Below are positions 1 through 45,695 of a stretch of 45,695 nucleotides of DNA, one piece after another; the first letter of the stretch is position 1, and every line of letters starts with the position of its first letter. Made by a program: the position numbers and the translations under genes. The notes beneath the pieces were generated by a model. The model was not told the DNA's origin. It worked only from the letters and a program-made list of their open reading frames with translations, and searched no databases. Source of the DNA: a phage. The stretch is taken from assembly GCA_032325415.1 (NCBI GenBank), contig GCA_032325415.1_4119.2. One strand, 5' to 3'.

Positions 1-150
1 AGCATGGGTTAACAATTTAATCCCCCTGGCAATGACTCAATACGAATTTAATATGTGTACAAAGATTGTTTTAACTACTAATGATATCTCTAATACGTAC
101 TACTTCCTATTAAGAGTACTATATGGTACTTTGAAATAATAAGGTATACT

Positions 151-357
151 ATGCAGAACATAAAAAACTATAAAGAGTACTATATAAGTAAACTACCACC
201 GACTGACCAAGCATGGATTAGATCTATAATAGTACTGGCATTTAATAGATATGCATTTAACAGATGTACCGAGATTGCTATAGACCCTTATAATATTAAA
301 GAGAATGTACAGCATAATCAGTACTACTATATGTTAATGCTTATATATAGGAAGTAA
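151..357 (+). CDS. hypothetical small protein (68 aa)
   Basis: ORF from track; weak SD-like AAGG upstream; no canonical promoter cassette; lies in ORF-poor structured region. Confidence 0.3.
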   Translation: MQNIKNYKEYYISKLPPTDQAWIRSIIVLAFNRYAFNRCTEIAIDPYNIKENVQHNQYYYMLMLIYRK

Positions 358-796
358 TTCAACATATAGACAGGGGAAGCTCCGCAGGGAAAGCATTGGA
401 CAGGCTTTAACATATGTTATATATGTTAAAATTCAGCCTGGACAAATGCGATCACTAGGATTCTCCCCAGGCTAAACCCCGTAATCATATGTAGTCATAA
501 GTAATCATATATAAACATTTATATGAGCACCGTAGAATCACAGAATGATTATATATGATTCAGTACTGATTAGTATAGACAAGATTGCTCAAGAATGCTA
601 GGGAAGGATTCAGTACTGCCCCAAAAGTATTCAGTACTGAAGGTGTCGATATGCCACTAAGTAGGCAGAGGAAGTCTGCCGTACTTTGTAGTTTCCAAGC
701 TCCTTTTCCATTTTGCAAATTACATCAAATGTAATCAAAAGTAATCACGCAATGATTAGTACTGAATTATTACTTTCACCTTAATTTCAATTACCC

Positions 797-816
797 TTTT
801 ACCCTTCGGGGTAAAA
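797..816. other. stable hairpin TTTTACCC-UUCG-GGGTAAAA, flanked by direct repeats TTCAATTACCC
   Basis: 8-bp stem with UUCG tetraloop; A/T runs on both sides (possible bidirectional terminator or structural element). Confidence 0.5.
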
Positions 817-1024
817 TTCAATTACCCCTTGAGGCTCCAGCAAAAAGTTGGTTAGTACTCCATCCTAAATCTCGATCCTAAAAATTTTGGAGTACCTATG
901 AAATAAAAGTTGGATCTTCGAAAGTTGAAATTTACGTTGGGACGTTTATGATTTGTGGGATATAATGATGTTTGTAGTCGGGTAGTTCTCAAGAATATCA
1001 GTACTGAAAGATGAAAGAAAGTTA

Positions 1025-1052
1025 TTGACTTTATGATTCAGTACTGTATAAT
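1025..1052 (+). promoter_or_regulatory. sigma70-like promoter with CAGTACTG in spacer; no ORF downstream (possible ncRNA)
   Basis: -35 TTGACT 1025-1030, 16-bp spacer, -10 TATAAT 1047-1052; downstream has hairpins CTGTC-GTGA-GACAG and CCACCAGC-ACAA-GCTGGTGG but only a 20-codon ORF. Confidence 0.45.
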
Positions 1053-1382
1053 GTTCTACATAGAGAGATGAGTTGCTGCGAACAATTCATTTACTCTACC
1101 TCCTGTCGTGAGACAGTACAGAAAAGATAGTTCCTCCTGTGGTGGTACATCTTTTTGAACCTCATATGAAAATCGTAATAACAGTACTGATATTAACAGA
1201 ATGGTATCAGTACTGATTTTAATCTAAAGCATTATGCCACCAGCACAAGCTGGTGGATTCCCTCTAACAGTATTCAGTACTACATGATGGTCTTCATCCT
1301 CCTAGGGTAACATAGTGAGGGCTATGATGGCAGTACTGAATACTCCCTTTCAAAAGATAGATCTATGGTATAGTACTGACGG

Positions 1383-1556
1383 ATTTTGGGCGTAGTTACC
1401 CTGGATGGATTTTGGACGTAGATATGTCTAGCCCTCCAGAAGTCTGGAAGTAAAGATGGCTATCCATCTAGACGGCTAAACGGCTAGATTTCTGGATGGC
1501 TGGATGGCTAGACGTTTGGACGGCTAAACGTCTGGATGTATGGATGGCTAAATCAA
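1383..1556. repeat. iteron-like cluster of short direct repeats (TGGATGGCT, GACGGCTAAACG, ATTTTGGGCGTAG)
   Basis: Repeated units seen directly: GACGGCTAAACG x2, TGGATGGCT x3-4, ATTTTGG(G/A)CGTAG x2; non-coding. Confidence 0.6.
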
Positions 1557-2170
1557 AATTTTTATTTTGTTTTTTCCAATAGTTCCCCTACCGCGTGGGG
1601 ATAGTTTCCCCGCAGTATCTGGTGTTAGATTTTTCTGAATCTGGAATCATTATCTTATAAACTGGGGGCAATGTCAACGGCCTGGACGGATATTTTTAAA
1701 AATTTTTTCAGTACTGAATTTTGGGCGTAACTATGCACCCGGTGGGCTTGAGTCTTTCTCGACTTGATGGAACTATTATACAGTACTGAAAAAATAAAGC
1801 AATACCCTGGAAGCAAAAAAGTTTTAATTAATTTGCTTGCTATCCTGGGCCGGACTATGGTACTATGTTTCAGTACTGAGAAAGTGCGTTTACCTGCTAG
1901 GGTGCGGGAGTGTATCCTTTTTTTATATCTTGAATTTTGGGCGTAATTCCGCACCCTCTGGGGTTTCCGCTTTCTCGCGTCTATGTAGTAATTATACGCT
2001 TTTTCAGGATCAAGTCAATACCTAAAAACAAAATAATTGAAAATAATTTAACGCGTTTAAACGGCCTGTAAAGCCCTGGAATGATTGGAATGGTGCAAAT
2101 GTATAGCTTATGTGTATTAATGCGTTAGAATGCGTCTGAGGCCGTTTTACGGGGTATAGGGATGATTTAG

Positions 2171-2268
2171 TGGATTGATTCAGTACTGAATAATAGTACT
2201 ACTATATAGAAAGATAGTTCCCCTGGATTGATTCAGTACTGAATAATAGTACTCCTATATAGAAAGAA
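2171..2268. repeat. tandem direct repeat, 2 copies of about 44 bp separated by about 10 bp
   Basis: TGGATTGATTCAGTACTGAATAATAGTACT(A/C)CTATATAGAAAGA at 2171-2214 and 2225-2268, one mismatch. Confidence 0.8.
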
Positions 2269-2298
2269 AACTATTTTAAAAGTATTTGTAGAAAGTAC

Positions 2299-2326
2299 TT
2301 GCACCGTACTGATAAAAGCGTATAAT
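2299..2326 (+). promoter_or_regulatory. sigma70-like promoter (cassette type)
   Basis: -35 TTGCAC, 16-bp spacer, -10 TATAAT 2321-2326; followed by GTTTTACATC and hairpin GCGGGA-ACACT-TCCCGC. Confidence 0.65.
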
Positions 2327-2381
2327 GTTTTACATCGAGAGCGGGAACACTTCCCGCTACACATTAAGAGAGATTAAAACG

Positions 2382-2744
2382 ATGGCGACTCAAATCAATA
2401 AAATCATGCTTAACCTGGTAAACTTCCGCGATGAGATGAAAGGTCTTCCGGCTGAAACGGTAAAAATTCACATTGCAGCTTATCGGGAACTTATTGCAAT
2501 GTTGCCGCTTAAGCGTGAACAATACGCCGCTACTTTGATGCTGGATTCAATGATCCATATAATGATCTCAAATGATTTGACGATGGTTTATCAGTATATG
2601 GGCGAAAATTTCGCGGTGTGTAGTAAGCCAGTACCAGGGATGGCAACAACTGAGGAATTGCACGGCTTAAACTTAAAACAAGATGCATGGGATAATATGC
2701 CTCGTTTCCTGGTATGGGCTGACAGTGGCAAAATTTACAAATAA
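2382..2744 (+). CDS. hypothetical protein (120 aa)
   Basis: ATG 2382 after promoter, 5' hairpin and SD; track ORF 2325 start lies inside the -10 element and is rejected. Confidence 0.65.
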   Translation: MATQINKIMLNLVNFRDEMKGLPAETVKIHIAAYRELIAMLPLKREQYAATLMLDSMIHIMISNDLTMVYQYMGENFAVCSKPVPGMATTEELHGLNLKQDAWDNMPRFLVWADSGKIYK

Positions 2745-2758
2745 GTTTAATAAAGTAC

Positions 2759-2786
2759 TTGCAAACTATGTTTAAAAGCGTATAAT
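2759..2786 (+). promoter_or_regulatory. sigma70-like promoter (cassette type)
   Basis: -35 TTGCAA 2759-2764, 16-bp spacer, -10 TATAAT 2781-2786; hairpin GGGGAA-TAG-TTCCCC 2800-2815. Confidence 0.65.
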
Positions 2787-2837
2787 GTTTTACATCAGGT
2801 GGGGAATAGTTCCCCACTATATAAGAGGATTAAAAAA

Positions 2838-3077
2838 ATGGCTAAATCAAAAATGTTCTTAGGTCACAAAAACAAAACTCATTGGAATGTAAGCCTTTGG
2901 ATTAATAACGATGAGGGATTGTATCGGTTGGCCCAGGACTTTATTAACGATAGCACTAATCGCAATGATGCGGCCCGTCATATGATGTTATTTTTAGAAC
3001 AGACTGGACAAGATAAAACACCGGACGGATTCAAATATAGCACTACTGCGATCCGTGCGGCGATGGTTGGAATGTAA
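2838..3077 (+). CDS. hypothetical protein (79 aa), paralog of 4875..5114
   Basis: SD AAGAGGA then ATG 2838; shares GHKNKTHWNVSLW...TPDGFKYSTTAIRAAMVGM with 4875..5114. Confidence 0.7.
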   Translation: MAKSKMFLGHKNKTHWNVSLWINNDEGLYRLAQDFINDSTNRNDAARHMMLFLEQTGQDKTPDGFKYSTTAIRAAMVGM

Positions 3078-3089
3078 TAGAATTTATTT

Positions 3090-3125
3090 AAAGTACTATC
3101 ATTTTTTGCGATAGTACTTTATAAT
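3090..3125 (+). promoter_or_regulatory. inverted repeat AAAGTACTATC-N9-GATAGTACTTT overlapping a -10 TATAAT (operator-type or terminator/promoter)
   Basis: Perfect 11-bp IR 3090-3100 / 3110-3120; TATAAT 3120-3125; -35 degenerate. Confidence 0.45.
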
Positions 3126-3162
3126 AGTGTTTTATTCATACACCAACGATAAGGGCAACAGC

Positions 3163-3429
3163 ATGAATATTAAGTATTTTGCGACGCGTGAACAAGCTCG
3201 GATCGCCGCACGCCAGGACGGGGCAACGTTTAAAGATATGGGAGCGGGATCGGCAAGTGGTGAACGTTGGGCCATTGTAAAGCGTAGTACGGCCAGATCA
3301 TTACAGTACTGGTTAGCGGCCTTAAAAAGTCCCGATAGTGTATCGCGTCGAGTGGTAGAAATAAAGCTCGACCGAAAGGGCAACCGCGTGACCGTGTACC
3401 GTACTAAAAAGATTGCAGTACTTGAATAA
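3163..3429 (+). CDS. hypothetical protein (88 aa), paralog of 15901..16296
   Basis: ATG 3163 downstream of TATAAT; shares KYFATREQARIAARQDGATFKDMG and DRKGNRVTVYRTKK with 15901..16296. Confidence 0.65.
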   Translation: MNIKYFATREQARIAARQDGATFKDMGAGSASGERWAIVKRSTARSLQYWLAALKSPDSVSRRVVEIKLDRKGNRVTVYRTKKIAVLE

Positions 3430-3436
3430 AAAGTAC

Positions 3437-3464
3437 TTGCAAACTATGTTTAAAGGCGTATAAT
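3437..3464 (+). promoter_or_regulatory. sigma70-like promoter (cassette type)
   Basis: -35 TTGCAA, 16-bp spacer, -10 TATAAT 3459-3464; hairpin GCGGGAA-CTC-TTCCCGC. Confidence 0.65.
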
Positions 3465-3516
3465 GTTTTACATCGAGAGCGGGAACTCTTCCCGCCTATA
3501 ACCTGGAGTAATAAAA

Positions 3517-3747
3517 ATGACTAATATGTATATGACTGAAGTTAAAACCGTAAAAGATACTACCACGAATAAAACTACTTACTTACAGCGGATCTGTGGT
3601 GTATGGCAACGTATCAGCAAATCAAAGTACTTTAAATTAACATCATATGCAAATCGTTCGGATTCATTCAGTACTGAAATAAAAGGTAATAAAGTACACC
3701 AATACGGCACTTATTATTATTACAGCCTGGACGCGATTGTAGTATAA
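3517..3747 (+). CDS. hypothetical protein (76 aa)
   Basis: SD GGAGT then ATG 3517; track ORF. Confidence 0.65.
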   Translation: MTNMYMTEVKTVKDTTTNKTTYLQRICGVWQRISKSKYFKLTSYANRSDSFSTEIKGNKVHQYGTYYYYSLDAIVV

Positions 3748-3777
3748 GAAGTTTACAAATCTTTACAATTGCCGGTA

Positions 3778-3806
3778 TTGACTTATTTTGTCAGTACTGG
3801 CATAAT
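3778..3806 (+). promoter_or_regulatory. sigma70-like promoter with no ORF downstream
   Basis: -35 TTGACT 3778-3783, 17-bp spacer, -10 CATAAT 3801-3806. Confidence 0.5.
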
Positions 3807-3960
3807 GTATTCATTGGCAGATAAGCCGTAGCCCATAGGGTGCGGGAGTGTATCTATAGCAAAATTAGTTTAGTATAGTTACAATTGTGCACCCGGTGGG
3901 TTAGCTGTTGTCATGGGGTATATTATGCCAGTACTTGATAATGCTGTCAATACTTTTTTA
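3807..3960 (+). other. candidate structured non-coding transcript carrying GCCCATAGGGTGC and its inverted partner GCACCCGGTGGG
   Basis: No ORF; the two motif copies are about 50 nt apart in opposite orientation and could pair; ends in T-run near 3950. Confidence 0.3.
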
Positions 3961-3989
3961 CTATTCAGTACTGAAAACTATTTTTAAAA

Positions 3990-4172
3990 AGTACTTGCAA
4001 ACTATGTTTAAAGGCGTATAATGTTTTACATCAGGACGGGGAACGAAATAAGTAACTCCCCGTTAAGTAGCCCAGGAGTAAGGCACACGAAAAACTCCCC
4101 TGATAAAATAGTTTGACAAATGTTTTTAAAAGCGTATAATACTTACATCAACTACTGAATGAGGGTTACAAA
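3990..4172 (+). repeat. dual-promoter leader module, copy 1 (near-identical to 14936-15117)
   Basis: Promoter A (-35 TTGCAA 3995-4000, -10 TATAAT 4017-4022), hairpin ACGGGGA...TCCCCGT, conserved AAGTAGCCCAGGAGTAAGGCACACGAAAAACTCCCCTGATAAAATAG, promoter B (-35 TTGACA 4113-4118, -10 TATAAT 4135-4140). Confidence 0.7.
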
Positions 4173-4784
4173 ATGAAAACTATCACTACTACTACTTATG
4201 TTATGGCTTTTTCTGAATTGAACGCAGAACAACAAACGTCAGCTATCGAACTGGTTCGGGAACGTGAAAAAAACTCAAACGACAATTATTTTTCTGAAAG
4301 TGAAATTGAATACTATAAAGAAACAGTACTACCGGAATATGGCATTAATGACGCTGAAATACAATTCAGTGGTTTTTGGTCCCAGGGTGACGGTGCATCA
4401 ATCAGTACTGACAGCGTGGACGCAGTGAAGTTTTTACGCAAGATTAAAGCGTTAACGAAATATCGTTCTATCCGTCACTTGTTGAATGAAGATGATTTGG
4501 CAATGAGTGTAGAACGTTCACACTCTCGCTACGCACACGAAAACACGGTAAGCGGGTACATTGAATCGGCTTACACTGATTTAACCGCAAAACAAGAAAC
4601 GTTAGTTAATGAGCTTGAGGAACTACTCACTGAAACTATTCGTGAATTGTCCCGCAAGTTGTACCGTGATTTAGAGAATGCATATGAGGATCAATTCACT
4701 ACTGAAAACATTACGGCACTGATTGAGGGTAACGAGTATCAATTCAATGTTATTGATGGCGTAGTAGAATCAATCGAATATTAA
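4173..4784 (+). CDS. hypothetical acidic protein (203 aa)
   Basis: SD GAGGG then ATG 4173; track ORF; contains FSGFWSQGDGASI motif; function not recognised with confidence. Confidence 0.7.
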   Translation: MKTITTTTYVMAFSELNAEQQTSAIELVREREKNSNDNYFSESEIEYYKETVLPEYGINDAEIQFSGFWSQGDGASISTDSVDAVKFLRKIKALTKYRSIRHLLNEDDLAMSVERSHSRYAHENTVSGYIESAYTDLTAKQETLVNELEELLTETIRELSRKLYRDLENAYEDQFTTENITALIEGNEYQFNVIDGVVESIEY

Positions 4785-4796
4785 TTTAAAAAGTAC

Positions 4797-4824
4797 TTGC
4801 AAACTAAGTTTAAAAGCGTATAAT
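4797..4824 (+). promoter_or_regulatory. sigma70-like promoter (cassette type)
   Basis: -35 TTGCAA, 16-bp spacer, -10 TATAAT 4819-4824; hairpin GCGGGGA-GTGGT-TCCCCGC. Confidence 0.65.
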
Positions 4825-4874
4825 ACTTTATATCGAGGCGGGGAGTGGTTCCCCGCTCAAACGAGGATTTAAAA

Positions 4875-5114
4875 ATGGCTAGTACTAAAACTTACAACGG
4901 TCACAAAAACAAAACTCATTGGAATGTAAGCCTTTGGGTTAATAACGGTGAGTCATTGTATCGGCTTGCTCAAAGTTGCATCGCACAAAGTAGAACTAAA
5001 GATATTGCTGCGGAATGTATGTACCGCAGATTAAAAGCCAACGGTACTACTACAACGCCGGACGGCTTTAAGTATAGCACTACTGCGATCCGTGCTGCAA
5101 TGGTTGGAATGTAA
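4875..5114 (+). CDS. hypothetical protein (79 aa), paralog of 2838..3077
   Basis: SD ACGAGGA then ATG 4875; paralogy with 2838..3077. Confidence 0.7.
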   Translation: MASTKTYNGHKNKTHWNVSLWVNNGESLYRLAQSCIAQSRTKDIAAECMYRRLKANGTTTTPDGFKYSTTAIRAAMVGM

Positions 5115-5133
5115 TATTCAGTACTGAGATAAT
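5104..5133 (+). promoter_or_regulatory. putative promoter with CAGTACTG in spacer and downstream hairpin
   Basis: -35 TTGGAA 5104-5109, 18-bp spacer, -10 GATAAT 5128-5133; hairpin GGCGGG-N8-CCCGCC 5134-5153. Confidence 0.45.
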
Positions 5134-5171
5134 GGCGGGTAATAGTTCCCGCCTTTACTGAGGGTTATCTA

Positions 5172-5432
5172 ATGAGTAAAGTAATTGCCTATACAGTACT
5201 AAGTAAATCATTATCTATCAGTCATTGCACCGATGGTTATTGGCTATTTGATGAAACGCGTGGCATGAATTTAGCTATGCGTGCAAAAACTGCTGAGGCG
5301 GCGTATATTCAAGCACTGGAATACTACCAGGAACGTTTAAAGGAAGTAGAAGAAGATTATAAAAGCCTCAAAGCGAAAGTAGATCATTTCGTCGGTCAAT
5401 TCATCGAGGAAGACGACGACAAACAATATTGA
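5172..5432 (+). CDS. hypothetical protein (86 aa)
   Basis: SD GAGGG then ATG 5172; track ORF. Confidence 0.65.
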   Translation: MSKVIAYTVLSKSLSISHCTDGYWLFDETRGMNLAMRAKTAEAAYIQALEYYQERLKEVEEDYKSLKAKVDHFVGQFIEEDDDKQY

Positions 5433-5440
5433 AAAAGTAC

Positions 5441-5468
5441 TTGCAATTAGTTTTCAGTACTGTATAAT
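5441..5468 (+). promoter_or_regulatory. sigma70-like promoter
   Basis: -35 TTGCAA 5441-5446, 16-bp spacer containing CAGTACTG, -10 TATAAT 5463-5468. Confidence 0.6.
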
Positions 5469-5506
5469 ACTTTATATCGAGTTAACACTATCCAGGAGCT
5501 TTAATC

Positions 5507-5689
5507 ATGACAACATTATCTGAGGTTATCCGCGAGCAAGCTGCGAAAGCTGGAATGACTGTTATTGATGTAGGGATCGAGGTCGAGATCTCCCCTAACG
5601 AATTGCAAGGCATACCCATGCCTACTAGCTGGGATCGTGCGGGGCGTATGATGCGTGATCACTGGACACTAAGCAATAAAGGCGTATAA
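5507..5689 (+). CDS. hypothetical protein (60 aa)
   Basis: SD CCAGGAG then ATG 5507; stop TAA 5687-5689 lies inside the next -10 hexamer. Confidence 0.6.
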   Translation: MTTLSEVIREQAAKAGMTVIDVGIEVEISPNELQGIPMPTSWDRAGRMMRDHWTLSNKGV

Positions 5690-5690
5690 T
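5663..5690 (+). promoter_or_regulatory. sigma70-like promoter embedded in 3' end of upstream gene
   Basis: -35 TGGACA 5663-5668, 16-bp spacer, -10 TATAAT 5685-5690; leader is a duplicate of the 5469-5506 leader. Confidence 0.55.
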
Positions 5691-5728
5691 ACTTTATATC
5701 GAGTTAACACTATCCAGGAGTAACGGCA

Positions 5729-5917
5729 ATGTTTAATATTTTAATCGTTAATGAACAAGGTAACGAGATTGAAACAATTCAATCCCCAATTAATCCGATT
5801 GGTGCTCATAGTCTGGTAACAGAAAAAGCGGTTTATGATTGTATAGAGTTTTCTGCGTCCTTTAAAAATAATCAGATTGTTGTGCACGTTGAAAATGATT
5901 TTATGGAATTTAATTAA
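5729..5917 (+). CDS. hypothetical protein (62 aa)
   Basis: SD CCAGGAGT then ATG 5729; track ORF. Confidence 0.6.
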   Translation: MFNILIVNEQGNEIETIQSPINPIGAHSLVTEKAVYDCIEFSASFKNNQIVVHVENDFMEFN

Positions 5918-5923
5918 AAGTAC

Positions 5924-5951
5924 TTGCAATTAGTTTTCAGTACTGTATAAT
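5924..5951 (+). promoter_or_regulatory. sigma70-like promoter (cassette type)
   Basis: -35 TTGCAA 5924-5929, 16-bp spacer, -10 TATAAT 5946-5951; hairpin AGGGAGAA-ATGG-TTCTCCCT. Confidence 0.65.
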
Positions 5952-6001
5952 GGTTTACATCAAAGGGAGAAATGGTTCTCCCTGGTAATGAGGAAAATAC
6001 A

Positions 6002-6223
6002 ATGGCTAATATCACTACTCTTTCCCAACTGGAAGCACTGGTTAAATCTATGCGGGAACATGCTGACAAAATCGGCGTACAAGATCCAGCCGTTTGCTTC
6101 TGCGACGAATTGAATGATGATACCCTGGTAATAGCAGAAGTCCAGGACGTTTCTAACTATTCCTCGCGTTACACTGGCGGCGTAGCAAATAAAGGCGACT
6201 TCTGTTTATACCTTACAAAATAA
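6002..6223 (+). CDS. hypothetical protein (73 aa)
   Basis: SD GAGGAAA then ATG 6002, in frame with track ORF 5972 whose start lies in the leader hairpin. Confidence 0.65.
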   Translation: MANITTLSQLEALVKSMREHADKIGVQDPAVCFCDELNDDTLVIAEVQDVSNYSSRYTGGVANKGDFCLYLTK

Positions 6224-6228
6224 CAACG

Positions 6229-6258
6229 CGGGGAGATAATAACTCCCCGTTACTTTTT
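6229..6258 (+). terminator. rho-independent terminator
   Basis: CGGGGAG-ATAATAA-CTCCCCG followed by TTACTTTTT. Confidence 0.7.
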
Positions 6259-6391
6259 CAGTACTGAATCATTTAATAGACGGATCTCGGCACCCGGTGG
6301 GTTAGTGACTGTTTCGTCTTGATGTAGTAATTATGCCAGTACTGGATGCACTTGTCAACAATTATTTTTCAAATACTTTTTATTAAAATAC

Positions 6392-6419
6392 TTGCAATTA
6401 GTTTTTAAACGCGTATAAT
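6392..6419 (+). promoter_or_regulatory. sigma70-like promoter (cassette type)
   Basis: -35 TTGCAA 6392-6397, 16-bp spacer, -10 TATAAT 6414-6419; hairpin GGGGA-GCGGT-TCCCC. Confidence 0.65.
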
Positions 6420-6466
6420 GTTTTGCATAGGGGGAGCGGTTCCCCTGGTAACTAAGGAATAAGAAA

Positions 6467-6703
6467 ATGGTCGAACAAATCAAATCAACGTCTGCGAATG
6501 TAACGGGAACGGTATCCCACTTTACTAGTGATGAATCGCGTGGTGTTCCTTATTGTGCTGTACATGTAAACACTGATGGCAACTACTGGTTTACGGTTTA
6601 CGGATCATATTCATTTGGTCGGCCAGGACATCAAAAAATCCTGGATAAAGTACAACCAACGGGTAAAAATATCACTGCCGAAATGTTTTATAAAAAATCA
6701 TAA
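6467..6703 (+). CDS. hypothetical protein (78 aa)
   Basis: SD TAAGGAAT then ATG 6467; track ORF. Confidence 0.65.
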   Translation: MVEQIKSTSANVTGTVSHFTSDESRGVPYCAVHVNTDGNYWFTVYGSYSFGRPGHQKILDKVQPTGKNITAEMFYKKS

Positions 6704-6708
6704 AGTAC

Positions 6709-6736
6709 TTGATAATAGTTTTTAGTACTGTATAAT
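6709..6736 (+). promoter_or_regulatory. sigma70-like promoter (cassette type)
   Basis: -35 TTGATA 6709-6714, 16-bp spacer, -10 TATAAT 6731-6736; hairpin GGGGGAGCGGTTCCCCC. Confidence 0.6.
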
Positions 6737-6787
6737 ATTTTACATCGCAAGGGGGAGCGGTTCCCCCTGGTAACTAAGGATAATCAA

Positions 6788-7087
6788 ATGAAAATTGCAA
6801 TCATCGCCCTGGCTTTATCTGTTTCCTCTTTCGCTGTTAATGCGTCGTTAGATGTAAGTAGTGAAAAATTCATTCAGTGCACTGTTGCAATGACCGATGA
6901 AAGTACTGGCGAGATTGTATTAAAGGATTTAGAGATCCAGCCGGAAGCATTTAAAAACGGCCCGTTCCATGAAGAAGACGAAAAAGGTAGCACGACAATT
7001 TATTACGATGCAAGTACTAAACGCGGTTCGGTCACTGTAATGGATACGGAGAAAGTAACTCATACTGGCGTTATTAATTGCCGTTGA
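6788..7087 (+). CDS. predicted secreted/periplasmic protein (99 aa) with N-terminal signal peptide
   Basis: N-terminus MKIAIIALALSVSSFAVNA has a basic residue, hydrophobic core and AxA-like cleavage context; SD TAAGGAT. Confidence 0.65.
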   Translation: MKIAIIALALSVSSFAVNASLDVSSEKFIQCTVAMTDESTGEIVLKDLEIQPEAFKNGPFHEEDEKGSTTIYYDASTKRGSVTVMDTEKVTHTGVINCR

Positions 7088-7108
7088 TAGATACTACGGG
7101 GTAACATC

Positions 7109-7339
7109 ATGACTAAGCGAATTGTTTTACTTAACGAAAGCAGTACTACACAACTACTTAACGCCGTACATTATGATATTGAAACGAGTGTTAATCTTAT
7201 CAGTACTGTAGTACTATTGGACACTGGAAAGGTCGCCAATGAAAAAGCTATTGCAGGTGTACTAACTGATCTTGAGCCTGGTAGCAGTACACCCATAACG
7301 TTAAATGATAAAGTGTTTAATGTTTTAATTACTGAATAA
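7109..7339 (+). CDS. hypothetical protein (76 aa)
   Basis: Track ORF 22 nt after previous stop; likely co-transcribed; followed by terminator. Confidence 0.55.
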   Translation: MTKRIVLLNESSTTQLLNAVHYDIETSVNLISTVVLLDTGKVANEKAIAGVLTDLEPGSSTPITLNDKVFNVLITE

Positions 7340-7345
7340 GTACAT

Positions 7346-7368
7346 AGCCCACCTGGTGGGCTTTTTTG
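7346..7368 (+). terminator. rho-independent terminator
   Basis: AGCCCACC-TGGT-GGGCT hairpin followed by TTTTTTGTTTTTG. Confidence 0.75.
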
Positions 7369-7421
7369 TTTTTGTAGTATCGTAGTACTGAGATACTTTG
7401 AAAATAGTTTTAAGAAAGTAG

Positions 7422-7449
7422 TTGACATTACCGCAGAAAAGCGTAGAAT
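7422..7449 (+). promoter_or_regulatory. sigma70-like promoter; leader is a diverged variant of the dual-promoter module
   Basis: -35 TTGACA 7422-7427, 16-bp spacer, -10 TAGAAT 7444-7449; hairpin ACGGGGAG...; second putative promoter TTGATA 7523-7528 / TAAACT. Confidence 0.55.
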
Positions 7450-7572
7450 GTATTACATCAAGACGGGGAGCACTAAGTAGACCGCCAGTAAGTCGAACGA
7501 AAAACTGGACACGTCGAGAAAACTTTGATACACTAATAAACGTAAACTAAACTTTAATTGAGGATTTATAAA

Positions 7573-8055
7573 ATGGCTAATGTAAAATCATTCATCAAAG
7601 CACTGGTAGCAAATGAAACTAACGTCGCGGCTGAGATCCTGGCTGAACTGGATAACGATACCATGAAAGCGGTACGCAATAATTTTAACATCGCTTACAG
7701 TACTGCGAAAGAACTACAAGCAAATAAAGCGGCAGAAATTGAAGCGGCAAAGGCGGCCCGTGAAGCAGAACTACAAGCAACAATCGAAAGTATTCAGGCG
7801 GCAGTAGTTGGATTGGATCTGGAAGTAGTTACAGAGATGGCACAAAAAGCCCTGGCGGTTAAGTATGGGGAAGACAAGCCAGAAGTAAAAGCCAAAAAAT
7901 GGATTCAGGAACGCGTAGCGGTAGTACTGGACAACGGGGAAGAATATCTGATTCCGGTGCGTGGTAACTGCATTGCGGTAGTACTGGACGCGATTAACGC
8001 CAGCGGTATGACTCGCGAGGAATGGATCGAATCTCATCGCAAAGTTGAAGCATAA
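7573..8055 (+). CDS. hypothetical Ala/Glu-rich protein (160 aa)
   Basis: SD TGAGGAT then ATG 7573, in frame with track ORF 7558. Confidence 0.65.
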   Translation: MANVKSFIKALVANETNVAAEILAELDNDTMKAVRNNFNIAYSTAKELQANKAAEIEAAKAAREAELQATIESIQAAVVGLDLEVVTEMAQKALAVKYGEDKPEVKAKKWIQERVAVVLDNGEEYLIPVRGNCIAVVLDAINASGMTREEWIESHRKVEA

Positions 8056-8076
8056 CAATTAAAGTACTGAATCACT

Positions 8077-8104
8077 AGCCCACCTTAAACGGTGGGCTTT
8101 TTTG
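8077..8104 (+). terminator. rho-independent terminator
   Basis: GCCCACC-TTAAAC-GGTGGGC followed by TTTTTTGTG. Confidence 0.8.
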
Positions 8105-8257
8105 TGTTTATCGTTTACCAGGCCACCAGCACCGCCTAGAAACGATTCTAACGCATTAAACTGATTATCTGATGCATTGCCCTAGCTGGTGGCGTTAAGG
8201 CTGTAAGAACGCGATTGAGAGCGTTTAAAGTATTTTGCAAAAAGTAATAAAAAGTAC

Positions 8258-8285
8258 TTGCACGATTAAGAGATTAGCGTATAAT
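8258..8285 (+). promoter_or_regulatory. sigma70-like promoter (cassette type)
   Basis: -35 TTGCAC 8258-8263, 16-bp spacer, -10 TATAAT 8280-8285; GTTTTACATC then GC hairpin. Confidence 0.65.
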
Positions 8286-8340
8286 GTTTTACATCGAGAG
8301 GGGGAAACGGTTCTCCTTCCAAATCAAAGGAATCAAAACA

Positions 8341-8568
8341 ATGGCTATTATCATTACTCGCGTATCTGGTACTACTGGCAACGAACAAGTAGTTGCAGTC
8401 ATTACCAATAAGGAAGGTGCGGAATTGCAAAATGCAATGAATACCTGGGCCGTTAATGAGTTCGGTCAGTGGGCTAGTGTAGCATACATTGAAACCTATC
8501 AAGTGCCGTCGATTAGTTTAACTGATTTGGGCGTTGAGCGTATCCTTTGCCTGGATGAATTAAATTAA
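8341..8568 (+). CDS. hypothetical protein (75 aa)
   Basis: SD AAAGGAAT then ATG 8341; track ORF 8284 start lies inside the promoter. Confidence 0.65.
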   Translation: MAIIITRVSGTTGNEQVVAVITNKEGAELQNAMNTWAVNEFGQWASVAYIETYQVPSISLTDLGVERILCLDELN

Positions 8569-8576
8569 AAAAGTAC

Positions 8577-8604
8577 TTGCAAAGTAAATCGAATAAAGTA
8601 TAAT
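8577..8604 (+). promoter_or_regulatory. sigma70-like promoter (cassette type)
   Basis: -35 TTGCAA 8577-8582, 16-bp spacer, -10 TATAAT 8599-8604; hairpin GGGGAGAA-ATGG-TTCTCCCC. Confidence 0.65.
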
Positions 8605-8653
8605 ACATTACATCAAGGGGAGAAATGGTTCTCCCCACTACAAGGAAACTAAA

Positions 8654-8797
8654 ATGAAAACTTGTCAATGTGGTCAGAAATCTATTACGGGTTTAAAGCG
8701 GGGCGTTGCTCTTTGCCAGTACCATTATAATTTACAAGTATGGGGTAAAGAATGGGCCGATCAAGTGGAAGCAATCAAGAAAGCAAAAAGTAAGTAA
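8654..8797 (+). CDS. small Cys-rich protein (47 aa), not in ORF track
   Basis: Complete cassette (promoter, hairpin, SD AAGGAAA, ATG 8654) with ORF MKTCQCGQKSITGLKRGVALCQYHYNLQVWGKEWADQVEAIKKAKSK; possible metal-binding CxC...C..H. Confidence 0.55.
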   Translation: MKTCQCGQKSITGLKRGVALCQYHYNLQVWGKEWADQVEAIKKAKSK

Positions 8798-8809
8798 AAA
8801 TATTATCAC

Positions 8810-8845
8810 AGTACTATTGACATAGTTTGATAGTACTGGCATAAT
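8810..8845 (+). promoter_or_regulatory. promoter with operator-like inverted repeat AGTACTAT-N12-ATAGTACT
   Basis: AGTACTAT 8810-8817, -35 TTGACA 8817-8822, ATAGTACT 8830-8837, -10 CATAAT 8840-8845. Confidence 0.6.
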
Positions 8846-8878
8846 AGATTTTATCAAGACAACTAAGAGGAAATTAAA

Positions 8879-9223
8879 ATGGCTAACATCAACACTATCG
8901 CAGCACAAAATATCAACCTGTCTTCTGTTGAAGTTGTACATATTGCCGCTCGGCGTTGGTTCCAGGCTTCATATGGTAACACTTATTTCTCTTTAAGTGT
9001 AGACGTAGAAATTGATGGTAATTTTATTGAAGTAGTAAACGTGCCGTTCCAATATGGATACGGGGATCACTTTGACACTGTAGCAATGGAAGAATTTAGC
9101 AAGGTTATTAATATGGAAGATAAAGAGTTTTTACGCGGTTCTTATCTTTCCCGTTTTTGCCGTGACAATAATATCACTGTTTACAGTTCGGTAACTGATG
9201 TTAAACGCAAAAAAGATCTTTAA
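8879..9223 (+). CDS. hypothetical protein (114 aa), distant paralog of 15482..15805
   Basis: SD TAAGAGG then ATG 8879; shares RW..GNTY and C-terminal DVKRKKD with 15482..15805. Confidence 0.65.
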   Translation: MANINTIAAQNINLSSVEVVHIAARRWFQASYGNTYFSLSVDVEIDGNFIEVVNVPFQYGYGDHFDTVAMEEFSKVINMEDKEFLRGSYLSRFCRDNNITVYSSVTDVKRKKDL

Positions 9224-9303
9224 TTAGCTTTACTTTATGCAGATACTTTGATATAGTGTCTGCATAGGGGAAAGAAATTAAATTAACTTAAGAGGATAGT
9301 ATA

Positions 9304-9573
9304 ATGAAAAATATCAGTACTTTAATCGATGCAGGTACTCATGTTCGTCGGTCTATGGTTGCAACCAGTACTACAAAACAAGTAGCGAGCGGTTATCTTG
9401 TATTTGTGCACGATGGAAAACTCCTGGAACGTTCAATCAATTTTGATGTTAAAAACAATTGCCGTTTTATTATCTTTAAGCGTGAGCAATATAAAATTGA
9501 TTTGCCAGCGAAGCCCATTAGCGGGGCGTATAACGTCTATTCATTGTTTGAGCGTCAACCATACACCTATTAA
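9304..9573 (+). CDS. hypothetical protein (89 aa)
   Basis: SD TAAGAGGA then ATG 9304; preceded by hairpin ATGCAGA-N-TCTGCAT 9236-9266. Confidence 0.6.
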   Translation: MKNISTLIDAGTHVRRSMVATSTTKQVASGYLVFVHDGKLLERSINFDVKNNCRFIIFKREQYKIDLPAKPISGAYNVYSLFERQPYTY

Positions 9574-9624
9574 TCAAAACATCGTTAGCGGTCGATTTAG
9601 GCCGCTTATATTGGGGATTATACC

Positions 9625-9897
9625 ATGAACGTTAATCAAGTACTGAATGAAGTTGAAAGCATCATTAAACCAATGAAACGCATTGATGCTATGTTAACAC
9701 CGGAAGAATGCCGCCTTTATGAGCGTTACAGCGTCGAACAAGTCCAGGCAATGGCTATGGCTACCCCAGCCGTTAAACCGCCTGAGAATGCGTTACAGGA
9801 CGTTACAGGGGATTATATCATTAATCCAGTACTAGGGAAGATGGCTGCAATCACCGAAGATCAACAAGACTACTTAAGCCAGTACTTAAAAGGTTAA
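9625..9897 (+). CDS. hypothetical protein (90 aa)
   Basis: Track ORF; SD GGGGA upstream. Confidence 0.55.
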   Translation: MNVNQVLNEVESIIKPMKRIDAMLTPEECRLYERYSVEQVQAMAMATPAVKPPENALQDVTGDYIINPVLGKMAAITEDQQDYLSQYLKG

Positions 9898-9902
9898 TTA
9901 AT

Positions 9903-10112
9903 ATGCTTACTGTACAGGATAAGATCGACATCTTAAAGGTTAATATGTATGTGATTGATGCCGTACCTGGTAAAGTATTTGCATACGATGATAGTACTGT
10001 AAGCGATTTCTACTATAGCCAGGCCGTGGGGGATCTTTCTGTACAGTCGGTTATTGAAAATGTAGTTAATGCAGCGTATGAGCATTTACTTTCAAATAGT
10101 ACTTGCAATTAG
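9903..10112 (+). CDS. hypothetical protein (69 aa)
   Basis: Track ORF 5 nt after previous stop; its stop TAG 10110-10112 lies immediately after the next -35. Confidence 0.55.
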   Translation: MLTVQDKIDILKVNMYVIDAVPGKVFAYDDSTVSDFYYSQAVGDLSVQSVIENVVNAAYEHLLSNSTCN

Positions 10113-10130
10113 TTTTTAAACGCGTATAAT
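10103..10130 (+). promoter_or_regulatory. sigma70-like promoter (cassette type)
   Basis: -35 TTGCAA 10103-10108, 16-bp spacer, -10 TATAAT 10125-10130; hairpin GCGGGAATAGTTCCCCC. Confidence 0.65.
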
Positions 10131-10182
10131 GTTTTACATCGAGAGCGGGAATAGTTCCCCCCTCACTTTTAAGGAATATGAA

Positions 10183-10329
10183 ATGAAAGCATCAAAAAAG
10201 AGTACTAACAAGAAAGCACGTTCAACCTTAGATGGGGTATTCCCTTTACGTTTCGTTGATGAAGTGGTTTCCTACCCGCCTGGCCTTACTCCTGAGATGG
10301 TAGAAAGTTTGCGTAAATCTAAAAAATAG
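10183..10329 (+). CDS. small basic protein (48 aa)
   Basis: SD AAGGAAT then ATG 10183, in frame with track ORF 10129 whose start is in the promoter. Confidence 0.55.
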   Translation: MKASKKSTNKKARSTLDGVFPLRFVDEVVSYPPGLTPEMVESLRKSKK

Positions 10330-10332
10330 TAC

Positions 10333-10360
10333 TTGCAATTAGTTTTTAGTACTGTATAAT
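10333..10360 (+). promoter_or_regulatory. sigma70-like promoter (cassette type)
   Basis: -35 TTGCAA 10333-10338, 16-bp spacer with CAGTACTG, -10 TATAAT 10355-10360; hairpin GGGGAGAA-ATGA-TTCTCCCC. Confidence 0.65.
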
Positions 10361-10410
10361 GTTTTACATGAAGGGGAGAAATGATTCTCCCCAATAACAG
10401 GAGAAACAAA

Positions 10411-10563
10411 ATGAAACAATACAACGCTCGGTTTGATGTTACTATCGGTAACGGCAAAGGTCAATTCTCTTTCAGTACTCGCCGCAGTTATACAGAAAAC
10501 TTCCTGCGTAATTGTGCACTGACCGCCGCTCAAATTAAACATTACTTTCAGGCTAAAAAATGA
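10411..10563 (+). CDS. small protein (50 aa)
   Basis: SD CAGGAGA then ATG 10411, in frame with track ORF 10381. Confidence 0.55.
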   Translation: MKQYNARFDVTIGNGKGQFSFSTRRSYTENFLRNCALTAAQIKHYFQAKK

Positions 10564-10649
10564 GATCATTAGCTTATTACAGTTCGGCCCTGGTCGGTGC
10601 ATTGATCGCGGCGTTGTTAGTAACCTATCTATTCTTTATGGTGATTTAA
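10560..10649 (+). CDS. small hydrophobic membrane peptide (29 aa)
   Basis: ATG 10560 overlaps upstream stop (ATGA); MRSLAYYSSALVGALIAALLVTYLFFMVI is a single predicted transmembrane helix; not in track. Confidence 0.45.
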   Translation: MRSLAYYSSALVGALIAALLVTYLFFMVI

Positions 10650-10784
10650 ATGAATCCTAACGGTATAGTTTACAGTACTCCTAAAACGAAAGCAGATAAA
10701 GCTAAAGCACGTAAAGCGAAAGTAAAGGAGTACATCAAGCAAGGCATGACACGAAAGGCCGCAGTACTTAAAGCTAAAAAATAA
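10650..10784 (+). CDS. small Lys-rich basic protein (44 aa)
   Basis: ATG 10650 directly follows the previous stop (TAAATG); MNPNGIVYSTPKTKADKAKARKAKVKEYIKQGMTRKAAVLKAKK; not in track. Confidence 0.4.
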   Translation: MNPNGIVYSTPKTKADKAKARKAKVKEYIKQGMTRKAAVLKAKK

Positions 10785-10787
10785 ATG

Positions 10788-10882
10788 AAAAAAGTGGTTG
10801 ACTTCGGTCAGCCATTTTGCTATTATATATTCATTGAGAGATAGCTCACTAGCCCACAGGGTGCAGGAGTGTATCTATTATA
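10788..10882 (+). repeat. R module copy 1: terminator-like hairpin with embedded promoter plus conserved core AGCCCACAGGGTGCAGGAGTGTATCT
   Basis: Hairpin GTGGTTGAC-TTCG-GTCAGCCAT (wobble-compensated), -35 TTGACT 10798-10803, -10 TATTAT 10821-10826; homologous to 14813, 17527, 19497. Confidence 0.65.
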
Positions 10883-10920
10883 TGAGTATTGAGTACTGAA
10901 AACTATTTTTAAAAAAGTAC

Positions 10921-10948
10921 TTGCAAACTATCTCAATAAGCGTATAAT
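10921..10948 (+). promoter_or_regulatory. sigma70-like promoter (cassette type)
   Basis: -35 TTGCAA 10921-10926, 16-bp spacer, -10 TATAAT 10943-10948; hairpin AGGGGAAAC-G-GTTTCCCCT. Confidence 0.65.
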
Positions 10949-10999
10949 GTTTTACATCGAAAGGGGAAACGGTTTCCCCTGGTAATAAGGAAACAAATC

Positions 11000-11341
11000 A
11001 TGACTATCTCAATTGCTCAATCTAACTTTGAAAATGAAATCATCGCCCAGGCACTGCGTTTAAATGATGGTCGGGCCGAAATTAATTACGGTTTCAATTC
11101 AGGCGGTTGTGAAAAATATCAGTACTTTGTAACGGCTGATGGCGGTGTCCTGGGTATCAATACAGTTATTGTAAACATCCAAAAAATTAATTTCAATGAT
11201 CCAGAGGATAGCCAGTTTTACATCACTGGCGTAGACGTGAACTATGAGGATGACTCACTAACTGATGATCACACTGGTGAGCGGTTAGAAAGTGCATACG
11301 GTGAAGATGATTATCAGTCCGGTCCAGAAGATTTCGAATAA
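11000..11341 (+). CDS. hypothetical acidic protein (113 aa)
   Basis: SD TAAGGAAA then ATG 11000; track ORF. Confidence 0.65.
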   Translation: MTISIAQSNFENEIIAQALRLNDGRAEINYGFNSGGCEKYQYFVTADGGVLGINTVIVNIQKINFNDPEDSQFYITGVDVNYEDDSLTDDHTGERLESAYGEDDYQSGPEDFE

Positions 11342-11355
11342 TATAAAAAAATAGT

Positions 11356-11383
11356 TTGACAATAGATTATAGTACTGTATAAT
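11356..11383 (+). promoter_or_regulatory. sigma70-like promoter (cassette type)
   Basis: -35 TTGACA 11356-11361, 16-bp spacer with AGTACTG, -10 TATAAT 11378-11383; hairpin GGGGAGAA-TAG-TTCTCCCC. Confidence 0.65.
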
Positions 11384-11436
11384 AGTTTACATCAAGGGGA
11401 GAATAGTTCTCCCCACTAACAGAGAGAGAAAACAAA

Positions 11437-11649
11437 ATGGCTAATATCCGGTCGAAATTAAAAAATGCAAAACAAGTTTTATTTTCAGATCATGAATACT
11501 TTAATAAAGATATTACAGGAGTTACAAGTATCAAGGAAGTAAAAGAAAAAACCGGCGTTTTGTGTGATGTGCGATTAGTTGGAACATTTGGGAATAACGT
11601 GCTATATCGCTGCGGTGATTACAATTTTACACTGACTATCATTAACTAA
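11437..11649 (+). CDS. hypothetical protein (70 aa)
   Basis: ATG 11437 after AGAGAGAGAAAACAAA leader; track ORF. Confidence 0.6.
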   Translation: MANIRSKLKNAKQVLFSDHEYFNKDITGVTSIKEVKEKTGVLCDVRLVGTFGNNVLYRCGDYNFTLTIIN

Positions 11650-11661
11650 AAATATTATCAC

Positions 11662-11697
11662 AGTACTATTGACATAGTTTGATAGTACTGACATAAT
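11662..11697 (+). promoter_or_regulatory. promoter with operator-like inverted repeat AGTACTAT-N12-ATAGTACT
   Basis: AGTACTAT 11662-11669, -35 TTGACA 11669-11674, ATAGTACT 11682-11689, -10 CATAAT 11692-11697. Confidence 0.6.
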
Positions 11698-11731
11698 AAC
11701 TTTTATCAACTACACTACTAAGGAATTAAAA

Positions 11732-11911
11732 ATGGCTATCATCGCAAAAACTGAAATCATCGGCCTGGATTCTATCATCATGACGTTTGAAGATCAAAAA
11801 GGTATGTATGTGGTTTCCTATGGTGATTATGTTCGGGAGTATGAAACGGTAGACGAAGCCTTTGAAAGTTACATTCGCCAGGTGAATAAAGCATACGACG
11901 ACTACCGCTAA
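11732..11911 (+). CDS. small protein (59 aa), not in ORF track
   Basis: SD TAAGGAAT then ATG 11732; ORF MAIIAKTEIIGLDSIIMTFEDQKGMYVVSYGDYVREYETVDEAFESYIRQVNKAYDDYR; the minus-strand track ORF 11778..11978 is rejected. Confidence 0.55.
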   Translation: MAIIAKTEIIGLDSIIMTFEDQKGMYVVSYGDYVREYETVDEAFESYIRQVNKAYDDYR

Positions 11912-11922
11912 AATATATTACC

Positions 11923-11966
11923 AGTACTATTAAATCTATTGACAATGTTTGATAGTACTGTATAAT
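11923..11966 (+). promoter_or_regulatory. promoter with operator-like inverted repeat AGTACTAT-N21-ATAGTACT
   Basis: AGTACTAT 11923-11930, -35 TTGACA 11939-11944, ATAGTACT 11952-11959, -10 TATAAT 11961-11966. Confidence 0.6.
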
Positions 11967-12010
11967 AAGTTTTATCAACAGTAGTTAACTTAACCTAAGA
12001 GAGAAACAAA

Positions 12011-12154
12011 ATGATCGCACTGGATTCATTCATCGACGCAGTACTGGCAAAAACTGGCGAGGATCTGACCGCAGAACAATACGCGATGATCGAGCAATGC
12101 CAGCAAGACGGTAAATCGGTGAAAGATACTGTTAAGATTATCCGCAAGATGTAA
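12011..12154 (+). CDS. small protein (47 aa), not in ORF track
   Basis: SD TAAGAGAGA then ATG 12011; ORF MIALDSFIDAVLAKTGEDLTAEQYAMIEQCQQDGKSVKDTVKIIRKM; followed by terminator. Confidence 0.5.
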   Translation: MIALDSFIDAVLAKTGEDLTAEQYAMIEQCQQDGKSVKDTVKIIRKM

Positions 12155-12160
12155 GATTAT

Positions 12161-12190
12161 AGCCCACTGGTTAACGCTGGTGGGCTTTAA
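12161..12190 (+). terminator. probable rho-independent terminator
   Basis: AGCCCAC-TGGTTAACGC-TGGTGGGCT hairpin then TTTAATT (weak T-run). Confidence 0.55.
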
Positions 12191-12259
12191 TTCATTACCC
12201 TATACAATGCCAGTACTACACCGTTTATCTCGTTAGAATGCGTTACAGGACGTTTGACA

Positions 12260-12457
12260 ATGATTAGCATGAAATCAGTACAAAAACAAATAGAAACATT
12301 ATCAAAAATTAAACGTAAACAGTACTCCTTAGAATATACAATCAATGGTAACTATCATCTAATGAAAGAGAATAATTTTATCGTCATTGATGAATCATTG
12401 CAAATCATTAGTATAGTACTGAAAGCATTAATCAATGACAGAAAAAAATTAAAATAA
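12260..12457 (+). CDS. hypothetical AT-rich protein (65 aa)
   Basis: Track ORF; ATG 12260 with SD-like AGGACG 7 nt upstream; no cassette promoter; composition differs from neighbours. Confidence 0.4.
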   Translation: MISMKSVQKQIETLSKIKRKQYSLEYTINGNYHLMKENNFIVIDESLQIISIVLKALINDRKKLK

Positions 12458-12461
12458 ACTA

Positions 12462-12490
12462 TTGACAATATCATCAAGTACTGGCATAAT
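12462..12490 (+). promoter_or_regulatory. sigma70-like promoter
   Basis: -35 TTGACA 12462-12467, 17-bp spacer with AGTACTG, -10 CATAAT 12485-12490. Confidence 0.55.
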
Positions 12491-12541
12491 ACTTACATCA
12501 AGACGAGAACGTCACTAACCCATAGGGTGCACAAATGTAAC

Positions 12542-12625
12542 TGTATAATATTGATCAAAAAATGATCTGATCAATACTTGATCAATTTGCGTAAAGTAGT
12601 ATAATTCTGATCAATTCTTGATCAA
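12542..12625. promoter_or_regulatory. cluster of six GATC sites (five within TGATCAA palindromes) flanked by extended -10-like elements
   Basis: GATC at 12553, 12564, 12569, 12580, 12609, 12620; TGTATAAT 12542-12549 and TAGTATAAT 12597-12605. Confidence 0.55.
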
Positions 12626-12786
12626 AGGCAATAAACGCAGTTGAATTTATATAGACAATACAAAGGCGTTACTATCCGTGGTAATGCTGGTGGATATGTA
12701 GTATCATATGGTTTGAATAAGATTAGCACTAGTAGTATTATTGTAGCATTACAGTACTATAGTATTTTTATAATGAGGTTAAAATA

Positions 12787-13044
12787 ATGGCTGTTGGATT
12801 CGCGAAGGACGGGGCCGAGCAAGACGAGATTAACGCAGTGATTCAGGCCGCTGTAAACCACGCTAGAACGCAAATTAACGCACAAATAGAATCACTGATA
12901 CATTGCCTCGACTGTGGCGATAAAATCCCTGAGAATCGCCGCCAGGTCGTTAAGGGGTGTAAGTACTGTATCACTTGCCAGGAGGATCATGATAGTACTT
13001 TTAAACGTCAACCGCGTAATTGTTGGCATAGATCTATGAGATAA
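12787..13044 (+). CDS. TraR/DksA-family C4 zinc-finger protein (85 aa), likely RNA-polymerase-binding regulator
   Basis: CLDCGDKIPENRRQVVKGCKYCITCQ matches the TraR/DksA zinc-finger pattern CxxCG-x-IP-x-x-RR ... CxxCQ (compare F-plasmid TraR CEACGNPIPEARRK...CVECQ). Confidence 0.8.
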   Translation: MAVGFAKDGAEQDEINAVIQAAVNHARTQINAQIESLIHCLDCGDKIPENRRQVVKGCKYCITCQEDHDSTFKRQPRNCWHRSMR

Positions 13045-13050
13045 AAAGTA

Positions 13051-13078
13051 TTGACAGTACTGAAAGATAGTGTATAAT
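13051..13078 (+). promoter_or_regulatory. sigma70-like promoter
   Basis: -35 TTGACA 13051-13056, 16-bp spacer with AGTACTG, -10 TATAAT 13073-13078. Confidence 0.6.
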
Positions 13079-13107
13079 GTTTTATATCTTAACTGAGGAT
13101 AGAAATC

Positions 13108-13464
13108 ATGGGAATACAACATATCACGCGTACTACTGACAATGGCGAGATCACTGGCTATCAAGTACAGGGCAAAGTAGCACAATTGCAGTACTGGTTT
13201 GTTAAACGTGGAATCATTGCACCGGATCTTGATTATGACCGTGTAGCGTTTATTGATTCTCTTTATGTTGATCCTGATAGTCGGGGGAATGGTGAAGGTA
13301 ACGAATTAATGAATGCCTTTATTGATGCCGCCGATGATTCAGATTGTATCATCTTAGAATGCGATACGGGAGAAGATAACGCCTTTAATCTTAAAGAATG
13401 GTATGAAGGTTTCGGATTCGAGGTACTGATCGATAGTGAATATCCTATCATGATTTTATCATAG
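13108..13464 (+). CDS. putative GNAT-family N-acetyltransferase (118 aa)
   Basis: SLYVDPDSRGNGEGNELMNAF resembles GNAT motif A (R/Q-x-x-G-x-G/A acetyl-CoA loop) and EWYEGFGFE resembles motif B; SD TGAGGAT. Confidence 0.55.
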   Translation: MGIQHITRTTDNGEITGYQVQGKVAQLQYWFVKRGIIAPDLDYDRVAFIDSLYVDPDSRGNGEGNELMNAFIDAADDSDCIILECDTGEDNAFNLKEWYEGFGFEVLIDSEYPIMILS

Positions 13465-13467
13465 TAC

Positions 13468-13496
13468 TTGCATTTAGTTTTCAGTACTGTTATAGT
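13468..13496 (+). promoter_or_regulatory. sigma70-like promoter (cassette type)
   Basis: -35 TTGCAT 13468-13473, 17-bp spacer with CAGTACTG, -10 TATAGT 13491-13496; hairpin AGGGGAA-ACATC-TTCCCCT. Confidence 0.55.
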
Positions 13497-13542
13497 ACTT
13501 GCATCAAGGGGAAACATCTTCCCCTACTAAGAGGAAATAAAA

Positions 13543-13731
13543 ATGGAAAACTTATCAAGTATTTTAGTACAAGATGATTTCGGTAATCCTGGAAGTGCTA
13601 TCATTGTTCGGGGTAATAAAGCAACATTTGTTATTGCTGGTGGACCTGTACAGCGTAGCATTAAAAACAATGCCGTTACTATTAATAATGTACGCTATCG
13701 CTTAGATAAAGAATTGATTCATAAACTGTAA
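13543..13731 (+). CDS. hypothetical protein (62 aa)
   Basis: SD TAAGAGGA then ATG 13543; track ORF. Confidence 0.6.
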   Translation: MENLSSILVQDDFGNPGSAIIVRGNKATFVIAGGPVQRSIKNNAVTINNVRYRLDKELIHKL

Positions 13732-13758
13732 TATTAATTTAATAGAGGATAACAATAA

Positions 13759-14082
13759 ATGTACATTCATACTACTATCACAAAGGAAGTCCGTTGCCAG
13801 TTCGAAAGTATTCCGGGCGTATGTTTCATCACTGGTACGTTTTCCCCTGGTGATCGTGATAATCCAGTACTGTTACAATTACGCCATCCATCATGGGATA
13901 AAGCATTTGATCTACCGTTGAATGAATTCGCAACTACTGCTGAAAAGTACATTAAAAATATTCGCGAGAATGATCGACTATTCATTAATGCTTTTAGTGA
14001 TTCCGCGTTAAGCGAGATCCACGGCGTATTGGTTGCAATCATGGAATCAATGCAGAAAACTAAATTCAAACAAGGTGAATAA
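13759..14082 (+). CDS. hypothetical protein (107 aa)
   Basis: SD AGAGGA then ATG 13759; track ORF; overlapping minus-strand ORF 13767..14177 rejected. Confidence 0.6.
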   Translation: MYIHTTITKEVRCQFESIPGVCFITGTFSPGDRDNPVLLQLRHPSWDKAFDLPLNEFATTAEKYIKNIRENDRLFINAFSDSALSEIHGVLVAIMESMQKTKFKQGE

Positions 14083-14088
14083 AAACTA

Positions 14089-14116
14089 TTGACAATGCAA
14101 TCCAGTACTGTATAAT
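14089..14116 (+). promoter_or_regulatory. sigma70-like promoter (cassette type)
   Basis: -35 TTGACA 14089-14094, 16-bp spacer with CAGTACTG, -10 TATAAT 14111-14116; hairpin GGGGAGAA-ATGA-TTCTCCCC. Confidence 0.65.
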
Positions 14117-14165
14117 AAGTTACATGAAGGGGAGAAATGATTCTCCCCACTGAGAGGAAAGAAAA

Positions 14166-14378
14166 ATGCAAGGTCAACTAATCGTTCGTAAATGGTCTGA
14201 TACTAACGAAAAACCGTGGGATGTACAATACATCGGACCGGATGGGGTATCACGTTATCAGCCTGGCGTAACGCATAGTACTGAGCAATTCGCCAACGCT
14301 CACCGCGAACGCCTGTTAGAATCCATGAAACAGGGATACGGTGAAAAATTCATTCAAGATCATTGGCTGAAAGATTAA
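14166..14378 (+). CDS. hypothetical protein (70 aa)
   Basis: SD TGAGAGGA then ATG 14166; track ORF. Confidence 0.65.
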   Translation: MQGQLIVRKWSDTNEKPWDVQYIGPDGVSRYQPGVTHSTEQFANAHRERLLESMKQGYGEKFIQDHWLKD

Positions 14379-14395
14379 TATAAGGAGTACAGCTT

Positions 14396-14488
14396 ATGCA
14401 AATGAATCCGATGATTATTGTTTTAGCTGTACTTATGATCATTCATGCAATAGTAGAAGTATTAACGCAATCAGGAGTAATAAAATGA
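14396..14488 (+). CDS. small hydrophobic membrane peptide (30 aa)
   Basis: Strong SD TAAGGAG then ATG 14396; MQMNPMIIVLAVLMIIHAIVEVLTQSGVIK; not in track. Confidence 0.5.
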   Translation: MQMNPMIIVLAVLMIIHAIVEVLTQSGVIK

Positions 14489-14658
14489 TTCAAGTAGAAT
14501 TATCAGTACTGAAAGATCTGTTTTATCGGTTAGGTACTACTGGAGAGTATCCTAAAAGTGATACCGCAAAACTTTTTGTATCACTCGACTTATGGCAACG
14601 CGAACAATTAGTAATGTCCTGGCGTAAAGGTAAAGCAGATAGCGAGGTGAAAGCATGA
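14485..14658 (+). CDS. small protein (57 aa)
   Basis: ATG 14485 overlaps upstream stop (ATGA) with SD CAGGAG inside the upstream ORF; not in track. Confidence 0.45.
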   Translation: MIQVELSVLKDLFYRLGTTGEYPKSDTAKLFVSLDLWQREQLVMSWRKGKADSEVKA

Positions 14659-14804
14659 AAGAATTCTTATTCGAAGTAGTGTTTCAAGGTGTCGGTAGTA
14701 ACCAACTGATTCGCTCAAGTGGTTATAATGTTAACCAGGCATGGAATAACATTAAACAAATGTACCCGAACGCTATCACCTATCGCAACCCGAAAGAAGT
14801 TTAA
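14655..14804 (+). CDS. small protein (49 aa)
   Basis: ATG 14655 overlaps upstream stop (ATGA); SD GAGGTG; not in track. Confidence 0.45.
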   Translation: MKEFLFEVVFQGVGSNQLIRSSGYNVNQAWNNIKQMYPNAITYRNPKEV

Positions 14805-14812
14805 AAATATTT

Positions 14813-14900
14813 GAAAAAGGGATTGACTCCGGTCAGTCCCTTTGCTATTATATACGCATAGAAACAAATCAGCCCACAGGGTGCATAAATGTATCTATTG
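14813..14900 (+). repeat. R module copy 2 (terminator-like hairpin, embedded promoter, conserved core)
   Basis: AAAAAGGGATTGACTCCGGTCAGTCCCTTT hairpin; -35 TTGACT 14823-14828, -10 TATTAT 14846-14851; core AGCCCACAGGGTGCATAAATGTATCT. Confidence 0.65.
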
Positions 14901-14935
14901 TTTGCTGGTGGCTAGTACTGAAAACTATTTTTAAA

Positions 14936-15117
14936 AAGTACTTGCATTGTACTTAGAATCAAGTATAATGTTTTACATCAGGACGGGGAACGAAACAAGT
15001 AACCCCGTTAAGTAGTCCAGGAGTAAGACATAAGAAAACCTCCCCTGATAAAATAGTTTGACAATAGAAAGTAAAAGAGTATAATACTTACATCAACCAC
15101 TGATAAGGAAACATAAA
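14936..15117 (+). repeat. dual-promoter leader module, copy 2 (near-identical to 3990-4172)
   Basis: Promoter A (-35 TTGCAT 14942-14947, -10 TATAAT 14964-14969), hairpin ACGGGGAA...CCCCGT, conserved AAGTAGTCCAGGAGTAAGACATAAGAAAACCTCCCCTGATAAAATAG, promoter B (-35 TTGACA 15058-15063, -10 TATAAT 15080-15085). Confidence 0.7.
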
Positions 15118-15393
15118 ATGCGGATTCTACTGACAGCTAACGAAATCGAACAAGTACTGACTACTAACCTGGAAGACTGGAAACGTGAAGCAGATATCCA
15201 GGCGGTTCAACGGCTTAACGATGAGTTAACGCCGGATGACTTAAGCAAGATTGTAGATCCTCAATTCTACGAAGATATCCACGACACCGCGTTAAGCGTC
15301 GAGGATGTACTAGATAAGCACTACATTGATATTGATTTGCAGGTTTACGGTCGTAAAAACTTTATCACTATTCACGACATTTACAATAATTAA
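15118..15393 (+). CDS. hypothetical acidic protein (91 aa)
   Basis: SD TAAGGAAA then ATG 15118; track ORF. Confidence 0.65.
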   Translation: MRILLTANEIEQVLTTNLEDWKREADIQAVQRLNDELTPDDLSKIVDPQFYEDIHDTALSVEDVLDKHYIDIDLQVYGRKNFITIHDIYNN

Positions 15394-15396
15394 GTA

Positions 15397-15424
15397 TTGA
15401 CAAAGTATCTTAGTACTGTATAAT
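15397..15424 (+). promoter_or_regulatory. sigma70-like promoter (cassette type)
   Basis: -35 TTGACA 15397-15402, 16-bp spacer with AGTACTG, -10 TATAAT 15419-15424; hairpin GAGGGGAA-ACGG-TTCCCCTC. Confidence 0.65.
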
Positions 15425-15481
15425 AGTTTACATCAAGTGAGGGGAAACGGTTCCCCTCCTAACAAAGAGAGAGAAATAAAA

Positions 15482-15805
15482 ATGGCTATGATCCTTACCC
15501 AGAAAGTGGAACTGAAAATTGTAACCTCCTTTGACATTAACGTTAATCGGTGGACTGATTCACACGGCAATACTTACCACTCTTGCTACGTGTCTGCTTT
15601 AATTGGCGACCGCTGGGAAGACCTGGGACACGAAACCTTTACATACGGTTACGGTACACAAGGCGAATACACGGGCTTGGAGATCATTAAAGAAACCGTT
15701 ATAGGTTTCAACCCGAAAGAAAAAGTTATTCACCGCATCGAGGAAGAGATCAACAAAGAAATAACAGTTCGCTACCACGATGTAAAACGTAAGAAAGACA
15801 TGTAA
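15482..15805 (+). CDS. hypothetical protein (107 aa), distant paralog of 8879..9223
   Basis: ATG 15482 in frame with track ORF 15437 whose start is in the leader hairpin. Confidence 0.65.
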   Translation: MAMILTQKVELKIVTSFDINVNRWTDSHGNTYHSCYVSALIGDRWEDLGHETFTYGYGTQGEYTGLEIIKETVIGFNPKEKVIHRIEEEINKEITVRYHDVKRKKDM

Positions 15806-15819
15806 TAGAATCCATTTAA

Positions 15820-15856
15820 AGTACTATTTGACATTGCCCAGATAGTACTTTATAAT
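15820..15856 (+). promoter_or_regulatory. promoter with operator-like inverted repeat AGTACTAT-N14-ATAGTACT
   Basis: AGTACTAT 15820-15827, -35 TTGACA 15828-15833, ATAGTACT 15842-15849, -10 TATAAT 15851-15856. Confidence 0.6.
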
Positions 15857-15900
15857 AGACTCTAACTTGTAGTACTAACTCAACTAATAGGATGTATACC

Positions 15901-16296
15901 ATGATTACTAAATTCTACGCTACCCGTGAAGCTGCCCGTATTGTTGCACGCGAGGAAGGAGCAGCATTTAAAGACATGGGCAAAGATGCACCGAAAGGCC
16001 AACGCTGGGCCGTACAGTTCAAAGAGATCTCTGATATTGTGAATTCACCTGAGCCAGTACTAACAGCAGCAGAACTAAAACGAGCGGATTTACTGGCGTC
16101 AATACTTGATGCACAAGATGAGTTTATCGCTGATTCTGATATCAAAGTACAGACAAACCATACCGCTTGGACTCACGCGGATCACCTGGCAAACCTGAAG
16201 CGTCCAAGTGAACTGGTACGCAACCAGAAAGAGATCCGACACGACCGTAAGGGTAATCGTGTAACAGTATACAGTAAACGCCGCCAGGTTATCTAA
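15901..16296 (+). CDS. hypothetical protein (131 aa), paralog of 3163..3429
   Basis: ATG 15901 chosen by paralog alignment and SD AGGAT spacing; track start 15892 is an alternative. Confidence 0.6.
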   Translation: MITKFYATREAARIVAREEGAAFKDMGKDAPKGQRWAVQFKEISDIVNSPEPVLTAAELKRADLLASILDAQDEFIADSDIKVQTNHTAWTHADHLANLKRPSELVRNQKEIRHDRKGNRVTVYSKRRQVI

Positions 16297-16318
16297 TAAC
16301 TTGCAGTACTAACAACAC

Positions 16319-16344
16319 GGCGGGATCAGTTCCCGCCTTTTTTA
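16319..16344 (+). terminator. rho-independent terminator
   Basis: GGCGGGA-TCAG-TTCCCGCC followed by TTTTTTAT. Confidence 0.8.
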
Positions 16345-16357
16345 TAGGACAAACAAA

Positions 16358-16612
16358 ATGATTAAGGTTCAACTATATAAAGATAATATCTTGCGGGTAC
16401 ACTATAAAGCCCCTCAGAGAATCATCACAAAGGCCGTACAGCTTGCTAATGAGTTTATTAATGGTAACCTATTACCTAGGAAGTTAAGCAACGGGAAACT
16501 GCGTGTAATCGACGTGGACACTAACAACAGGATAGTAATCGAGAACACAGGAAAGATAAACCTTTATGAGCATCAACAATACAATAAGAAAATAAAACTA
16601 ATATCACGTTGA
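16358..16612 (+). CDS. hypothetical protein (84 aa)
   Basis: Track ORF downstream of terminator; weak SD. Confidence 0.5.
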   Translation: MIKVQLYKDNILRVHYKAPQRIITKAVQLANEFINGNLLPRKLSNGKLRVIDVDTNNRIVIENTGKINLYEHQQYNKKIKLISR

Positions 16613-16637
16613 CAGTACTCAAATGTTTTAGTACTAT
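16609..16637 (+). promoter_or_regulatory. putative sigma70-like promoter
   Basis: -35 TTGACA 16609-16614, 17-bp spacer, -10 TACTAT 16632-16637. Confidence 0.45.
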
Positions 16638-16666
16638 ATGTACATACCAACACGGGGAGAAACAAA

Positions 16667-16909
16667 ATGATTACTTTAGAAAAACGTATCAAAGAAACTA
16701 CATCGCTGGTGGAACTGTTAACAGTACTCAAATGTAAAACTACTCGGTTTAGTACACCGGACTTTATTAATATGGTTGATGTTAATGGTCGCTATCGTAT
16801 CACGGTCGAACAAGGAGCGGCGAAAGTATTCAGTACTAAAAACACTAAGGAAGTGATTCACGCTGTAAGTGTTAAAAAAGTAGTTGCCATTGATAGTAAA
16901 GTACTGTAA
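16667..16909 (+). CDS. hypothetical protein (80 aa)
   Basis: SD GGGGAGA then ATG 16667; track ORF. Confidence 0.55.
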   Translation: MITLEKRIKETTSLVELLTVLKCKTTRFSTPDFINMVDVNGRYRITVEQGAAKVFSTKNTKEVIHAVSVKKVVAIDSKVL

Positions 16910-16940
16910 GATAGTTTCATTAACTCAAGGAGAACATGCA

Positions 16941-17525
16941 ATGCGTAATTATACTAAATTCATCCGTACCCTGTCAGAAATGGAAACCAACAAAGAGATC
17001 CTTTCAGCTTGTCGGTTAGCTGGTCTGGAGATCATCGGTGCGGGTTCTTCCCGTATTGTATTCGCTTTAAATGATCGGTTAGTGATTAAGGTCGCGAATT
17101 GTGATGCGGGTGTAGAACAAAATGAAACTGAATGTAAGGTATGGAATTTTTTAGATTATGACCGCCCTCAATTGAAACAGTACTTTGCAAAGGTGCATAT
17201 GCATTTATGCGATCCTGATAATATGTTTATCGTTATGGATCGGTTGAGTACTGCAAGTAAAGGCAGTGTAAAGCACGTAAACGCGTGCAATGAATTAAAG
17301 TACAATATTAAACGTAATGCCATTGAACGCCAGCACCGCTTTGCTGATGCACTACAACACGTTGATGATACATTATCAACACTAACGATAAGAGATATCA
17401 GAAAACAGAATATCGGCCAGGATCGTAATGGCCTTATTAAAGTACTTGATTACGGTTTAACCCGCAATATCTGGAATCAGTACTATAAAAAGCGTGATGT
17501 AGAAGCAAGTAAGGTAACACGATAA
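16941..17525 (+). CDS. putative small protein-kinase-like protein (194 aa)
   Basis: SD AAGGAG then ATG 16941; motifs IGAGSSRIVF (Gly-rich loop), LVIKVA (VAIK-like Lys), IRDIRKQNIG (HRD-x-K-x-x-N-like catalytic loop), KVLDYGL (DFG-like). Confidence 0.55.
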   Translation: MRNYTKFIRTLSEMETNKEILSACRLAGLEIIGAGSSRIVFALNDRLVIKVANCDAGVEQNETECKVWNFLDYDRPQLKQYFAKVHMHLCDPDNMFIVMDRLSTASKGSVKHVNACNELKYNIKRNAIERQHRFADALQHVDDTLSTLTIRDIRKQNIGQDRNGLIKVLDYGLTRNIWNQYYKKRDVEASKVTR

Positions 17526-17526
17526 A

Positions 17527-17612
17527 AAAAGATTAAAAAAGGGATTGACTCCGGTCAGTCCCTTTGCTATTATATATTCATTGAGAGATAACTCACTGAC
17601 CCATAGGGTGCG
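17527..17612 (+). repeat. R module copy 3 (terminator-like hairpin, embedded promoter, conserved core)
   Basis: AAAAAAGGGATTGACTCCGGTCAGTCCCTTT; -35 TTGACT 17545-17550, -10 TATTAT 17568-17573; core GACCCATAGGGTGCGGAAGTGTATCT. Confidence 0.65.
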
Positions 17613-17666
17613 GAAGTGTATCTATTATATAAGTATTCAGTACTGAAAACTATTTTTAAAAAGTAC

Positions 17667-17694
17667 TTGCATTGTACTTAGAATCAAGTATAAT
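17667..17694 (+). promoter_or_regulatory. sigma70-like promoter (cassette type)
   Basis: -35 TTGCAT 17667-17672, 16-bp spacer, -10 TATAAT 17689-17694; hairpin GAGAGGGGAA-ATGG-TTCTCCCTC. Confidence 0.65.
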
Positions 17695-17747
17695 GTTTTA
17701 TATCGAGAGGGGAAATGGTTCTCCCTCAAAGAACAAGGAATAAAATC

Positions 17748-17969
17748 ATGACTACAATGACTTGCATTCACGCTTCAAACCTGCTTAATGATGCGGCCTT
17801 TAATGTTGAAACAGAATATCAATGTTATCGGGATGAAAATAAAAAAGTTTTTGTAGTTGATAATAATGGTTTCCATATTGAATTGCAATCCGGCTTCACT
17901 GGCGTTGATGGTAAATCAGTATGGGGAGTACAGGATGATAAAGGCACATATCATTTTAAACGTAATTAA
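17748..17969 (+). CDS. hypothetical protein (73 aa)
   Basis: SD AAGGAAT then ATG 17748, in frame with track ORF 17715. Confidence 0.65.
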   Translation: MTTMTCIHASNLLNDAAFNVETEYQCYRDENKKVFVVDNNGFHIELQSGFTGVDGKSVWGVQDDKGTYHFKRN

Positions 17970-17972
17970 GTA

Positions 17973-18000
17973 TTGACAAAGTATATCAGTACTGTATAAT
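17973..18000 (+). promoter_or_regulatory. sigma70-like promoter (cassette type)
   Basis: -35 TTGACA 17973-17978, 16-bp spacer with CAGTACTG, -10 TATAAT 17995-18000; hairpin GGGGAGAA-TAG-TTCTCCCC. Confidence 0.65.
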
Positions 18001-18053
18001 AGTTTACATCAAGGGGAGAATAGTTCTCCCCACCAATAAAAGGAAACAAAATT

Positions 18054-18326
18054 ATGTCCAGCTACTCCGCTACTATGATTATTAAAGATATGAACGGTAA
18101 TCCTACTTCTGCTGGTGGATCATTTGGTAACATTAACTTAGATGGGCGGTTATCAATTGAATCAGCCATCAATGCCGCGAAAGAAGTTTTTAAGAATGAA
18201 TGTACTGTAAGCAAGCTGGATTATATGGGCTTCGCTATCGAGAAAACTAATCGTTTTGTGGACTACAAAAAACCACTGATGATCGATACTAACCTGAAAG
18301 CTAACGAAGTGGAATACTTATTATGA
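18054..18326 (+). CDS. hypothetical protein (90 aa)
   Basis: SD AAAGGAAA then ATG 18054; track ORF. Confidence 0.65.
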   Translation: MSSYSATMIIKDMNGNPTSAGGSFGNINLDGRLSIESAINAAKEVFKNECTVSKLDYMGFAIEKTNRFVDYKKPLMIDTNLKANEVEYLL

Positions 18327-18514
18327 CAGTAGAAGAAGTTAAAAAAGTACTGGCAGTACTACGCTATCATAATCATTGCAAGGTGAAGAATGATCCTGAT
18401 TATGTTGATTCATCCCTGGAGGAAGACACATTAAACGCAATAAGCCATATGCAAAAAATGCTTAAGCGTATGACCGAAAAGAACAGGCCAGACTATATCG
18501 GAAATAAAATTTAA
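18323..18514 (+). CDS. hypothetical protein (63 aa)
   Basis: ATG overlaps upstream stop (ATGA), translational coupling; track ORF. Confidence 0.55.
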   Translation: MTVEEVKKVLAVLRYHNHCKVKNDPDYVDSSLEEDTLNAISHMQKMLKRMTEKNRPDYIGNKI

Positions 18515-18521
18515 AAAGTAC

Positions 18522-18549
18522 TTGCATTGTAGTTAGATTAACGTATAAT
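18522..18549 (+). promoter_or_regulatory. sigma70-like promoter (cassette type)
   Basis: -35 TTGCAT 18522-18527, 16-bp spacer, -10 TATAAT 18544-18549; hairpin GCGGGGGAA-TAG-TTCTCCCGC. Confidence 0.65.
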
Positions 18550-18600
18550 GTTTTACATAGAGCGGGGGAATAGTTCTCCCGCCAGTCCAGGAGATACACC

Positions 18601-18864
18601 ATGAACACTATCGAAATCACTATCAATGCACACGTATACGACAACGTAGTACTGCAAACTACTATGACCGCCAATGATACCAGTACTTTGCGGAATGCCG
18701 TTGTAAGTGCTGTATGTGCTGCAATCGGTGATGTAGCCCTGGAAAATGCAGAACACATCAACAACGGTTTCACTATGTGCAAACGTGATAACGCAAAACA
18801 TATCATCGTAGAAGGTTACGGCGGTGTAGAATTTAATGTTTATATGAAAAAAGTACTTGCATAA
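18601..18864 (+). CDS. hypothetical protein (87 aa)
   Basis: SD CCAGGAGA then ATG 18601; last codons overlap the next -35. Confidence 0.65.
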   Translation: MNTIEITINAHVYDNVVLQTTMTANDTSTLRNAVVSAVCAAIGDVALENAEHINNGFTMCKRDNAKHIIVEGYGGVEFNVYMKKVLA

Positions 18865-18884
18865 TAACTAAAACAAAGTATAAT
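18857..18884 (+). promoter_or_regulatory. sigma70-like promoter (cassette type)
   Basis: -35 TTGCAT 18857-18862, 16-bp spacer, -10 TATAAT 18879-18884; hairpin GGGGGAG-ATAT-CCTCCCCC. Confidence 0.65.
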
Positions 18885-18931
18885 GTTTTGCATAGGGGGA
18901 GATATCCTCCCCCACTAAAAGGAGTAATAAA

Positions 18932-19156
18932 ATGGCTAACTTTGATGAACTGATGCGGGAAGTAGCTAACCTGGCAGAAGAGAAGAAATCATTCGATTCT
19001 ATCTATAACACCGCTCACCGTGATTCAGTACTGGCATGTACTCAGGATCAAAAAGATGAACTAATCGCCACCTATCATGAAGCATGGAAGTACTACCGAC
19101 AATGGGAGAAAGAAGAAAGTGAGTCTACCATTGACGGCCTCAATAATCTAATCTAA
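18932..19156 (+). CDS. hypothetical acidic protein (74 aa)
   Basis: SD AAAGGAGT then ATG 18932; track ORF. Confidence 0.65.
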   Translation: MANFDELMREVANLAEEKKSFDSIYNTAHRDSVLACTQDQKDELIATYHEAWKYYRQWEKEESESTIDGLNNLI

Positions 19157-19168
19157 AAGTTTTATTTC

Positions 19169-19205
19169 AGTACTATTGACATAGCTTGATAGTACTGATG
19201 TAATA
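19169..19205 (+). promoter_or_regulatory. promoter with operator-like inverted repeat AGTACTAT-N12-ATAGTACT
   Basis: AGTACTAT 19169-19176, -35 TTGACA 19176-19181, ATAGTACT 19189-19196, -10-like TGTAAT about 19199-19204. Confidence 0.55.
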
Positions 19206-19232
19206 ACTTTACTAACTACAAGGGGAAACATA

Positions 19233-19490
19233 ATGGAACAGTTCACACAATATCGGGTAAATCCTCAAGCTATGGCCTACGTAGAAGACCATAAAACATT
19301 ACCAGTACTGCAACCAGTTAAAGGCCATATCTATCGTGCTATGTCGTGGAGTACGGCCCAGGATGGCTATAAAACCGTAGCCGTTGGTATGTATTGCGGG
19401 AATGGTGAATGGTTTGATCCAAATAATCCGGTAGCCATTGACAGTACTGAAAAAATGAAATGGGCCGACTACATCGAAGATATTTCATAA
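19233..19490 (+). CDS. hypothetical protein (85 aa)
   Basis: SD AAGGGGA then ATG 19233; track ORF. Confidence 0.6.
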   Translation: MEQFTQYRVNPQAMAYVEDHKTLPVLQPVKGHIYRAMSWSTAQDGYKTVAVGMYCGNGEWFDPNNPVAIDSTEKMKWADYIEDIS

Positions 19491-19496
19491 AAAGAA

Positions 19497-19585
19497 TAAA
19501 AAAGGGATTGACTCCGGTCAGTCCCTTTGCTATTATATACGCATAGACAAAAACTAGCCCACAGGGTGCATAGGTGTATCTAAAA
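19497..19585 (+). repeat. R module copy 4 (terminator-like hairpin, embedded promoter, conserved core)
   Basis: AAAAAAGGGATTGACTCCGGTCAGTCCCTTT; -35 TTGACT 19508-19513, -10 TATTAT 19531-19536; core AGCCCACAGGGTGCATAGGTGTATCT. Confidence 0.65.
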
Positions 19586-19670
19586 TATATAGTTAATAAC
19601 GGTGAGTAACTATCTGCTGGTGGATGTACTGCCAGTACTCAAGGGAACTAAAACTATTAATAAAAAAGTA

Positions 19671-19699
19671 TTGACAAAGTATATCAGTACTGCGATAAT
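19671..19699 (+). promoter_or_regulatory. sigma70-like promoter
   Basis: -35 TTGACA 19671-19676, 17-bp spacer with CAGTACTG, -10 GATAAT 19694-19699. Confidence 0.55.
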
Positions 19700-19752
19700 G
19701 TATCTCGTAGGGCGGCAATGGTGCGACGGCCCACAAAGTTAGGAGATTCAAA

Positions 19753-20085
19753 ATGAGTACTTCAATCGCTATCGTTAAAGCTTTCATCCGTACCAATGTT
19801 TCATCTGTATTCATCGACGGACTGGATCGTGAAGTAGAATACTCAATCATTATCGCACAGACTGCAAACGGTGCTCGGTATATCCTCAATGATAGTGAAG
19901 CAAATCACTACTACTTCACTAAAGCTACTGGCTTTAAACGCATCGATGCCGATGTAGTATACGCTAAGATGAATAAGCTGGTAGACAAGATTAACGCTAA
20001 AGGCACTATTGATTTACAGTACTGGACCGAAACCGATCCAGAATATGGATCTCACCGCTACCTGAATCCAGGTATCAAAATGTAA
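19753..20085 (+). CDS. hypothetical protein (110 aa)
   Basis: SD TAGGAG then ATG 19753; track ORF; overlapping minus-strand ORF 19593..19889 rejected. Confidence 0.65.
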   Translation: MSTSIAIVKAFIRTNVSSVFIDGLDREVEYSIIIAQTANGARYILNDSEANHYYFTKATGFKRIDADVVYAKMNKLVDKINAKGTIDLQYWTETDPEYGSHRYLNPGIKM

Positions 20086-20092
20086 AAAGTAC

Positions 20093-20120
20093 TTGCATAG
20101 TACTTAGATTCATGTATAAT
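20093..20120 (+). promoter_or_regulatory. sigma70-like promoter (cassette type)
   Basis: -35 TTGCAT 20093-20098, 16-bp spacer, -10 TATAAT 20115-20120; hairpin GAGGGGGAA-ATGG-TTCTCCCTC. Confidence 0.65.
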
Positions 20121-20174
20121 GTTTTACATAGAGAGGGGGAAATGGTTCTCCCTCCTAAATTAAGGAGTTTTATC

Positions 20175-20576
20175 ATGACCTTCTCAATCACTTCCTTCGC
20201 TGACGTTTTAGTACTGGCTCGGACTTTTGGTAAAGATGCACTGGAGTACGCTGTAAGTAATGGTACTATCCAACCGGAACAGTGCCGCATCATTGGAAAC
20301 TGCAAACGTTGGGCGGTATCCAATACTATTGCACTGGAAAACTTCCACGATGGCAACAATGAATATTCTGTTGATGTAGTATTCGAAGCCGTTGATCTCG
20401 GCGGTATCTATAATACTAACCTGAATGATGTGCGTATCGTTCGCACGGGGTTCGGTGCTTATGATGTATCTATTCGTGAAGCTATGAACACCGGATACAT
20501 TAGCAAGGACTTACTTGCTCACATCATGCAGCTGTGTACGGAACGTAACGAAGCACGTACTATCTTAGGGCTGTAA
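20175..20576 (+). CDS. hypothetical protein (133 aa)
   Basis: SD TAAGGAGT then ATG 20175, in frame with track ORF 20112 whose start is in the promoter. Confidence 0.65.
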   Translation: MTFSITSFADVLVLARTFGKDALEYAVSNGTIQPEQCRIIGNCKRWAVSNTIALENFHDGNNEYSVDVVFEAVDLGGIYNTNLNDVRIVRTGFGAYDVSIREAMNTGYISKDLLAHIMQLCTERNEARTILGL

Positions 20577-20600
20577 GCAATACACATCACCAAACATCAT

Positions 20601-20620
20601 AGGCCGCTCTCTAGCGGCCT
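20601..20620 (+). other. GC hairpin AGGCCGC-TCTCTA-GCGGCCT (weak terminator or RNA-stability element)
   Basis: 7-bp GC stem; no T-run follows. Confidence 0.35.
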
Positions 20621-20644
20621 TAACTATATCAGGAGTACATACAT

Positions 20645-20854
20645 ATGTTCTATACAGTATACAGCGTTCTAGGTACTATTGCAGGCGTACATGATAACGT
20701 CAATGATGCTATGCGTACAGTACTGCAACAGGTTCCACTAAAGCCTAAGACCATTAAGCAGATGACAGCACGACTAACCAGGGCGACCGATGGCGTGGAA
20801 GTATGGCAGGACTACGGGGATACACAGATAATCGTTAGCGTAACGAAGGATTAA
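20645..20854 (+). CDS. hypothetical protein (69 aa)
   Basis: SD CAGGAGT then ATG 20645; track ORF; last gene before the compositional boundary. Confidence 0.6.
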   Translation: MFYTVYSVLGTIAGVHDNVNDAMRTVLQQVPLKPKTIKQMTARLTRATDGVEVWQDYGDTQIIVSVTKD

Positions 20855-20882
20855 TGCGTAAAGGGATCTAGTACTGATTCAG

Positions 20883-20948
20883 AAAAAAGTCAAGGCGTTT
20901 TTAAAATTATGCGTTAAAAAAATGCATAGGTAATCCCTTGACTTTTTT
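20883..20948. promoter_or_regulatory. perfect 13-bp inverted repeat AAAAAAGTCAAGG / CCTTGACTTTTTT with about 40-bp spacer at module boundary
   Basis: Arms at 20883-20895 and 20936-20948; flanked by AAGGGAT / ATCCCTT; related in sequence to the R-module hairpin. Confidence 0.6.
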
Positions 20949-21045
20949 GAAATAAAAGGGATTGGACTATGGCAAAATGCGTAGGGGGCTAAAGGGCGGG
21001 TAACCTTAGCGACTTCGATAAAGGTGTATTACGAATAAAATGTTA

Positions 21046-21073
21046 TTGATTTTTTATACGAATCGTATATTAT
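21046..21073 (+). promoter_or_regulatory. putative promoter for the paralog array, with palindromic operator-like site TATACGA-A-TCGTATA
   Basis: -35 TTGATT 21046-21051, 16-bp spacer, -10 TATTAT 21068-21073; near-perfect palindrome 21055-21069. Confidence 0.45.
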
Positions 21074-21103
21074 AGGATTGATATTATTTTTAATGGAGTC
21101 CCT

Positions 21104-21301
21104 ATGCGTATTTTAACTAAAGAACAGCACCACGAAAGACTTATCAATAACATGGCTATGATAATGTATAAGTCCCATGACCGTGGTATTGCCTATAAGC
21201 GTGAATTAATTATGGCACTATTCATTGGAACTAACTTTCAGGAAAGGTATGTCAACGATTGGATTTGGTATTTAATTGAAGATATAACGAGTAAACTATG
21301 A
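21104..21301 (+). CDS. family-A small paralog (65 aa)
   Basis: Track ORF; C-terminal FIGTNFQERYVNDWIWYLIEDITSKL; SD GGAG. Confidence 0.65.
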   Translation: MRILTKEQHHERLINNMAMIMYKSHDRGIAYKRELIMALFIGTNFQERYVNDWIWYLIEDITSKL

Positions 21302-21498
21302 AAATGCGTATTTTAAATAAAGAAGAATATCAATCACTGTTACGTAAAAACTTCACAAAGATTTATAATACAGACACACACGTAGAACGAATGGAGTTAT
21401 ACCTTTTGATTACTTTGGGAACTAACTATCAGGAAAGATGGGTGATTCAATATATGGATACATTGAAAAATAAAATATTGTCCACGAGGAAACAATGA
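21298..21498 (+). CDS. family-A small paralog (66 aa)
   Basis: ATGA overlap; LGTNYQERWV motif. Confidence 0.65.
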   Translation: MKMRILNKEEYQSLLRKNFTKIYNTDTHVERMELYLLITLGTNYQERWVIQYMDTLKNKILSTRKQ

Positions 21499-21704
21499 AA
21501 ACTATAACACGAACCCAATCATACGGTCTTATCTTGAAATACATGGACTTAATGGTGGATATCAGCAAAGACCTTCCTAAAACTGAAATTGAAGTTGCAA
21601 GAGCAGAGATCCGCATGTTGGCTGTACTGAACACAAACCATCAGGAAGAGTATGTTGACGATTGGATTCGATTTTTAATAGAAGATATTAAGAGTAAACT
21701 ATGA
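21495..21704 (+). CDS. family-A small paralog (69 aa)
   Basis: ATGA overlap; LNTNHQEEYVDDWIRFLIEDIKSKL. Confidence 0.65.
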   Translation: MKTITRTQSYGLILKYMDLMVDISKDLPKTEIEVARAEIRMLAVLNTNHQEEYVDDWIRFLIEDIKSKL

Positions 21705-21916
21705 TTATTATAGAAAACTCATATCAATATACTGAACGCATCGCTGCCAGACAACTTGAAATCCTCATAATATACGAAGCGACTTCTGATTTAAACTTAG
21801 CCGAGGTATTGGAAAATGATATACTATTGGGTGCATTCTTAGGAACAGACTATCAGAAGTATTATGAGGAAAAGTATTTGTCATCTCTTGAGAAATATAT
21901 CAGGAGCAAATTATGA
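21701..21916 (+). CDS. family-A small paralog (71 aa)
   Basis: ATGA overlap; LGTDYQKYYEEKYLSSLEKYIRSKL. Confidence 0.65.
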   Translation: MIIIENSYQYTERIAARQLEILIIYEATSDLNLAEVLENDILLGAFLGTDYQKYYEEKYLSSLEKYIRSKL

Positions 21917-22125
21917 TTTTTTTAACACCAGAAGAATATAAGAAACGTTTCAATTCCGCACAGGGTGAAATCTTACTTATATACCTTTCAAATGCAGACC
22001 TTAACTTATCAAGGGCAATGGAGAAGGATTTACTTATGGGTGCATTTTTGGATACAGACTTTCAGGAGTATTATGTAGGGAAATACTTAATTGAACTTCA
22101 GAACTACATTAAGAGTAAACTATGA
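21913..22125 (+). CDS. family-A small paralog (70 aa)
   Basis: ATGA overlap; LDTDFQEYYVGKYLIELQNYIKSKL. Confidence 0.65.
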   Translation: MIFLTPEEYKKRFNSAQGEILLIYLSNADLNLSRAMEKDLLMGAFLDTDFQEYYVGKYLIELQNYIKSKL

Positions 22126-22349
22126 AACATTTAAGTAATATTGAGAAGATGAGAATTATCATTGATGCATTAAACAAATACGATACCCTTTTACAAATAA
22201 AAGGTTTAACTCGATTGGAACACAAGATAAACACCACCGATGTACGCATGTTGGCTGTACTGGGGACGAACTTTCAGGAAGAGTATGTTGTTGCACACAT
22301 AGTTGCACTCACTAATTACATAATGGACAAATGTAATGAACATCATTAA
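22122..22349 (+). CDS. family-A small paralog (75 aa)
   Basis: ATGA overlap; LGTNFQEEYVVAHIVALTNYIMDKC. Confidence 0.65.
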   Translation: MKHLSNIEKMRIIIDALNKYDTLLQIKGLTRLEHKINTTDVRMLAVLGTNFQEEYVVAHIVALTNYIMDKCNEHH

Positions 22350-22560
22350 TAACTTTGAATACGAGGCCCGTGCTAAGAGTGCCAGAAAAAAAGAGAACAC
22401 CATTTACTTCACTATGATGTACTTACAATGGACTGAAATTGAAGAAAAGGTTGCTGAAGTATGGATGTTGGAATTCATGGGGACGCAGTATCAGAATAGG
22501 TTTGCGGGTGAGTATATCAATGTTCTTATGAAACAAATAGAAAGAAAGGAAAAGAACTAA
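22336..22560 (+). CDS. family-A small paralog (74 aa)
   Basis: Overlapping start; MGTQYQNRFAGEYINVLMKQI. Confidence 0.6.
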   Translation: MNIINNFEYEARAKSARKKENTIYFTMMYLQWTEIEEKVAEVWMLEFMGTQYQNRFAGEYINVLMKQIERKEKN

Positions 22561-22718
22561 TGGTTTTCATTAACATATCTGACCAACTCGATACTAAACT
22601 AGAAGTCGAGCAGAGTGAGGGATGGATGCTGTACTTTCTTGGAACTTCTCATCAGAATTTTTATATCCATGAACACATAGTTGCACTCAAGAATTACATT
22701 ATGGACAAATGCAAATGA
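22560..22718 (+). CDS. family-A paralog, shortened copy (52 aa), not in track
   Basis: ATG 22560 overlaps upstream stop (TAATG); MVFINISDQLDTKLEVEQSEGWMLYFLGTSHQNFYIHEHIVALKNYIMDKCK carries the family motif. Confidence 0.5.
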   Translation: MVFINISDQLDTKLEVEQSEGWMLYFLGTSHQNFYIHEHIVALKNYIMDKCK

Positions 22719-22972
22719 AATACTTAACACAAGATGAATATTCACTTAGAATTCGAAAGCTCACCCCAGAAGCAAGAGTAATCTACGATGACCCCACCCT
22801 TACATGGAACCAAATGCGAGCTAAAGTTAATGAGCTATGGTTGCTGTACTTTATGGGGACTCAATATCAAGATAAGTTTTGCAAAGAATTTGTCGATCAA
22901 TTAATGAATGTTATACAGGATAAACTAGATGAATATTGGCTCGCAAAACATGAAGACTTTATCAGGAGTTGA
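22709..22972 (+). CDS. family-A small paralog (87 aa)
   Basis: Track ORF; MGTQYQDKFCKEFVDQLMNVIQDKL. Confidence 0.6.
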   Translation: MQMKYLTQDEYSLRIRKLTPEARVIYDDPTLTWNQMRAKVNELWLLYFMGTQYQDKFCKEFVDQLMNVIQDKLDEYWLAKHEDFIRS

Positions 22973-23201
22973 GTATCAAACTGCCCTCTTCTCTCTTATT
23001 AACACCCTTAGAAAAAACAATGCATTACATGGTGCACCTGAAGTGGATGTTATCAACGGTGATGTTTATCTTATGAAATTCATTGGAACAAACTATCAAG
23101 ATCTGTTCATTCAACGATACTTGGCAGCATTAAGAAACCAAATCCAATATAAAACCCAGAGAGCCAAAAAAGAATGGAATAAACAATGCGACAAAGAATG
23201 A
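22950..23201 (+). CDS. family-A small paralog (about 83 aa; start uncertain, track start 22929)
   Basis: IGTNYQDLFIQRYLAALRNQI; start set at MKTLSG by analogy to other members. Confidence 0.55.
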   Translation: MKTLSGVEYQTALFSLINTLRKNNALHGAPEVDVINGDVYLMKFIGTNYQDLFIQRYLAALRNQIQYKTQRAKKEWNKQCDKE

Positions 23202-23434
23202 ACCACAAAATGTATTGTAAACTATTGCAGACACTGGCACAGAAACACTATGACACTGTATCTGAAATATTACCCTATGATATCATGCGTTTAATTCATA
23301 GTGAGGCAGAGATGCTTGTACTGATGACAGGCACTGATAAAACAGCAATCGCCAGATCGATAGAGCAATATATTGATGCACACTGCCAACACATGAGAAC
23401 CGAAATCTGGAGGAAAGAGAATGATAATTCTTAA
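23198..23434 (+). CDS. family-A-like small paralog (78 aa; track start 23186)
   Basis: ATGA overlap at 23198; degenerate motif LMTGTDKTAIARSIEQYIDAH. Confidence 0.5.
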   Translation: MNHKMYCKLLQTLAQKHYDTVSEILPYDIMRLIHSEAEMLVLMTGTDKTAIARSIEQYIDAHCQHMRTEIWRKENDNS

Positions 23435-23636
23435 TGAGTATCAGTATCATTGGAGGTTACAAACTATCAAATCAAAAGTGTATAGTATTGTGTTAAACAA
23501 ATCTATTGCACAAGAGGACAAATGTGTTATAATAGCTGAAATGAAGTTGGGTGTATTCGTAGGGACAAACTATCAAAACATCTACACTGACGTATTATTA
23601 AGTTCCTTACGTAACAAGGTGGTATCCAAAATATGA
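23421..23636 (+). CDS. family-A small paralog (71 aa)
   Basis: Track ORF; VGTNYQNIYTDVLLSSLRNKV. Confidence 0.6.
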   Translation: MIILNEYQYHWRLQTIKSKVYSIVLNKSIAQEDKCVIIAEMKLGVFVGTNYQNIYTDVLLSSLRNKVVSKI

Positions 23637-23851
23637 GAAATTTACAAGGCTTTGAATACATCAGACTCCTGAAAACATGTGGAAGCAGAAGGAGAATGAT
23701 ATCAAGCGATAAGAGCATCCAAGCTAACCTTAAGCACGCACTAGTAACTGAACTCTATGTAGGTGCACTCTTAGGCACAAACTATCAACAAATGTATGTA
23801 GATCTATGGATTGACGCTCTACAGAAAGAGGTTAAAAGTAAATGCAAATGA
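23633..23851 (+). CDS. family-A small paralog (72 aa)
   Basis: ATGA overlap; LGTNYQQMYVDLWIDALQKEVKSK. Confidence 0.65.
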   Translation: MRNLQGFEYIRLLKTCGSRRRMISSDKSIQANLKHALVTELYVGALLGTNYQQMYVDLWIDALQKEVKSKCK

Positions 23852-24060
23852 TTAATTTAAGTAAAGACGAATTTTATGTTATACTGGCGAAAACTTATCC
23901 AGCACGTAAGGCCGTTTATGATAGTAACATTATTGAACCCTCAAAGAAGTTGATTTTAGTAAATGAGATAAAGATGCTTTCAGTCTTAGGGACAAACTAT
24001 CAAGAGAATGCTGTACTGATGTTAATTGATGCCCTCCAGCGAGAGGTTAAACGTAAATGA
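23842..24060 (+). CDS. family-A small paralog (72 aa)
   Basis: Track ORF; LGTNYQENAVLMLIDALQREV. Confidence 0.65.
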   Translation: MQMINLSKDEFYVILAKTYPARKAVYDSNIIEPSKKLILVNEIKMLSVLGTNYQENAVLMLIDALQREVKRK

Positions 24061-24287
24061 AAATGATTCATTTAACTTACCATGAATATCAAAAACGTTT
24101 AAATGCATCCAGAGATATAAGGATTCAAATATTCAATAACAAAAGATTGAAGCCTGATATCAGAAAAATCAAAATTATAGAAGCAGAGTTATGCAACTTT
24201 CTAGGGACCAACTATCAGGCAGGTAAGGTAAAAAACTATCTTAGAGAACTAAAGAATAGTATTGAAAATAAATGTGAGGGTAATTAA
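24057..24287 (+). CDS. family-A small paralog (76 aa)
   Basis: ATGA overlap; LGTNYQAGKVKNYLRELKNSIENK. Confidence 0.65.
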   Translation: MKMIHLTYHEYQKRLNASRDIRIQIFNNKRLKPDIRKIKIIEAELCNFLGTNYQAGKVKNYLRELKNSIENKCEGN

Positions 24288-24288
24288 C

Positions 24289-24528
24289 ATGAAAATGATT
24301 AAATTATCTCAAGCAAAATATAAAGAACGCCTGGTGAAAATTGCACCTGGACTTAATGAAATCCATCACGGAGAAGTCATTAAACACGGAAATAAGATGA
24401 TTATGAAACTTGAGTTAAAGGTGGGTGCATTCATAGGAACAAACTATCAGGAGTATTATGTAGATGAATACATAATCGCACTTAAGAGATACATTGGAAG
24501 AAAACTATATCTACAAACTAAAGAATAG
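24289..24528 (+). CDS. family-A small paralog (79 aa; track start 24262)
   Basis: ATG 24289 just after upstream stop; IGTNYQEYYVDEYIIALKRYI. Confidence 0.6.
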   Translation: MKMIKLSQAKYKERLVKIAPGLNEIHHGEVIKHGNKMIMKLELKVGAFIGTNYQEYYVDEYIIALKRYIGRKLYLQTKE

Positions 24529-24557
24529 TATTGAAAATAAATGTGAGGTTGATGAAC

Positions 24558-24821
24558 ATGCAAATGATCAATTTAAGTAAAGATGAATATACCGAGCGTA
24601 TGACAAAAATTACGCACAAACGTAATACAATCTATCACAACCCAGAAATTCAACACAGTAAGAAAATGATTATGATGCGTGAGTTAAAGATGGGTGTATT
24701 CTTAGGAACAAACTATCAAGATACAGAAGTAAATCGCTTAATCGCGGAGTTACTACTGGAAATCAAAGGTAAGCTGTACTTTTATCAAATGACCCAACCA
24801 CTAAGGTGTACTGATCGATGA
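24558..24821 (+). CDS. family-A small paralog (87 aa; track start 24531)
   Basis: Start MQMINLSKDEY matches N-terminus of 23842 gene; LGTNYQDTEVNRLIAELLLEI. Confidence 0.6.
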   Translation: MQMINLSKDEYTERMTKITHKRNTIYHNPEIQHSKKMIMMRELKMGVFLGTNYQDTEVNRLIAELLLEIKGKLYFYQMTQPLRCTDR

Positions 24822-25069
24822 ATACTATGAATAAAATTAATAAAATCGACTTAGCAGAAAGTTTTGCCAGAATGGGGGAAGCTCTGAAAAGATACGAAAA
24901 GGAATATGGTCATTTAAGCTTTTCTATAGAAAAGAGATATGAACTGGAAACAGAGTTTAAAATGCAGAGTCTCTTAGGAACACAATATCAAACAAGATAT
25001 GTTCAAACTTGGATTGATTGTTTAATCCAGACAATTCATGTAAGGAACATTAAATGCAAAATGAAATGA
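24818..25069 (+). CDS. family-A small paralog (83 aa)
   Basis: ATGA overlap; LGTQYQTRYVQTWIDCLIQTI. Confidence 0.65.
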   Translation: MNTMNKINKIDLAESFARMGEALKRYEKEYGHLSFSIEKRYELETEFKMQSLLGTQYQTRYVQTWIDCLIQTIHVRNIKCKMK

Positions 25070-25308
25070 TATACTTAACCTATAATGAATACGTCGAGAG
25101 ATTAGTTCGTGCCAAGAGATATACCAATAAACGTCCAATTGACCTAAACCAAACCCCAGCAGAAAGGAGTGCAGAAGTATTATTCCAATCACTACCATAT
25201 CTTCTGGGAACTGATAGACAAGAGGAATATGTTGCACGTATGATTAGATATCTTAAAATCACTATTAAGGAAAAAGTAAATGCAAATGAAATACTTAACA
25301 GACGATGA
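25054..25308 (+). CDS. family-A small paralog (84 aa; alternative start 25066)
   Basis: Track ORF; LGTDRQEEYVARMIRYLKITIKEK. Confidence 0.6.
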   Translation: MQNEMIYLTYNEYVERLVRAKRYTNKRPIDLNQTPAERSAEVLFQSLPYLLGTDRQEEYVARMIRYLKITIKEKVNANEILNRR

Positions 25309-25531
25309 GTTAAAAGAACGACTAATTAAATCCAGAAAACTTACAAATCAACTTCCAAACGACACAAACAAGTCACATGCCGAAAGGAGTGCAGAAGTTT
25401 TATACATTCAACTCATGTACTTTCTTGGAACTGACAGACAAGAGTATTACATTGAAAGTATGCTTCGATATCTTAAATTCTCTATAAAGGAAAAGATACA
25501 TGCTCAAGAATTTAAAAATCCTAACAGTTAA
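25280..25531 (+). CDS. family-A small paralog (83 aa)
   Basis: Track ORF; close paralog of 25054 (SHAERSAEVLY...LGTDRQEYYIESMLRYLKFSIKEK). Confidence 0.6.
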   Translation: MQMKYLTDDELKERLIKSRKLTNQLPNDTNKSHAERSAEVLYIQLMYFLGTDRQEYYIESMLRYLKFSIKEKIHAQEFKNPNS

Positions 25532-25742
25532 TGAATATCATACGATTGTAATGAAAACTAATAGTGCAATTTCTAAAAAATCAAACCCAAAGTACATACT
25601 GGAACACACATTTGAAGAACGTCAATTAGCTTTAGTTGAAGCAAAACTTCTTGCACTCCTAGGGACTAACTATCAAGAAGAATACATCAGAAAACTAATA
25701 TACCTTTTAACTAAACATATAAGAAAAAGAAAAAATGCATGA
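25500..25742 (+). CDS. family-A small paralog (80 aa)
   Basis: Track ORF; LGTNYQEEYIRKLIYLLTKHI. Confidence 0.6.
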   Translation: MLKNLKILTVNEYHTIVMKTNSAISKKSNPKYILEHTFEERQLALVEAKLLALLGTNYQEEYIRKLIYLLTKHIRKRKNA

Positions 25743-25969
25743 AACACTTGACAGATGATGAACATGGGCTTATAGTAATGGATGTAATCAACATCGAATA
25801 CAAAAAGTTGATACGCTACCGTTGTTATGAAGATAAGCAACTCGTTCTAGCAGAACAGAAGTTGTTTCGACTCTTAAACACAAACTTCCAAGCACAATAC
25901 GAAGAATCGTATATGTACCTTTTGGCGAGGAAAGCAAAAAGAGATTATGAAAATTTTAAGCAAAGGTGA
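25739..25969 (+). CDS. family-A small paralog (76 aa)
   Basis: ATGA overlap; LNTNFQAQYEESYMYLLARK. Confidence 0.6.
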   Translation: MKHLTDDEHGLIVMDVINIEYKKLIRYRCYEDKQLVLAEQKLFRLLNTNFQAQYEESYMYLLARKAKRDYENFKQR

Positions 25970-26162
25970 TTCAGTAATATTACTTATAGAGAGTTCAAGT
26001 AAATTCTTAAACATAACACTGTCTGATATAGATGAAGATGACAAAGAAGTACTGAGAGCAGATTTAAGAGTACTGTTACATATCGGAACAAACCTACAAG
26101 AAGAATATGTAGAGTGCTACATCAATGAACTTAAAGAATCCGTATTGAGAAAATGCAAATGA
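25947..26162 (+). CDS. family-A small paralog (71 aa)
   Basis: Track ORF; IGTNLQEEYVECYINELKESV. Confidence 0.6.
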   Translation: MKILSKGDSVILLIESSSKFLNITLSDIDEDDKEVLRADLRVLLHIGTNLQEEYVECYINELKESVLRKCK

Positions 26163-26401
26163 AAATGAAAATCATTTCACCCACAGAATACAACCAACTA
26201 TTAAGTAGTTTAATTCTAAAGTTGTTTATAACAAAAAGCATGAAATTACCAGATGATGAAATAAGTATTCTAGTAAGTGAAATCTATGTTCAAGCTACAC
26301 TAGGGACTAACTACCAAGAATGCAATATTAATGATTACATCAAAGAACTAAAAAGGTTTATCCAATGCAAATGCGAATCATTACCGACGAAGAATACCTA
26401 A
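26153..26401 (+). CDS. family-A small paralog (82 aa)
   Basis: Track ORF; LGTNYQECNINDYIKELKRFI. Confidence 0.6.
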   Translation: MQMKMKIISPTEYNQLLSSLILKLFITKSMKLPDDEISILVSEIYVQATLGTNYQECNINDYIKELKRFIQCKCESLPTKNT

Positions 26402-26607
26402 CAATCTTAAATGGACTGTTTTTGAAGTTATTTGCCATTAACACATCAAAACTACCAGATACTGATAAAATTATTAAGTTAAATGAAATCTATGTTCAAG
26501 CTACTCTAGGAACTAACTATCAAGAAGCCAATGTGTATAATTACATTAATACACTCAAAAGGGTAATAAAATTAAAATGCACAGACAACACACACACAAA
26601 CCCCTAG
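26365..26607 (+). CDS. family-A small paralog (80 aa)
   Basis: Track ORF; close paralog of 26153 (KLPD...EIYVQATLGTNYQEANVYNYINTLKRVI). Confidence 0.6.
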   Translation: MQMRIITDEEYLTILNGLFLKLFAINTSKLPDTDKIIKLNEIYVQATLGTNYQEANVYNYINTLKRVIKLKCTDNTHTNP

Positions 26608-26807
26608 GAACAGCAGAATACATTGAACTAATGGCATTACACTTCTCATCCTTTCAGAAACTTAGGCGAGAATCAAAGAATGATTTAGAATATACCATCA
26701 GAGGTTCCGATTTAAGAATGCTTCTCACCCTAGACACAGATTCCCAAGAGCGATTTGTCAATGAGCATATTAGAGCACTTTTAATGGAAATTCAAAGTAA
26801 ACTATGA
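26577..26807 (+). CDS. family-A small paralog (76 aa)
   Basis: Track ORF; LDTDSQERFVNEHIRALLMEIQSKL. Confidence 0.6.
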   Translation: MHRQHTHKPLGTAEYIELMALHFSSFQKLRRESKNDLEYTIRGSDLRMLLTLDTDSQERFVNEHIRALLMEIQSKL

Positions 26808-27019
26808 AGATAATATCAAACCAAGAGTACTTGGCACTATTCAGGAAGAATAATCACAAATATATGGCACTTGATTCAAGAACTGATATAAGTGAACTTG
26901 AAAAAAATCTTTTGCGTTCAGATATGATAGTACTGACACTCTTAGGAACACAGCATCAAGAGAGAACTGTTAATTCACACATAGGTATTCTTATACAGAT
27001 TGTACAGGAAAAGATATGA
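26804..27019 (+). CDS. family-A small paralog (71 aa)
   Basis: ATGA overlap; LGTQHQERTVNSHIGILIQIV. Confidence 0.65.
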   Translation: MKIISNQEYLALFRKNNHKYMALDSRTDISELEKNLLRSDMIVLTLLGTQHQERTVNSHIGILIQIVQEKI

Positions 27020-27237
27020 GAATCATAACACAACAAGATATTCTTAAGTTCACAAGGGTTCATGCATCTGAATTTGATGCTATATTATCAAAAAGTTACA
27101 ACAACCCTTATACACAAGATGTACATTACAGTGAATTATGGATGTATATACTTTTAGGTACAAATAAGCAAGAGCAAGCCGTACAGAAGTATTTGACAGC
27201 TTTACGTGATGCTACAGCTAATGGAGTATGTGTTTAA
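27016..27237 (+). CDS. family-A small paralog (73 aa)
   Basis: ATGA overlap; LGTNKQEQAVQKYLTALRDA. Confidence 0.65.
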   Translation: MRIITQQDILKFTRVHASEFDAILSKSYNNPYTQDVHYSELWMYILLGTNKQEQAVQKYLTALRDATANGVCV

Positions 27238-27238
27238 T

Positions 27239-27481
27239 ATGAAAGTACTGACAGAACTAGAAATGTATCATAGATTTAATAAGTACTATCATTTACTTAA
27301 GCCTATACAGAGGATTAAATGTCCATTTGAAGAGAAACAGGTTTTAATCTATGAGCACAAGTTCTTTGTATCATTAGGTACAGATCAACAAGAGTACTAT
27401 TTGACGTTGTACTTGATTACATTAATAGATTTAATTCACTATAAAACCAAACAAGCTAATAAAGAGAAATATGAAAACTAA
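27239..27481 (+). CDS. family-A small paralog (80 aa; track start 27206)
   Basis: ATG 27239 right after upstream stop; LGTDQQEYYLTLYLITLIDLI. Confidence 0.6.
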   Translation: MKVLTELEMYHRFNKYYHLLKPIQRIKCPFEEKQVLIYEHKFFVSLGTDQQEYYLTLYLITLIDLIHYKTKQANKEKYEN

Positions 27482-27815
27482 TATACAACTCAAGGTATAT
27501 AAATCATTTGAACATACATATATCAAAAGTAGTCTATGTAGAGATGTAATGGATTACAAGGGTAAGCCATTCACAATTACCTATGATTCTTATGTTAGTG
27601 ATTTATATATATCATTTGTTAATTACGAAAATAAAATATACAAGCACGTTGATATTAAAGATTTAAGTACTTTATCACCAGAGGAATACTTTCAGGAATC
27701 ATTAGTATGGGATTTAGAGTTTCCTATGCCATTAGTACATAAGATGATAGTACTAATGAAAGAATCTAAACAGGAGCCTAATGGTGATTATGAAGAACAC
27801 ACAGTTGAGTATTAA
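27471..27815 (+). CDS. family-B paralog (114 aa)
   Basis: Track ORF; motif LSPEEYFQESLVWDLEFP. Confidence 0.6.
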   Translation: MKTNIQLKVYKSFEHTYIKSSLCRDVMDYKGKPFTITYDSYVSDLYISFVNYENKIYKHVDIKDLSTLSPEEYFQESLVWDLEFPMPLVHKMIVLMKESKQEPNGDYEEHTVEY

Positions 27816-28185
27816 AAGTACTGATAATATTAAGAGTTATACAAGCTCAAGTACTGTGACAATCGAAGTGAATTCTATTAATGCTGGTAATGCAGTAGAT
27901 AAGTTCTTTATTGCTCAAGGGTACAGGAAAGATATTCATCAATATTGTTCAGTATATGGGGAGTACAATAGTACTGAAGATATAATTTATTGGTCAACAC
28001 ATCAAGATTATCTAACTAAAATTGGAGTCCCAGATGTTAGTACTTTATCTGAAGAAGAATACTTTCAGTACAGCTTAATATGTGATGTACCTATACCTTT
28101 AGGGTTAATCAAGGGTATACAGGAAGAGGTTCATAAGCTTAAATCCATGAGTAAAGGTACTTTCATTAGAACAGTGCAATACTAG
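27781..28185 (+). CDS. family-B paralog (134 aa)
   Basis: Track ORF; motif LSEEEYFQYSLICDVPIP. Confidence 0.6.
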   Translation: MVIMKNTQLSIKSTDNIKSYTSSSTVTIEVNSINAGNAVDKFFIAQGYRKDIHQYCSVYGEYNSTEDIIYWSTHQDYLTKIGVPDVSTLSEEEYFQYSLICDVPIPLGLIKGIQEEVHKLKSMSKGTFIRTVQY

Positions 28186-28186
28186 C

Positions 28187-28215
28187 TTGACAGTACTTTT
28201 CATTACTGATATAGT
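28187..28215 (+). promoter_or_regulatory. internal sigma70-like promoter within array
   Basis: -35 TTGACA 28187-28192, 17-bp spacer, -10 TATAGT 28210-28215. Confidence 0.5.
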
Positions 28216-28244
28216 ACACTAACGTTAATCATAGGGTAAAAATT

Positions 28245-28490
28245 ATGTTAAATTTTTTAAATTTCCTTATCGTTTTGTGTATTGTTCTTGGGATTGCACC
28301 ATTTGTATTGTATTTCATGGATTCAGATGAAATGCAGAAGATGAATTGTACAAGGACAGGACAGAGTAGAGAAGAGACGATTCTTATGCCTGTTACGGTT
28401 ATTGTTAACAACATGCCCATTACAAACATGGTCCCTACCCTAACGACAACGTACCAGTACTCTTGTGCTGACGGAGAGAGGTGGAGATGA
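28245..28490 (+). CDS. small membrane protein (81 aa) with N-terminal transmembrane helix
   Basis: MLNFLNFLIVLCIVLGIAPFVLYF hydrophobic N-terminus; own promoter; track ORF. Confidence 0.55.
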   Translation: MLNFLNFLIVLCIVLGIAPFVLYFMDSDEMQKMNCTRTGQSREETILMPVTVIVNNMPITNMVPTLTTTYQYSCADGERWR

Positions 28491-28807
28491 AATTTAATAT
28501 TGCAAAAACATCGAGTATATGTATTTTTGGTTATGCTGATGAGTTAGGTGATATTGACATTCTTTTGTACAAAAAGGATGGTGTTATGCATTTCAAGTAC
28601 CAGGATGAAGAGGCAGACAATTATCTTTTACCTAATTTAGTACAAATGCAGGAAGAGGAATTATTCCAGTACAGCTTAGTATACGACATTGATATTTGCA
28701 CGATGCCAGTACTAATTAGTATTCAAAAAGTGATGCTCGATATGTATGATAAGCTAATACAAGGTATGTCAGGGAGAATCATTGAAATCGATATACAAGA
28801 CAATTAA
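28487..28807 (+). CDS. family-B paralog (106 aa; track start 28481 is GTG)
   Basis: ATGA overlap; motif QEEELFQYSLVYDIDI. Confidence 0.6.
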   Translation: MKFNIAKTSSICIFGYADELGDIDILLYKKDGVMHFKYQDEEADNYLLPNLVQMQEEELFQYSLVYDIDICTMPVLISIQKVMLDMYDKLIQGMSGRIIEIDIQDN

Positions 28808-29000
28808 TCAAGAATGGAAGACCCAAAAGTACAGGGAATTCAACAGGAATTTTACAAAAGATGCATTGAATTTAAAAACAACAGAGTTTGATATGTTTAT
28901 TTTTCTTGGAACACGTTCACAAGAACAATTTGTTCATTATTATATAAATTCGTTGCGAACGGAGATAGTATGCAAAACACAGGGTATTATAAAAAGGTAA
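28782..29000 (+). CDS. family-A-like small paralog (72 aa)
   Basis: Track ORF; LGTRSQEQFVHYYINSLRTEI. Confidence 0.55.
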   Translation: MKSIYKTINQEWKTQKYREFNRNFTKDALNLKTTEFDMFIFLGTRSQEQFVHYYINSLRTEIVCKTQGIIKR

Positions 29001-29236
29001 ACCAATATTTGTACGCTACAAAGTACAGGGATTTTTGTTTAAAGGGTGGTGATGAAGATTTTTCTTTGCGATTATCAGAATTTAATCTGTTATTTTATCT
29101 TGGTACAAAAGAACAAGAAGAAATGGCACAGAAATTTATCAAGCACCTTGTACAAAAAATTAATATGCAAATTTTGATGCTTAAGATACAGAATGAGATA
29201 AATGAATATGAATCCAGAAATAGTTCAGGATCTTAA
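28970..29236 (+). CDS. family-A-like small paralog (88 aa)
   Basis: Track ORF; LGTKEQEEMAQKFIKHLVQKI. Confidence 0.55.
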   Translation: MQNTGYYKKVNQYLYATKYRDFCLKGGDEDFSLRLSEFNLLFYLGTKEQEEMAQKFIKHLVQKINMQILMLKIQNEINEYESRNSSGS

Positions 29237-29594
29237 AAAAGTAATATTTCTTTTGAATACCAGAAGTGAATTGTATACAGAGTTAAAAGAGATTAATGCA
29301 TTTTATCAGAATTTTGTAATCCAAGAGTTCAGTGATTTAATTACAGATGCATTATTTGAATTCTCGGAGAAATACAAAGGTTCAGAGTTCAGTGTTAAGA
29401 ATGTTATTCGTCCAAGTACAAGGAAAATTATATTATCACATTTTACATTTGACAATAAAGATTTATTCAGTCATAATCCAAGTACAGCTTTATATTTTAT
29501 TCCTGATTCAGACAAAAATCATCCTATTCATTACGGATGGATTTTGTCATATATAGTACAAGGAAAGGAGTATCCTATTAAATGGAAAGATTAG
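29202..29594 (+). CDS. hypothetical protein (130 aa), no family motif recognised
   Basis: Track ORF within array. Confidence 0.5.
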   Translation: MNMNPEIVQDLKKVIFLLNTRSELYTELKEINAFYQNFVIQEFSDLITDALFEFSEKYKGSEFSVKNVIRPSTRKIILSHFTFDNKDLFSHNPSTALYFIPDSDKNHPIHYGWILSYIVQGKEYPIKWKD

Positions 29595-29743
29595 GGCGAT
29601 TAGATTATTACACAATTAATACAAATTATTTGTTGCGTAATATAAAATCCGATTACAAAATATGGATAAAGAACAGAGATAGCATGTGTTATGAATTTTA
29701 TTTAGATTATGCTATCAAACGATTTTTAAGAGAAGAACATTAA
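29582..29743 (+). CDS. possible small protein (53 aa), not in track
   Basis: ATG 29582 to TAA 29741-29743, which overlaps the next ATG (TAATG); fills an otherwise empty gap. Confidence 0.35.
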   Translation: MERLGRLDYYTINTNYLLRNIKSDYKIWIKNRDSMCYEFYLDYAIKRFLREEH

Positions 29744-29946
29744 TGCAAAAGATTAATACGATAACATTAAATGCATTACAGGATTCATTATTAGATAGTA
29801 TTAAGATGTATTACAATATACATTTGAAGGGTGGTATTGATAATTACGATTATTATTTGAGTTTAATTACATTTGAGCACCTTTCAGTACAGGACAGGAT
29901 TTTACATCCTACAAATCCTAGGTATCCATCGATAGGTAAATTATGA
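29743..29946 (+). CDS. hypothetical protein (67 aa)
   Basis: Track ORF; start overlaps the 29582..29743 stop; next gene joins by ATGA. Confidence 0.5.
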   Translation: MQKINTITLNALQDSLLDSIKMYYNIHLKGGIDNYDYYLSLITFEHLSVQDRILHPTNPRYPSIGKL

Positions 29947-30491
29947 ATGAGATAGAGTTATTAGCACACAAGATAAGTACAATAATGCTTATCCTCAATA
30001 ACAACCATCCTATATCGCATATAGATGGAATCCTGAGTCAGAGGACAGGTGGTAGTTTATATTTGTCCATAAACGCAGATATCGCAAGGAAATACATTGA
30101 TATCGATGTTGAAATCGAATATGATACAACGGGGATTGTTGATGTAGGTGCATTAATCAGTTCAAATCCAGTATCAGCATCCCCATTGACCAAAGATGTT
30201 AGTACAGGATTCGAAGGATATTTGTGGTACAATACCAATGATGATTATTTTATATATCAGCATTCCAATACAAATTATGATGAAGACAAATTTCAGTTCA
30301 TAGACCCTTATGATGAAGCTGGCGTATTCCAACAATCATTAATCACAAAACCGCATGAGATGATGTATCTAATGTTATTCAGTACAATGCATTTGAATTC
30401 ATTAATTAAAGGTTTAAAATTTTATATTCAATTAAATTTAGTCCATGTAGTTTATGATTTATTAATGCAAGGATATAGTTATGAAGTATAA
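29943..30491 (+). CDS. family-B-like paralog (182 aa), degenerate motif
   Basis: Track ORF; DEAGVFQQSLITKPHEMMYLML. Confidence 0.55.
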   Translation: MNEIELLAHKISTIMLILNNNHPISHIDGILSQRTGGSLYLSINADIARKYIDIDVEIEYDTTGIVDVGALISSNPVSASPLTKDVSTGFEGYLWYNTNDDYFIYQHSNTNYDEDKFQFIDPYDEAGVFQQSLITKPHEMMYLMLFSTMHLNSLIKGLKFYIQLNLVHVVYDLLMQGYSYEV

Positions 30492-30792
30492 AATGATGTA
30501 TACCCCAGATATGATTTATGTTGAATTAGAAGATGATGACGATGGGTGGAATTTGATTTATTCAAGAAGTTCAGGTTGGTACATGGCACATTTAAATGAT
30601 TCGATAGTTACAGATTATTTTGTAGATTTCAATACATTATCCGATGAAGAATTGTTCCAACAGCAATTAGTGATTGACACGGGTGGTTATGATGTCTTAT
30701 TATTAAAAAAGATACAGAAAGCTGTTATTGATTTTAAGCCCATGATATGGCAAAGGAAATATTATGACCTCGAAGTACCGTACCAGCAATGA
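30481..30792 (+). CDS. family-B paralog (103 aa)
   Basis: Track ORF; LSDEELFQQQLVIDTGGYDVLLLKKIQ. Confidence 0.6.
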   Translation: MKYKMMYTPDMIYVELEDDDDGWNLIYSRSSGWYMAHLNDSIVTDYFVDFNTLSDEELFQQQLVIDTGGYDVLLLKKIQKAVIDFKPMIWQRKYYDLEVPYQQ

Positions 30793-31330
30793 AATTCAGT
30801 ACACCTACGCTAATGCAATCCTTATGGGACAAAAGTTAGCTTGTATTGTTGCAGCCTTATATAATGCCCAGAAATATCACAAGCGTCATTTCCACAAATG
30901 TATTGGTATTATTCCATCGAAGTACAATACATATATTGTGTGCACGAGTCATTTTGATAAACGATTCAATACACCTGATACCCCAAATTCCCGTAGTGTT
31001 ATTGGTCTTTTAGATTTCGCCCCTGGTGCTGTTATTGGAAAGAATGATTTAGAGTACGCATGGTATAATAAAAATTCCCCATTAGTAATGGTAACATATG
31101 ATAAAGAAACGAACAAAACAATAGAGTACAATACATATAAATCAGAGGAAGAATTTTTCCAAGGTTCATTGCTTGTACCAGTGCGTTTATTGTTTTATAA
31201 TGTCATAATGAGTACAGTACACAATAGTCCATTACACAAGAATCACAAAATTAATTTCAATTTTTGTGCTTATGCGATTGATGGTGTATATGAGTGTTTA
31301 ATGGAGGTATTGAGTTATGAAGCTGAATAA
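30764..31330 (+). CDS. family-B paralog (188 aa)
   Basis: Track ORF; SEEEFFQGSLLVPVRLL. Confidence 0.6.
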   Translation: MTSKYRTSNEIQYTYANAILMGQKLACIVAALYNAQKYHKRHFHKCIGIIPSKYNTYIVCTSHFDKRFNTPDTPNSRSVIGLLDFAPGAVIGKNDLEYAWYNKNSPLVMVTYDKETNKTIEYNTYKSEEEFFQGSLLVPVRLLFYNVIMSTVHNSPLHKNHKINFNFCAYAIDGVYECLMEVLSYEAE

Positions 31331-31658
31331 TACATTTGATATTAATAAGTTAAGAGAATGGTTTTATAGTATTGAAATTGAAGCCATCCCGTATCATAGA
31401 TATGAACAATATAATTTAACCAGTATTGATATCAGTGAGTTGTACGCGTATTATCAAAGTGCATTAGAGATGCATAAGTTATTTTTGAGTACAGATTTTG
31501 TTCTAAATTACAATTTTGAGGAATTTAATAATTATAATTTAGTACAGAAATATGTAGTAGCAAAGTACATGTACCTTCAAGGAATTACAAGTATAGTGGA
31601 ATTCAATACAGTCCTTGCTTTAGTTGAGGTAATTTTATGCAGTACATGTATGATTTAG
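31317..31658 (+). CDS. family-B-like paralog (113 aa), degenerate motif
   Basis: Track ORF; SELYAYYQSALEMHKLF. Confidence 0.5.
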   Translation: MKLNNTFDINKLREWFYSIEIEAIPYHRYEQYNLTSIDISELYAYYQSALEMHKLFLSTDFVLNYNFEEFNNYNLVQKYVVAKYMYLQGITSIVEFNTVLALVEVILCSTCMI

Positions 31659-32143
31659 AGTTCAGCTTAGATGCTGCATTTAAATATGTTCACAAGATAG
31701 AAACAATATACAGTACATTATGTGCAATAAAATCAGTAACAGAAGAGCTTGATGTTGGTGAAAGGTATCAGGTGTGGAATAATTCATTTTTTAATAAAGA
31801 ACATTCTGCGACGGTATTTTATATTTTAGCATTTAATCCCAGCAATTGTTACCCAGAGAAGCATGAACGTTATCCAAATGACGACATGTGGTTTGAGTAC
31901 AAAGAAGATGCTGATATGTCGTCAATTGAAGTTCCTGATGATTTTAATGCACAAGATTTAACAGAAGAGTGGTGGTTCCAGCAGAATTTAGTACATGATG
32001 ATATTGATTTATTTTTCTATATTGCATTTAAAATGCTTTATCACAACAATATAGTTAAAGAAAGTGTATCGTTTTCATGTCTATATATTGATGATTTGTA
32101 CAATGAAATTCAAATAAACATGCCCAGAACGCCTGTATCGTAA
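31637..32143 (+). CDS. family-B paralog (168 aa)
   Basis: Track ORF; LTEEWWFQQNLVHDDIDLFF. Confidence 0.6.
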   Translation: MQYMYDLEFSLDAAFKYVHKIETIYSTLCAIKSVTEELDVGERYQVWNNSFFNKEHSATVFYILAFNPSNCYPEKHERYPNDDMWFEYKEDADMSSIEVPDDFNAQDLTEEWWFQQNLVHDDIDLFFYIAFKMLYHNNIVKESVSFSCLYIDDLYNEIQINMPRTPVS

Positions 32144-32169
32144 GATATGGGCTTTTTTTCGTTTTGGTA

Positions 32170-32198
32170 TTGACATAGAAGACCAAAGCTGTTATCAT
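32170..32198 (+). promoter_or_regulatory. internal sigma70-like promoter within array
   Basis: -35 TTGACA 32170-32175, 17-bp spacer, -10 TATCAT 32193-32198; preceded by GCCCA...TGGGC hairpin plus T7 run (terminator-like). Confidence 0.45.
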
Positions 32199-32226
32199 GT
32201 GTATTCATTTTAAAGGAGAACATATA

Positions 32227-32739
32227 GTGAGTTTCATAATCCCAAGTACATACGAAGATGCATCAAGTGCAGTTCATAAGATTCATTATATTTTTAATTT
32301 AATTATTAGATCTGCAAAAATTAAAATGTATGCACCTCTTGTGACAAATAATCGAAATGAAGAAATTTTTATTAGCACAGACAAAATTATTTTTCCATAT
32401 TTCAATGAAGATAGATTGTGGTTCATACATTTAGCTGCATTACAAAAATATAAGATGTCAATTCGTAATAATTTGGTTATACCGTTATATCATCCAGATA
32501 TTGGAGAGGATGAGTATTTTCAGTACAGTACAGTACATCGCCATGAAGATATCTTTGTTGCTATGCTTATTGCTAAATTGAACACCGTTGATTTGGAGTA
32601 CCACAAATACAATAATAAATCATGTAAGATCATAATCCCTGCATTCATAGCTCTTTATGATTATGTGGTGCATAACAAAAAAGATGATACATATGCTTTC
32701 AATGAAGAGTATTTGGATTTTTTTAAGGATAACATATGA
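32227..32739 (+). CDS. family-B paralog (about 170 aa; GTG start, track start 32197)
   Basis: SD AAAGGAGAA precedes GTG 32227; motif IGEDEYFQYSTVHRHEDIFV. Confidence 0.55.
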   Translation: MSFIIPSTYEDASSAVHKIHYIFNLIIRSAKIKMYAPLVTNNRNEEIFISTDKIIFPYFNEDRLWFIHLAALQKYKMSIRNNLVIPLYHPDIGEDEYFQYSTVHRHEDIFVAMLIAKLNTVDLEYHKYNNKSCKIIIPAFIALYDYVVHNKKDDTYAFNEEYLDFFKDNI

Positions 32740-33275
32740 GCAGTACAACAGTATCAAAAGTACAGAAAGCAATGTCATTCAATGAAATTGGTACATTTAA
32801 AGATAAGATCATTGATTGCCTTGAATACATGATTTGTAGTAATATCGAAAGTATCGAGATATTTAACAAGACAAATCGCTCTTACCATATGATGTACATT
32901 GCAAACAATAATGGTATCATTCCATTTATTTCGGATAGTACAATATGGTACGCATGTGATACGAAAAAAACCACAATAGGTTTACATTTATTTGAGACAC
33001 ATTATGATCTAATTATTCCTGAACATTGTATGCAAGAAGAAGAATATTTTCAAATGCAATGTATACATTCACCATTAGTGTTGTTTAGTTTATATATTAT
33101 ACCTTATATCACCAAATGTGTTCATGACAATAAAGCTCCGTGGAATCATGAATTTGTATCGTTGAAGTTATTGTATAATGTATTAGTAGAATATTATGAT
33201 TACAGGCACAATGGTACAATCAGTGATGTATGGGATTTTGAATCGCTAAGGGTGAAAACATACACAGGTGAATGA
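32736..33275 (+). CDS. family-B paralog (179 aa)
   Basis: ATGA overlap; CMQEEEYFQMQCIHSPLVLF. Confidence 0.6.
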   Translation: MSSTTVSKVQKAMSFNEIGTFKDKIIDCLEYMICSNIESIEIFNKTNRSYHMMYIANNNGIIPFISDSTIWYACDTKKTTIGLHLFETHYDLIIPEHCMQEEEYFQMQCIHSPLVLFSLYIIPYITKCVHDNKAPWNHEFVSLKLLYNVLVEYYDYRHNGTISDVWDFESLRVKTYTGE

Positions 33276-33891
33276 TATGACCAGAATTAAAATGTATGAT
33301 TTGATGCAGTACAGTAAAATTGCCATTCCAGTGCTTAATAAAGTGCTGGATGCATTCATTGCCAAATACCCTGAGAATTCAGTGTTATGTATTCCATTTA
33401 GTGTTCCAGATAAAGATGATATATTCCAAGTGAATGTCAGTACACGTGGTATTACATTACAGCAGAAATACATGGATACGGAATATTATGGAATAAAGTT
33501 GGATTCAGTACAGGGTTCAAAATCAGCCTATGATTTTTTTGTTCCTAATAATATAGAGTCATGGGAAACAAACATTTCAAAGAAAGATGAAAATGATGTT
33601 CCTATTAGTGGTGTGTTCAACAATAAAGTTTTTTATTATTACGAAACCGACAAATTCCCTGAAGAGTTATATTACAATTCAGAAATGAATGAAGATGTAG
33701 ATGCATTCATGTTTCAATTATCTTTAGTACATGATATCATTGATGTTAAAGAGTTAAGAGCAGAAATCAATTTAGCTAAAGAGTTATCGGACATGCTGCC
33801 ACCGTTTAGTATGCTTTTTTGTGAAGGTGGTTATTTTTCAAAAGAAGTGTTTGAACATTTCGTAGATGTTGTAAAAGGGTTGGATATATAG
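33268..33891 (+). CDS. family-B paralog (207 aa)
   Basis: Track ORF; DVDAFMFQLSLVHDIIDVKELRAEI. Confidence 0.6.
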   Translation: MNDMTRIKMYDLMQYSKIAIPVLNKVLDAFIAKYPENSVLCIPFSVPDKDDIFQVNVSTRGITLQQKYMDTEYYGIKLDSVQGSKSAYDFFVPNNIESWETNISKKDENDVPISGVFNNKVFYYYETDKFPEELYYNSEMNEDVDAFMFQLSLVHDIIDVKELRAEINLAKELSDMLPPFSMLFCEGGYFSKEVFEHFVDVVKGLDI

Positions 33892-33892
33892 T

Positions 33893-34087
33893 ATGCTTAC
33901 AGTTGATGTTAAACAAAAATACCGTAAGTTTGATTGGTTCACCGACAGTTTCCAGCTTGAATTATTACATTTGAATATCTGTGAAACATTATGTGCAGAA
34001 ACACAAGATGAATTTGATGATAGAGTGATGAACATAGTAATGCTTTCTTGCTTTAAACATTTTGGTTATTTTTTCGGACAGAATTGA
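33893..34087 (+). CDS. hypothetical protein (64 aa)
   Basis: Track ORF within array. Confidence 0.45.
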   Translation: MLTVDVKQKYRKFDWFTDSFQLELLHLNICETLCAETQDEFDDRVMNIVMLSCFKHFGYFFGQN

Positions 34088-34095
34088 GGTAAAAA

Positions 34096-34611
34096 ATGCA
34101 TCAACACAAGCATCATTCATATGATTTTGCAATTAACATTATGAAGTTCATTCGAGCGTTGGAGGATGGGAAGCTTAGTCATAAGTACACCAAAGTGGGT
34201 GACAATTGGTTCAGAAATGATGATGAGTTCAGAAGTCATAAGATTGTTTACAGCAATAATTACAGTGCCAATTACCTACAAGATGTAGTGATGTGTTTTG
34301 AATACGTGTTGCAGTTCAGGGGTTCAATCCAGGATGAGTTGATGGAGCACATGTACATCAGATACCTTCCAATGCTCAAAGATGAAAATGTATTATTAAA
34401 TTCAATATACCAACGAGTTCGTGAAATTGAGTGCAGGGATATATTAGATACAGAAGAATCGTATTTCCAGCAATCCCTGATTTATGCACCTGATTTATTA
34501 CAGGTACATAATTTGTTTAATACATTACGTCAAAACATCAGTACAGACATATTTTTGTCATTATCGGATTATGATACATTTGTCAAAGATTTAGAGGAAA
34601 TAGGTTTATGA
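34096..34611 (+). CDS. family-B paralog (171 aa)
   Basis: SD GAGG then ATG 34096; LDTEESYFQQSLIYAPDLLQVHNLF. Confidence 0.6.
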   Translation: MHQHKHHSYDFAINIMKFIRALEDGKLSHKYTKVGDNWFRNDDEFRSHKIVYSNNYSANYLQDVVMCFEYVLQFRGSIQDELMEHMYIRYLPMLKDENVLLNSIYQRVREIECRDILDTEESYFQQSLIYAPDLLQVHNLFNTLRQNISTDIFLSLSDYDTFVKDLEEIGL

Positions 34612-34952
34612 GTCGATTTTCGGTTTATATAGTAAACGTCAGTAAAGATGGTAGTTTAATTGAATTTGATGTAGTTGATAACAATGATAATTCATATGGT
34701 ATTAAGGTACAGGACAATGATGTACAGTTCAGTACAAGGACAAATTTTGAGAATCCAGTCCAAGTTCCGAATTTCATAGAAGATGAAGCTGCACGATTCC
34801 AATACGAAACGGCATATGACAATGTACATATGCATATTATTATGCAACAGAGTTTAGTTCAATTAGTTCCTTTGTTCAGACAAAATATATATGTACATGA
34901 AGTGTCGATTAATGGCATTCAAAGTTCCGTTTTGTTCGGTACAAATATGTAA
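34608..34952 (+). CDS. family-B paralog (114 aa)
   Basis: ATGA overlap; EDEAARFQYETAYDNVHMHII. Confidence 0.55.
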   Translation: MSRFSVYIVNVSKDGSLIEFDVVDNNDNSYGIKVQDNDVQFSTRTNFENPVQVPNFIEDEAARFQYETAYDNVHMHIIMQQSLVQLVPLFRQNIYVHEVSINGIQSSVLFGTNM

Positions 34953-34962
34953 GGAAAGTACA

Positions 34963-35505
34963 ATGAGTTTATTAGATACATTAGAAAAAGACAGAAGTGC
35001 AATTAAGCGTTTAAAAGAGCAAGTACAAAAGATTGTATACAACGTTGATAAGTTTGAAGTCCCAGGAAGATTTGGTGATATTTCCCATACGGAGATCAAA
35101 TCCCTTAAGTCAGATTTGTTGATTAAAAATAAAAATGGGTTGATTTTAGTTTTGAGTTCAGATATGATGGGGGCAACACATAGTTATAATGCAGTATCGG
35201 TGCGTTCAGAGTGTGAAGGTATATATCTATCACAGGGTTTCAATAGCGAGACACAGGTTTGTTTTTGTGATGCAGTACATGACCCTATGAAGTTCACGAG
35301 AAGTGAAGCCCAAGCGTTATTAGAGCTATCAGACGAGAGTTTGTTTCAGTACAGTACAATGTATGACAATGATAAGCTTCGTTGTATGTACGCTGTAAAG
35401 CATTATACACAGGAGTTTTCTGGATTTGCATACCTTTTAGTTAGAACCAATACCAGATATATTGATATGTTAGAAGATTACATCGATAAAGTTGTTAATG
35501 TATGA
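34963..35505 (+). CDS. family-B paralog (180 aa; track start 34891)
   Basis: SD AAGGAAAG then ATG 34963; LSDESLFQYSTMYDNDKLRCMY. Confidence 0.6.
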   Translation: MSLLDTLEKDRSAIKRLKEQVQKIVYNVDKFEVPGRFGDISHTEIKSLKSDLLIKNKNGLILVLSSDMMGATHSYNAVSVRSECEGIYLSQGFNSETQVCFCDAVHDPMKFTRSEAQALLELSDESLFQYSTMYDNDKLRCMYAVKHYTQEFSGFAYLLVRTNTRYIDMLEDYIDKVVNV

Positions 35506-35687
35506 TGTATGATTATGTGATGGTATAATGCTGATGAAAGAGTTATTTGAAGATCAGTTCAATACATATGTGGATAATATTCTTTATTCCAGCCGTGCTA
35601 GTCAACGAGGAAATCGTGCTTACAATATAGATTACCTATTAGTGGTGCTGAGTTCACAGTACACCTACGCTGTACAGAGGACATATT

Positions 35688-35891
35688 ATGAATAATTTTA
35701 GAGATGTTGCTAAGGAGAAGTTCAAGTGCAGTTTAGATTTTGGGTTAAATGATTTTCTGACATGCACAATGTACAGGAATGATGATTATGAGCAATCCGT
35801 AATTTCGTTGCACAGATATTTCGAAATAATTTACGCAAGATATCTTAGAAGGTTAGAGGGAATAGGGGATTGGAATTATGATTACGTTTGA
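35688..35891 (+). CDS. hypothetical protein (67 aa)
   Basis: Track ORF; upstream gap holds a possible 56-aa ORF (35528..35698) sharing QYTYA with the 30764 gene. Confidence 0.45.
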   Translation: MNNFRDVAKEKFKCSLDFGLNDFLTCTMYRNDDYEQSVISLHRYFEIIYARYLRRLEGIGDWNYDYV

Positions 35892-36102
35892 AGAGCCGGA
35901 AGTGGCATATTGCTTTAGTGTGAAAGGTTTTGAATTCATGATGGATTCTATTTTGAAGGATACATATTTGGTTCAGATTGCAGTTGCAGATAATACAGAT
36001 AATGCATTACAGCGAGTATTGAATATATACGAGAGGACGAGTCGAAGGCTTTGTGCGATGAAAAGGATTGAAGAAATCAAGGTTTCTAGGCTGAATAAAT
36101 AG
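35878..36102 (+). CDS. hypothetical protein (74 aa)
   Basis: Track ORF, overlapping start. Confidence 0.45.
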   Translation: MITFEEPEVAYCFSVKGFEFMMDSILKDTYLVQIAVADNTDNALQRVLNIYERTSRRLCAMKRIEEIKVSRLNK

Positions 36103-36111
36103 AGACGTTTC

Positions 36112-36250
36112 ATTTTGACAGGCCGCAGGGGGGTCAAAAAAATTTCCGCTGAAAAACATGCTAAGGTATATGTTTAATATAAAGTTTTATATTGTGTTTT
36201 TCAGAGTACAGGGCATGTTTCCTGAAACAAAAAATACCCCGCCGCCGCAA
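36112..36250. repeat. imperfect inverted repeat with GC-rich arms flanking an AT-rich core, inside the AT-rich array
   Basis: GGCCGCAGGGGGGTCAAAAAAATTTCCGCTGAAAAACATGC versus GCATGTTTCCTGAAACAAAAAATACCCCGCCGCCGC (reverse-complement related); non-coding. Confidence 0.45.
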
Positions 36251-36299
36251 CGTGCTCCTTATATTGGAGTTTACCTTATTAATTATAGTAGAGATTAAG

Positions 36300-36677
36300 A
36301 TGGAAATAAAATATAATGAATTTTGTGCAAGGACATGGATGTACACTGGTGAGTTAGTTACGCACTCTAACTTATACAAGGGTGATTTAAACTACGCTAG
36401 GGACAAGATTTTAAAGTACTGGAATGCTGACTTTTATTTGATGGATTTTAGTACTGGGTTTAGGGGTAAAGCAACCGAGATGTTGGACTATACAGTACTT
36501 GATGATGCTGCACTGTTTCAGGAGGCATTAGTATTTGATAAGAAGTACATCTGTACATTAGAAGAGATGATTGAAATCCAGCGTAGAATTAAATGTATTC
36601 ACAGAGAATGTATAGACATCTGGTGCAGTACTGGTGAAGATGATTTTTGTAATCATTTCAATCTAGGGGAAGAGTGA
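36300..36677 (+). CDS. family-B paralog, B1 subgroup (125 aa; track start 36192)
   Basis: ATG 36300; LDDAALFQEALVFDKKYICTLEEMIEIQ; upstream part of the track ORF crosses the inverted-repeat region. Confidence 0.55.
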   Translation: MEIKYNEFCARTWMYTGELVTHSNLYKGDLNYARDKILKYWNADFYLMDFSTGFRGKATEMLDYTVLDDAALFQEALVFDKKYICTLEEMIEIQRRIKCIHRECIDIWCSTGEDDFCNHFNLGEE

Positions 36678-36838
36678 TGGAATTTGATTTTTTAATATCA
36701 GTACATTCTTTTAAGCACAGTTATCAGTACTTTTGTAATTTAAACAAAGGTGATTTGATTATGGATACAGATACAGAGGCTGTATACAGTTCTAATATTC
36801 TGTACAAATTCAGTACTAATCTGAAGGAGATTTTATGA
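36677..36838 (+). pseudogene. truncated duplicate of the N-terminus of the 37206 gene (53-aa ORF)
   Basis: MEFDFLISVHSFKHSYQYFCNLNKGDL is near-identical to the first 27 aa of 37206..37562, then diverges and stops; lacks the family-B motif. Confidence 0.45.
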
Positions 36839-37206
36839 AAAAAGAAATTAGAATTCAATTCGGTATGAGGAAAAAAGAGGTCATCTGTACACTGAATCAT
36901 GCGGTCGTGGAAAGCCTTGGTGGTGCATTACAAAAATTCTCCCATTTTGTTCTTGTACTATATGAAAATGGGTCTTTTAAAATCTTCACATATGATGATT
37001 CAAAAAATTACCGTAATGATTTTGTAAATCTGACAGTACTGTCAGAAGAGGAATTCTTTCAGGAAAGTACTGTCTGGAATTTACCAGGAGCACCAATTGA
37101 ATACGTCCGTGCTACACAGGCAGAAATGATCAAAGTAATGCAGAACTATCCAGAAGATTATATGACTAAGTTTCCTGAATCTATTTATGTAGAGGTTGAG
37201 TACTGA
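36835..37206 (+). CDS. family-B paralog (123 aa)
   Basis: SD GAAGGAGA then ATG 36835; LSEEEFFQESTVWNLPGAPIEYV. Confidence 0.6.
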   Translation: MKKEIRIQFGMRKKEVICTLNHAVVESLGGALQKFSHFVLVLYENGSFKIFTYDDSKNYRNDFVNLTVLSEEEFFQESTVWNLPGAPIEYVRATQAEMIKVMQNYPEDYMTKFPESIYVEVEY

Positions 37207-37562
37207 TGGAATTTGATTTTTTAATATCAGTACATACTTTCAAGCACAGTTATCAGTACTTTTGTAATTTAAACAAAGGTGATTTAATGCACAGTGCAAA
37301 TGAGTATATTCATTACACTCAGGGTAAATTTACATTCATTGATTACAGTTCATTACAGTATCCACACCAAGATATGCCGGACTATACATTAATGGATACC
37401 GCAGAACTATTCCAAGAATCATTAGTATTTGATAAGAAGTACTTGTGTACATTTGAAGAAGTTATTGCAATACAAAATGAAATGAAAGAGTATGCTGCTT
37501 TGCATAAACCCAATGCAAGTATTAATCAAGAATACAAATTCAATTTAGGAATTCAAGAATGA
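37206..37562 (+). CDS. family-B paralog, B1 subgroup (118 aa)
   Basis: Overlapping start; MDTAELFQESLVFDKKYLCTFEEVIAIQNEMK. Confidence 0.6.
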   Translation: MEFDFLISVHTFKHSYQYFCNLNKGDLMHSANEYIHYTQGKFTFIDYSSLQYPHQDMPDYTLMDTAELFQESLVFDKKYLCTFEEVIAIQNEMKEYAALHKPNASINQEYKFNLGIQE

Positions 37563-37918
37563 CATATGATTATTCTATGTACTATTATAAGTTACCTAAA
37601 GGATGGGACTTGTGCTGTAATCTTATTAAGGGCGACTCGGAACATGAGTTGAGTTTATATATGCATTACAAAGATTCTTGTTTTAAATTTATTCATGTAT
37701 CACATGACGACTATGACTATGAATCTGAGAGTCTTATAGATTATACAGTACTGGACGATGGTGAACTATTTCAGGCTGCATTAGTGTTTGATAAGAATAA
37801 GTACTCCTGTACATTTGAAGAAATGGTTTCTTTGCAAAATGAAATGAAGAGATTTGAAAAAGAAAACGTATTTAATCCATCCCCATCAAGAACGAATAAT
37901 TATTATTTCAATATATGA
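37559..37918 (+). CDS. family-B paralog, B1 subgroup (119 aa)
   Basis: ATGA overlap; LDDGELFQAALVFDKNKYSCTFEEMVSLQNEMK. Confidence 0.6.
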   Translation: MTYDYSMYYYKLPKGWDLCCNLIKGDSEHELSLYMHYKDSCFKFIHVSHDDYDYESESLIDYTVLDDGELFQAALVFDKNKYSCTFEEMVSLQNEMKRFEKENVFNPSPSRTNNYYFNI

Positions 37919-37927
37919 GATTATAAA

Positions 37928-38419
37928 ATGACATTACAGAGTGCATTGAAAGAAGCAAAGAAGATTCATGAGTACATGATTATGGCAAAAGAAGGTTCAG
38001 TTTACGGTGTTTTCAAAGACACAAGTACTCAATATTATGTACCGGATAACCTCCTTTATAATGACTGCTCAGATACAGAAACGTGTGTACTGGATACAGA
38101 AACGTGCATACTAGATACCGACCCTAATGATTATGAATGCTTCATTAATATGCATAATGAGTACATGGTCTATATTAATGATACAGATACCATCAACAGT
38201 ACTGACAGCGATTCCAATGACATTATAATTCCGAGTGAAGTACTGGAAGGTCCGTGGGATAGTGAAGAGTATTACTTCCAACAGAGTACTGTATATGATA
38301 ATGAAGTACTTGATGTTATTATAATTATGTGGTACTTTAAAAGTATTGGTTCTGGGAACTTCTATTTCGATTACAAATACGTAAAGAAAACTGTAGATAA
38401 CGGTATTAACAGGGGTTGA
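37928..38419 (+). CDS. family-B paralog, B2 subgroup (163 aa)
   Basis: N-terminus MTLQSALKEAKKIHEYMIM; C-terminus LEGPWDSEEYYFQQSTVYDNEVLDVIIIMWYFK; internal tandem repeat DTETCVLDTETCILDTD. Confidence 0.65.
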   Translation: MTLQSALKEAKKIHEYMIMAKEGSVYGVFKDTSTQYYVPDNLLYNDCSDTETCVLDTETCILDTDPNDYECFINMHNEYMVYINDTDTINSTDSDSNDIIIPSEVLEGPWDSEEYYFQQSTVYDNEVLDVIIIMWYFKSIGSGNFYFDYKYVKKTVDNGINRG

Positions 38420-38420
38420 A

Positions 38421-38891
38421 ATGAGTTTAGAAAGAGCATTAGAGATTGCGAAGTTAATTGATTTATGCAGCAAAGAAATTGTAGCAAATTGTCTTAATGG
38501 ATATCTATTCAAGGAAGGTAAATCATATTGTCGAATGAGATACGATGACAGTAGTGAGTACATTCACATGTATGAAGAAAACTTAGATTCTTCTGAAACA
38601 ACACTCAATGGGTGTGATGTTAATTTGGAAGATAATTACATGTACTTCTGTCGTGATGCTGATATTTTAATACAAGATTCTGACATTATATCTGGTGCAG
38701 CAGAGAAACATCTTCCGTATTCAGTACTGGATAATGACTGGGGAAGTGAAGAGTACTACTTCCAGCAGAATACTATCTACGAGGAAGATGTACTTGACAA
38801 GCTTGTCATTCTGTGGTACTTTAATAATACAGATTGTCCTAGCTTCTATTTGGACTTGGATCTACTACGAGTTATTAAAGAGGATATATGA
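38421..38891 (+). CDS. family-B paralog, B2 subgroup (156 aa)
   Basis: MSLERALEIAKLI ... LDNDWGSEEYYFQQNTIYEEDVLDKLVILWYF. Confidence 0.65.
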   Translation: MSLERALEIAKLIDLCSKEIVANCLNGYLFKEGKSYCRMRYDDSSEYIHMYEENLDSSETTLNGCDVNLEDNYMYFCRDADILIQDSDIISGAAEKHLPYSVLDNDWGSEEYYFQQNTIYEEDVLDKLVILWYFNNTDCPSFYLDLDLLRVIKEDI

Positions 38892-39331
38892 GTTTAGCAA
38901 GTGCACTTGAACTAGCACACAGAATACATCACTTCCACGATAACATAAAAAGTGGGTTCTATGGTGATAAAGTAAGTGCATTTGGTGATGAGTATTATCT
39001 ATCAGGTATAAAGACATACTCTGATGATATTTTACTTATGGGACAGGATAAAGACAATACTATACAGTACTCTTCATGTAGTCAATATACTAGTTTTTTT
39101 GTATATATTCCAGGTACTAAGATTACGTTTGACACATCAAATGCACCTGTTGACTTCGGGGTACTTGATGGCCCGTGGGGTACTGAAGAGTATTACTTCC
39201 AACAGAGTTTCATTTTTAACCAAGAAATGCTTGATTCCTTGGTTGTGTTGTGGTACTTTAAGGAATTGAATTTTGAACCATTCTTTCTTGACTGGGGAGC
39301 ATGTGAATATTTAAGTACAGGGGATTTGTAA
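38888..39331 (+). CDS. family-B paralog, B2 subgroup (147 aa)
   Basis: MSLASALELAHRIHH ... LDGPWGTEEYYFQQSFIFNQEMLDSLVVLWYFK. Confidence 0.65.
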   Translation: MSLASALELAHRIHHFHDNIKSGFYGDKVSAFGDEYYLSGIKTYSDDILLMGQDKDNTIQYSSCSQYTSFFVYIPGTKITFDTSNAPVDFGVLDGPWGTEEYYFQQSFIFNQEMLDSLVVLWYFKELNFEPFFLDWGACEYLSTGDL

Positions 39332-39819
39332 TGTCATTACAAAGTGCATTGAAAGAAGCAAAGAAGATTCATGAGTACATGATTATGGTACAGGAAGGTT
39401 CAGTACCAGGTGTATATAAAACATCTGATACTGAATTTTTTGTAAAAGACCGTGACGATTATGACGAGTCCGAGATATGTGCAGAAACATTAGTACTGCA
39501 CACTGATACTGGTGACAGTGATAACTGTGAATATCATATGTACAATCAGTACATTAGTTATTGCCGTAATGAAGATATTACCATCTACAACACAGATAGT
39601 GATGCTGATGACACTATCATTCCTTATTCAGTACTGGAAGGTCCGTGGGATAGTGAAGAGTATTACTTCCAGAATACTACGTTGTACAATGAAGAAGAAT
39701 TAGATGTTATTGTAATTATGTGGTATTTCAAAAGTATTGACTCCAGTAGTTTCTATTTTGATTATGAATATGTAGAGAATACTGTAGGAGAAGGTAATGT
39801 CATTACAAAGTGCTCTTGA
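39331..39819 (+). CDS. family-B paralog, B2 subgroup (162 aa)
   Basis: MSLQSALKEAKKIHEYMIM ... LEGPWDSEEYYFQNTTLYNEEELDVIVIMWYFK. Confidence 0.65.
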   Translation: MSLQSALKEAKKIHEYMIMVQEGSVPGVYKTSDTEFFVKDRDDYDESEICAETLVLHTDTGDSDNCEYHMYNQYISYCRNEDITIYNTDSDADDTIIPYSVLEGPWDSEEYYFQNTTLYNEEELDVIVIMWYFKSIDSSSFYFDYEYVENTVGEGNVITKCS

Positions 39820-40249
39820 AAAAGCAAAAGAACTACATGGATACTTTGACGATATAAAGGCAGGAAAGTTCAAAGAAGTGTACAAAGCCGAGAACGGCAA
39901 CTACTACAAGGATGAAATGTATAATAACTCCGTTGGTGTAAGGGTTATTCTTGGGTTGAATTCCAATAGTCCTATATCGTTTTCTGAATACAATAGAGAT
40001 GCAGAATTTATTAGTTATGTTGAAAATGGTAGCATTCGTTTTATTAATCGCAAAAAACCATTAATTTTGAATTATGAAGTACTGGAAGGTCCGTGGGATA
40101 GTGAAGAGTATTACTTCCAAAACAGTACTGTTTACGATGATGAAGTACTTGAAGCATTAGTTATTATGTGGTACTTAAAGAGTGTTAACTGTCCTCGATT
40201 TTATTTGGATTTCGAAGAACTTCGTAAAGATCCAGAAGGTATAGAATGA
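39797..40249 (+). CDS. family-B paralog, B2 subgroup (150 aa)
   Basis: MSLQSALEKAKELHGYF ... LEGPWDSEEYYFQNSTVYDDEVLEALVIMWYLK. Confidence 0.65.
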   Translation: MSLQSALEKAKELHGYFDDIKAGKFKEVYKAENGNYYKDEMYNNSVGVRVILGLNSNSPISFSEYNRDAEFISYVENGSIRFINRKKPLILNYEVLEGPWDSEEYYFQNSTVYDDEVLEALVIMWYLKSVNCPRFYLDFEELRKDPEGIE

Positions 40250-40560
40250 AAAACTTATTCAGTGTTCAGTACGTCCCTGGTGAAATTAGTTTATTGTATC
40301 TGTTTGATCATGATAATTCATTATTACTAGTAGTAAAGAAATGCCAAGCTAGTTCATTTGTTGAATACATTCACGATAGTGAATATATACCTGATTTTTT
40401 AGAGTGTGATTATTACGATGAACATGAATCATTTATTTTCCAGGAATCGCTCGTGTGGGATAAATCGATCAACTTCTTTACGTTAATTGAATTACAAAAG
40501 CAGGTGAAGTATCATTGGAATTACTTAATCACACAGGATTACATTGAGATAGAAATATAA
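40246..40560 (+). CDS. family-B paralog (104 aa)
   Basis: ATGA overlap; DEHESFIFQESLVWDKSINFFTLIELQ. Confidence 0.6.
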   Translation: MKNLFSVQYVPGEISLLYLFDHDNSLLLVVKKCQASSFVEYIHDSEYIPDFLECDYYDEHESFIFQESLVWDKSINFFTLIELQKQVKYHWNYLITQDYIEIEI

Positions 40561-40868
40561 TGACTAAAAATGAATTTGATTCACTTTGTACGGTTTATAA
40601 TTCATTGACAGAAATACCTGACTTTATTAATTACATTTCAGCTTTAAATCAAATTATGCATAGTTTTGAACAATCGTTTGAAGAGAAATATGCTGGTAGA
40701 AAAGTTCTATGTCATATGTCAATGTACTTAGGAGATGGTGAGCCTTACACTACAAGTACTACATGTGAAATAAAAAAATATAATATATTATTGGGGACAA
40801 TAGAATTCACAGTATCCAATGGTGGTAGTTATATGTACTTTAGAGATGGAGTGGTTGAATTATTATGA
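40560..40868 (+). CDS. hypothetical protein (102 aa), no family motif recognised
   Basis: Track ORF joined to neighbours by overlapping start/stop. Confidence 0.5.
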   Translation: MTKNEFDSLCTVYNSLTEIPDFINYISALNQIMHSFEQSFEEKYAGRKVLCHMSMYLGDGEPYTTSTTCEIKKYNILLGTIEFTVSNGGSYMYFRDGVVELL

Positions 40869-41314
40869 GTTACGAAAGTGCAATCAAGAAAGCAAATGAT
40901 ATTCTACGCGTCGTTAAATTCTTCAAAGAAAATCCTGAATACTTAGCTGATGAAAACCATGATCACGATGAGAGATTGAGACGAAAAATTGTCGCTTTAT
41001 TTGACACTAATGCGGATAATTATAGTCTAATTGAGTTAGCATACGATTATATTTCATTGAACCGAAACGGCAATATAGTTAATATAGAAAGACATGCAAC
41101 TGAAGAATCTTTTAAAATTTCAGATATTTTATCCCTGAGTACTGAAGAAGGGTACTTCCAGGGTAGTACTGTTTATGAACAAGGGACACTTGACAATCTA
41201 TGCACATTCAGTGTAATATATCAGAAATCTGTACTAGATGTATTTTATCTTGACACTGCTGAACTGGATACACTAACCAATTTTGTTACTACTGAAGAGG
41301 CTACATTCGAGTGA
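40865..41314 (+). CDS. family-B paralog, B2-like (149 aa)
   Basis: MSYESAIKKANDILRVV ... LSTEEGYFQGSTVYEQGTLDNL. Confidence 0.6.
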   Translation: MSYESAIKKANDILRVVKFFKENPEYLADENHDHDERLRRKIVALFDTNADNYSLIELAYDYISLNRNGNIVNIERHATEESFKISDILSLSTEEGYFQGSTVYEQGTLDNLCTFSVIYQKSVLDVFYLDTAELDTLTNFVTTEEATFE

Positions 41315-41847
41315 TGAAAGTTAACATCAATGACTTTGATGCATTACAAGATTTATCAAAAAAGATTCGCACCATTGTACCAGTACTCAAAAAATGCAGT
41401 ACTGGTTTAATCGATCCTAGTACTGTTGTTAATGAGAAGTACAATTTTCATTATGTATTACAGGGTACTGGGGCATTCCAGAAGTGTGAGGTGCGTGAGA
41501 CACACGTAATTGATACATCATTGTTTTCTATTGGTGCACCTGTGTCGAATAATACTATTTTCCTAGACAACGCTGGAAATATTCAACAATTAACATTTAA
41601 GAAAAGGAAAAAGAACAATAACATTGGTGTGTATGCGATGAAGTGGGGTCAACCTGATTTGAAGCGTGAAATTCACATCCCTAAGTACAATTACAATGCA
41701 TTTGACGAACAGTGTTTTCAACTATCGTGTACTGACCCTGACTATGCTATCATTCAGTTCTATATGGAATTGCAGATAGCATTTAACAGTAATTTGTATA
41801 TTAACTTATTGGCGATTAACATTGATGAAGTATTCAAAAACATTTAA
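41311..41847 (+). CDS. family-B-like paralog (178 aa), degenerate motif
   Basis: ATGA overlap; FDEQCFQLSCTDPDYAIIQFYMELQ. Confidence 0.55.
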   Translation: MMKVNINDFDALQDLSKKIRTIVPVLKKCSTGLIDPSTVVNEKYNFHYVLQGTGAFQKCEVRETHVIDTSLFSIGAPVSNNTIFLDNAGNIQQLTFKKRKKNNNIGVYAMKWGQPDLKREIHIPKYNYNAFDEQCFQLSCTDPDYAIIQFYMELQIAFNSNLYINLLAINIDEVFKNI

Positions 41848-42043
41848 TCGAATTGAATACATGAGAACTGTGAGTGCAGTGTGGGACATATGGTTCACTA
41901 CTAAACCAAAAATGGATTACCATGACTTTAAGCTCTTGTTCTTCGTTGGCTCTAACAAACAGGATGTTGCAATGAAGGGTTATATTCAGCACTTACAGGA
42001 ACTAATCCAGAAGAGAATATATGAAAATAATAGACCAAAATGA
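41822..42043 (+). CDS. family-A-like small paralog (73 aa)
   Basis: Track ORF; VGSNKQDVAMKGYIQHLQELI. Confidence 0.55.
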   Translation: MMKYSKTFNRIEYMRTVSAVWDIWFTTKPKMDYHDFKLLFFVGSNKQDVAMKGYIQHLQELIQKRIYENNRPK

Positions 42044-42212
42044 CATTGCTAAACTATTCAATATATATTCTACTAGAATGATGCAAACAGACTCATATAG
42101 TACTGAATTCAAAGAGTTGAAAGTCCTGATGTACTTGGGAACCCAATATCAGGAACAAGTTATTTTGGAATATATTAATTCGCTGAAGAAGGATATCCGT
42201 TATGTACGATGA
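42021..42212 (+). CDS. family-A small paralog (63 aa)
   Basis: Track ORF; LGTQYQEQVILEYINSLKKDI. Confidence 0.6.
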   Translation: MKIIDQNDIAKLFNIYSTRMMQTDSYSTEFKELKVLMYLGTQYQEQVILEYINSLKKDIRYVR

Positions 42213-42762
42213 TTTAGATATTGCGTTTGAACGTATGGTAATTTTAATGCAATGTGCAGAAATGCATGAAACAATCCGTCGCACCAAAGGGATTGAATAT
42301 ACAAGTAAACTATTCTCATACGAAAGTCGTCGAGGGATGGATCATTTTTACTGCACTGATTGTTCAAAGTTTTCAGTACTGAAATATTATCATCCTACTG
42401 TTTCCAATAATAGTTTAATATCCACATATGACGGTGTTCTGTTTAGTGTAATGTATGACACATTACATCCATCAATTTCAATCTATAAAGATTGCGATAG
42501 TAGTTTATCGTATATAATTGAAGATTACTTATCTCCTAATACTGAAGAGAATATTTTTCAGAACAGTGTGTTGCATGATGAATTAAGCATAAAATGCATC
42601 TATATGTTCAATAAGTTAAAAGAGTACGCCGATAATAATTACTTAATTGATAAGTTAGCAGTATTGTCTGTTTCCGTTTTTAATACAAATGACATTGATA
42701 TGAAATACTATAATGAGATTTGTAAAGTACATCATATGTATAAGGAACTATTATGTCAATAA
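42202..42762 (+). CDS. family-B paralog (186 aa)
   Basis: Track ORF; LSPNTEENIFQNSVLHDELSIKCIYMF. Confidence 0.6.
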   Translation: MYDDLDIAFERMVILMQCAEMHETIRRTKGIEYTSKLFSYESRRGMDHFYCTDCSKFSVLKYYHPTVSNNSLISTYDGVLFSVMYDTLHPSISIYKDCDSSLSYIIEDYLSPNTEENIFQNSVLHDELSIKCIYMFNKLKEYADNNYLIDKLAVLSVSVFNTNDIDMKYYNEICKVHHMYKELLCQ

Positions 42763-43355
42763 ATGCAAATAAATGTTGTAGTGCAGATGTGCATTTGTTT
42801 TTTAAGAAATTAGCAAATGATATTATATATATGCAGGAAATGATTTATCACAAACGAGCGGATTTAGAAAAAGCATTAGTACAGTTCTCATTTATGCTTG
42901 ATGGTGATATATTTCTAGAGAGTGATGCATTGCGAATAGTATTAGACAAAAATGCTAAAAGATTTTTATTTCATATAGATAATAAATTATGTTCCTCCGT
43001 ATGTCGTACTTTTTATAATCGTGATTCGGACTTATATCAATTCCTTTATTCTAAAGGTGCAGTAGAAGCATCATATGGTGATGGTTATGCCCTAGGAAAG
43101 AGTATTCCATTTATGAAATCATTTAAAATAGAACACATCAGTACTGATGAAGATGCAATGTTCACAAATGATATAACTATGGGACGTGAAGATGCAATGC
43201 GATATATTACAAATTCTATGCATACATTCTTTCAACGAACAGAATTTGATAATGTATATATATCAAATGTAAATATTTTCAATGACCTGTGTCAGTACTT
43301 GAGAAGTGTTTGTGATTTTGATGAAAGCTATTGTAAGCTTTATACTGAGGTATAA
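42753..43355 (+). CDS. hypothetical protein (200 aa), family-B motif not clear
   Basis: Track ORF in array. Confidence 0.5.
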   Translation: MSINANKCCSADVHLFFKKLANDIIYMQEMIYHKRADLEKALVQFSFMLDGDIFLESDALRIVLDKNAKRFLFHIDNKLCSSVCRTFYNRDSDLYQFLYSKGAVEASYGDGYALGKSIPFMKSFKIEHISTDEDAMFTNDITMGREDAMRYITNSMHTFFQRTEFDNVYISNVNIFNDLCQYLRSVCDFDESYCKLYTEV

Positions 43356-43360
43356 AACAA

Positions 43361-43723
43361 ATGAACACATTAAGTATTACATACTATACAACTAAAAAAT
43401 TAGTTACTTGTTTAATATCATTGAAGACAAACCATGATGATATGTTTGATATGGCTGCATATGAATTAGAATTATCAGAAGATGGCTTCAAGAGCTATGA
43501 AGTATATAGCTATGTTCGTGAAGATGTAATTGACACTACACTAATGCAAGAGGATGAGTTATTCCAAGAAAGTTTAGTATGGGATAATAAGTACGATTGT
43601 AACTTTGATTTCTTATGTTTAATCCAGAAAGAAATGAAAAGAATCTTTGATAATTATCCAGTGAAGAGATTGAGTACTGGACCGGAGCAGTACAGGAGAA
43701 TTTTATTCCGTTATGAAGACTGA
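43361..43723 (+). CDS. family-B paralog, B1 subgroup (120 aa)
   Basis: LMQEDELFQESLVWDNKYDCNFDFLCLIQKEMK. Confidence 0.6.
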   Translation: MNTLSITYYTTKKLVTCLISLKTNHDDMFDMAAYELELSEDGFKSYEVYSYVREDVIDTTLMQEDELFQESLVWDNKYDCNFDFLCLIQKEMKRIFDNYPVKRLSTGPEQYRRILFRYED

Positions 43724-44048
43724 ATTAGTGAAAGTAATGTACGCTACTCATATTAAACTACTACTTGTGAAATTTGATTATAATAAAAAACATAATGATT
43801 TCTATACTTTAATTCGTGATGAAAATACATTCTCCTTGCGATGCAACAATATACCGTTGAAGATAAATGATTTTACTTCACTTGACGAGGGTGAATTATT
43901 TCAAGAATCATTAGTTTTTAATAGTAATATAAAAATTGATATAGAAGTTATTAAAAAATACCAGATTTTATTGAACAAAATTATGAATTGTTATCCATGT
44001 GAAATAGGTGGTCATATGCAGTTCAAATCAAAAATGTATGAATTATGA
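43713..44048 (+). CDS. family-B paralog, B1-like (111 aa)
   Basis: LDEGELFQESLVFNSNIKIDIEVIKK. Confidence 0.6.
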   Translation: MKTELVKVMYATHIKLLLVKFDYNKKHNDFYTLIRDENTFSLRCNNIPLKINDFTSLDEGELFQESLVFNSNIKIDIEVIKKYQILLNKIMNCYPCEIGGHMQFKSKMYEL

Positions 44049-44055
44049 GGTTTAT

Positions 44056-44592
44056 ATGTTAGATAAAAAAATGAACTCTGGAACCCAATATAATCATCTT
44101 AAGTTGGATACATTCGAATCAGCTATCAGTACAGCACAAGATATAATTGATATTATCAAGTTCATTAAAGAAGATAAGTTCAAATGTTTGAAAATACTAA
44201 ATCGTTCAATGTACCGTGATAAAAATATTCATGTATCAGTACGTAGACCGAAAGAACAAGAAAGTGGGAGAGATTTCTATAACAACAGTGAGCAGTTCGA
44301 ATGTGAATATGATCCAGAATTTAGAGGTGGTTTCATGTGTTACTGTATGAAGGATACCTCACACATTGAGATACGTTCATCGAAAGGTGGCATACGTACA
44401 TTAGAGTTTATTGATATAGTTTTAAATCAGGAATACTACTTTCAACTATCATTATTGTTTCCTGCATACGATTTAGGAGTTCTATTCATGTATAAGTACT
44501 TTCATGAGCACTGGAATGAAGACTTCTATCTGGACTTAGAAGATTACCACTTAGTTTGGAAAGAAATGGTAAAACTTCGCAACCCATCTTGA
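44056..44592 (+). CDS. family-B paralog, B2-like (178 aa; track start 44008)
   Basis: SD GAGG then ATG 44056; FESAISTAQDIIDIIKFI ... NQEYYFQLSLLFPAYDLGVLFMYKYF. Confidence 0.6.
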   Translation: MLDKKMNSGTQYNHLKLDTFESAISTAQDIIDIIKFIKEDKFKCLKILNRSMYRDKNIHVSVRRPKEQESGRDFYNNSEQFECEYDPEFRGGFMCYCMKDTSHIEIRSSKGGIRTLEFIDIVLNQEYYFQLSLLFPAYDLGVLFMYKYFHEHWNEDFYLDLEDYHLVWKEMVKLRNPS

Positions 44593-44618
44593 CACCCTCC
44601 GATTCTTTGTGATATAAT
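44589..44618 (+). promoter_or_regulatory. internal sigma70-like promoter within array
   Basis: -35 TTGACA 44589-44594 overlapping the upstream stop, 18-bp spacer, -10 TATAAT 44613-44618. Confidence 0.5.
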
Positions 44619-44651
44619 CTCTTTATATTAATTGTAAAGGGTTATATCACA

Positions 44652-45128
44652 ATGTCCAAAGACCTATCATTTAGCAATGCACAAAAAATAGCAAAAGACA
44701 TTATCAGGGTTTATAAATTCCTTACAAATGTTACTGAAGATTTTTCCGTGGGCAAACATACAGTCAAAAAAAGAAATGGATACCTTTCCTTTATGGATGG
44801 GTTACTCTATAGTTCAGATGAATCAACTTGTAGTATTAGAGTGCTTGATGAAGTACCAAGTGGTGATTTTATTTCATACCATTTCCCAAGTTCAGATAAT
44901 TTCAAATACTACAATCATCATCTTATAAATGAAGGATTTGATACGGCTGAAATTAACACTGAAGAAGAGTTCTTCCAGTACAGTACTGTGTATCCAGAGA
45001 GGATTGTTTTCAGTTCAGTGATTTACACTGCCCTTAAAAATGAACTAAATTCAGATAGTGATCATTTCTACTTGGACCTGAACAATCTCGATTGTATTAT
45101 TGAGTACCTGGAGAAAAATGGTTTATGA
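44652..45128 (+). CDS. family-B paralog, B2-like (158 aa)
   Basis: SD AAAGGG then ATG 44652; FSNAQKIAKDIIRVYKFL ... NTEEEFFQYSTVYPERIVFSSV ... FYLDLNNL. Confidence 0.65.
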   Translation: MSKDLSFSNAQKIAKDIIRVYKFLTNVTEDFSVGKHTVKKRNGYLSFMDGLLYSSDESTCSIRVLDEVPSGDFISYHFPSSDNFKYYNHHLINEGFDTAEINTEEEFFQYSTVYPERIVFSSVIYTALKNELNSDSDHFYLDLNNLDCIIEYLEKNGL

Positions 45129-45619
45129 TTACTACAGAATATGATTACGATGGTGTTTTAGAATTTGCAGAAAATATCTATCGCATTGCAAAGGAGTTCA
45201 GAAGTCCTGACCCATTTGGTGGTATGTTCGAATACGATGAGTTTAGTTCATCCAAAGGAAGACTTGCGTTTACTAATGAAAGAGGTAATCAAATCTATGC
45301 CGAGTACTTTGATGACAATGACTTTCATTACAAAGCCGGATACATTTCATATTGCCCTGGGTCTGATTTGAAGATTAATATTGACAATTATAGAGAAGCA
45401 GTATTTGTTAAGTATGATGATTTAGTGCTCATGTCAGAGGAAATGTACTTTCAGGGTTCTTGTATTCATGATGTAAAAGTACTTAATGCTATGTTATTTT
45501 ATGGTGCACTACTTCATCATTACAAATACAAACAACGATTCTTTTTAGATTTAGTAGTATACTATAAATGCGTGGATTATTTGAATGCAAAATACGACAA
45601 CAATTCAGTACATGACTGA
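45125..45619 (+). CDS. family-B paralog (164 aa)
   Basis: ATGA overlap; LMSEEMYFQGSCIHDVKVLNAMLFYG ... FFLDLVVY. Confidence 0.65.
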   Translation: MITTEYDYDGVLEFAENIYRIAKEFRSPDPFGGMFEYDEFSSSKGRLAFTNERGNQIYAEYFDDNDFHYKAGYISYCPGSDLKINIDNYREAVFVKYDDLVLMSEEMYFQGSCIHDVKVLNAMLFYGALLHHYKYKQRFFLDLVVYYKCVDYLNAKYDNNSVHD

Positions 45620-45695
45620 TGGTACTGAATACTTTGTTTCAAGATATGTAATCAACCACAACCATTATGTGACCTATATTCCAGAATACAATCAA

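Follow-up and report, generated by a model that had tools for sequence, protein, structure and literature searches.

Positions 3778-3950 of the window (the whole stretch of phage DNA analysed here, 45,695 nucleotides long) hold two convergent, head-on copies of one repeated module of ~85 bp that comprises a promoter and a transcribed element. On balance we favour reading the interval as two convergent units, each joining a sigma70 early promoter to a structured RNA, with the module likely working as an immediate-early non-coding RNA or as a 5' tag. The best reading is that the module represents a new family of immediate-early structured RNAs whose putative function is factor binding; it is a candidate for an RNA-based device of host takeover, anti-defence or transcription control. 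A covarying hairpin, deep conservation, the lack of a conserved ORF, and paralogues with the promoter-to-terminator layout of small RNAs (sRNAs) all support a structured RNA.

Two head-on units occupy the interval

A sequence-only reading of this DNA had proposed a single candidate sRNA here, with a promoter at 3778-3806, about 150 nt free of ORFs, a long stem, and a T-run near 3950 as the transcript end. The promoter was borne out as a sigma70-like element with an extended -10 (Table 1), the TG of which comes from CAGTACTG in the spacer. Transcription from it is predicted to start at A3813, and its promoter-to-CA spacing is identical in all family members. The + module begins with hairpin 1 (UGGC 3815-3818, loop AGAUAA, GCCG 3825-3828) and the linker UAG, and continues with hairpin 2 (G3831, CCC 3832-3834, loop AUA, GGG 3838-3840, U3841), the invariant UGC at 3841-3843, the purine run GGGAG at 3844-3848, and the 3' box UGUAUCUAU at 3849-3857; its core is 3832-3843. 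On the opposite strand, the promoter of the - unit mirrors the + promoter, the two forming inverted repeat I1 (arms 3775-3809 and 3919-3953). The - unit is a short form with a hairpin 1 of only 2 bp, and it is also found in vB_Ec-M-J and 121Q.

Table 1. Features of the convergent locus and the related units elsewhere in the window
Feature	Positions	Strand	Details
Sigma70-type promoter of + unit	3778..3806	+	TTGACT, 17 nt, TGgCATAAT; 10/12 matches; extended -10
RNA module of + unit	3813..3857	+	Recognised by sequence, orthologues 80-91% identical, hairpin-1 covariation and column conservation
Sigma70-type promoter of - unit	3922..3950	-	TTGACA, 17 nt, TGgCATAAT; 11/12 matches; TG present
RNA module of - unit, short form	3875..3915	-	5' CCAUGACAACAGCUAA; core CCC-ACC-GGG-UGC 3900-3889; ACAAU; 3' box UGUAACUAU 3883-3875
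Long imperfect inverted repeat	3831..3901		+ core and 3' box opposite the complement of the - core and 3' box
T-run	3954..3959		On the minus strand, A-tract directly upstream of the -35 of the - promoter
Paralogous unit	1717..1804	-	Promoter 1804-1775; core 1746-1735; hairpin 1 AGUC/GACU, loop GAGAAA
Diverged unit, convergent with the 1951 unit	1835..1917	+	Weak promoter TTGCTT, 17 nt, TATGGT; variant core CCUGCUAGGGUGC 1893-1905; GGGAGUGUAUC
Paralogous unit	1933..2018	-	Promoter 2018-1991; core CCC(C)AGAGGGUGC 1962-1951; hairpin 1 CGC/GCG, loop GAGAAA
Paralogous unit with terminator	6229..6358	-	Promoter 6358-6330; core 6301-6290; CAGUACUG box; terminator hairpin 6249-6229
Paralogous unit	10791..10878	+	Terminator hairpin carrying -35 10791-10818; promoter 10798-10826; core 10853-10864
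Paralogous unit	12462..12544	+	Promoter 12462-12490; core 12519-12530
Paralogous unit, short form	14816..14898	+	Hairpin and promoter 14816-14851; core 14873-14884
Paralogous unit	17538..17625	+	Hairpin and promoter 17538-17573; core 17600-17611
Paralogous unit, short form	19501..19583	+	Hairpin and promoter 19501-19536; core 19558-19569

The two segments said to pair are present, with 45 nt between GCCCATAGGGTGC (3831-3843) and GCACCCGGTGGGT (3889-3901), and the RNA spanning 3813-3920 does fold into the long stem (minimum free energy -42.7 kcal/mol, z -5.1), with none of 200 shuffles folding as well. The repeat at 3831-3901 folds as a long hairpin in either transcript (z -5.1 and -4.4). The arms of this stem, however, belong to two opposite copies of the module, so the interval is made of two transcription units and not one. 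The T-run did not hold up as a transcript end, as it lies 53 nt past the stem and upstream of the opposing -35 and so provides no terminator tail; at this locus the long hairpin has no proper U-tract after it.

A single sRNA of ~150 nt, transcribed from the 3778-3806 promoter, folded by the long stem and terminated at the T-run, is accordingly a model that we consider very improbable. Its promoter and its long hairpin are real, but the T-run is part of the convergent promoter, the opposite strand carries a unit of its own in the right half of the interval, and a natural substitution breaks a pair of the stem. That substitution, found in vB_Ec-M-J, disrupts one pair in the inner long stem and stays inside the tolerated variation of the 3' box of the - unit, so selection seems to act on the module and not on the long stem. 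The module itself seems to be the selected unit, and the long stem would be a by-product of the inverted arrangement. What stands of the original proposal is a promoter-driven, non-coding, structured RNA, which is the best reading of the locus; the single transcript of ~150 nt is wrong.

The absence of ORFs was borne out for 3807-3907, which contains none of at least 30 aa; the sole overlapping ORF, of 37 aa with a TTG start, occupies 3908-4021. A 61-aa ORF is annotated in 121Q (ORF 270); the same frame is closed after 8 codons in the window. No CDS is annotated over the element in vB_Ec-M-J, and a search of the units for a tiny ORF or leader peptide found no conserved frame. The 121Q gp270 is a spurious ORF, the annotation of which is corrected here. 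We also rejected a type I toxin-antitoxin or cis-antisense pair, given the lack of a conserved ORF and the early closure of the frame annotated in 121Q.

The second pairing of the sequence-only reading, AGGGTGCGGGA at 1899-1909 with TCCGCACCCT at 1948-1957, is likewise present, and its site (1899-1966) is a further convergent pair, 1893+/1951-. Other convergent pairs occur in 121Q and at L009 1248+/1334-, L016 114+/182-, CBB 12531+/12599- and L026 6060+/6139-. The transcripts of such pairs are predicted to end in a long hairpin formed by their own core and the complement of the partner core.

Eleven units lie in the early region of a jumbo phage

The window is 95-99% identical to Escherichia jumbo phages of the genus Asteriusvirus (PBECO4, 121Q, vB_Ec-M-J and others). 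It represents the early, direct-terminal-repeat part of a jumbo phage in this genus (PBECO4/121Q group). In vB_Ec-M-J, the homologous stretch falls within an annotated direct terminal repeat of 21.5 kb. The genes around the units are small ORFs, each of them served by a separate near-consensus sigma70 promoter and bearing a GC stem-loop in its 5' UTR (repeat families D1-D3), and PHROG annotation placed all ten neighbouring proteins in PHROGs of unknown function. This is the early, hyperplastic setting typical of T4-related phage. Rak2-like jumbo phages (E. coli, Klebsiella, Salmonella, Cronobacter, Pectobacterium, Yersinia/Erwinia) are widely isolated, many of them with a view to phage therapy. 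Early promoters of host type are found in their terminal repeats of ~20 kb, whose annotation consists solely of runs of hypothetical proteins.

The core 12-mer CCCNNNGGGTGC occurs exactly ten times in the window, at 1735, 1951, 3889 and 6290 on the minus strand and at 3832, 10853, 12519, 14873, 17600 and 19558 on the plus strand; with one mismatch allowed, the core pattern gives 12 matches, against 1.24 expected in shuffles. Every copy lies 27-35 nt 3' of a strong sigma70-type promoter, with a fixed spacing of -10 hexamer, 5 nt and CA. The full 45.7 kb was also scanned on both strands with relaxed criteria, for a promoter followed by any GC-rich stem of 3 bp, a loop of 3-5 nt and TGC; this recovered these ten units, one diverged copy at 1893 (+), and nothing else. 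All 11 units fall within 1.7-19.6 kb, inside the direct terminal repeat, and ~11 copies per repeat imply ~22 per genome. The palindrome CAGTACTG flanks units and resembles a protein site. A Chi-rich region and an iteron-like array adjoin the units in the terminal repeat.

Such a location, the G-rich RNA that follows the core in many units, and the occurrence of both leftward and rightward units would be compatible with a role in replication or recombination, in which R-loops prime DNA synthesis in the manner of T4 oriF/oriG or ColE1 RNA II, or in which the 179-bp palindrome at 3775-3953 acts as a cruciform or origin. We give this little chance of being correct: eleven copies per repeat are many for origins, the units at 3778-3950 are convergent and not divergent, most copies lie outside palindromic pairs, and the G-rich stretch 3' of the core is missing from half of the units.

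Non-coding RNAs have been reported from a distant jumbo-phage relative, the Pseudomonas phage PA5oct, in whose long terminal repeat ncRNA001 and ncRNA002 are highly transcribed non-coding regions (PMC7318152). Unlike the module, these RNAs are 236 and 451 nt long, and they share no sequence or motif similarity with it; the PA5oct region examined contained neither CCC-N3-4-GGG-YGC nor a promoter-linked GGGTGC.

The module is shared by relatives with unrelated flanks

We searched for relatives by BLAST with a 121-nt query and found the entire element at 96-100% identity in ~30 Asteriusvirus genomes. Outside Asteriusvirus, only the first ~55 nt, corresponding to the + module, match (80-91% identity), and the BLAST matches stop at the edge of this segment. 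They come from the Klebsiella phages RaK2, K64-1 and Muenster, Cronobacter phage GAP32, Pectobacterium phage CBB, and the Salmonella phages Munch and 7t3. In each of these relatives a strong promoter precedes the module and the flanks are unrelated. Munch-like and Eneladusvirus phages have only 23-29% ANI to Asteriusvirus (PMC13070987). Pattern scans extended the collection to ~60 distinct units, including units on jumbo-phage contigs of IMG/VR, from RaK2, K64-1, GAP32, CBB, Munch, and Yersinia-phage-like and metagenomic relatives. The matches in complete genomes cluster in one or two loci each; in 121Q, all six lie in L014 and L015. A class-specific 15-mer scan of IMG/VR returned mostly chance matches and only three real units, one of them the CBB variant, and a search of E. 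coli genomes found no homologue. Among Rak2-like jumbo phages, the module is thus conserved in at least five genera, and far better than the surrounding DNA, which has no detectable match across genera.

The transcribed element is ~45-50 nt long and lies at the 5' end of each predicted transcript. It starts at the A within CAU, the predicted +1, and proceeds through hairpin 1 (a stem of 3-5 bp with an A/G-rich loop of 4-9 nt, such as AGAUAA, GAGAAA, GCGAAA or AGAACAA) and a linker with the consensus CUAR to hairpin 2, which consists of R, CCC, a loop of 3-4 nt, GGG and U and is followed by an invariant GC. After UGC come five bases, mostly purines, and then the 3' box, with the consensus UGYRUCYAU and the commonest form as in the + unit; among 46 distinct units, its U, U, C, A and U are found in 44, 37, 41, 38 and 36, respectively. 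An AGUACU(G) box occurs 8-20 nt further 3' in almost all units. The family can be searched for as a promoter, then CA, a hairpin, CUAR and CCC-N3-4-GGGUGC.

Part of this architecture has a known counterpart. PeSLs (promoter-early stem-loops) are composite terminator/promoter motifs of T4-like phages (Arbiol 2010, PMC2839356; Comeau 2014, PMC4122927). As portrayed in the passages drawn on here, they resemble our units in being repeated near-consensus sigma70 early promoters with a stem-loop of the A3G3-loop-C3T3 type, scattered among small variable early ORFs. Four units of the window (10791, 14816, 17538 and 19501) start at exactly such a terminator-like hairpin, with their own -35 inside it, as do many orthologues; the two promoters at 3778-3950 are without a fused stem-loop. 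In those same passages, the PeSL is described as terminator and promoter only (PMC4122927), unlike our units, which add a conserved transcribed structured module of ~45 nt, occur in both orientations and are conserved across genera. The standard gene promoters of the window are PeSL-like and without the module. Full-text literature searches for the motif returned no relevant paper, searches of the Rak2-group literature turned up generic promoter lists only, and literature searches for transcriptomes of these phages found none. The promoter/terminator part is PeSL-like, and as far as these searches show the transcribed module appears undescribed.

Hairpin 1 covaries and the core behaves as a hairpin

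We compared the hairpin-1 region of 46 distinct 5' segments with shuffled sequences. With a mean of 3.54 bp, the best stems exceed those of 1000 shuffles (2.80 +/- 0.11, maximum 3.15), and stems of at least 4 bp occur in 25 of the 46 segments (10.1 +/- 2.5 in shuffles). The stems take 23 different sequences, among them GGC/GCC, GAG/CTC, GACG/CGTC, AGCA/TGCT, CCAC/GTGG, CAAA/TTTG and ACCG/CGGT. When the stems are set in register, both-side changes occur at all five pairs (84 cells), and 99% of cells pair against 74% in shuffles, figures that come from an N-padded alignment fitted to the structure, for which the shuffle test of best stems is the unbiased control. The N-padded alignment took the place of a covariance model because MAFFT cannot set the length-variable hairpin 1 in register. 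In 121Q the entire hairpin-1 segment has been swapped for a different sequence that is likewise able to form a hairpin (AUUG-AAACGAA-CAAU). Covariation across the copies supports this small 5' hairpin and leaves the long stem of the sequence-only reading unsupported.

Hairpin 2 behaves differently, with CCC/GGG unvaried in 46 units. A scan with the six stem positions left unspecified recovered seven promoter-linked units, all with CCC/GGG, so this invariance is not circular. The loops are of 3 or 4 nt and free in sequence (ACA, AUA, ACC, AUU, UAUA, UAGA, UUUA, UCAA, AAAA). One CBB unit has CCU-ACA-AGG, a compensatory change from C-G to U-A, and a U-G wobble reading is possible in hairpin 2 of the 1893 unit. 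Because loop length varies and one compensatory change is seen, the core behaves as a hairpin, albeit one of only 3-4 bp and with essentially one compensatory event; single modules folded against shuffles show no significant excess stability (z -0.1 to -2.1). The element may also be read by sequence, as suggested by its fixed polarity (5'-CCC...GGG-3') and by the UGC that never varies.

Two further pairings were considered and rejected. A helix closing the 5' segment onto the 3' box, present in the minimum-free-energy folds of some units, gave -10.66 kcal/mol with its own partner and -10.19 with partners swapped (mean z -0.22), and a pairing of AGAUA in the hairpin-1 loop with UAUCU in the 3' box occurs in one class only, with no covariation.

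A near-invariant core that does not covary is also what might be seen of an element acting as DNA, either an operator or roadblock at +20 to +32 through which a DNA-binding protein of phage or host shuts off the early promoters, or a PeSL-type recombination cassette kept alike by gene conversion. The PeSL-like promoter and terminator part, as far as the passages cited describe it (PMC4122927), and the protein-site-like palindrome flanking units are in keeping with this. We nonetheless think a DNA element improbable, since the CCC-GGG spacing varies by 1 bp around a loop of free sequence and one stem change is compensatory, a combination that fits a hairpin better than a duplex-DNA operator, and since the adjacent hairpin 1 covaries strongly, a signature of the single strand and hence of RNA. 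Gene conversion does not account for why the module is invariant across genera at 23-29% ANI (PMC13070987) with wholly diverged flanks.

Orientation and terminators bear on what the module does

Between a sense-oriented unit and the early gene downstream of it there are 90-330 nt, usually including a second, gene-proximal promoter; the unit at L026 12617+ leads straight into a gene 37 nt past its core. No terminator was found after sense-oriented copies. About 40% of units are oriented against genes, with no ORF downstream, and such antisense-oriented copies in RaK2, L009, L026 and the window (6301-) have strong bidirectional terminators, each a hairpin with a U-run, 45-60 nt past the core. 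Closing terminators are present for, among others, window 6249-6229, L007 9812-/2744-, L009 4688- and L026 10020-. With this layout the antisense-oriented copies look like textbook promoter-to-terminator units and are predicted to yield discrete RNAs of 95-110 nt, ~100 nt for the window unit at 6229-6358.

These copies resemble Hfq-type sRNA genes (promoter, ~50-250 nt, Rho-independent terminator) in that a strong promoter is followed by ~100 nt without an ORF and by a hairpin with a U-run. A promoter of its own is also present for each unit of the convergent locus, at 3778-3806 (+) and 3950-3922 (-), and in all family members. Unlike Hfq-type sRNA genes, the module is present in high copy number, many copies run toward genes without a terminator, and at the convergent locus the predicted ends are set by the partner.

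The main rival to an immediate-early RNA is a cis-acting leader, a promoter-proximal signal in the RNA or the non-template strand that acts on the polymerase which made it, as do HK022 put, lambda nut, rrn boxB-boxA and RfaH ops, to give processive antitermination or resistance to Rho, or that stabilises the early mRNA downstream, the free RNAs being by-products. We regard it as a minority possibility, unlikely on present evidence. It is attractive in that every copy keeps a fixed distance from a strong promoter, directly after an early promoter like the known processivity signals (HK022 put, lambda nut, rrn boxB-boxA-boxC, RfaH ops/JUMPstart), and in that sense copies lie upstream of early genes and many begin at the terminator hairpin of the preceding transcript. 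Hairpins at the 5' end, at +3 to +7, are also a classic device of protection from RNase E/RppH. In rrn leaders, a variable, dispensable hairpin precedes a near-invariant element of 12 nt; the module has a similar layout, with a variable hairpin, a near-invariant element of ~12 nt, and next a GG-N8-UG sequence after the core that fits the elemental pause consensus, its U being present in 44 of 46 units. The likeness to HK022 put, a two-stem-loop RNA of ~70 nt that lies close behind early promoters and acts in cis on RNA polymerase, is one of general layout only, two small hairpins that are much smaller here.

Against a cis-acting leader stand the ~40% of copies that run against genes and stop at terminators, where with no ORF downstream a cis element would have nothing to regulate, and the gene-proximal second promoter after most sense copies. 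Nor do the units carry the sequences of known processivity signals: boxA (CGCUCUUA / UGCUCUUUAACAA) was not found at 0 mismatches, with 1-mismatch matches falling outside units; lambda boxB, a hairpin with a GNRA-like pentaloop, was not found at up to 2 mismatches, and the hairpin-1 loops are of 4-9 nt; and RfaH ops GGCGGTAGnnTG was not found at up to 1 mismatch. Rfam probably includes an ops-containing JUMPstart model, and Rfam 15 covariance models gave no match in the whole window at the gathering threshold and, at E <= 10 over positions 1-21000, five weak matches, none on a unit. ARAGORN found no tRNA or tmRNA gene in the window. Likenesses to CRISPR repeats (I-E, I-F), ToxI, hammerhead, preQ1 and CsrA sites were weighed and came to no real match.

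Orientation-independence with respect to genes, high copy number and the terminators on orphan copies together speak for an immediate-early non-coding RNA present in abundance, or for a 5' tag. At the convergent locus, E. coli RNA polymerase would fire from both promoters immediately after infection or DNA entry, and each transcript would carry the module at its 5' end and then run into the complement of the partner, with which its own core could pair to form a long hairpin. The result would be two overlapping RNAs of ~100 nt, their ends set by the long hairpin or by polymerase collision. Hairpin 1 may protect the RNA end, and the GC mini-hairpin would present single-stranded boxes (CUAR, UGC and the 3' box) to a host or phage factor. 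Among the points against this preferred reading, the starts, ends and abundance of the RNAs are all predicted, and the sense copies fit a cis-acting leader equally well.

A specific version of an immediate-early RNA, which we put forward as a long shot, is that the module, at ~22 copies per genome, may act as a translation-independent decoy against a conserved host machine, for instance by docking on the 30S platform. It comes from an exact-word scan for rRNA complementarity, in which GUAUCUA of the 3' box proved complementary to 16S rRNA 789-795 (the 790 loop) and CAGGGU of the core to the adjacent 794-799; both matches are post hoc leads. The 790 loop is accessible and is needed for IF3 binding and subunit joining. 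If the decoy reading were true, the RNA could reprogramme or stall host translation initiation in the first minute of infection. A Shine-Dalgarno-like GGAG, GAGG or AGGA lies just upstream in 17 of the 46 units.

Motifs and elements at early promoters

An 8-bp palindrome, CAGTACTG, occurs 51 times in the window where 0.64 sites would be expected, an approximately 80-fold excess, and its sites fall into two tracts (see table). It lies within promoter spacers, where it is the source of the extended -10 TG, and in the form AGTACTTGCAA it overlaps -35 elements. It also recurs 8-20 nt 3' of almost all units, in every genus. The palindrome may be a site bound by a dimeric early-promoter regulator.

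Two unit-type promoters run directly into genes. Their leader, AUCAAGAC..ACUAAG-SD, is similar to the 5' part of the units, with the core (the CCC-loop-GGG mini-hairpin and UGC) absent; Rfam returned weak mir-1000 matches at both promoters, at the level expected by chance. Four twelve-pair hairpins, AAAGGGATTGACTCCGGTCAGTCCCTTT, contain the -35 TTGAC of the next promoter in their 5' arm and are composite terminator/promoter elements like the promoter-early stem-loops (PeSLs) of T4-like phages. The sequence TGATCA, which includes GATC, occurs 13 times in the window, and 5 of these sites are clustered within 73 bp (12552-12624) directly 3' of unit 12519+, surrounding another promoter.

Coordinates of features in the window
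Feature	Positions	Strand or direction	Details
Palindrome CAGTACTG	561-20725; 36626-44988		40 sites; 11 sites
Unit-type promoters without core	8817-8845, 11669-11697		TTGACA ... AGTACTGGCATAAT
Twelve-pair hairpins	10791-10818, 14816-14843, 17538-17565, 19501-19528		AAAGGGATTGACTCCGGTCAGTCCCTTT
Chi GCTGGTGG	1249, 8185, 12176, 12686, 13636, 14904, 16705, 18111, 19616	+	
Chi GCTGGTGG	1237, 8123	-	
Iteron-like array	1467-1552		Repeats GGATGGCT / AGACGTTT / GGACGGCT / AAACGTCT
Tandem strong promoters	2018-1991, 1804-1775, 1677-1649	leftward	Three, pointing at the array
Paralogous early-gene pair	2839-3077 / 4875-5114		Repeat families D10/D16; phrog_871, unknown function

Chi sites and an iteron-like array in the terminal repeat

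The E. coli Chi sequence is present at 11 sites against an expectation of 0.39. All 11 are confined to the terminal-repeat part of the window (1237-19623), 9 of them on the + strand, and this abundance looks like a guard against RecBCD for linear genome ends. Among related phages, Chi or its complement is contained in the spacers of unit promoters (L007 9812-, L016 114+, L023, L026 10020- and L026 3196-). An iteron-like array with a periodicity of 8/16/24 nt is found close to the terminal repeat's left boundary; it could be an origin, packaging signal or injection signal.

Coding and CDS-free stretches

In the related phage 121Q (L002), both convergent units are covered by an annotated 61-aa ORF, CDS 270 (3906-4091). 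The same frame in the window opens at ATG 3805 and is closed after 8 codons by a TAG (3829-3831), and the annotation is probably spurious. Several Asteriusvirus records carry equivalent 'hypothetical protein' calls. The paralogous small early genes share 83-89% DNA identity over part of their length. In GAP32 (L005, 1460-1999), approximately 400 nt without an annotated CDS separate a unit from an annotated Rho-independent terminator; this stretch has another promoter-like site inside it and may be a further non-coding transcript.

Follow-up and report, generated by a model that had tools for sequence, protein, structure and literature searches.

A predicted pseudoknot RNA between tandem early promoters of an Asteriusvirus jumbo coliphage has a sequence homologue between the A1 and A2 promoters of phage T7

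In phage T7, the promoters used by E. coli RNA polymerase start transcription at positions 498 (A1), 626 (A2) and 750 (A3). The genome end that bears these early promoters enters the cell first. In another coliphage, HK022, the nascent put RNA binds the zinc-binding domain of RNA polymerase, suppressing pausing and termination. The two put RNAs of that genome, putL and putR, are about 70 nt long and lie just 3' of early promoters (PMC9378689). They act without a phage protein, their structure includes an RNA triple helix, and a sigma-dependent pause was suggested by the authors to aid their folding (PMC9378689). In T4-like phages, the PeSL cassettes consist of repeated sigma70 early promoters, each with A/T-rich sequence upstream and a GGGG...CCCC stem-loop next to it; the cassettes border small ORFans and serve as recombination points at which they are shuffled (PMC2839356, PMC4122927). 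Recombination between PeSL copies yields mini-circles. The leader of gene 32 in T4 and T2 is a translational operator, an H-type pseudoknot located 67 nt before the start codon in T4 (PMC3014915). This last structure is the nearest described phage RNA fold to the element reported here.

The DNA stretch that we analyzed, referred to as the window, comprises 45,695 nucleotides of a phage contig (GCA_032325415.1_4119.2 of assembly GCA_032325415.1). Its best matches are the Asteriusvirus jumbo coliphages PBECO4, 121Q and G17, with WPEC5 on top (99%), and the window is the terminal-repeat early region of such a phage. It contains about 40 near-consensus sigma70 promoters of two flavours at positions ~1000-20200, a span that fits the direct terminal repeat of ~20.7 kb in the Asteriusvirus Sharanji (PMC11895373). 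Downstream of most of these promoters come, in this order, a 5' GGGG(A)-loop-(U)CCCC hairpin with a predicted stability of -9 to -16 kcal/mol, an SD sequence and a small ORF. One promoter family, 'AAAAAGTACTTGCA...TATAATGTTTTACATC', has about 20 members in the window. No tRNA or tmRNA was found in the window by ARAGORN. The array shares with PeSLs the combination of promoter, A/T-rich upstream sequence and GGGG...CCCC stem-loop, repeated among small ORFans. However, the PeSL stem-loop is described as a terminator or attenuator for upstream transcription, whereas the hairpins of the window lie 3' of the promoter, in the 5'UTR, and have no T runs. PeSLs also lack a pseudoknot segment and belong to another phage group.

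Within this array, the original prediction singled out a module of about 180 bp in which two tandem promoters enclose a hairpin and a conserved segment. It was said to be duplicated, with a variant at 7422-7572, and was read as an attenuator or riboregulator leader. Both copies (3990-4172 and 14936-15117) were found where they had been placed, with 81% identity in a global alignment. A profile search revealed exactly three copies of the inter-promoter element in the window, starting at 4030 (E = 2e-24), 14977 (E = 5e-22) and 7457 (E = 1e-7). The features of the three loci are as follows.

3995-4022, plus strand: promoter A of copy 1, TTGCAA-16-TATAAT (10/12), with an A/T-rich stretch upstream; it would drive the element RNA.
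4030-4035, plus strand: predicted transcription start (A4030) and 5' strand of helix P0, AUCAGG, placed by the geometry of -10, 7 nt and ATC.
4036-4063, plus strand: hairpin P1, ACGGGGA (4036-4042) with UCCCCGU (4057-4063), enclosing a variable 14-nt loop.
4064-4098, plus strand: predicted pseudoknot core of copy 1, from covariation, with stem S2 in the minimum-free-energy fold and stem S1 in the RNAalifold consensus.
4067-4068 and 4070-4072 with 4082-4086, plus strand: S1 of copy 1, from the RNAalifold consensus.
4075-4079 with 4094-4098, plus strand: S2 of copy 1, GGAGU with ACUCC, from the minimum-free-energy fold.
4073-4074, 4080-4081 and 4087-4093, plus strand: loops L1, L2 (AA) and L3 (ACGAAAA) of copy 1.
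4099-4104, plus strand: 3' strand of P0, CCUGAU, contiguous with S2b (the 3' strand of S2) and followed by AAAA.
4113-4140, plus strand: promoter B of copy 1, which belongs to the downstream gene, TTGACA-16-TATAAT (12/12), with a predicted start at ~4147.
4173-4784, plus strand: downstream gene of copy 1, 203 aa, phrog_5162.
7346-7368, plus strand: intrinsic terminator, AGCCCACC/GGTGGGCT and a T run, just 5' of the third copy's promoter.
7422-7449, plus strand: promoter of the third copy, TTGACA-16-TAGAAT.
7457-7508, plus strand: diverged third copy, with a 5' AUCAAGACGGGGAG that forms no local hairpin; core at 7474-7508.
7477-7482 with 7492-7496 and 7485-7489 with 7504-7508, plus strand: S1 (middle pair A:U) and S2 (CCAGU with ACUGG) of the third copy.
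7525-7553, plus strand: weak promoter-like site, TTGATA-17-TAAACT (9/12), between the third copy and its gene.
7573-8055: gene after the third copy, 160 aa, phrog_27871.
14942-14969, plus strand: promoter A of copy 2, TTGCAT-16-TATAAT.
14977-15049, plus strand: element copy 2, with P0 (14977-14982 with 15044-15049) and P1 (14983-14988 with 15003-15008).
15009-15043, plus strand: core of copy 2, with S1 (15012-15017 with 15027-15031) and S2 (15020-15024 with 15039-15043).
15058-15085, plus strand: promoter B of copy 2 (12/12).
15118-15393: downstream gene of copy 2, 91 aa, phrog_14947.

The tandem arrangement of the promoters was borne out. Promoter B is perfect in both copies, and promoter A of copy 1 has 10 of 12 matches; promoter A of copy 2, with only 3/6 matches in its -35 hexamer TTGCAT, fell below the scanner's call. 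Both A promoters belong to the 'AAAAAGTACTTGCA...TATAATGTTTTACATC' family. The hairpin ACGGGGA...UCCCCGU is present, and in the first 40 nt of copies 1 and 2 it is predicted at -13.1 and -11.9 kcal/mol. The second CTCCCC tract was likewise located (4095-4100 and 15040-15045). The stretch between the promoters is the best conserved part of the module: copies 1 and 2 are 91% identical over 4023-4108, compared with 67% in promoter A (where the spacers differ), 78% in promoter B and 76% in the short 5'UTR, and their coding starts are unrelated. The variant at 7422-7572 is a diverged third copy in which the promoter, the G-rich arm on the 5' side and the middle segment persist but both C tracts are missing. 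Three element-bearing promoters lie directly 3' of terminators (at 7346 and 14816 in the window, and in phage A73), and the site equivalent to 7346-7368 is annotated as a terminator in UE-S1. P1 resembles the ordinary GGGG-loop-CCCC 5' hairpins of adjoining cassettes, and 'AGTCCAGGAG' is common to the element and the 5'UTR of the gene at 18601.

The conserved segment between the promoters is non-coding and appears to act at the RNA level, in agreement with the earlier view that it encodes no leader peptide: AGGAGT at 4074-4079 is not followed by a start codon. A leader peptide was also rejected on the other strand, where a 20-codon ORF starting with GTG is broken by 1-2-nt indels between the copies. 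It is well supported that the module represents two independent early cassettes arranged head to tail. In the first, promoter A, recognized by host sigma70, would transcribe a non-coding RNA of ~75 nt, and promoter B would belong to the next gene.

The transcription start is predicted at A4030 from the geometry of -10, 7 nt and ATC, which matches that of the annotated T7 A1 start at 498. The minimum-free-energy fold from A4030 is a three-way junction of P0, P1 and the helix GGAGU/ACUCC (S2). S2 is present in the minimum-free-energy folds of the window copies (z = -2.9 and -2.5) and of the T7 A1 leader (z = -3.5). In the RNAalifold consensus there is, in addition, a short hairpin, G(N)C...G(N')C, around AGGAGU. 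Combined, the helix and this hairpin (S1) make an H-type pseudoknot with loops L1 and L2 of 2 nt each and an A-rich L3 of 7 nt. The order of the 35-nt core is S1 G-U-(A)-G-N-C, L1, S2a GGAGU, L2 AA, S1b G-N'-C-A-Y, L3 ACGAAAA and S2b ACUCC. In the 37-nt ungapped alignment of 10 distinct cores, 96% of the cells were paired and 4 of the 10 pairs had compensatory changes, a result reached by none of 500 shuffles. For 22 distinct cores, including those of T7-like phages, pairing was 96.8% in comparison with 76.9% after shuffling, and the covariation score was 0.50 versus 0.17 (0/500), with double-sided changes in four pairs. In a control in which the 3' partners were slid, 25-54% of the cells were paired.

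The compensatory variants of S2 include GGUGU:ACACC (in one EJP2 copy), CCAGU:ACUGG, CCUGU:ACAGG, CUUG:CAAG and CCUG:CAGG, and also a U:G wobble; the S2 of the third copy has two C:G pairs where copies 1 and 2 have G:C. The S1 variants of the T7-like phages are A:U and U:A. The S1 variants of the Asteriusvirus set move between copies as one haplotype block, a sign of gene conversion, and the independent compensatory events there are thus few; the statistical weight of the covariation comes mostly from the comparison between groups of phages. G:U pairs are frequent (15 of 22 cores at one pair), so that the fold is possible only for the plus-strand RNA. Three single-stranded motifs (UAAGUAG, UAAG and GAAAA) hardly vary. 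Covariation lends little support to P0 and P1, which are features of the Asteriusvirus-type element alone. Taken on sequence comparison, the identity of the element and its predicted pseudoknot structure are very probable.

The element resembles the gene 32 leader in being a compact pseudoknot in a 5' phage leader, ~70 nt from the start codon (75 nt in the window), with an A+U-rich stretch after it. The T4 element, however, precedes the gene of its own binding protein, gp32, whereas at least eight unrelated small genes follow the element described here, and its A+U-rich stretch is a complete promoter. The gene downstream is thus not that of a pseudoknot-binding SSB, as it would be for an autoregulatory operator. 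The order P1a, L1, P2a, L2, P1b, A-rich L3, P2b, with an SD-like strand in the second stem, is also that of preQ1-I-type riboswitches. Unlike these, the element has no Rfam match (E up to 10), expression platform, terminator or adjacent start codon, and the SD-like strand is CCUG in the T7-like copies. The last observation indicates that the SD likeness of AGGAGU is incidental.

These pairings bear directly on the attenuator reading, in which GGGGA was proposed to alternate between two partners, a proximal arm (UCCCC) and a distal tract (CUCCCC). Both C tracts are indeed complementary to GGGGA, and phage muut carries one extra G together with one extra distal C. The distal tract was nevertheless found to serve two helices, in part as S2b and in part, through its last two Cs together with UGAU, as the 3' strand of P0: its ACUCC pairs with GGAGU, as seen from the compensatory variants, and CCUGAU pairs with the 5'-terminal AUCAGG. 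It thus covaries with AGGAGU and not with GGGGA. In the thermodynamic ensemble computed in silico, GGGG pairs with the proximal arm at p ~1.0 and with the distal tract at p ~0.000, so the pairings are not predicted to alternate; when the proximal arm was blocked in silico, the distal tract still kept its other partners. There is no terminator-like site within 4030-4172 or 14977-15117, and the downstream ribosome-binding site, located ~60 nt away and past a complete promoter, is not sequestered. Moreover, phage E9.1 has the extra G without the extra C, which weakens the evidence from muut, and the pseudoknot is kept where the C tracts are absent, in the third copy and in every T7-like copy. An attenuator or riboregulator that works by such switching is therefore very improbable. 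From the dual-promoter riboregulator leader of the original prediction, we retain the tandem promoters, a segment that is non-coding and RNA-level, and the lack of a leader peptide; the switch and the attenuator were given up.

Four further candidates were rejected. CsrA binding to the two CAGGA motifs and a decoy function for the SD or the ribosome both depend on a GGA that is lost in EJP2_7778, the third copy and all T7-like phages while the pairing persists. Long-range pairing of GUAGCCC with the ribosome-binding region of the gene at 4173 is limited to copy 1 and hence not general. The upstream 'AGCCCAYAGGGTGC' motif gave no convincing consensus fold as part of the element RNA.

The distribution of the element was determined at two levels. 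The 90-nt inter-promoter segment occurs in 45 phage records with 89-100% identity: 38 from Asteriusvirus, 4 from Vequintavirinae (A73, W70, A7_1 and A5-4) and 3 from Justusliebigvirus (muut, outra and EmilieFrey). The carriers differ in their promoters, with three types of promoter A and four or more of promoter B, and in the gene that lies downstream (at least eight unrelated ones), yet the core is retained. With so many unrelated genes behind it, the element is not a gene-specific regulator. Its flanks are mosaic among the carriers, which is consistent with cassette exchange. The first narrow DNA patterns, used on IMG/VR and metagenomes, detected Asteriusvirus only. With a degenerate core pattern that put no constraint on the paired positions, T7-like contigs and a second jumbo phage were recovered from IMG/VR. 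Matches to a 3'-half pattern were chance hits confined to coding DNA, and those in Carboxylicivirga, Nitrososphaeraceae and Alteromonadaceae contigs and in the 148-kb contig L060 were apparently due to chance as well.

In the T7 reference genome (NC_001604), the core corresponds to bp 551-585, between the annotated promoters A1 and A2, and its 3' end lies two bases before the A2 -35. The three window cores align with one another without gaps and with T7 551-587 with a single 1-nt indel; they follow the family consensus UAAGUAG-N-C-(2 nt)-S2a-(0-1 nt)-UAAG-N'-C-(4 nt)-GAAAA(A)-S2b. A blastn search with T7 498-625 returned 488 phage records, whose hosts include Escherichia, Klebsiella, Salmonella, Yersinia, Enterobacter, Citrobacter, Serratia, Pantoea and Hafnia, and the core is present in hundreds of T7-like phages. 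In the distant T7-like relatives, the core and the hairpin that precedes it are the only alignable part of the A1-A2 region. The column-wise identity among T7-like phages is 0.67 for the A1 promoter, 0.79 for the A2 promoter and 0.96 for the core, the last value being inflated since the loci were picked with a pattern that fixes core residues; the paired positions, left as N, are unaffected.

On the strength of these alignments, the core of the window element is homologous to the T7 A1-A2 segment, which goes beyond mere resemblance; of the known systems compared, the T7 A1-A2-A3 promoter cluster is the closest relative. In both loci, two strong sigma70 promoters stand in tandem at a distance of ~120 nt (118 nt in the window, 128 nt in T7), and the start geometry is the same (-10, 7 nt, ATC). 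A G-rich 5' hairpin precedes the core UAAGUAG-NC-..-UAAG-N'C-..GAAAAA-.., which lies just before the next -35. T7 differs in having one copy, as against three in the 20-kb terminal repeat of the window phage. It also has an additional CCGG hairpin, it lacks P0, and its S2 is CCUG:CAGG instead of GGAGU:ACUCC. The T7 A2-A3 interval lacks an intact pseudoknot and was read as a diverged duplicate. No relevant match to the window, the element or T7 380-1000 was found in Rfam 15, either at the gathering score or at E up to 10. No description of the T7 A1-A2 segment as a structured RNA was found in the searchable full text, although older subscription literature may hold one; the papers that match the literal sequence merely print it as T7 sequence or template. 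The literature search also revealed no transcriptomes for Asteriusvirus or Vequintavirinae. We conclude that the element constitutes a new RNA family of a known general kind, the structured phage leader or pseudoknot, with a well-supported predicted structure and an unexpectedly wide distribution that includes T7.

The sequence context of the element was compared across 62 distinct contexts. All of them have a strong sigma70 promoter 5' of the core and a second promoter 3' of it; the distance from the -10 to the core is 24-61 nt, and that from S2b to the next promoter is 1-41 nt. This bears on the reading as a DNA-level element, an UP-like activating sequence or a protein site serving promoter B or T7 A2. 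The T7-like core lies 1-2 nt from the A2 -35 and has an A tract at the position of an UP element. Given that the distance to the -35 ranges over 1-41 nt, and that compensatory changes and strand-specific G:U pairs point to RNA, we consider this reading highly unlikely.

Constraint was assessed at 10 orthologous Asteriusvirus loci. Outside the P1 loop, 7 of 63 sites of the element are variable; in the adjacent gene, 78 of 176 third-codon and 21 of 176 second-codon positions vary. The P1 loop and 3' arm form the most variable part of the element, and the -35 to -10 stretch of promoter A in copy 1 has no variable site among the 10 orthologous genomes. If the element were a relic, that is, the functionless 5'UTR (hairpin and SD) left over from a cassette that lost its ORF and carried along by recombination at promoter motifs, a hairpin followed by AGGAG would be expected from its likeness to an ordinary cassette. 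The sharing of 'AGTCCAGGAG' with the 5'UTR at 18601 would also fit, and cassette shuffling at promoter motifs is documented for the PeSLs of T4-like phages (PMC2839356). A relic would, however, hardly vary far less than synonymous sites or show compensatory changes in four pairs across deeply separated phage groups. In T7-like phages, S2a is CCUG, which is no SD, and the core is what remains alignable of the A1-A2 region in distant relatives. The chance that the element is such a relic is accordingly small.

The proteins encoded downstream offered no clue to a partner. The three downstream genes of the window fall into PHROGs families without known function (phrog_5162, phrog_14947 and phrog_27871). 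Their products gave no Pfam match at the family cut-off and weak PADLOC matches only (E above 0.04), and the 203-aa protein, the only one compared with PDB sequences, had no match there. These searches give no support for a toxin/antitoxin-like pairing.

The element could also act on its own transcript, as a 5'-terminal stabilizer in which P0, P1 and the pseudoknot block scanning and 5'-end-dependent attack by RNase E. As a consequence, mRNA that starts at promoter A and reads through would last longer than the short mRNA made from promoter B, and the downstream gene would have two mRNA isoforms with different half-lives. The 5' nucleotide is predicted to be base-paired, simple 5' hairpins occupy the same place in neighbouring cassettes, and no terminator separates the element from the downstream gene, all of which agree with this idea. 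In T7, RNase III cuts the A1 leader off the 0.3 mRNA, and a leader that is removed cannot stabilize the 0.3 message. The T7-like copies also have no P0. Furthermore, a plain hairpin would suffice for protection, yet UAAGUAG, UAAG and GAAAA are near-invariant, which suggests specific recognition. Overall, a stabilizer role is unlikely, although less so than the relic or the DNA element.

The element could instead work in trans. According to this explanation, the element would be an early non-coding RNA, a decoy or anti-defence RNA that neutralizes a conserved enterobacterial protein before phage proteins exist; the candidate targets are a nuclease, S1, a defence sensor and a type III toxin. Processing might release the pseudoknot, in T7 through RNase III at R0.3 and in the jumbo phage at an A/U-rich site 3' of P0. 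As such an RNA would, the element spreads among unrelated phage groups with no accompanying protein, and it does not depend on which gene lies downstream. It would be expressed from near-consensus promoters at the leading genome end, in three copies in the jumbo phage, and P0 would join its 5' and 3' ends, as in many stable small RNAs. Its sporadic occurrence in Vequintavirinae (4 records) and Justusliebigvirus (3) is often seen for accessory counter-defence genes. On the other hand, no terminator or defined 3' end is predicted, and P0 is missing from the T7-like copies. A search for host mimicry with blastn found no match in 5,426 E. coli genomes, so the element is not a sequence mimic of a host RNA. 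We rate the decoy as a serious alternative, but a rather unlikely one.

The best overall explanation, which we hold tentatively and with considerable reservation, is that the element is a conserved early-leader pseudoknot RNA acting autonomously on host machinery. As an autonomous RNA module, it would be made in the first seconds of infection and would act on a conserved host component. This explanation is favoured by independence from the downstream gene, the lack of a co-transferred protein, the strong promoters and the position between promoters. In the version that we favour, the element would act co-transcriptionally on the very host RNA polymerase that made it. In a manner similar to HK022 put, polymerases coming from promoter A would be helped past the strong promoter or promoters just downstream, and the strong -10 of the next promoter would be a natural sigma70-dependent pause site for an enzyme with retained sigma70. 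The likeness to put lies in a structured RNA of ~70 nt just past early sigma70 promoters, present in more than one copy and with no apparent phage protein partner. The put RNAs, however, consist of two stem-loops and no pseudoknot, so that the two are likened by position and size alone; put has a base triple helix, where an A-rich third loop is predicted in the window element.

A put-like action on polymerase, drawn as it is from analogy, may be the mechanism, but is doubtful. The distance from the core to the next promoter varies over 1-41 nt, which argues against a polymerase mechanism that depends on exact spacing. In T7, the A2-A3 interval has no intact pseudoknot, and polymerases evidently cross tandem promoters without one. 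E. coli RNA polymerase that started at T7 A1 still terminates at the T7 early terminator, which makes a general antiterminator unlikely. A promoter 3' of the element is the default in the cassette array and may carry no functional meaning. In broader terms, the element could be a portable, protein-independent RNA device in the first host-polymerase transcript of diverse coliphages (T7-like podoviruses, Asteriusvirus jumbo myoviruses and some Vequintavirinae and Justusliebigvirus), either put-like or a decoy; we offer this as a possibility only.

For the annotation of jumbo phages, the result means that the "dual promoters" of the terminal repeat should be read as two cassettes, one for a non-coding RNA and, after it, an ordinary one for a gene. 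Should the fold prove real and functional, it would represent a new structured RNA family that acts at the earliest step of infection across otherwise dissimilar phage families. T7, one of the best-studied phages, would then carry an unrecognized functional RNA between A1 and A2. Full-text searching showed that the T7 A1 promoter and its leader are common templates for in vitro transcription, and a folded domain in the RNAs made from them could affect the interpretation of such experiments. T7 bp 551-585 would provide a concrete and easily mutated target for studying how the first host-polymerase transcripts are handled.

Approximately 40 near-consensus sigma70 promoters of two sequence flavours were found arrayed throughout window 1000-20200, and behind most of them come, in order, a GGGG-loop-CCCC 5' hairpin, an SD and a small ORF. 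The extent of this array agrees with the direct terminal repeat of roughly 20.7 kb reported for the related Asteriusvirus Sharanji (PMC11895373). Paralogous genes are arrayed at window 21800-27400 and 36400-44000, where they are visible as repeat families with conserved blocks of 35-220 nt at a spacing of 215-480 nt or about 900-1400 nt. The following features were recorded in the window.

1891, 3829, 10850, 12516, 14870, 17597 and 19555: seven near-invariant copies of the motif AGCCCAYAGGGTGC-N6-TGTATCTAT, each about 29 nt
10790-10830, 14816-14851, 17540-17575 and 19500-19536: composite element 'AAAAAGGGATTGACTCCGGTCAGTCCCTTTGCTATTATATA'
3950-3922, - strand: promoter-like site, TTGACA-17-CATAAT (11/12)

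The copies of the AGCCCAYAGGGTGC-N6-TGTATCTAT motif follow a promoter -10 at a distance of about 20-25 nt, and RNAalifold analysis did not give a convincing fold. In the composite element, a T run accompanies a terminator-like hairpin; the same sequence is also readable as a promoter (TTGACT-17-TATTAT). In T7, GCTCTTTAACAA lies downstream of the early E. coli RNA polymerase promoter A3, at 434-446 of the segment T7 380-1000 (T7 about 813-825), and presumably matches the rrn-type boxA antitermination box.

In the non-coding window 3748-3994, the + strand promoter 3778-3806 faces the - strand promoter-like site 3950-3922. This arrangement could produce a convergent sense/antisense RNA pair spanning one AGCCCAYAGGGTGC-N6-TGTATCTAT copy. 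The non-coding stretch 12540-12650, downstream of promoter 12462, carries a cluster of five TGATCAA / TTGATCAA copies, which are palindromes with GATC inside; this cluster may represent an array bound by a protein, or else a region resembling an origin. Beyond the strong promoter at 1025-1052, more than 1.2 kb (1053-2290) is devoid of a convincing + strand ORF, and a long hairpin (-13.9 kcal/mol) was computed for the first 40 nt of the predicted transcript.

An additional variant of the inter-promoter pseudoknot element was observed at 1100-1330 of a second jumbo-phage contig, IMGVR_UViG_3300012988_000001 (366 kb). Its second stem, S2, is CCAG:CUGG, and about 40 nt separate the element from the next promoter downstream. 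The presence of this variant suggests that, in jumbo phages, the pseudoknot family extends beyond the 45 GenBank records carrying the 90-nt inter-promoter segment.

Follow-up and report, generated by a model that had tools for sequence, protein, structure and literature searches.

Stop codons embedded in early promoters of an Asteriusvirus terminal repeat: probable scars of shuffling between repeated cassettes

The closest described systems are the promoter-early stem-loop (PeSL) cassettes of the T4-type phages RB49/phi1, PST and nt-1 (Arbiol et al. 2010, PMC2839356; Comeau et al. 2014, PMC4122927), in which the upstream gene stops within the AT-rich part and recombination between copies has been described. 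The window that we analysed (the whole stretch of DNA, 45,695 nucleotides) resembles them in that it carries repeated intergenic modules of ~100 bp amid small genes of unknown function, each with a strong sigma-70-type promoter and a G-tract/C-tract stem-loop, then a Shine-Dalgarno sequence and a start codon at the 3' edge. The upstream gene likewise terminates in the AT-rich 5' part, and it is at the cassettes that related phages differ by insertions, deletions and replacements; where one phage has a gene between two cassette copies, another has just one copy, as for the gene 5507..5689. The phage, however, is an Asteriusvirus jumbo phage and not a T4-type phage, which concerns the host range of the concept rather than its structure, and the array lies within a terminal repeat of ~21 kb. 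Most stem-loops are here in the leader, after the predicted transcription start, and lack a T-run; only a minority class (10791, 14816, 17538 and 19501) resembles PeSLs in that its stem-loop is placed over the -35. Terminator/attenuator action and the formation of small circular DNAs by recombination between neighbours are features of PeSLs that are hypothetical for the present cassettes. A further difference is that a few upstream genes here extend as far as the core promoter.

Morons of lambdoid phages, which consist of a gene with its own promoter and terminator inserted between other genes, are similar in being autonomous small expression units that are gained or lost and differ between close relatives. 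Morons are, however, single insertions with unrelated flanks, while dozens of units here share one homologous linker, and exchange seems to take place in the linker itself. By its layout, a long direct terminal repeat full of small early genes with very strong sigma-70 promoters, the region also recalls the terminal repeat of T5, where the pre-early genes are under strong host-type promoters. To our knowledge, stepwise DNA entry has not been described for Asteriusvirus, nor repeated cassettes with embedded stops for T5.

Judging from its sequence, the window comes from a jumbo coliphage of the genus Asteriusvirus (PBECO4/121Q group) and represents its early-gene, terminal-repeat region; the relatives are placed in Caudoviricetes; Asteriusvirus. 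By portal phylogeny, the resemblance of Rak2-like phages to T4 is only distant (PMC5259590). Position 1 of phage fEgEco12, whose direct terminal repeat is 20,993 bp long (PMC13070987), aligns with position 660 of the window, and fEgEco12 19497-22325 aligns with 19489-22340. The small genes of the cassette region code for 45-200 aa, most have no family match, and their content varies among relatives. The large-scale features are the following.

660..21000, no strand: equivalent of the fEgEco12 direct terminal repeat (~21 kb), from the alignment; right edge approximate
1025..20160, + strand: predicted early-promoter cassette array, ~30-42 near-identical copies, from the consensus of 29 copies and the weight matrix
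6228..6250, + strand: terminator-like hairpin and T-run (from sequence), closing the unit of promoters 5441, 5663 and 5924
10791..10818, + strand: stem-loop around the -35 TTGACT (terminator/promoter composite, from sequence), closing the unit of promoter 10103
14816-14843, 17538-17565, 19501-19528: sister copies of the stem-loop 10791-10818

The cassette begins with an A-rich part that ends in AGTAC, followed by TTGCAA, TTGACA or TTGCAT, a spacer of 16 nt (sometimes 17 nt) and TATAAT; then come gTTTTACATC, the G-tract/C-tract hairpin, the Shine-Dalgarno sequence and ATG. The 29 copies with a 16-nt spacer give the sigma-70-type consensus AAAAAgtAc-TTGcaA-16-TATAAT. A position weight matrix was built on 26 of these cassettes, leaving out the three promoters under study, which score 16.8 bits (promoter 5663), 55.6 bits (10103) and 37.0 bits (18857), against a family median near 50; since the best score among 20 shuffles is 12.5 bits, the three are not chance matches to hexamers. 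Scanning the window with this matrix returns 30 hits that score 15 bits or more; every one is on the + strand, from 1025 to 20093, and there are none past 20093. The leader hairpin reaches -8 kcal/mol or lower in 22 of the 29 cassettes and begins 1-6 nt 3' of the predicted transcription start; compensatory changes are seen between copies at five of its seven consensus pairs. These hairpins, which have no T-run, may stabilise or attenuate the transcripts. Terminator-like sites are absent between most cassettes. Among the stem-loops of the cassettes, only the class at 10791, 14816, 17538 and 19501 looks terminator-like, and its equivalents carry a terminator annotation in phage G17. Transcription data for the Asteriusvirus group were not found in the literature searched, so that promoter activity is assumed from sequence, and the cassettes are predicted to fire as early promoters.

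The sequence-only reading had placed the stops of three genes in or against the promoter of the next gene, and direct reading of the DNA confirms the three positions. At the first of these junctions, the last 10 codons of the upstream gene (DHWTLSNKGV) traverse the promoter.

5507..5689, + strand: 60-aa gene (ORF with homologues), TAA 5687-5689 within TATAAT 5685-5690
5663..5690, + strand: promoter, -35 TGGACA 5663-5668, 16-nt spacer, -10 TATAAT 5685-5690
5462..5498, + strand: 37-nt perfect direct repeat (100% identity), copy 1 (GTATAAT, leader and AGGAG)
5684..5720, + strand: copy 2 of this repeat, which holds the -10 hexamer and the embedded stop
5729..5917, + strand: downstream gene served by promoter 5663-5690

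Promoter 5663 is the weakest member of the family; its A-rich upstream part is missing in the window, its upstream side is G+C-richer coding DNA and its leader has no hairpin. The copies of the 37-nt repeat flank the gene at a spacing of 222, so that the -10 and start region of promoter 5663 are perfect copies of those of the neighbouring cassette. The gene 5507..5689 has homologues in SP27 (with another tail) and in Erwinia phage Hallingskeid (85 aa). PBECO4 has 5729..5917 but lacks 5507..5689, SP27 lacks 5729..5917, and promoter 5663 stands behind another gene in PBECO4, UB and SP27. Across three phages, the TGGACA/TAGACA promoter is read in all three frames, and the resulting tails before the stop are DHWTLSNKGV, KSTGH and KVLDTKQ.

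The second junction involves a near-consensus promoter with 10/12 matches to TTGACA/TATAAT, the -35 TTGCAA being a cassette variant.

9903..10112, + strand: 69-aa gene, TAG 10110-10112, one base past TTGCAA 10103-10108
10103..10130, + strand: promoter TTGCAA-16-TATAAT, -10 at 10125-10130, 55.6 bits
10141..10164, + strand: leader hairpin past the predicted start (~10138), -9.2 kcal/mol; weak, z -0.6
10183..10329, + strand: downstream gene, start supported by a Shine-Dalgarno sequence

The cassette supplies the final codons of the upstream gene, aat agt act tgc aat tag, which read N S T C N stop. The promoter is kept in SP27, G17, PBECO4, A4 and 121Q; in the EJP2 homologue of the gene, where the cassette differs, the tail is NVDSTIK instead of NSTCN.

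At the third junction, the gene closes with aaa aaa gta ctt gca taa, codons that agree with the cassette over its upstream part and -35.

18601..18864, + strand: 87-aa gene, TAA 18862-18864 overlapping the final base of TTGCAT 18857-18862
18857..18884, + strand: promoter TTGCAT-16-TATAAT, -10 at 18879-18884, 37.0 bits
18895..18913, + strand: leader hairpin GGGGGAG-5-CTCCCCC, -15 kcal/mol, z -2.35
18932..19156, + strand: downstream gene, phrog_24380

This promoter is identical in G17, A4, SP27 and PBECO4. It is absent from EJP2, in which the gene shares the bases ATGA with its downstream neighbour and ends in KKVTA (KKVLA in the window) with no promoter following. It may therefore be that the -35 at 18857 arose inside native coding sequence, rather than by the gene running into a cassette.

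A fourth case, missing from the earlier reading, is found at promoter 16609, which is kept in five relatives while the downstream gene varies among them.

16358..16612, + strand: 84-aa gene with a ParE-like toxin domain, TGA 16610-16612 within TTGACA 16609-16614
16609..16637, + strand: probable promoter TTGACA-17-TACTAT, 10/12 matches

These four sites are exceptions. All other upstream stops in the window lie 6-33 nt before the -35, mostly in the A-rich part of the cassette, and across seven genomes 151 of the 171 junctions have the upstream stop within the AT-rich 5' part, the stop falling inside the core promoter at the other 20 (~12%); the median position is -10 from the -35. Promoter DNA offers TGA in TTGACA, TAA in TATAAT, and TAA or TAG in the AT-rich spacer, and 75% of frames are stopped between entry into the -35 and the end of the -10, compared with 51% at random positions. 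This enrichment is modest, and selection beyond AT-richness is not needed to account for it.

We consider that the embedded stops are scars of cassette-mediated shuffling and deletion, the short C-terminal tails being translated promoter sequence, and we give this reading a probability of about 0.75. It follows from the reading of one promoter in three frames, from a deletion of ~14 nt that created an overlap, from tails that depend on the cassette, and from the concentration of breakpoints in cassettes. The deletion is seen in PBECO4 and SP27, where the loss of ~14 nt between TTAAA repeats took out the natural stop, so that the ORF now enters the promoter; at the same position, 121Q, G17 and A4 retain an ORF ending in YVLKQLN and its stop, then a normal cassette. 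Regarding breakpoints, homology with six relatives gives 74 unique endpoints, and 39 of them are inside cassettes, where 21.8% would be expected from the share of the region that cassettes occupy (binomial p=5.9e-9), with the proviso that BLAST endpoints are imprecise, homology between cassette copies extending the alignments, and that about half of the endpoints lie outside the cassette intervals. Phage A73 (Vequintavirinae) has these cassettes and small genes in a different order, and phage nepoznato (Phapecoctavirus) has cassettes of the same type.

The proposed mechanism would start from small genes that each stand behind one copy of the repeated cassette, the upstream gene normally stopping in its A-rich part, at a distance of 6-30 nt from the -35. 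Recombination between copies, together with deletions at their edges, would insert, delete or swap genes; where a gene lost its own stop or was joined to the middle of a cassette, translation would continue into promoter DNA until the first in-frame stop, the AT-rich promoter serving as a backstop where translation terminates. The recombination would proceed by homologous exchange, by analogy with what has been proposed for PeSLs; the overlap coordinates, the cassette membership, the frames and tails, the deletion and recombination joints and the breakpoint enrichment are direct observations.

The sequence-only reading had seen in this tight packing a constraint acting on coding and promoter function at once. 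The same bases do serve as last codons and as promoter, but a balanced double constraint is not supported, as frames differ and tails follow the cassette: the three-frame reading and the EJP2 tail NVDSTIK indicate that the promoter sequence sets the tail and not the reverse, 18601..18864 (KKVLA/KKVTA) being the only possible exception. The same reading had suggested that translating ribosomes may occlude the embedded promoters, which is not supported and is not a sensible mechanism, because it is mRNA that ribosomes bind and read, not promoter DNA. Its other suggestion, read-through transcription, is plausible given the lack of terminator-like sites between most cassettes, but has no dependence on embedded stops: it applies to every cassette, including the ~88% of junctions without one. 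The conservation that it asked about is real, the overlaps at 10103, 18857 and 16609 being kept across five or six Asteriusvirus relatives. One could therefore regard the overlaps as a selected regulatory arrangement, in which the passage of ribosomes or of read-through RNA polymerase tunes the downstream gene; the likelihood of read-through and the KKV(L/T)A tail kept in EJP2 without a promoter would agree with this. We find it quite improbable, since the frame over one identical promoter varies between phages, the tails change with the cassette, the overlaps originate by deletion or recombination, and the overlapped bases are no more conserved than those of non-overlapped cassettes, besides the objections already made to ribosomes and read-through.

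It is also unlikely, if a little less so, that at least one embedded promoter is a non-functional relic, the downstream gene being expressed by read-through from the upstream cassette, with no real overlap. This would concern above all 5663-5690, given its low score, its -35 TGGACA, its G+C-richer upstream side without an A-rich part, its leader without hairpin, and the strong promoter 5441 located 222 bp upstream with no terminator between. On the contrary, the perfect copy of the neighbouring -10 and start region, the 16-nt spacing and the retention of this promoter behind another gene in three relatives argue for function, and promoters 10103 and 18857 are near-consensus. That the overlaps are wrong ORF calls or sequencing errors, the true genes ending earlier, is very improbable: the ORFs are short (60-87 aa) and mostly without family match, but identical ORFs and ends are found in many independently sequenced phages, homologues exist in other genera (as in Erwinia phage Hallingskeid), and the ParE-like domain of 16358..16612 is recognisable and aligns to residue 77-81 of 84.

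We note that a conserved palindrome, (C)AGTACT(G), adjoins both promoter hexamers of the cassettes, -35 and -10. AGTACT is over-represented 13-17-fold, and (C)AGTACT(G) 6- to 17-fold throughout the genome, including coding DNA in all three frames.

A more speculative extension, which we regard as doubtful, is that the cassettes are a common exchange module of unrelated lineages of large coliphages and that AGTACT is, in addition, a candidate factor-binding site. The lineages would be Asteriusvirus, Vequintavirinae and Stephanstirmvirinae, between which small early genes may have moved, and (C)AGTACT(G) may be a putative site for a phage or host factor that controls the cassette promoters or the recombination between them. 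If the exchange-module reading is true, the embedded stops and promoter-encoded tails would be datable scars of single exchange events.

Taken as scars of shuffling, the overlaps are an ordinary side effect of exchange between repeated cassettes, and not a new regulatory principle or device. For annotators, the caution is that many small phage proteins end in a few residues that come from translation of a promoter and are not functional sequence. The embedded stops show in detail how small early genes are acquired, lost and rewired in a very large phage, the promoter cassette doubling as a recombination linker and as a backstop that ends any fused reading frame, and they carry the PeSL idea beyond T4-type phages, to jumbo coliphages and their terminal repeats.

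The stop codons of four genes lie within, or touch, the core of the next predicted promoter. Three of these overlaps had been pointed out in the sequence-only reading, and direct reading of the sequence agrees with the positions of the three stops; we add a fourth, at the end of a gene of the early region that codes for a ParE-like toxin domain (Pfam PF24732, E=6e-11). The junctions are named by the first base of the -35 hexamer.

Stop codons embedded in the next promoter (+ strand)
Junction 5663: gene 5507..5689; TAA 5687-5689 within the -10; -35 TGGACA 5663-5668; -10 TATAAT 5685-5690
Junction 10103: gene 9903..10112; TAG 10110-10112, one base past the -35; -35 TTGCAA 10103-10108; -10 10125-10130
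Junction 16609 (fourth case): gene 16358..16612, ParE-like toxin domain; TGA 16610-16612 within the -35 TTGACA 16609-16614
Junction 18857: gene 18601..18864; TAA 18862-18864 on the last base of the -35; -35 TTGCAT 18857-18862; -10 18879-18884

Among the eight genes that flank the four junctions, PHROG and Pfam searches return only this ParE-like domain and two families of unknown function. Gene 5972..6223, whose stop lies within TTACAA-16-GATAAT, was considered as a fifth case and rejected, because the site does not belong to the promoter family but is a hairpin that, with its T-run, resembles a terminator. The other upstream ORFs of the window end within the cassette's A-rich part, with the stop 6-33 nt 5' of the -35. 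Over 171 junctions from the window and six relatives, the median stop is 10 nt before the -35, and the stop is inside the core promoter at 20 (12%). Embedded stops are therefore the minority tail of a general layout in which each gene end abuts a promoter.

These promoters belong to about 30-42 copies of a single cassette, on the + strand between 1025 and 20160. The consensus of the 29 copies that have a 16-nt spacer reads AAAAAgtAc, TTGcaA, the spacer, TATAAT and gtTTTACATC, after which come a G-tract/C-tract hairpin, a ribosome-binding site rich in purines, and ATG. A weight matrix from which the three sites of the sequence-only reading were withheld scores them at 16.8 bits (5663), 55.6 bits (10103) and 37.0 bits (18857), against a maximum of 12.5 bits in shuffled sequence; it finds 30 matches of at least 15 bits, all 30 on the + strand and none beyond 20,093. 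Judged by this matrix, the predicted promoters at the three sites are real members of the repeat family. When the RNA is folded from the conserved CAT, 22 of the 29 copies form a hairpin of -8 kcal/mol or lower, which starts 1-6 nt from the predicted 5' end, and compensatory changes among the copies are seen in 5 of the 7 consensus pairs. The literature searched holds nothing specific on transcription start mapping or promoters in Asteriusvirus, and the papers on CBB and rV5 give sigma-70 promoters as predictions only.

A second class of cassette has a stem-loop around a -35 TTGACT, then TATTAT or CATAAT (3778-3870, 10791-10900, 12462-12560, 14816-14920, 17538-17650 and 19501-19600, with a related hairpin at 1899-1918). 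Next comes a conserved segment of about 60 nt (GCCCAYAGGGTGC...TGTATC), which contains G-U pairs and folds into a hairpin on the + strand only, and then directly another promoter. No member of this class has a match in Rfam; the members are candidates for short RNAs or for terminator/promoter composites. Tandem promoter pairs at 3995-4172 and 14942-15117 enclose a long structured leader (ACGGGGAAC...CCCCGT...) without any gene, a layout also seen in phage A73 of the Vequintavirinae (locus L011, 1391-1587).

The region that holds the cassettes is mosaic, since its best matches are 92-97% identical and yet none of the records spans more than 69% of the query. These figures come from a megablast search with window 5000-20000, which matched 138 phage records, the best being the Asteriusvirus Escherichia jumbo phages SP27, E9.1, CRJP21, fEgEco12, PBECO4, 121Q and G17. 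Phage fEgEco12 has a direct terminal repeat of 20,993 bp (PMC13070987); window 660 aligns to its position 1, and the end of the repeat is near window 21,000. All genes are on the + strand. No tRNA or tmRNA was found in the window, and an Rfam scan of its whole length at gathering thresholds gave no match. About 2 kb (357-2300) contain no long ORF; this stretch spans window 660, where the physical end of the fEgEco12 genome matches, and also has a long hairpin (1182-1215) and two promoter-like sites (925 and 1025). Window 21104-45619 carries more than 100 small + strand genes whose stop and start codons overlap and which lack a cassette promoter, including evident paralogues such as 21104..21301 (ending EDITSKL) and 21495..21704 (ending EDIKSKL).

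The endpoints of colinear megablast alignments between window 1-21,000 and six relatives were taken as homology breakpoints. Cassette intervals make up 21.8% of this region and contain 39 of the 74 unique endpoints (binomial p=5.9e-9); several of the endpoints outside are just a few bases away from an interval.

The comparison with relatives was also made junction by junction. At 5663, PBECO4 and SP27 have the same promoter and leader, but behind another gene, and the frame that enters the promoter differs: it ends ...KSTGH*, with TAA directly past the -35, in PBECO4, ...KVLDTKQ*, with TAA in the spacer, in SP27, and ...DHWTLSNKGV*, with TAA in the -10, in the window. In 121Q, G17 and A4, the gene that precedes this promoter in PBECO4 and SP27 ends ...YVLKQLN*, with a normal cassette after it. 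Between two TTAAA repeats, PBECO4 and SP27 are about 14 nt shorter; with the natural stop thereby lost, the ORF continues into the promoter, and a single A difference in a homopolymer run shifts the frame between the two. In the window, gene 5507..5689 lies between perfect 37-nt direct repeats (GTATAAT, leader and AGGAG); it is absent from PBECO4, and its neighbour 5729..5917 is absent from SP27. Its homologue in SP27 has a different tail, and the version of Erwinia phage Hallingskeid has 85 aa. From these sequences, the joint would be in the spacer, at ACTAAG, a short stretch that the native 3' region of the gene shares with the spacer of a cassette resembling the one at 4797.

Conservation of the overlaps in relatives holds for the other three junctions, but not for the frame at 5663. 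At 10103, cassette DNA (aat agt act tgc aat tag) makes up the tail N-S-T-C-N-stop, which five relatives share. The homologous gene of EJP2 precedes a TTGACA cassette, and its tail is ...NVDSTIK*, the stop being a TAG of the spacer. Five relatives also retain the promoter of 16609 with its embedded TGA, but their downstream genes are of two unrelated kinds. Junction 18857 is identical in four relatives, and in EJP2 the gene ends ...KKVTA* with an ATGA overlap with the next gene and no promoter. It may be that the last codons at 18857 are native, and that they gave rise to the -35 or were joined to it through a short match.

Could the cassettes be selected to stop translation? Among frames entering at the -35, 75% reach a stop before they leave the -10, compared to 51% at random positions of the same region. 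TATAAT supplies TAA in one frame and TTGACA supplies TGA in another, while the third often meets TAA or TAG in the spacer. All three frames are stopped in only about half of the cassettes, however, and we rejected selection for three-frame stops on these figures. We claim no selection for stops, because the enrichment is modest and AT-richness suffices.

The interpretation given in the sequence-only reading finds partial support. It also proposed that the embedded promoters may be subject to read-through transcription, or occluded by translating ribosomes. Occlusion does not stand: ribosomes work on mRNA, and cannot occlude promoter DNA. Read-through fares better. Terminator-like sites are few in the window, and stem-loops that enclose a -35 TTGACT are of a type annotated as terminators in phage G17.

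Terminator-like sites and related stem-loops
6228-6250: terminator-like site
7346-7362: terminator-like site
8077-8098: terminator-like site
16319-16337: terminator-like site
10791, 14816, 17538, 19501: stem-loops enclosing -35 TTGACT

Each of the four junctions lies within a unit of several promoters with no terminator-like site between them, so that read-through over the embedded promoters is likely; it is equally to be expected where a cassette carries no embedded stop.

The window has 201 copies of the palindrome AGTACT, whose extended form is C-AGTACT-G, for 12.8 ± 3.4 expected. In many cassettes, its last base doubles as the initial T of the -35, and it also lies directly 5' of the -10, the two 20 nt apart.

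Examples of AGTACT
5436-5441
5456-5461
10098-10103
18852-18857

Most copies are outside cassettes, and 118 are in coding DNA (45/28/45 in the three frames). AGTACT sites show higher conservation than the average hexamer (86% versus 64% in 121Q, 77% versus 45% in EJP2), and is 6-fold enriched in a 50-kb structural region of fEgEco12. Two blocks, 20,876-26,047 and 28,714-36,414 (about 12.9 kb in total), are free of it, and adjoining blocks have 4-7 per kb; insertions of foreign DNA, or a functional domain of their own, may explain the free blocks. The SlmA site of E. coli is GTGAGTACTCAC; AGTACT as its core was rejected, the flanking C and G being in the opposite arrangement. The literature searched holds nothing relevant on AGTACT or CAGTACTG in phages.

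The closest description is that of the promoter-early stem-loop (PeSL) cassette of T4-type phages, in which an upstream stop in an AT-rich part is followed by a strong sigma-70 promoter, a G/C stem-loop and a Shine-Dalgarno sequence; PeSL are located in hyperplastic regions, where recombination between copies leads to gene gain, loss and replacement (PMC2839356; PMC4122927). At the level of sequence, every PeSL feature that we checked is found in the window cassettes. Unlike PeSL, they belong to another phage lineage, sit in a terminal repeat and, in most copies, have the stem-loop 3' of the predicted start site. No description of such cassettes in Asteriusvirus was found in the literature searched. 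Outside this genus, similar ones occur in phage nepoznato (Phapecoctavirus) and in the Erwinia jumbo phage Hallingskeid, and A73, which is of a different subfamily, has one copy that is 94% identical over 69 nt. A73 also has four of the same small early genes (73-84% nucleotide identity), in another order, each behind a cassette of the same type.

Small early genes shared with phage A73 (1530-3069)
Window 8279-8793
Window 11421-11712
Window 2823-3077
Window 11081-11307

The overlaps between gene ends and promoters are an ordinary outcome of cassette-mediated shuffling and compaction, and not a new regulatory mechanism.

Follow-up and report, generated by a model that had tools for sequence, protein, structure and literature searches.

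Are five very short open reading frames (ORFs) in the early region of a phage genome real genes, and what might the two of them with hydrophobic products do? The ORFs encode 29, 44, 30, 57 and 49 aa and lie in a stretch of 45,695 nucleotides (contig GCA_032325415.1_4119.2), referred to here as the window. They had been listed in a preliminary description made from the DNA alone, and each was confirmed exactly at the coordinates given there. Jumbo phages of this group carry about 550 to 750 genes, most of them without assigned function, and the smallest ones are inconsistently annotated.

Megablast matches and the annotations of the matching records place the window in an Asteriusvirus jumbo phage of the PBECO4/121Q/G17 type, with E. 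coli as host. Most relatives are 90 to 99% identical in the micro-ORF region. Homology to fEgEco12 and other records puts the locus within a direct terminal repeat of about 21 kb. The repeat of fEgEco12 measures 20,993 bp, as confirmed by restriction digests (PMC13070987); the fEgEco12 counterparts of these genes are found at 9.2 to 13.5 kb, within its terminal repeat, and the locus is present twice in records assembled with both repeats. In CBB, the corresponding region, with RpoD-like promoters and short ORFs, was considered early (PMC5259590). Both operons described below are presumably early, and the early-region setting proposed in the preliminary description gains support from consensus sigma-70 promoters and from the terminal-repeat location, as judged by homology. 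A literature search turned up neither transcripts nor ribosome footprints nor peptides from Asteriusvirus early genes. Conserved regulatory and RNA elements are also abundant in the region.

The five ORFs are distal cistrons of two operons, each delimited from promoter to terminator: operon A (10333-10818), with the 29-aa and 44-aa ORFs, and operon B (14089-14843), with the 30-, 57- and 49-aa ORFs. Their parts are as follows.

10333..10360, + strand: operon A promoter, TTGCAA-16-TATAAT, from a repeated promoter family (promoter scan, repeat families D1-D4)
10373..10392, + strand: operon A 5' leader stem-loop, GGGGAGA-aatgat-TCTCCCC (sequence reading, repeat family D4)
10399-10403, + strand: SD AGGAG 3' of the operon A stem-loop (sequence reading)
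10411..10563, + strand: 50-aa operon-leader gene, phrog_7119, no function assigned (ORF list, profile match, dN/dS 0.17)
10560..10649, + strand: 29-aa hydrophobic peptide gene, its ATG overlapping the leader-gene TGA as ATGA (ORF list, alignments, dN/dS, hydropathy)
10650..10784, + strand: gene for the 44-aa Lys-rich basic protein, phrog_29913, its ATG abutting the preceding TAA (ORF list, alignments, profile match)
10791..10818, + strand: operon A intrinsic terminator, hairpin and T-run (scan, repeat family D7, annotated as terminator in G17)
14089..14116, + strand: operon B promoter, TTGACA-16-TATAAT, 12/12 to consensus (promoter scan)
14129..14148, + strand: operon B 5' leader stem-loop, GGGGAGA-aatgat-TCTCCCC (sequence reading, repeat family D4)
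14166..14378, + strand: 70-aa operon-leader gene, phrog_13428, no function assigned (ORF list, alignment, profile match)
14381..14387, + strand: SD TAAGGAG of the 30-aa gene, 8 nt 5' of the ATG at 14396 (sequence reading)
14396..14488, + strand: 30-aa hydrophobic peptide gene, accessory cassette (ORF list, comparison with relatives, hydropathy)
14485..14658, + strand: 57-aa gene, phrog_10572, its start overlapping the end of the 30-aa gene as ATGA (ORF list, profile match, structure prediction)
14655..14804, + strand: 49-aa gene, phrog_37188, its start overlapping the end of the 57-aa gene as ATGA (ORF list, profile match, dN/dS)
14816..14843, + strand: operon B intrinsic terminator hairpin (scan, repeat family D7, annotated as terminator in G17)

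A scan of both operons revealed no internal promoter or terminator signal on the + strand. The terminator stem of operon A includes the -35 hexamer TTGACT of the following transcription unit, and the terminator hairpin of operon B likewise includes the -35 hexamer of the unit after it. The junctions described earlier as coupled do have a geometry suited to coupling: stop and start codons overlap as ATGA at 10560, 14485 and 14655, and TAA and ATG abut at 10647-10652. The strong SD attributed to the 30-aa ORF is present as well; that of the 29-aa ORF is weak (AGG), and the 57-aa gene has its SD AGGAG (14473-14477) inside the 30-aa gene. We propose that host sigma-70 RNA polymerase would read each operon from its consensus promoter, through a 5' stem-loop and a leader gene of 50 or 70 aa with a strong ribosome-binding site, to the intrinsic terminator at the end. 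Ribosomes ending one cistron would re-initiate at the overlapping or abutting junctions (ATGA, TAAATG), and the micro-proteins would therefore probably be synthesized in concert with the other products of their operons.

Judged by their substitution patterns, the five ORFs are genuine, conserved protein-coding genes. All five stay open across 21 relatives, and every relative with the locus has them intact, with the exception of the error-ridden CMSTMSU record. In-frame dN/dS was 0.21 (29 aa), 0.24 (44 aa), 0.32 (30 aa), 0.26 (57 aa) and 0.13 (49 aa, the most constrained of the five), for each ORF the lowest of the six frames, the other five giving 0.3 to 5.7. The synonymous excess was significant throughout (binomial P = 0.014, 8.9e-7, 4.8e-4, 1.4e-5 and 3.3e-8, in the same order); it was weakest for the 29-aa ORF because this ORF, with 15 variable sites, has few substitutions. 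Indels in the reliable records are in frame only, such as the 6-nt indel that separates two alleles of the 44-aa gene, and the 6-nt deletion in the 29-aa ORF of CMSTMSU is in frame too. Several GenBank records already list these micro-ORFs as hypothetical proteins (e.g., 121Q gp298 and phAPEC6 gp520c). Of 20 fetched relatives with the 29-aa gene, only 6 annotate it, and two records show an antisense ORF in place of the 49-aa gene.

Three of the five products (44, 57 and 49 aa) are soluble and not membrane proteins, the maximum KD19 of the operon partners ranging from -0.49 to 0.63. The 44-aa product is Lys-rich, as had been noted, with 12 Lys and 2 Arg and a net charge of +12. It matches phrog_29913 over its full length (E = 5.8e-32, residues 1-44), as does the 49-aa product phrog_37188 (E = 2.8e-40, residues 1-49); the 57-aa product matches phrog_10572 (E = 1.6e-27, residues 1-56) and is predicted to form a three-helix bundle in a structure model. 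None of these three families carries functional information.

The 29-aa product (MRSLAYYSSALVGALIAALLVTYLFFMVI) and the 30-aa product (MQMNPMIIVLAVLMIIHAIVEVLTQSGVIK) had been called transmembrane-like, and the calculation bears this out: their best 19-residue Kyte-Doolittle means are 2.69 and 2.67, compared with 2.56 for E. coli KdpF and 3.08 for AcrZ, on simple hydropathy scales. When the 346 six-frame ORFs of 25 to 60 aa in the window are ranked by hydrophobicity, no other + strand ORF is among the top 15. We infer that the peptides insert into the membrane and that they may modulate the host envelope. The 29-aa peptide has a basic N-terminus, an uninterrupted hydrophobic stretch of 19 residues (summed apparent free energy, -3.4 kcal/mol), a small-xxx-small face (S9/G13/A17, A10/A14/A18) and a C-terminal YLFFMVI. 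It would be a single-pass inner-membrane peptide with its N-terminus in the cytoplasm and a helix of about 20 residues. Most likely, it packs helix-to-helix with a membrane protein or tethers its soluble 50-aa and basic 44-aa partners to the membrane. The 30-aa peptide would provide a second hydrophobic helix, an optional cassette 5' of the soluble 57-aa and 49-aa proteins. In the alignment, polar residues form a stripe along one face of the helix (H/Q17, E21, T/S24), and the apparent insertion energies sum to a marginal -0.6 kcal/mol (+2.2, unfavourable, for the Turkey5 allele). Because of His17, Glu21 and this marginal energy, the 30-aa peptide is possibly amphipathic or peripheral.

The two peptide genes were then compared across relatives. 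The 29-aa gene is always found 3' of the 50-aa leader gene in 20 Asteriusvirus relatives. Homologs of the leader gene occur in Klebsiella Alcyoneusvirus, rV5-like and CR3-like phages. A homolog with 72% identity to the leader gene occurs in two metagenomic contigs (L030 and L031), where the next ORF encodes a peptide with significant similarity to the 29-aa product (z = 5.4, 0.04% of shuffles); in the Klebsiella RaK2-like phages K64-1 and RaK2 and in RCIP0023, a hydrophobic micro-ORF occupies the slot after the homolog. We propose to recognize this module by a hydrophobic ORF of <55 aa that starts at or overlaps the stop codon of a phrog_7119 homolog, an arrangement found in the window, the 20 Asteriusvirus relatives, L030, L031, K64-1, RaK2 and RCIP0023. 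The rV5-like phage slur16 and CR9 keep the leader-gene homolog, and no coupled peptide ORF was found there. The 30-aa gene was found in 22 phage records. Among the 20 fetched relatives keeping the operon, 8 (~40%) have a promoter+hairpin+SD module in its place. Turkey5, A4 and the metagenomic contig L032 carry a divergent 29-aa allele (45 to 48% identical, z = 13.3) of the same length and hydropathy, with a promoter+SD of its own. Since the 30-aa gene is missing in ~40% of the relatives examined and the rV5-like and CR9 leader lacks a peptide, neither peptide is indispensable.

With moderate confidence, we favor an explanation in which all five ORFs are genuine genes that follow the leader genes in two short early operons, with two hydrophobic single helices among their products. 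That the ORFs are not expressed, their conservation reflecting an overlapping RNA or DNA element or short divergence times, is very improbable. The high identity of the relatives, the abundance of conserved regulatory and RNA elements and the few variable sites of the 29-aa ORF would all fit such a reading, but changes cluster at third codon positions, the correct frame has the lowest dN/dS in every ORF and indels respect it. Moreover, the 30-aa-type ORF is kept open at 45 to 48% peptide identity and a similar peptide persists beside the 72%-identical leader gene, a pattern not expected from structural RNA. The ORFs might instead be translated with no relevance of the peptide sequence, as coupling spacers or upstream-ORF-type regulators tuning the next cistron. 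Stop/start overlaps or abutments at the junctions agree with this, as does the replacement of the 30-aa ORF by a promoter+SD module with the downstream genes retained; the SD of the 57-aa gene also sits in the 3' end of the 30-aa ORF, whose last codons are thereby constrained. Nevertheless, we regard it as unlikely, given purifying selection at the amino acid level on all five ORFs and the exclusively conservative replacements in the 29-aa peptide (R/K, S/T, L/M, L/V, V/I, T/A, G/V). In Turkey5, A4 and L032, the promoter+SD lies directly upstream, so that coupling is not required for operon expression, and yet the peptide is retained, indicating that it is itself under selection. Its length, MxMNP start and hydropathy profile are preserved at 45 to 48% identity.

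Two further readings concern what the hydrophobic peptides do, and here known small proteins help the comparison. Type I toxins (TisB, 29 aa; IbsC, 19 aa; ShoB, 26 aa; Hok/Ldr) are short hydrophobic alpha-helical peptides. Both phage peptides are also hydrophobic and under about 60 aa, and the polar stripe of the 30-aa peptide (positions 17, 21 and 24) is reminiscent of TisB and of pore-forming small toxins. A role as a toxin, host-membrane effector or lysis regulator had been suggested, and the peptides could in principle be membrane-damaging toxins (TisB, Ibs or ShoB type) or lysis-timing factors that depolarize or permeabilize the inner membrane. We consider this rather doubtful, and the suggestion found no support in a lysis gene, an antisense promoter or homology to characterized membrane peptides. 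A consensus scan detected no minus-strand promoter-like site within or beside 10560-10649 or 14396-14488 and gave no sign of an antisense RNA over either ORF. The peptides are distal cistrons of constitutive-looking early operons rather than stand-alone loci, and immediate depolarization from constitutive consensus promoters would harm the phage. The neighborhood contains no endolysin, holin or spanin gene, and neither peptide has the charged C-terminal tail of holins or similarity to any toxin or lysis family. A holin, antiholin or spanin was rejected, as the operons hold, besides the peptides, only 44- to 70-aa proteins without assigned function, with sigma-70 consensus promoters upstream, in the early region within the terminal repeat; a holin or o-spanin was likewise rejected, the 29-aa peptide ending within its hydrophobic stretch and neither peptide having Cys. 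Alternatively, the peptides might be helices buried in small cytoplasmic complexes with their operon partners. The partners are small and soluble, a three-helix bundle is modeled for the 57-aa product, the insertion energy of the 30-aa peptide, with His/Glu in its core, is marginal, and cotranslation via coupling fits complex assembly. However, the 29-aa stretch, with its basic N-terminus, is typical of membrane anchors and unlikely to be soluble, making this option improbable.

The single membrane helix that we prefer has precedents in KdpF (29 aa), AcrZ (49 aa), MgtS (31 aa) and PmrR (29 aa). These are of similar size, with a single helix of ~19 to 20 residues and hardly any extramembrane sequence, and are likewise small cistrons inside operons; by hydropathy, the phage peptides share with the KdpF/AcrZ/MgtS type a single TMD in <50 aa. 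They differ in being viral, in showing no sequence similarity and in their partners, which are soluble proteins of 44 to 70 aa, whereas the KdpF/AcrZ type binds a large membrane transporter or sensor, often from the same operon. Early-region products that act at the host envelope and are expressed from host-type promoters include T4 Imm, Sp and rI and those of the T5 pre-early genes, the latter located in the terminal repeat, the first part of the T5 genome to enter the cell. The phage peptides share the early-region location and host-type promoters, and the terminal repeat with T5, but the T4 and T5 proteins are 2 to 3 times longer and have soluble domains, and the searches revealed no homology to them. 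Neither peptide matched a PHROG or Pfam family, which includes any homology to T4 Imm or Sp, and a search of 1.84 billion representatives with the 30-aa peptide returned only its own cluster. Homology, Pfam, PHROG and structural searches gave no match pointing to a mechanism.

More speculatively, and with a low probability in our estimation, the 50-aa leader protein and its coupled peptide may constitute an early module of two components that is conserved in RaK2-like jumbo phages, in which the peptide anchors or targets the module at the host inner membrane, the 30-aa peptide being a second, exchangeable adaptor for the 57-aa/49-aa pair. Its members would be Asteriusvirus, Alcyoneusvirus and the metagenomic intermediates, and encoding in the terminal repeat would make the module part of the DNA that enters the cell earliest. 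The peptide, which evolves fast, might then serve, for example, in genome-entry control, superinfection exclusion or the disarming of membrane-associated defense.

As small phage proteins go, these are ordinary, of a sort typical for early regions, though under-annotated; the finding alone is unsurprising. Its use lies in the comparative evidence, which separates real micro-ORFs and yields a defensible gene list for the early region, together with a short list of candidate host-takeover or envelope-targeting peptides. Several RaK2-like phages have been proposed for therapy. If the leader-gene-plus-peptide module does act at the membrane, it would offer a tractable experimental entry to RaK2-like early biology.

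All five micro-ORFs named in the preliminary description were recovered in the ORF list of the window at exactly the positions it gave. The coupling layout that it claimed is visible in the sequence as stop/start overlaps or abutment at the junctions, and the strong SD TAAGGAG ascribed to the 30-aa ORF is present 8 nt 5' of its ATG. Promoter and terminator scans delimited operon A (10333-10818), which opens with a 50-aa leader gene (phrog_7119), and operon B (14089-14843), which opens with a 70-aa leader gene.

Features of the two operons and copies of the 5' leader stem-loop (window coordinates)
10333-10360, +, promoter of operon A (consensus scan)
10354-10391, 5' leader stem-loop
10560-10649, +, 29-aa ORF; starts in ATGA at 10560-10563, its ATG overlapping the TGA of the 50-aa gene upstream
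10650-10784, +, 44-aa ORF; ATG at 10650 abuts the 29-aa stop codon TAA at 10647-10649
10791-10818, +, intrinsic terminator (scan)
10942-10979, 5' leader stem-loop
11377-11414, 5' leader stem-loop
13506-13542, 5' leader stem-loop
14089-14116, +, promoter of operon B (consensus scan, match 12/12)
14110-14147, 5' leader stem-loop
14396-14488, +, 30-aa ORF
14485-14658, +, 57-aa ORF; ATGA overlap with the preceding ORF
14655-14804, +, 49-aa ORF; ATGA overlap with the preceding ORF
14816-14843, +, intrinsic terminator (scan)

Since the consensus scan found no internal promoter or terminator on the + strand between these ends, the micro-ORFs form the downstream cistrons of two operons, one of three genes and the other of four. 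The neighbouring genes are mostly monocistronic, with promoters from a repeated promoter plus leader-hairpin family. The conserved stem-loop of this family (GGGGAGA...TCTCCCC or GGGGAAAC...TTCCCC) lies directly 3' of the -10 hexamer and 5' of the SD at many early promoters; the promoter and hairpin module at 14110-14171 is 85-87% identical to sequence in the ~140-kb Escherichia phages A73, W70, A7_1 and A5-4.

The homologous region of 21 relatives was then fetched and aligned. All micro-ORFs are open in every relative that has the locus, except in the CMSTMSU record (fetched locus L014), which is flagged "UNVERIFIED" and carries single-base frameshifts in longer genes too; its multiple single-base frameshifts here are consistent with sequencing errors. 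Indels in the remaining records are in frame, a 6-nt indel distinguishing two alleles of the 44-aa gene, and a 6-nt deletion in the CMSTMSU 29-aa ORF is likewise in frame. In the proposed frame, dN/dS (Nei-Gojobori) was 0.21, 0.24, 0.32, 0.26 and 0.13 for the 29-, 44-, 30-, 57- and 49-aa ORFs, respectively. This was the minimum of the six frames for 5/5 ORFs (remaining frames, 0.3-5.7), the second-lowest value coming, as would be expected, from the antisense frame with shared wobble positions. Synonymous changes were in excess for each ORF (binomial P, same order: 0.014, 8.9e-7, 4.8e-4, 1.4e-5 and 3.3e-8), and the coding signal is as strong as that of the flanking 50-aa and 70-aa leader genes (dN/dS of 0.17 and 0.13).

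The 29-aa and 30-aa products had been described as transmembrane-like. Hydropathy bears this out for both, with best 19-residue Kyte-Doolittle means of 2.69 and 2.67, respectively, and they are the only + strand entries among the 15 most hydrophobic of 346 six-frame ORFs of 25-60 aa. Summed apparent insertion energies, computed with literature scale values, were -3.4 kcal/mol for the 29-aa and -0.6 kcal/mol for the 30-aa peptide; integral insertion of the latter is less certain because its energy is marginal. Position 2 of the 29-aa peptide is Arg/Lys, its C-terminus is aromatic, and it carries two small-xxx-small ladders (S9-G13-A17 and A10-A14-A18); all its replacements among relatives are conservative. 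Polar residues are kept at positions 17, 21 and 24 of the 30-aa peptide, on one helical face. A paralogous relationship between the two was rejected, their similarity being no better than that of shuffles (z = 0.4), and neither belongs to a PHROG or Pfam family. The soluble 44-, 57- and 49-aa proteins are already in PHROGs, in families without an assigned function, and a PDB sequence search with them returned no matches. The 44-aa protein is basic (net charge, +12). AlphaFold modelled the 57-aa protein confidently as a three-helix bundle (pLDDT 84, pTM 0.67), for which the PDB and viral fold libraries contained no match other than its own orthologs; the low-confidence model of the leader gene product (pLDDT 66) was set aside. 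Pfam hits to SAM_SMF (leader gene) and T3SS_ATPase_C (44-aa protein) were dismissed as sub-threshold noise.

The 29-aa peptide occurs in 36 phage records, all Asteriusvirus, and invariably directly 3' of the 50-aa gene. Homologs of this leader gene (46-57% identity) were found in Klebsiella Alcyoneusvirus, rV5-like Vequintavirinae and CR3/CR9-like phages. In K64-1, RaK2 and RCIP0023 a hydrophobic ORF of 38-51 aa, MIVKVLTTIIQYCIITGVAFVLAVAIVFSTVIVLGNIL, lies without annotation between the leader (phrog_7119) homolog and a 101-aa gene.

Hydrophobic micro-ORF of Klebsiella Alcyoneusvirus (coordinates of the fetched loci)
850-966, K64-1 (L024)
about 7821-7937, RaK2 (L029)
811-966, RCIP0023 (L027)

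In K64-1 its ATG overlaps the leader stop (TAATG) and its stop overlaps the start of the next gene (ATGA); RCIP0023 has lost the K64-1-type ATG and retains just one further 5' in the same frame, which leaves its start codon uncertain. A leader gene with 72% identity is present on two metagenomic contigs, where (M/L)KKWLMLVLTYSTITITAAVMAVLAVFLFFTLI comes next; the similarity of this peptide to the 29-aa peptide is significant (score of 48 versus 24.1 ± 4.4 for composition-preserving shuffles, z = 5.4) and to the K64-1 peptide suggestive (z = 2.9). The pairing of leader and peptide is conserved in RaK2-like phages and not obligatory for the leader protein, since slur16 (rV5-like) and CR9 have leader homologs without a peptide ORF. 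In IMG/VR, only 121Q itself matched for both operons.

The slot of the 30-aa gene takes three arrangements among relatives.

Arrangements of the 30-aa slot
(i) Window type: leader gene, SD, 30-aa ORF and 57-aa gene, not separated by a promoter
(ii) Ecwhy_1, fEgEco12, JNE01, Turkey3, ph0011, WPEC3, UE-S1 and CMSTMSU: 30-aa ORF absent; its place is taken by a shorter module of promoter, GGGGA...TCCCC hairpin and SD, from which the 57-aa gene is driven directly
(iii) Turkey5, A4 and metagenomic contig L032: similar promoter module, then a divergent 29-aa allele, MHMNPFIVVIAIMMAVQAVLEYLSKAGVI, abutting the 57-aa gene (TAAATG)

The phages of arrangement (ii) show that the 30-aa peptide is dispensable. 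Arrangement (iii) retains a peptide where coupling does not require the ORF, which argues that the product itself is under selection; its allele is 45-48% identical to the window peptide (z = 13.3 versus shuffles). A six-frame search found the 30-aa peptide in 22 phage records, exclusively Asteriusvirus, and when 1.84 billion cluster representatives were searched exhaustively with HMMER, its own cluster was the only match. In the stretch fetched from EJP2 (L020), both micro-ORF clusters are absent and the 70-aa leader gene runs directly into the terminator/RNA element.

Over 4.7 kb around the micro-ORFs, the window is 92-97% identical to jumbo-phage genomes of the genus Asteriusvirus (PBECO4, 121Q, G17, ELP-22 and others; about 350 kb; Escherichia/Salmonella hosts). 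No tRNA genes or Rfam families were detected in the window. For phage fEgEco12, restriction digestion confirmed a direct terminal repeat of 20,993 bp (PMC13070987); its homologs of the micro-ORF locus, at 9.2-13.5 kb, lie within that repeat. Records whose assembly includes both terminal repeats contain two copies of the peptides, and the vB_Ec-M-J record labels the region as a direct terminal repeat. In the related phage CBB, the equivalent region contains short hypothetical ORFs after RpoD-like promoters and is considered early and involved in host takeover (PMC5259590). The searched literature contained no expression data for these Asteriusvirus early genes.

Annotation of these genes is uneven. 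The 29-aa and 30-aa genes lack annotation in many records, e.g., UB, SP27, slurp01 and PBECO4. In ELP-22 (L001, 5273-5425) and SD-15 (L021, 4277-4429), an antisense ORF running into the terminator is annotated instead of the 49-aa gene, and several GenBank records place 30- to 33-aa "hypothetical proteins" over the RNA element described below; both kinds are probably mis-annotations.

Further probable mis-annotations (coordinates of the fetched loci)
1343-1444, ELP-22 (L001)
6363-6455, E9.1 (L004)
837-938, WPEC3 (L012)
5404-5496, WPEC3 (L012)

A further candidate, absent from the preliminary description, is a 48-aa ORF at 12641-12787 (+) with a TTG start and a stop overlapping the ATG of a DksA-like zinc-finger gene. 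Annotations of it exist in 121Q (gp293), fEgEco12, JNE01, Turkey3/5 and WPEC3; its two alleles share about 78% identity, and G17, ph0011, phAPEC6 and UE-S1 lack it.

The terminator stem of each operon includes the -35 hexamer of a further unit, a member of a multi-copy, apparently previously undescribed structured-RNA family found in the window, CBB (L028) and RaK2 (L029).

Copies of the RNA element (window coordinates)
3759-3914, +
10780-10935, +
12446-12601, +
14805-14960, +
17527-17682, +
19490-19645, +
1664-1819, -
3818-3973, -
6219-6374, -

Each unit comprises a sigma-70 promoter, a 3-5-bp stem-loop with a purine-rich loop, the invariant core CCCA-Y-M-GGGTGC and TGTATCTAT; some copies have an intrinsic terminator about 50 nt further on, which would make their RNA roughly 100 nt long. 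Nine copies of the core are present in the window, versus 0.03 expected. Hairpins were tested against shuffles, the MAFFT columns being unusable for counting covariation as the stem is out of register in them. The 5' stem is present in 22/27 copies from three genera (shuffles, 2.1 +/- 1.4), and its arms occur as 12 different complementary pairs, i.e., show compensatory covariation. This covariation, together with candidate start codons upstream of the predicted transcription start, led us to reject the reading, implied by some GenBank records, of the conserved CCCAYMGGGTGC element as a gene for a tiny (A/T)HRVxxC peptide. Convergent pairs of elements form long hairpins (-42 to -52 kcal/mol), and four window copies, those of both micro-ORF operons included, have their -35 hexamer embedded in the preceding operon's terminator. 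The element had no match in Rfam or in the searched literature; viral contigs with the exact pattern are nearly all of 345-378 kb (the RaK2-like phages RaK2, CBB, 121Q and GAP32 among them), with one of 109 kb.

The palindrome AGTACT, often within CAGTACTG, occurs 201 times in the window, versus 12.8 +/- 3.4 in dinucleotide-preserving shuffles (about 16-fold). It is dense at 1-20.9, 26.0-28.7 and 36.4-45.3 kb and absent from about 20.9-26.0 and 28.7-36.4 kb. By observed/expected ratio it is the top hexamer of the window's first 20.9 kb (21x) and of the CBB terminal repeat (20x); it ranks third in the early region of RaK2 (18.5x), behind the overlapping GTACTG (28x) and CAGTAC (24x). Sites lie in promoter spacers (AGTACTGTATAAT) and 5' of -35 hexamers, and 119/201 are inside genes. 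AGTACT might serve for protein binding, modification or nicking; the searched literature yielded no report of it.

The RNA family and the palindrome look more unusual than the micro-ORFs themselves, which are best explained as ordinary phage micro-proteins of the early region, produced through coupled translation and including two predicted single-helix membrane peptides. Toxin and lysis-regulator roles had been raised as possibilities for such peptides. Their constitutive early promoters, the lack of an antisense regulator or lysis neighbours, and their tight linkage to soluble partners make it more likely that they would act at the inner membrane as modulators or anchors than as toxins or lysis factors.

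Follow-up and report, generated by a model that had tools for sequence, protein, structure and literature searches.

Repeated terminator/promoter modules of a jumbo coliphage are followed by a conserved element that may belong to a small RNA family

Does a module that recurs four times in a giant phage only end one transcript and begin the next, or does it also encode an RNA of its own? The question arises in a window of 45,695 nucleotides (the whole stretch of DNA that was analysed, contig GCA_032325415.1_4119.2), which is 90-96% identical to Asteriusvirus phages and comes from a RaK2/121Q-like jumbo coliphage, a giant phage of E. coli. The window would be early region read by host RNA polymerase. 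A first-pass annotation had described an about 90-bp module, in which a terminator hairpin with an embedded promoter precedes a conserved core, and had proposed that it terminates upstream transcription and starts a short transcript, possibly of a small RNA family. The observation was confirmed; the interpretation as a whole appears partly supported.

The terminator/promoter composite

The pattern TTGACTYCGGTCAGYCMYTTTGCTATTAT has exactly four matches in the window (10798, 14823, 17545, and 19508) and matched in none of 100 shuffles. The four modules lie where they had been placed, on the + strand, with hairpins at 10791-10818, 14816-14843, 17538-17565, and 19501-19528, each consisting of 12 pairs and a 4-nt loop of the UNCG type, either UUCG (as in module 1) or UCCG (as in module 2), with predicted energies of -15.9 and -19.5 kcal/mol. 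All four hairpins begin 6-13 nt past a stop codon, the upstream ORFs (10650-10784, 14655-14804, 16884-17525, and 19233-19490) ending 6, 11, 12, and 10 nt before them, respectively. A sigma70-type scan scored a TTGACT-17-TATTAT promoter with a TG extended -10 in each module (10798-10826, 14823-14851, 17545-17573, and 19508-19536), with the 5' stem arm serving as its -35, as had been noticed. The composites thus span 10791..10826, 14816..14851, 17538..17573, and 19501..19536. Hairpin and promoter are identical in modules 2-4; module 1 differs from them in three stem pairs, not in two as first described, through two compensatory changes (G-C to U-A and A-U to G-C) and one G-C to G.U. Covariation of the hairpin, which the annotation had suggested checking, extends across several genera: among ~25 distinct co-oriented copies TTGAC is kept in the 5' arm and the lower stem covaries (GGGA/UCCC, GUGG/CCAU, GGGG/CCCC, GUAC/GUAC, and AAGG/CCUU, with UUCG, UCCG, or UACG loops). 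Together with the distance to stop codons, this favours a terminator with an embedded promoter. The UNCG-loop hairpin and its U-rich tail would halt transcription of the upstream small gene, and the same DNA would also serve as a strong extended -10 sigma70 promoter with its -35 in the 5' stem arm. C(UUCG)G hairpins were reportedly noted in T4 intergenic regions by Tuerk et al. in 1988, and the loops found here are likewise closed by C-G; the likeness is limited to the terminator hairpin and says nothing on the core element.

Each flagged module is a predicted terminator/promoter composite of a known kind, the promoter-early stem-loops (PeSLs) of the T4-type phages RB49/phi1, PST/T4, and nt-1/KVP40, defined as strong sigma70 promoters with terminator stem-loops, often lying over the -35 and -10 or in the space between them (Arbiol et al., 2010, PMC2839356; Comeau et al., 2014, PMC4122927). 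The modules share with PeSLs a strong sigma70-like promoter, A/T-rich on its upstream side and fused to a G/C-rich stem-loop that would terminate upstream transcription and is often placed over the promoter boxes or between them. Like PeSLs, they recur among the small ORFan genes of a hyperplastic early region, and indel boundaries between relatives fall within them. In BLAST, their hairpin part matches KVP40-like Vibrio phages. Unlike in PeSLs, the -35 hexamer itself is here the 5' stem arm, and it is not a Shine-Dalgarno sequence or start codon that follows directly: there is a conserved, presumably transcribed element of ~55 nt with a 12-nt core, and a second promoter. The promoter and element also form a unit that occurs without the upstream hairpin, in antisense, and with its own terminator. 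No such RNA element is described in the PeSL papers (PMC2839356, PMC4122927). The window also has about 20 gene-proximal promoter cassettes with a stem-loop in the 5' UTR, which are unlike PeSLs.

The conserved core and its distribution

The modules are longer than the 90 bp first proposed. They continue into predicted RNA elements at 10833..10886, 14858..14906, 17580..17633, and 19543..19591 (+ strand), with CM matches at 10845-10886 (52.5 bits), 14865-14906, 17592-17633, and 19550-19591. They had been presented as copies of the same module, and this holds exactly for the hairpin and promoter pattern, but the copies fall into two leader subtypes: the leader is 20 nt long and has a hairpin (P1, UGAG/CUCA) in modules 1 (predicted start near 10833) and 3, and it is 15 nt long without one in modules 2 and 4 (AUAGAAACAAAUCAG in module 2). 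In module 1, an alternative helix (P2) reaches to 10876. Chi octamers lie 3' of the core of module 2 (14904) and at 19616 in the case of module 4.

The invariant core CCCAYMGGGTGC is found in nine exact copies in the window, against none expected. Four belong to the modules (10853-10864, 14873-14884, 17600-17611, and 19558-19569), and the five additional sites of the first-pass annotation proved real, at 3832-3843 and 12519-12530 on the + strand and at 1746-1735, 3900-3889, and 6301-6290 on the - strand. Two further sites came to light: a variant on the - strand (CCCAGAGGGTGC, 1951-1962) and, near 1891 on the + strand, a degenerate copy. All 10 window copies lie 3' of a sigma70 promoter in matching orientation. 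A co-oriented copy without upstream hairpin (12462..12552, +) has its promoter at 12462-12490 (TTGACA-17-CATAAT, TG), a GACG/CGUC P1, and a TGATCA cluster 3' of the core. An antisense copy in an ORF-poor region (1713..1803, -) has a promoter near 1803-1775, an AGUC/GACU P1, and a UACGCCC 3' segment, with a CM match at 1713-1754. The variant antisense copy (1929..2018, -; 30.3 bits) has its promoter at 2018-1991, a CGC/GCG P1, and the core variant CCCAGAGGGUGC at 1962-1951; the degenerate copy convergent with it (about 1870-1925, +) keeps a GGGUGC...GUAUCC hairpin followed by a T-run.

The family extends well beyond the window. There are 62 distinct core matches, 61 of which are family copies, each with a sigma70-like promoter that points the same way and has its predicted start 14-23 nt upstream; one match, at 7126 in phage TH47, is a terminator palindrome unrelated to the family. 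The distinct copies (about 60) come from RaK2, K64-1-like, CBB, GAP32, Serratia BF, and Yersinia phages. BLAST located the whole module 2-11 times per record in jumbo phages of E. coli, Klebsiella, Salmonella, Pectobacterium, Cronobacter, Serratia, Erwinia, and Yersinia, and a pattern scan of IMG/VR matched only ~350-kb jumbo-phage contigs and one 109-kb contig. Two complete genomes have their copies confined to a single ~16-kb stretch: all 10 copies at 88.9-104.9 kb in TH47 (352 kb) and all 8-9 at 32.4-48.9 kb in Klebsiella phage OU509535 (348 kb). This stretch is the early region. The element had no match in Rfam, a literature search for the motif gave none either, deposited genomes annotate it at most as a stem-loop or terminator, and 185,579 bacterial and archaeal genomes held no counterpart. 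The downstream RNA element therefore looks like the new part, a putative phage small-RNA family that has not been described.

From the identity of modules 2-4 across hairpin and promoter, one could suspect that the four modules are young paralogous intergenic copies, duplicated recently and devoid of function. We find this hardly credible: the family spread already contradicts it, the core being invariant amid diverged flanks and the element being kept across genera with no more than about a third of their proteins in common (PMC5259590).

Pairing in the predicted RNA

The A of a conserved CAT would be the first nucleotide of the RNA, which would continue with an optional leader hairpin P1 of 3-5 bp with a purine-rich loop, then with the invariant CCCAYMGGGUGC, which would fold as a small RCCC-loop-GGGU hairpin, then with the segment NUGUAUCU, which could alternatively pair with GGGUGC to form a G.U-rich helix (P2), and last with AGUACUG. 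There is some support for P1, whose arms covary strongly: 20 distinct stems (G.U included) were found, and in an arm-swap test native pairings were more stable than chimeric ones (-3.44 vs -1.38 kcal/mol, z -8.6, 0/20000 permutations). P1 is absent from the 18 short-leader copies of the family. The core hairpin also has some support, being 99% paired, its R-U pair occurring as A-U or G.U; two C-G to U-A double changes (L010 7814 and L003 4535) are compensatory, and several copies with a 4-nt loop keep it. Since the core is invariant, most of its pairs yield no covariation information. P2 is likewise supported to some extent: it was 90.5% paired, against 26-58% in slid registers, and its variation is all wobble-neutral except for one C-G to G-C change. 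P2 and the core hairpin have the GGGU segment in common and are mutually exclusive, and both structures were derived from the sequences they were scored on. The stability of the fold is not unusual (z -1.4 and -0.6; mean z of the 5' domain -0.4).

The positions that form P2 could also be read as a mini-ORF leader, in which GGGUG is a Shine-Dalgarno sequence and the next AUG, GUG, or UUG starts a tiny peptide (M-Y-L-stop in many copies). UG does come next in 41/60 copies, preceded by A, G, or U and never by C, and UAU CUA UAG/UAA follows in many. We regard this reading as very improbable, given that 19/60 copies have no start codon there (CCGUCU, ACGCCC, and CUGUCU types), that frame lengths are arbitrary, from start-then-stop to about 21 codons, and that P2 accounts for the same positions.

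Pairing also bears on whether the element works as DNA alone, as a PeSL-type recombination linker or as the site of a recombinase or DNA-binding protein, its core having no RNA function and the repeats persisting because they mediate cassette shuffling. PeSLs have been proposed to be points of recombination (PMC2839356, PMC4122927). When the window is compared with TH47/121Q, the mosaic boundaries lie in repeated promoter cassettes (window 17729-18510 is missing from TH47, and the flanking promoter repeats overlap by 76 bp), and orthologous copies differ by patchwise replacement of leader and loops (window 17600 vs TH47 90004; 10853 vs 96980). A purely DNA-level role is nevertheless quite improbable in our view: promoters, leaders, and terminators have diverged strongly, yet in 61/61 family copies a promoter is retained, always in one orientation; the P1 arms covary; the pairing depends on G.U, workable only in the transcribed strand; and a 12-nt invariant core with weak dyad symmetry is too short for homologous recombination.

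Orientation, terminators and the proposed small RNA

Among 51 copies, 31 are oriented with the genes and 20 against all neighbouring genes. Counted from the start of the core, an intrinsic terminator ends at +70 to +75 in 10/20 antisense-oriented copies vs 1/31 co-oriented ones (Fisher p = 1e-4, with counts that take in orthologues of related genomes and are not independent). The sequence of these terminators varies between antisense copies and their position is fixed, so that stand-alone RNAs of ~100 nt are predicted. As an example, the stand-alone copy at 6218..6358 (-), antisense to its flanking genes, has a TTGACA-17-CATAAT promoter (6358-6330), a predicted start near 6323, a GAC/GUC P1, AGUACUG, and an intrinsic terminator (6249-6229 plus a U-rich tail) that is bidirectional and common to the + gene 5972-6223; its predicted RNA is about 106 nt. 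It is mainly these antisense-oriented copies, little stressed in the first-pass annotation, that speak for its small RNA family. The discrete short transcript it expected from the four flagged modules is not evident in the sequence, since no terminator follows their core and the sequence leads into the next promoter and gene (promoter 10921-10948 and gene start 11000 after module 1; promoter 19671-19699 after module 4). A short RNA from these copies would need processing, or else the element would be a 5' leader.

The element could instead be a cis-acting, promoter-proximal one, whose core and hairpin act on the polymerase or transcript that makes them. They would signal pausing, loading, or antitermination in the manner of put, nut, or ops, or else determine stability or processing at the 5' end, so that transcripts restarted past terminators read through or survive unlike those of ordinary gene promoters. 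The position of the copies fits this, 31/51 being gene-oriented just past a terminator, ahead of genes, and without a terminator of their own, as does the fixed orientation of the element 14-23 nt from the predicted start. GG-N8-UG (columns 16-17 and 26-27 of alignment A1) also fits the consensus elemental pause skeleton, G-10/Y-1/G+1, but that skeleton is low in information and base pairing explains GG-N8-UG too. The 20/51 copies that run against all neighbouring genes, half of them stopped by an intrinsic terminator at +70 to +75, are harder to accommodate; with terminators so fixed, an antitermination or leader function makes little sense. There is also no known regulator, and we consider a cis role rather unlikely. 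HK022 put, lambda nut, ops/RfaH, and lambda PR'-6S RNA are promoter-proximal signals that modify RNA polymerase and, like the element, are short, conserved, and structured, lie tens of nt past a strong phage promoter, and head terminator-rich units. The element resembles none of them in sequence or structure and has no match in Rfam; it also differs in the termination of its antisense copies 70-75 nt downstream and in that no cognate factor was identified.

From its architecture, conservation, tie to a promoter, RNA-type pairing pattern, and orientation-dependent terminators, all seen in the sequence, we infer that the element is transcribed and acts in trans on a binding partner. To this reading, a multi-copy early small RNA family, we give about even chances. 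Promoter and element would form a cassette of which each genome has about 10; set against genes, it would end at an intrinsic terminator and give a discrete RNA of about 100 nt, and set along genes, as in the four flagged modules, it would be fused to an upstream terminator and read on into the next promoter or gene. The abundant early RNA would bind a conserved partner through the invariant core, as regulator, sponge, or decoy, and co-oriented copies would also provide its 5' domain, either in the form of a leader or as a processed fragment. Bacteria have multi-copy sRNA families with an invariant core, such as Qrr1-5 and OmrA/B, which likewise combine dispersed genes, own promoters and intrinsic terminators, divergent flanks, and one invariant short sequence. 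In contrast to these, the core lies here inside a small predicted hairpin and the 5' end that is free does not hold it, a terminator is missing from about 60% of copies, and the family, for which no target, chaperone, or phenotype is known, belongs to a virulent jumbo phage.

A phage-genome search for complements of the core gave no trans target, the strong ones being only antisense strands of other copies. Two copies of the window form a convergent pair, the + member (3778..3865) with its promoter at 3778-3806 within a 13-bp hairpin and the - member (3867..3950) with its promoter at 3950-3922; their cores are convergent at a distance of 57 nt, so that either transcript would contain the other core in antisense.

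Terminator hairpins with embedded promoters

All four repeated modules reported by the first-pass annotation (R modules 1 to 4) are present in the window, at the positions it had given. Each has, on the + strand, a hairpin shortly after a stop codon: 10791-10818 after ORF 10650-10784 (module 1), 14816-14843 after ORF 14655-14804 (module 2), 17538-17565 after ORF 16884-17525 (module 3) and 19501-19528 after ORF 19233-19490 (module 4). The distance from stop codon to hairpin is 6-13 nt and the tail is U-rich; all hairpins have 12 pairs and a UUCG or UCCG loop with a C-G closing pair, with predicted energies of -15.9 and -19.5 kcal/mol. Module 1 had been said to differ from the others at two stem positions. 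It does differ, but the difference extends to three pairs, with compensatory double changes at two of them and a wobble at the third. The covariation that the annotation proposed looking for in the hairpin is also found among RaK2-like genera, where the arms of the lower stem covary and the -35 box stays in the 5' arm. The promoter thought to be embedded in the hairpin was confirmed in 4/4 modules as TTGACT-17-TATTAT, with a TG extended -10 and an A-run upstream, and a 29-nt pattern running from the -35 through the -10 has exactly 4 matches in the window and 0 in shuffles.

Composite elements of this sort have been described in T4-type phages as promoter-early stem-loops (PeSLs). These intergenic repeats combine a strong sigma70 promoter with a stem-loop, often between or over the promoter boxes, that terminates upstream transcription; they are most frequent in hyperplastic regions, among ORFan genes, and are proposed points of recombination (PMC2839356, PMC4122927). 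The modules share with them a near-consensus sigma70 promoter preceded by an A/T-rich tract, a stable stem-loop (a predicted terminator) overlapping the promoter and placed to stop upstream transcription, and repetition in a hyperplastic region among small ORFs (50-130 aa). Synteny breaks against the related jumbo phages TH47 and 121Q also fall within repeated promoter cassettes, though for the four R modules themselves the evidence of this is only partial. In addition, the first 40-50 nt of the module have BLAST matches in KVP40-like Vibrio phages, in agreement with the published nt-1/KVP40 stem-loop consensus A3-4G3-loop-C3T3-4. Judged by sequence, the flagged hairpin-promoter is of the known PeSL kind. 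Elsewhere in the region, a 781-bp block with three small ORFs (17729-18510) is missing in TH47, and at the junction two copies of a gene-promoter cassette overlap by 76 bp, as expected from a PeSL-mediated deletion or insertion.

The modules depart from PeSLs at their downstream end: where a PeSL would finish with the next gene's Shine-Dalgarno sequence and start codon, they continue into a conserved, presumably transcribed element of ~55 nt and then a second full promoter, and the start of the gene follows after another 170-260 nt. This element is not part of the PeSL description. The PeSL concept, known from classical T4-type phages, is hereby extended to RaK2-like phages of 350 kb, and PeSL-type cassettes would be able to carry a conserved RNA payload besides regulatory signals.

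A conserved element behind sigma70 promoters

The element is built around an invariant 12-nt core, CCCAYMGGGUGC, whose recurrence beyond the four modules had been noticed and holds: CCCAYMGGGTGC occurs 9 times in the window against 0 expected, to which are added a variant on the - strand (1951-1962) and, near 1891 on the + strand, a degenerate copy. All core copies in the window lie downstream of a sigma70 promoter and in one orientation with respect to it. A pattern scan of IMG/VR found the core only in ~350-kb contigs and in one 109-kb contig. Taking the matched jumbo-phage loci together with TH47 and 121Q, we collected 61 distinct copies, and a promoter precedes 61/61. The family is shared by phages of at least 8 enterobacterial host genera. 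From a conserved CAT, the likely start, to the core there are 14-15 nt in a short class of copies and 19-23 nt in a long class. A covariance model built from 60 copies placed all copies of a genome within one ~16-kb stretch in two genomes: TH47 has 10 (88.9-104.9 kb of 352 kb) and Klebsiella phage OU509535 has 8-9 (32.4-48.9 kb of 348 kb).

Three of the copies in the window (1746-, 1962- and the degenerate 1891+) share an ORF-poor stretch of ~700 bp, 1560-2270, which also holds a direct repeat of ~53 bp at about 2160-2270 and whose counterpart in 121Q is a ~2-kb unannotated gap separating genes 265 and 266. Two canonical terminators, at 7346-7362 and 8077-8098, read AGCCCACC(loop)GGTGGGCT followed by a T-run and have AGCCCAC in common with the core; the TH47 terminator GCACCCATTGGGTGC at 7126 is unrelated to the core family. 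The likeness to the core may be coincidental.

We examined three helices in the predicted RNA of the element. The first is a leader hairpin (P1) of 3-5 bp with a purine-rich loop of 6-8 nt, which has a fixed place in long-class leaders and is formed by 20 different stems. Swapping its 5' and 3' halves between copies abolished it, the energy going from -3.44 (native) to -1.38 kcal/mol (chimeric), a z of -8.6 that 0/20000 permutations reached; P1 is absent from short-class copies, modules 2 and 4 among them. The second is a hairpin of the core itself, RCCC-AYM-GGGU, paired in 99% of cases, in which R-U is A-U or G.U. Its C-G pairs are invariant in the 60 copies, and variants detected by the model include two C-G to U-A double changes and, in several copies, a 4-nt loop. 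The third, an alternative helix (P2), joins GGGUGCN to NGYRYCY five nucleotides downstream; its pairing reaches 90.5%, compared with 26-58% when the register is slid, and its variation is all wobble-neutral apart from one C-G to G-C change. P2 and the core hairpin both use GGGU and are mutually exclusive. Since both were derived from these same sequences, they are plausible as models but not proven. A constraint acting at the RNA level is favoured by the reliance of pairing on G.U and by the element's fixed orientation relative to promoters. Overall fold stability was ordinary, nothing beyond the background of shuffles. A long leader-trailer hairpin seen by eye (AGAUA/UAUCU, AGACG/CGUCU) was dropped, its arm-swap values being marginal (p = 0.06 for full folds, p = 0.046 for duplexes).

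These observations also bear on two alternatives. A purely DNA-level role in recombination would leave the universal linkage to promoters, the covariation of P1 and the G.U-dependent pairing unexplained, and we give it little credence. The element could also be read as the leader of a mini-ORF (M-Y-L), but this is unlikely, and we rejected it because the start codon is missing in a third of the copies.

Orientation, terminators and a candidate small RNA

For 51 copies we recorded orientation with respect to neighbouring genes and what follows the element; 31 were co-oriented and 20 antisense-oriented. Among the former, 25/31 have no terminator, 5/31 face a convergent partner, and at least 10/31 have the upstream hairpin with embedded -35, a feature found in 0/20 of the antisense copies. 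Half of the latter (10/20) end in an intrinsic terminator at +70 to +75 from the core start, with a fixed position and a sequence that differs from copy to copy; 4-5 of the 20 belong to convergent pairs. The two groups differ both in terminators (Fisher, p = 1e-4) and in upstream hairpins (p = 0.004), values that are optimistic because the copies are partly orthologous. A complete stand-alone unit in the window runs from 6358 to 6218 on the - strand and comprises promoter, P1, core, AGUACUG and a bidirectional terminator shared with gene 5972-6223, for a predicted RNA of ~106 nt. Together with 9 other antisense copies, it has by sequence its own promoter and its own predicted Rho-independent terminator. 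The earlier idea that the modules start a short transcript, possibly a small RNA, draws its support mainly from the antisense copies with a terminator; the four flagged copies lack one and run on into the next promoter and gene.

The main rival explanation invokes a leader that acts in cis or a signal that modifies the polymerase; we consider it rather unlikely. It agrees with the 31/51 copies that are co-oriented and point as put/nut/ops signals do, but not with the terminated half of the 20/51 that are antisense. Promoter and element behave like a self-contained cassette, of which selection preserves the 5' ~60 nt; the antisense copies resemble dedicated small-RNA genes, and the flagged ones are the same cassette fused to a terminator in PeSL style. 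For these reasons our preferred reading is an early small RNA, present in multiple copies, that would act in trans through the invariant core, to which we give an even chance. Only tentatively can this be taken further, to an undescribed family of ~10 strongly promoted early small RNAs per genome in RaK2-like jumbo phages, whose CCCAYMGGGUGC hairpin, possibly bistable, would act as infection begins by titrating or guiding a conserved factor of the host or the phage (for host takeover or as an anti-defence decoy), with the cassettes doubling as terminator/promoter insulators and recombination linkers.

Searches for relatives or partners of the element gave little. Rfam 15 returned 0 hits over the whole window at gathering thresholds and, with permissive thresholds over 1-20.5 kb, three chance-level hits, all outside the element. 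Scanning 185,579 bacterial and archaeal genomes for the core pattern gave 15 scattered single hits (chance estimate ~35) and 0 in Enterobacterales, so that no host-encoded counterpart was found there beyond chance. In the phage genome, strong complements to the core occur only on the antisense strands of other copies. Resemblances of the core to OmrA/B, CyaR, tmRNA, the CsrA site and CRISPR repeats are, we presume, only loose, and the same presumption covers a partial likeness of CACAGG in the short hairpin to type I-F CRISPR repeats (an RNA anti-CRISPR idea).

Literature searches found no description of the motif or of jumbo-phage small RNAs; the element is undescribed in the CBB, RaK2 and Sharanji genome papers, annotation of deposited genomes covers the hairpin at most, and jumbo phages go unmentioned in a 2025 review devoted to phage small RNAs (PMC12197685). 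In RaK2-like jumbo phages the element is apparently an undescribed candidate small-RNA family. Little has been charted of the small RNAs that virulent phages, and jumbo phages above all, encode, and this candidate is concrete and easily testable: its sequence is defined, each genome holds ~10 copies, and both ends of the RNA are predicted. If real, the RNA would probably be among the first and most abundant transcripts after infection, and would offer a handle on early host takeover.

The early region and its other repeats

Between 10 and 20 kb the window is 90-96% identical to the Asteriusvirus jumbo coliphages UB, SHEFM2K, PBECO4 and 121Q (~350 kb), in a mosaic pattern with 50-70% coverage. 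From 1 to ~20.5 kb its + strand carries dozens of ORFs of 50-130 codons; because the related phage CBB has an early region rich in RpoD promoters (PMC5259590), we take this part, by analogy, to be the early region transcribed by host RNA polymerase. We looked for tRNA and tmRNA genes in the window and found none. At 21.3-28.2 kb and 36.2-44.6 kb, small paralogous ORFs (about 70 aa or about 110-190 aa long) overlap one another in tandem arrays. Their DNA contains conserved blocks (repeat families D10-D16), and the promoter cassettes typical of 0-20 kb are lacking.

About 20 of the early small ORFs carry a second cassette family of their own, more numerous than the R cassettes and spanning 2268-20166 (e.g. 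at 2746, 3424, 3982, 4784, 8564, 10908, 14929, 17654, 18509 and 20080). Its order is A-tract, AGTACTTGCA, a 16-nt spacer before TATAAT, a start at CAT, a hairpin GGGGAGAAnnGUUCUCCCC in the 5' UTR whose stems covary, Shine-Dalgarno and ATG, the promoter having the form AAAAAGTACTTGCA-N-TATAAT. Unlike in the R modules, the stem-loop lies not upstream of the promoter but at the 5' end of the mRNA, as part of the transcript.

Other signals were enriched in the same region. On the + strand the E. coli Chi octamer GCTGGTGG appears 9 times against 0.2 expected, always within the early 1-20 kb (1249, 8185, 12176, 12686, 13636, 14904, 16705, 18111 and 19616), and twice on the - strand (1237 and 8123); two copies are inside modules 2 and 4. 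TH47 has the same bias (CCACCAGC, 17 against 1.3 expected, 9/17 in the early region), and an oriented cluster of this kind might shield the incoming DNA end against RecBCD. The palindrome AGTACT is found 201 times in the window against 15 expected, and CAGTACTG 51 times against 0.5, most densely in 0-20 kb; genome-wide in TH47 the counts are 917 against 119 and 203 against 3.6. The palindrome is found immediately before the -35 (AAAAAGTACTTGCA) and the -10 (CAGTACTGTATAAT, AGTACTGGCATAAT) and within the 3' portion of the RNA element, and it forms terminator stems in CBB-like phages; it may be a protein-binding or promoter-associated site. Finally, just downstream of the element copy at 12519, five TGATCA (GATC-containing) surround a promoter-like TTGATC-16-TATAAT at 12552-12625, an arrangement kept in 121Q; GATC is under-represented across the TH47 genome (581 against 1132 expected), and the cluster could be Dam/SeqA-sensitive or operator-controlled.
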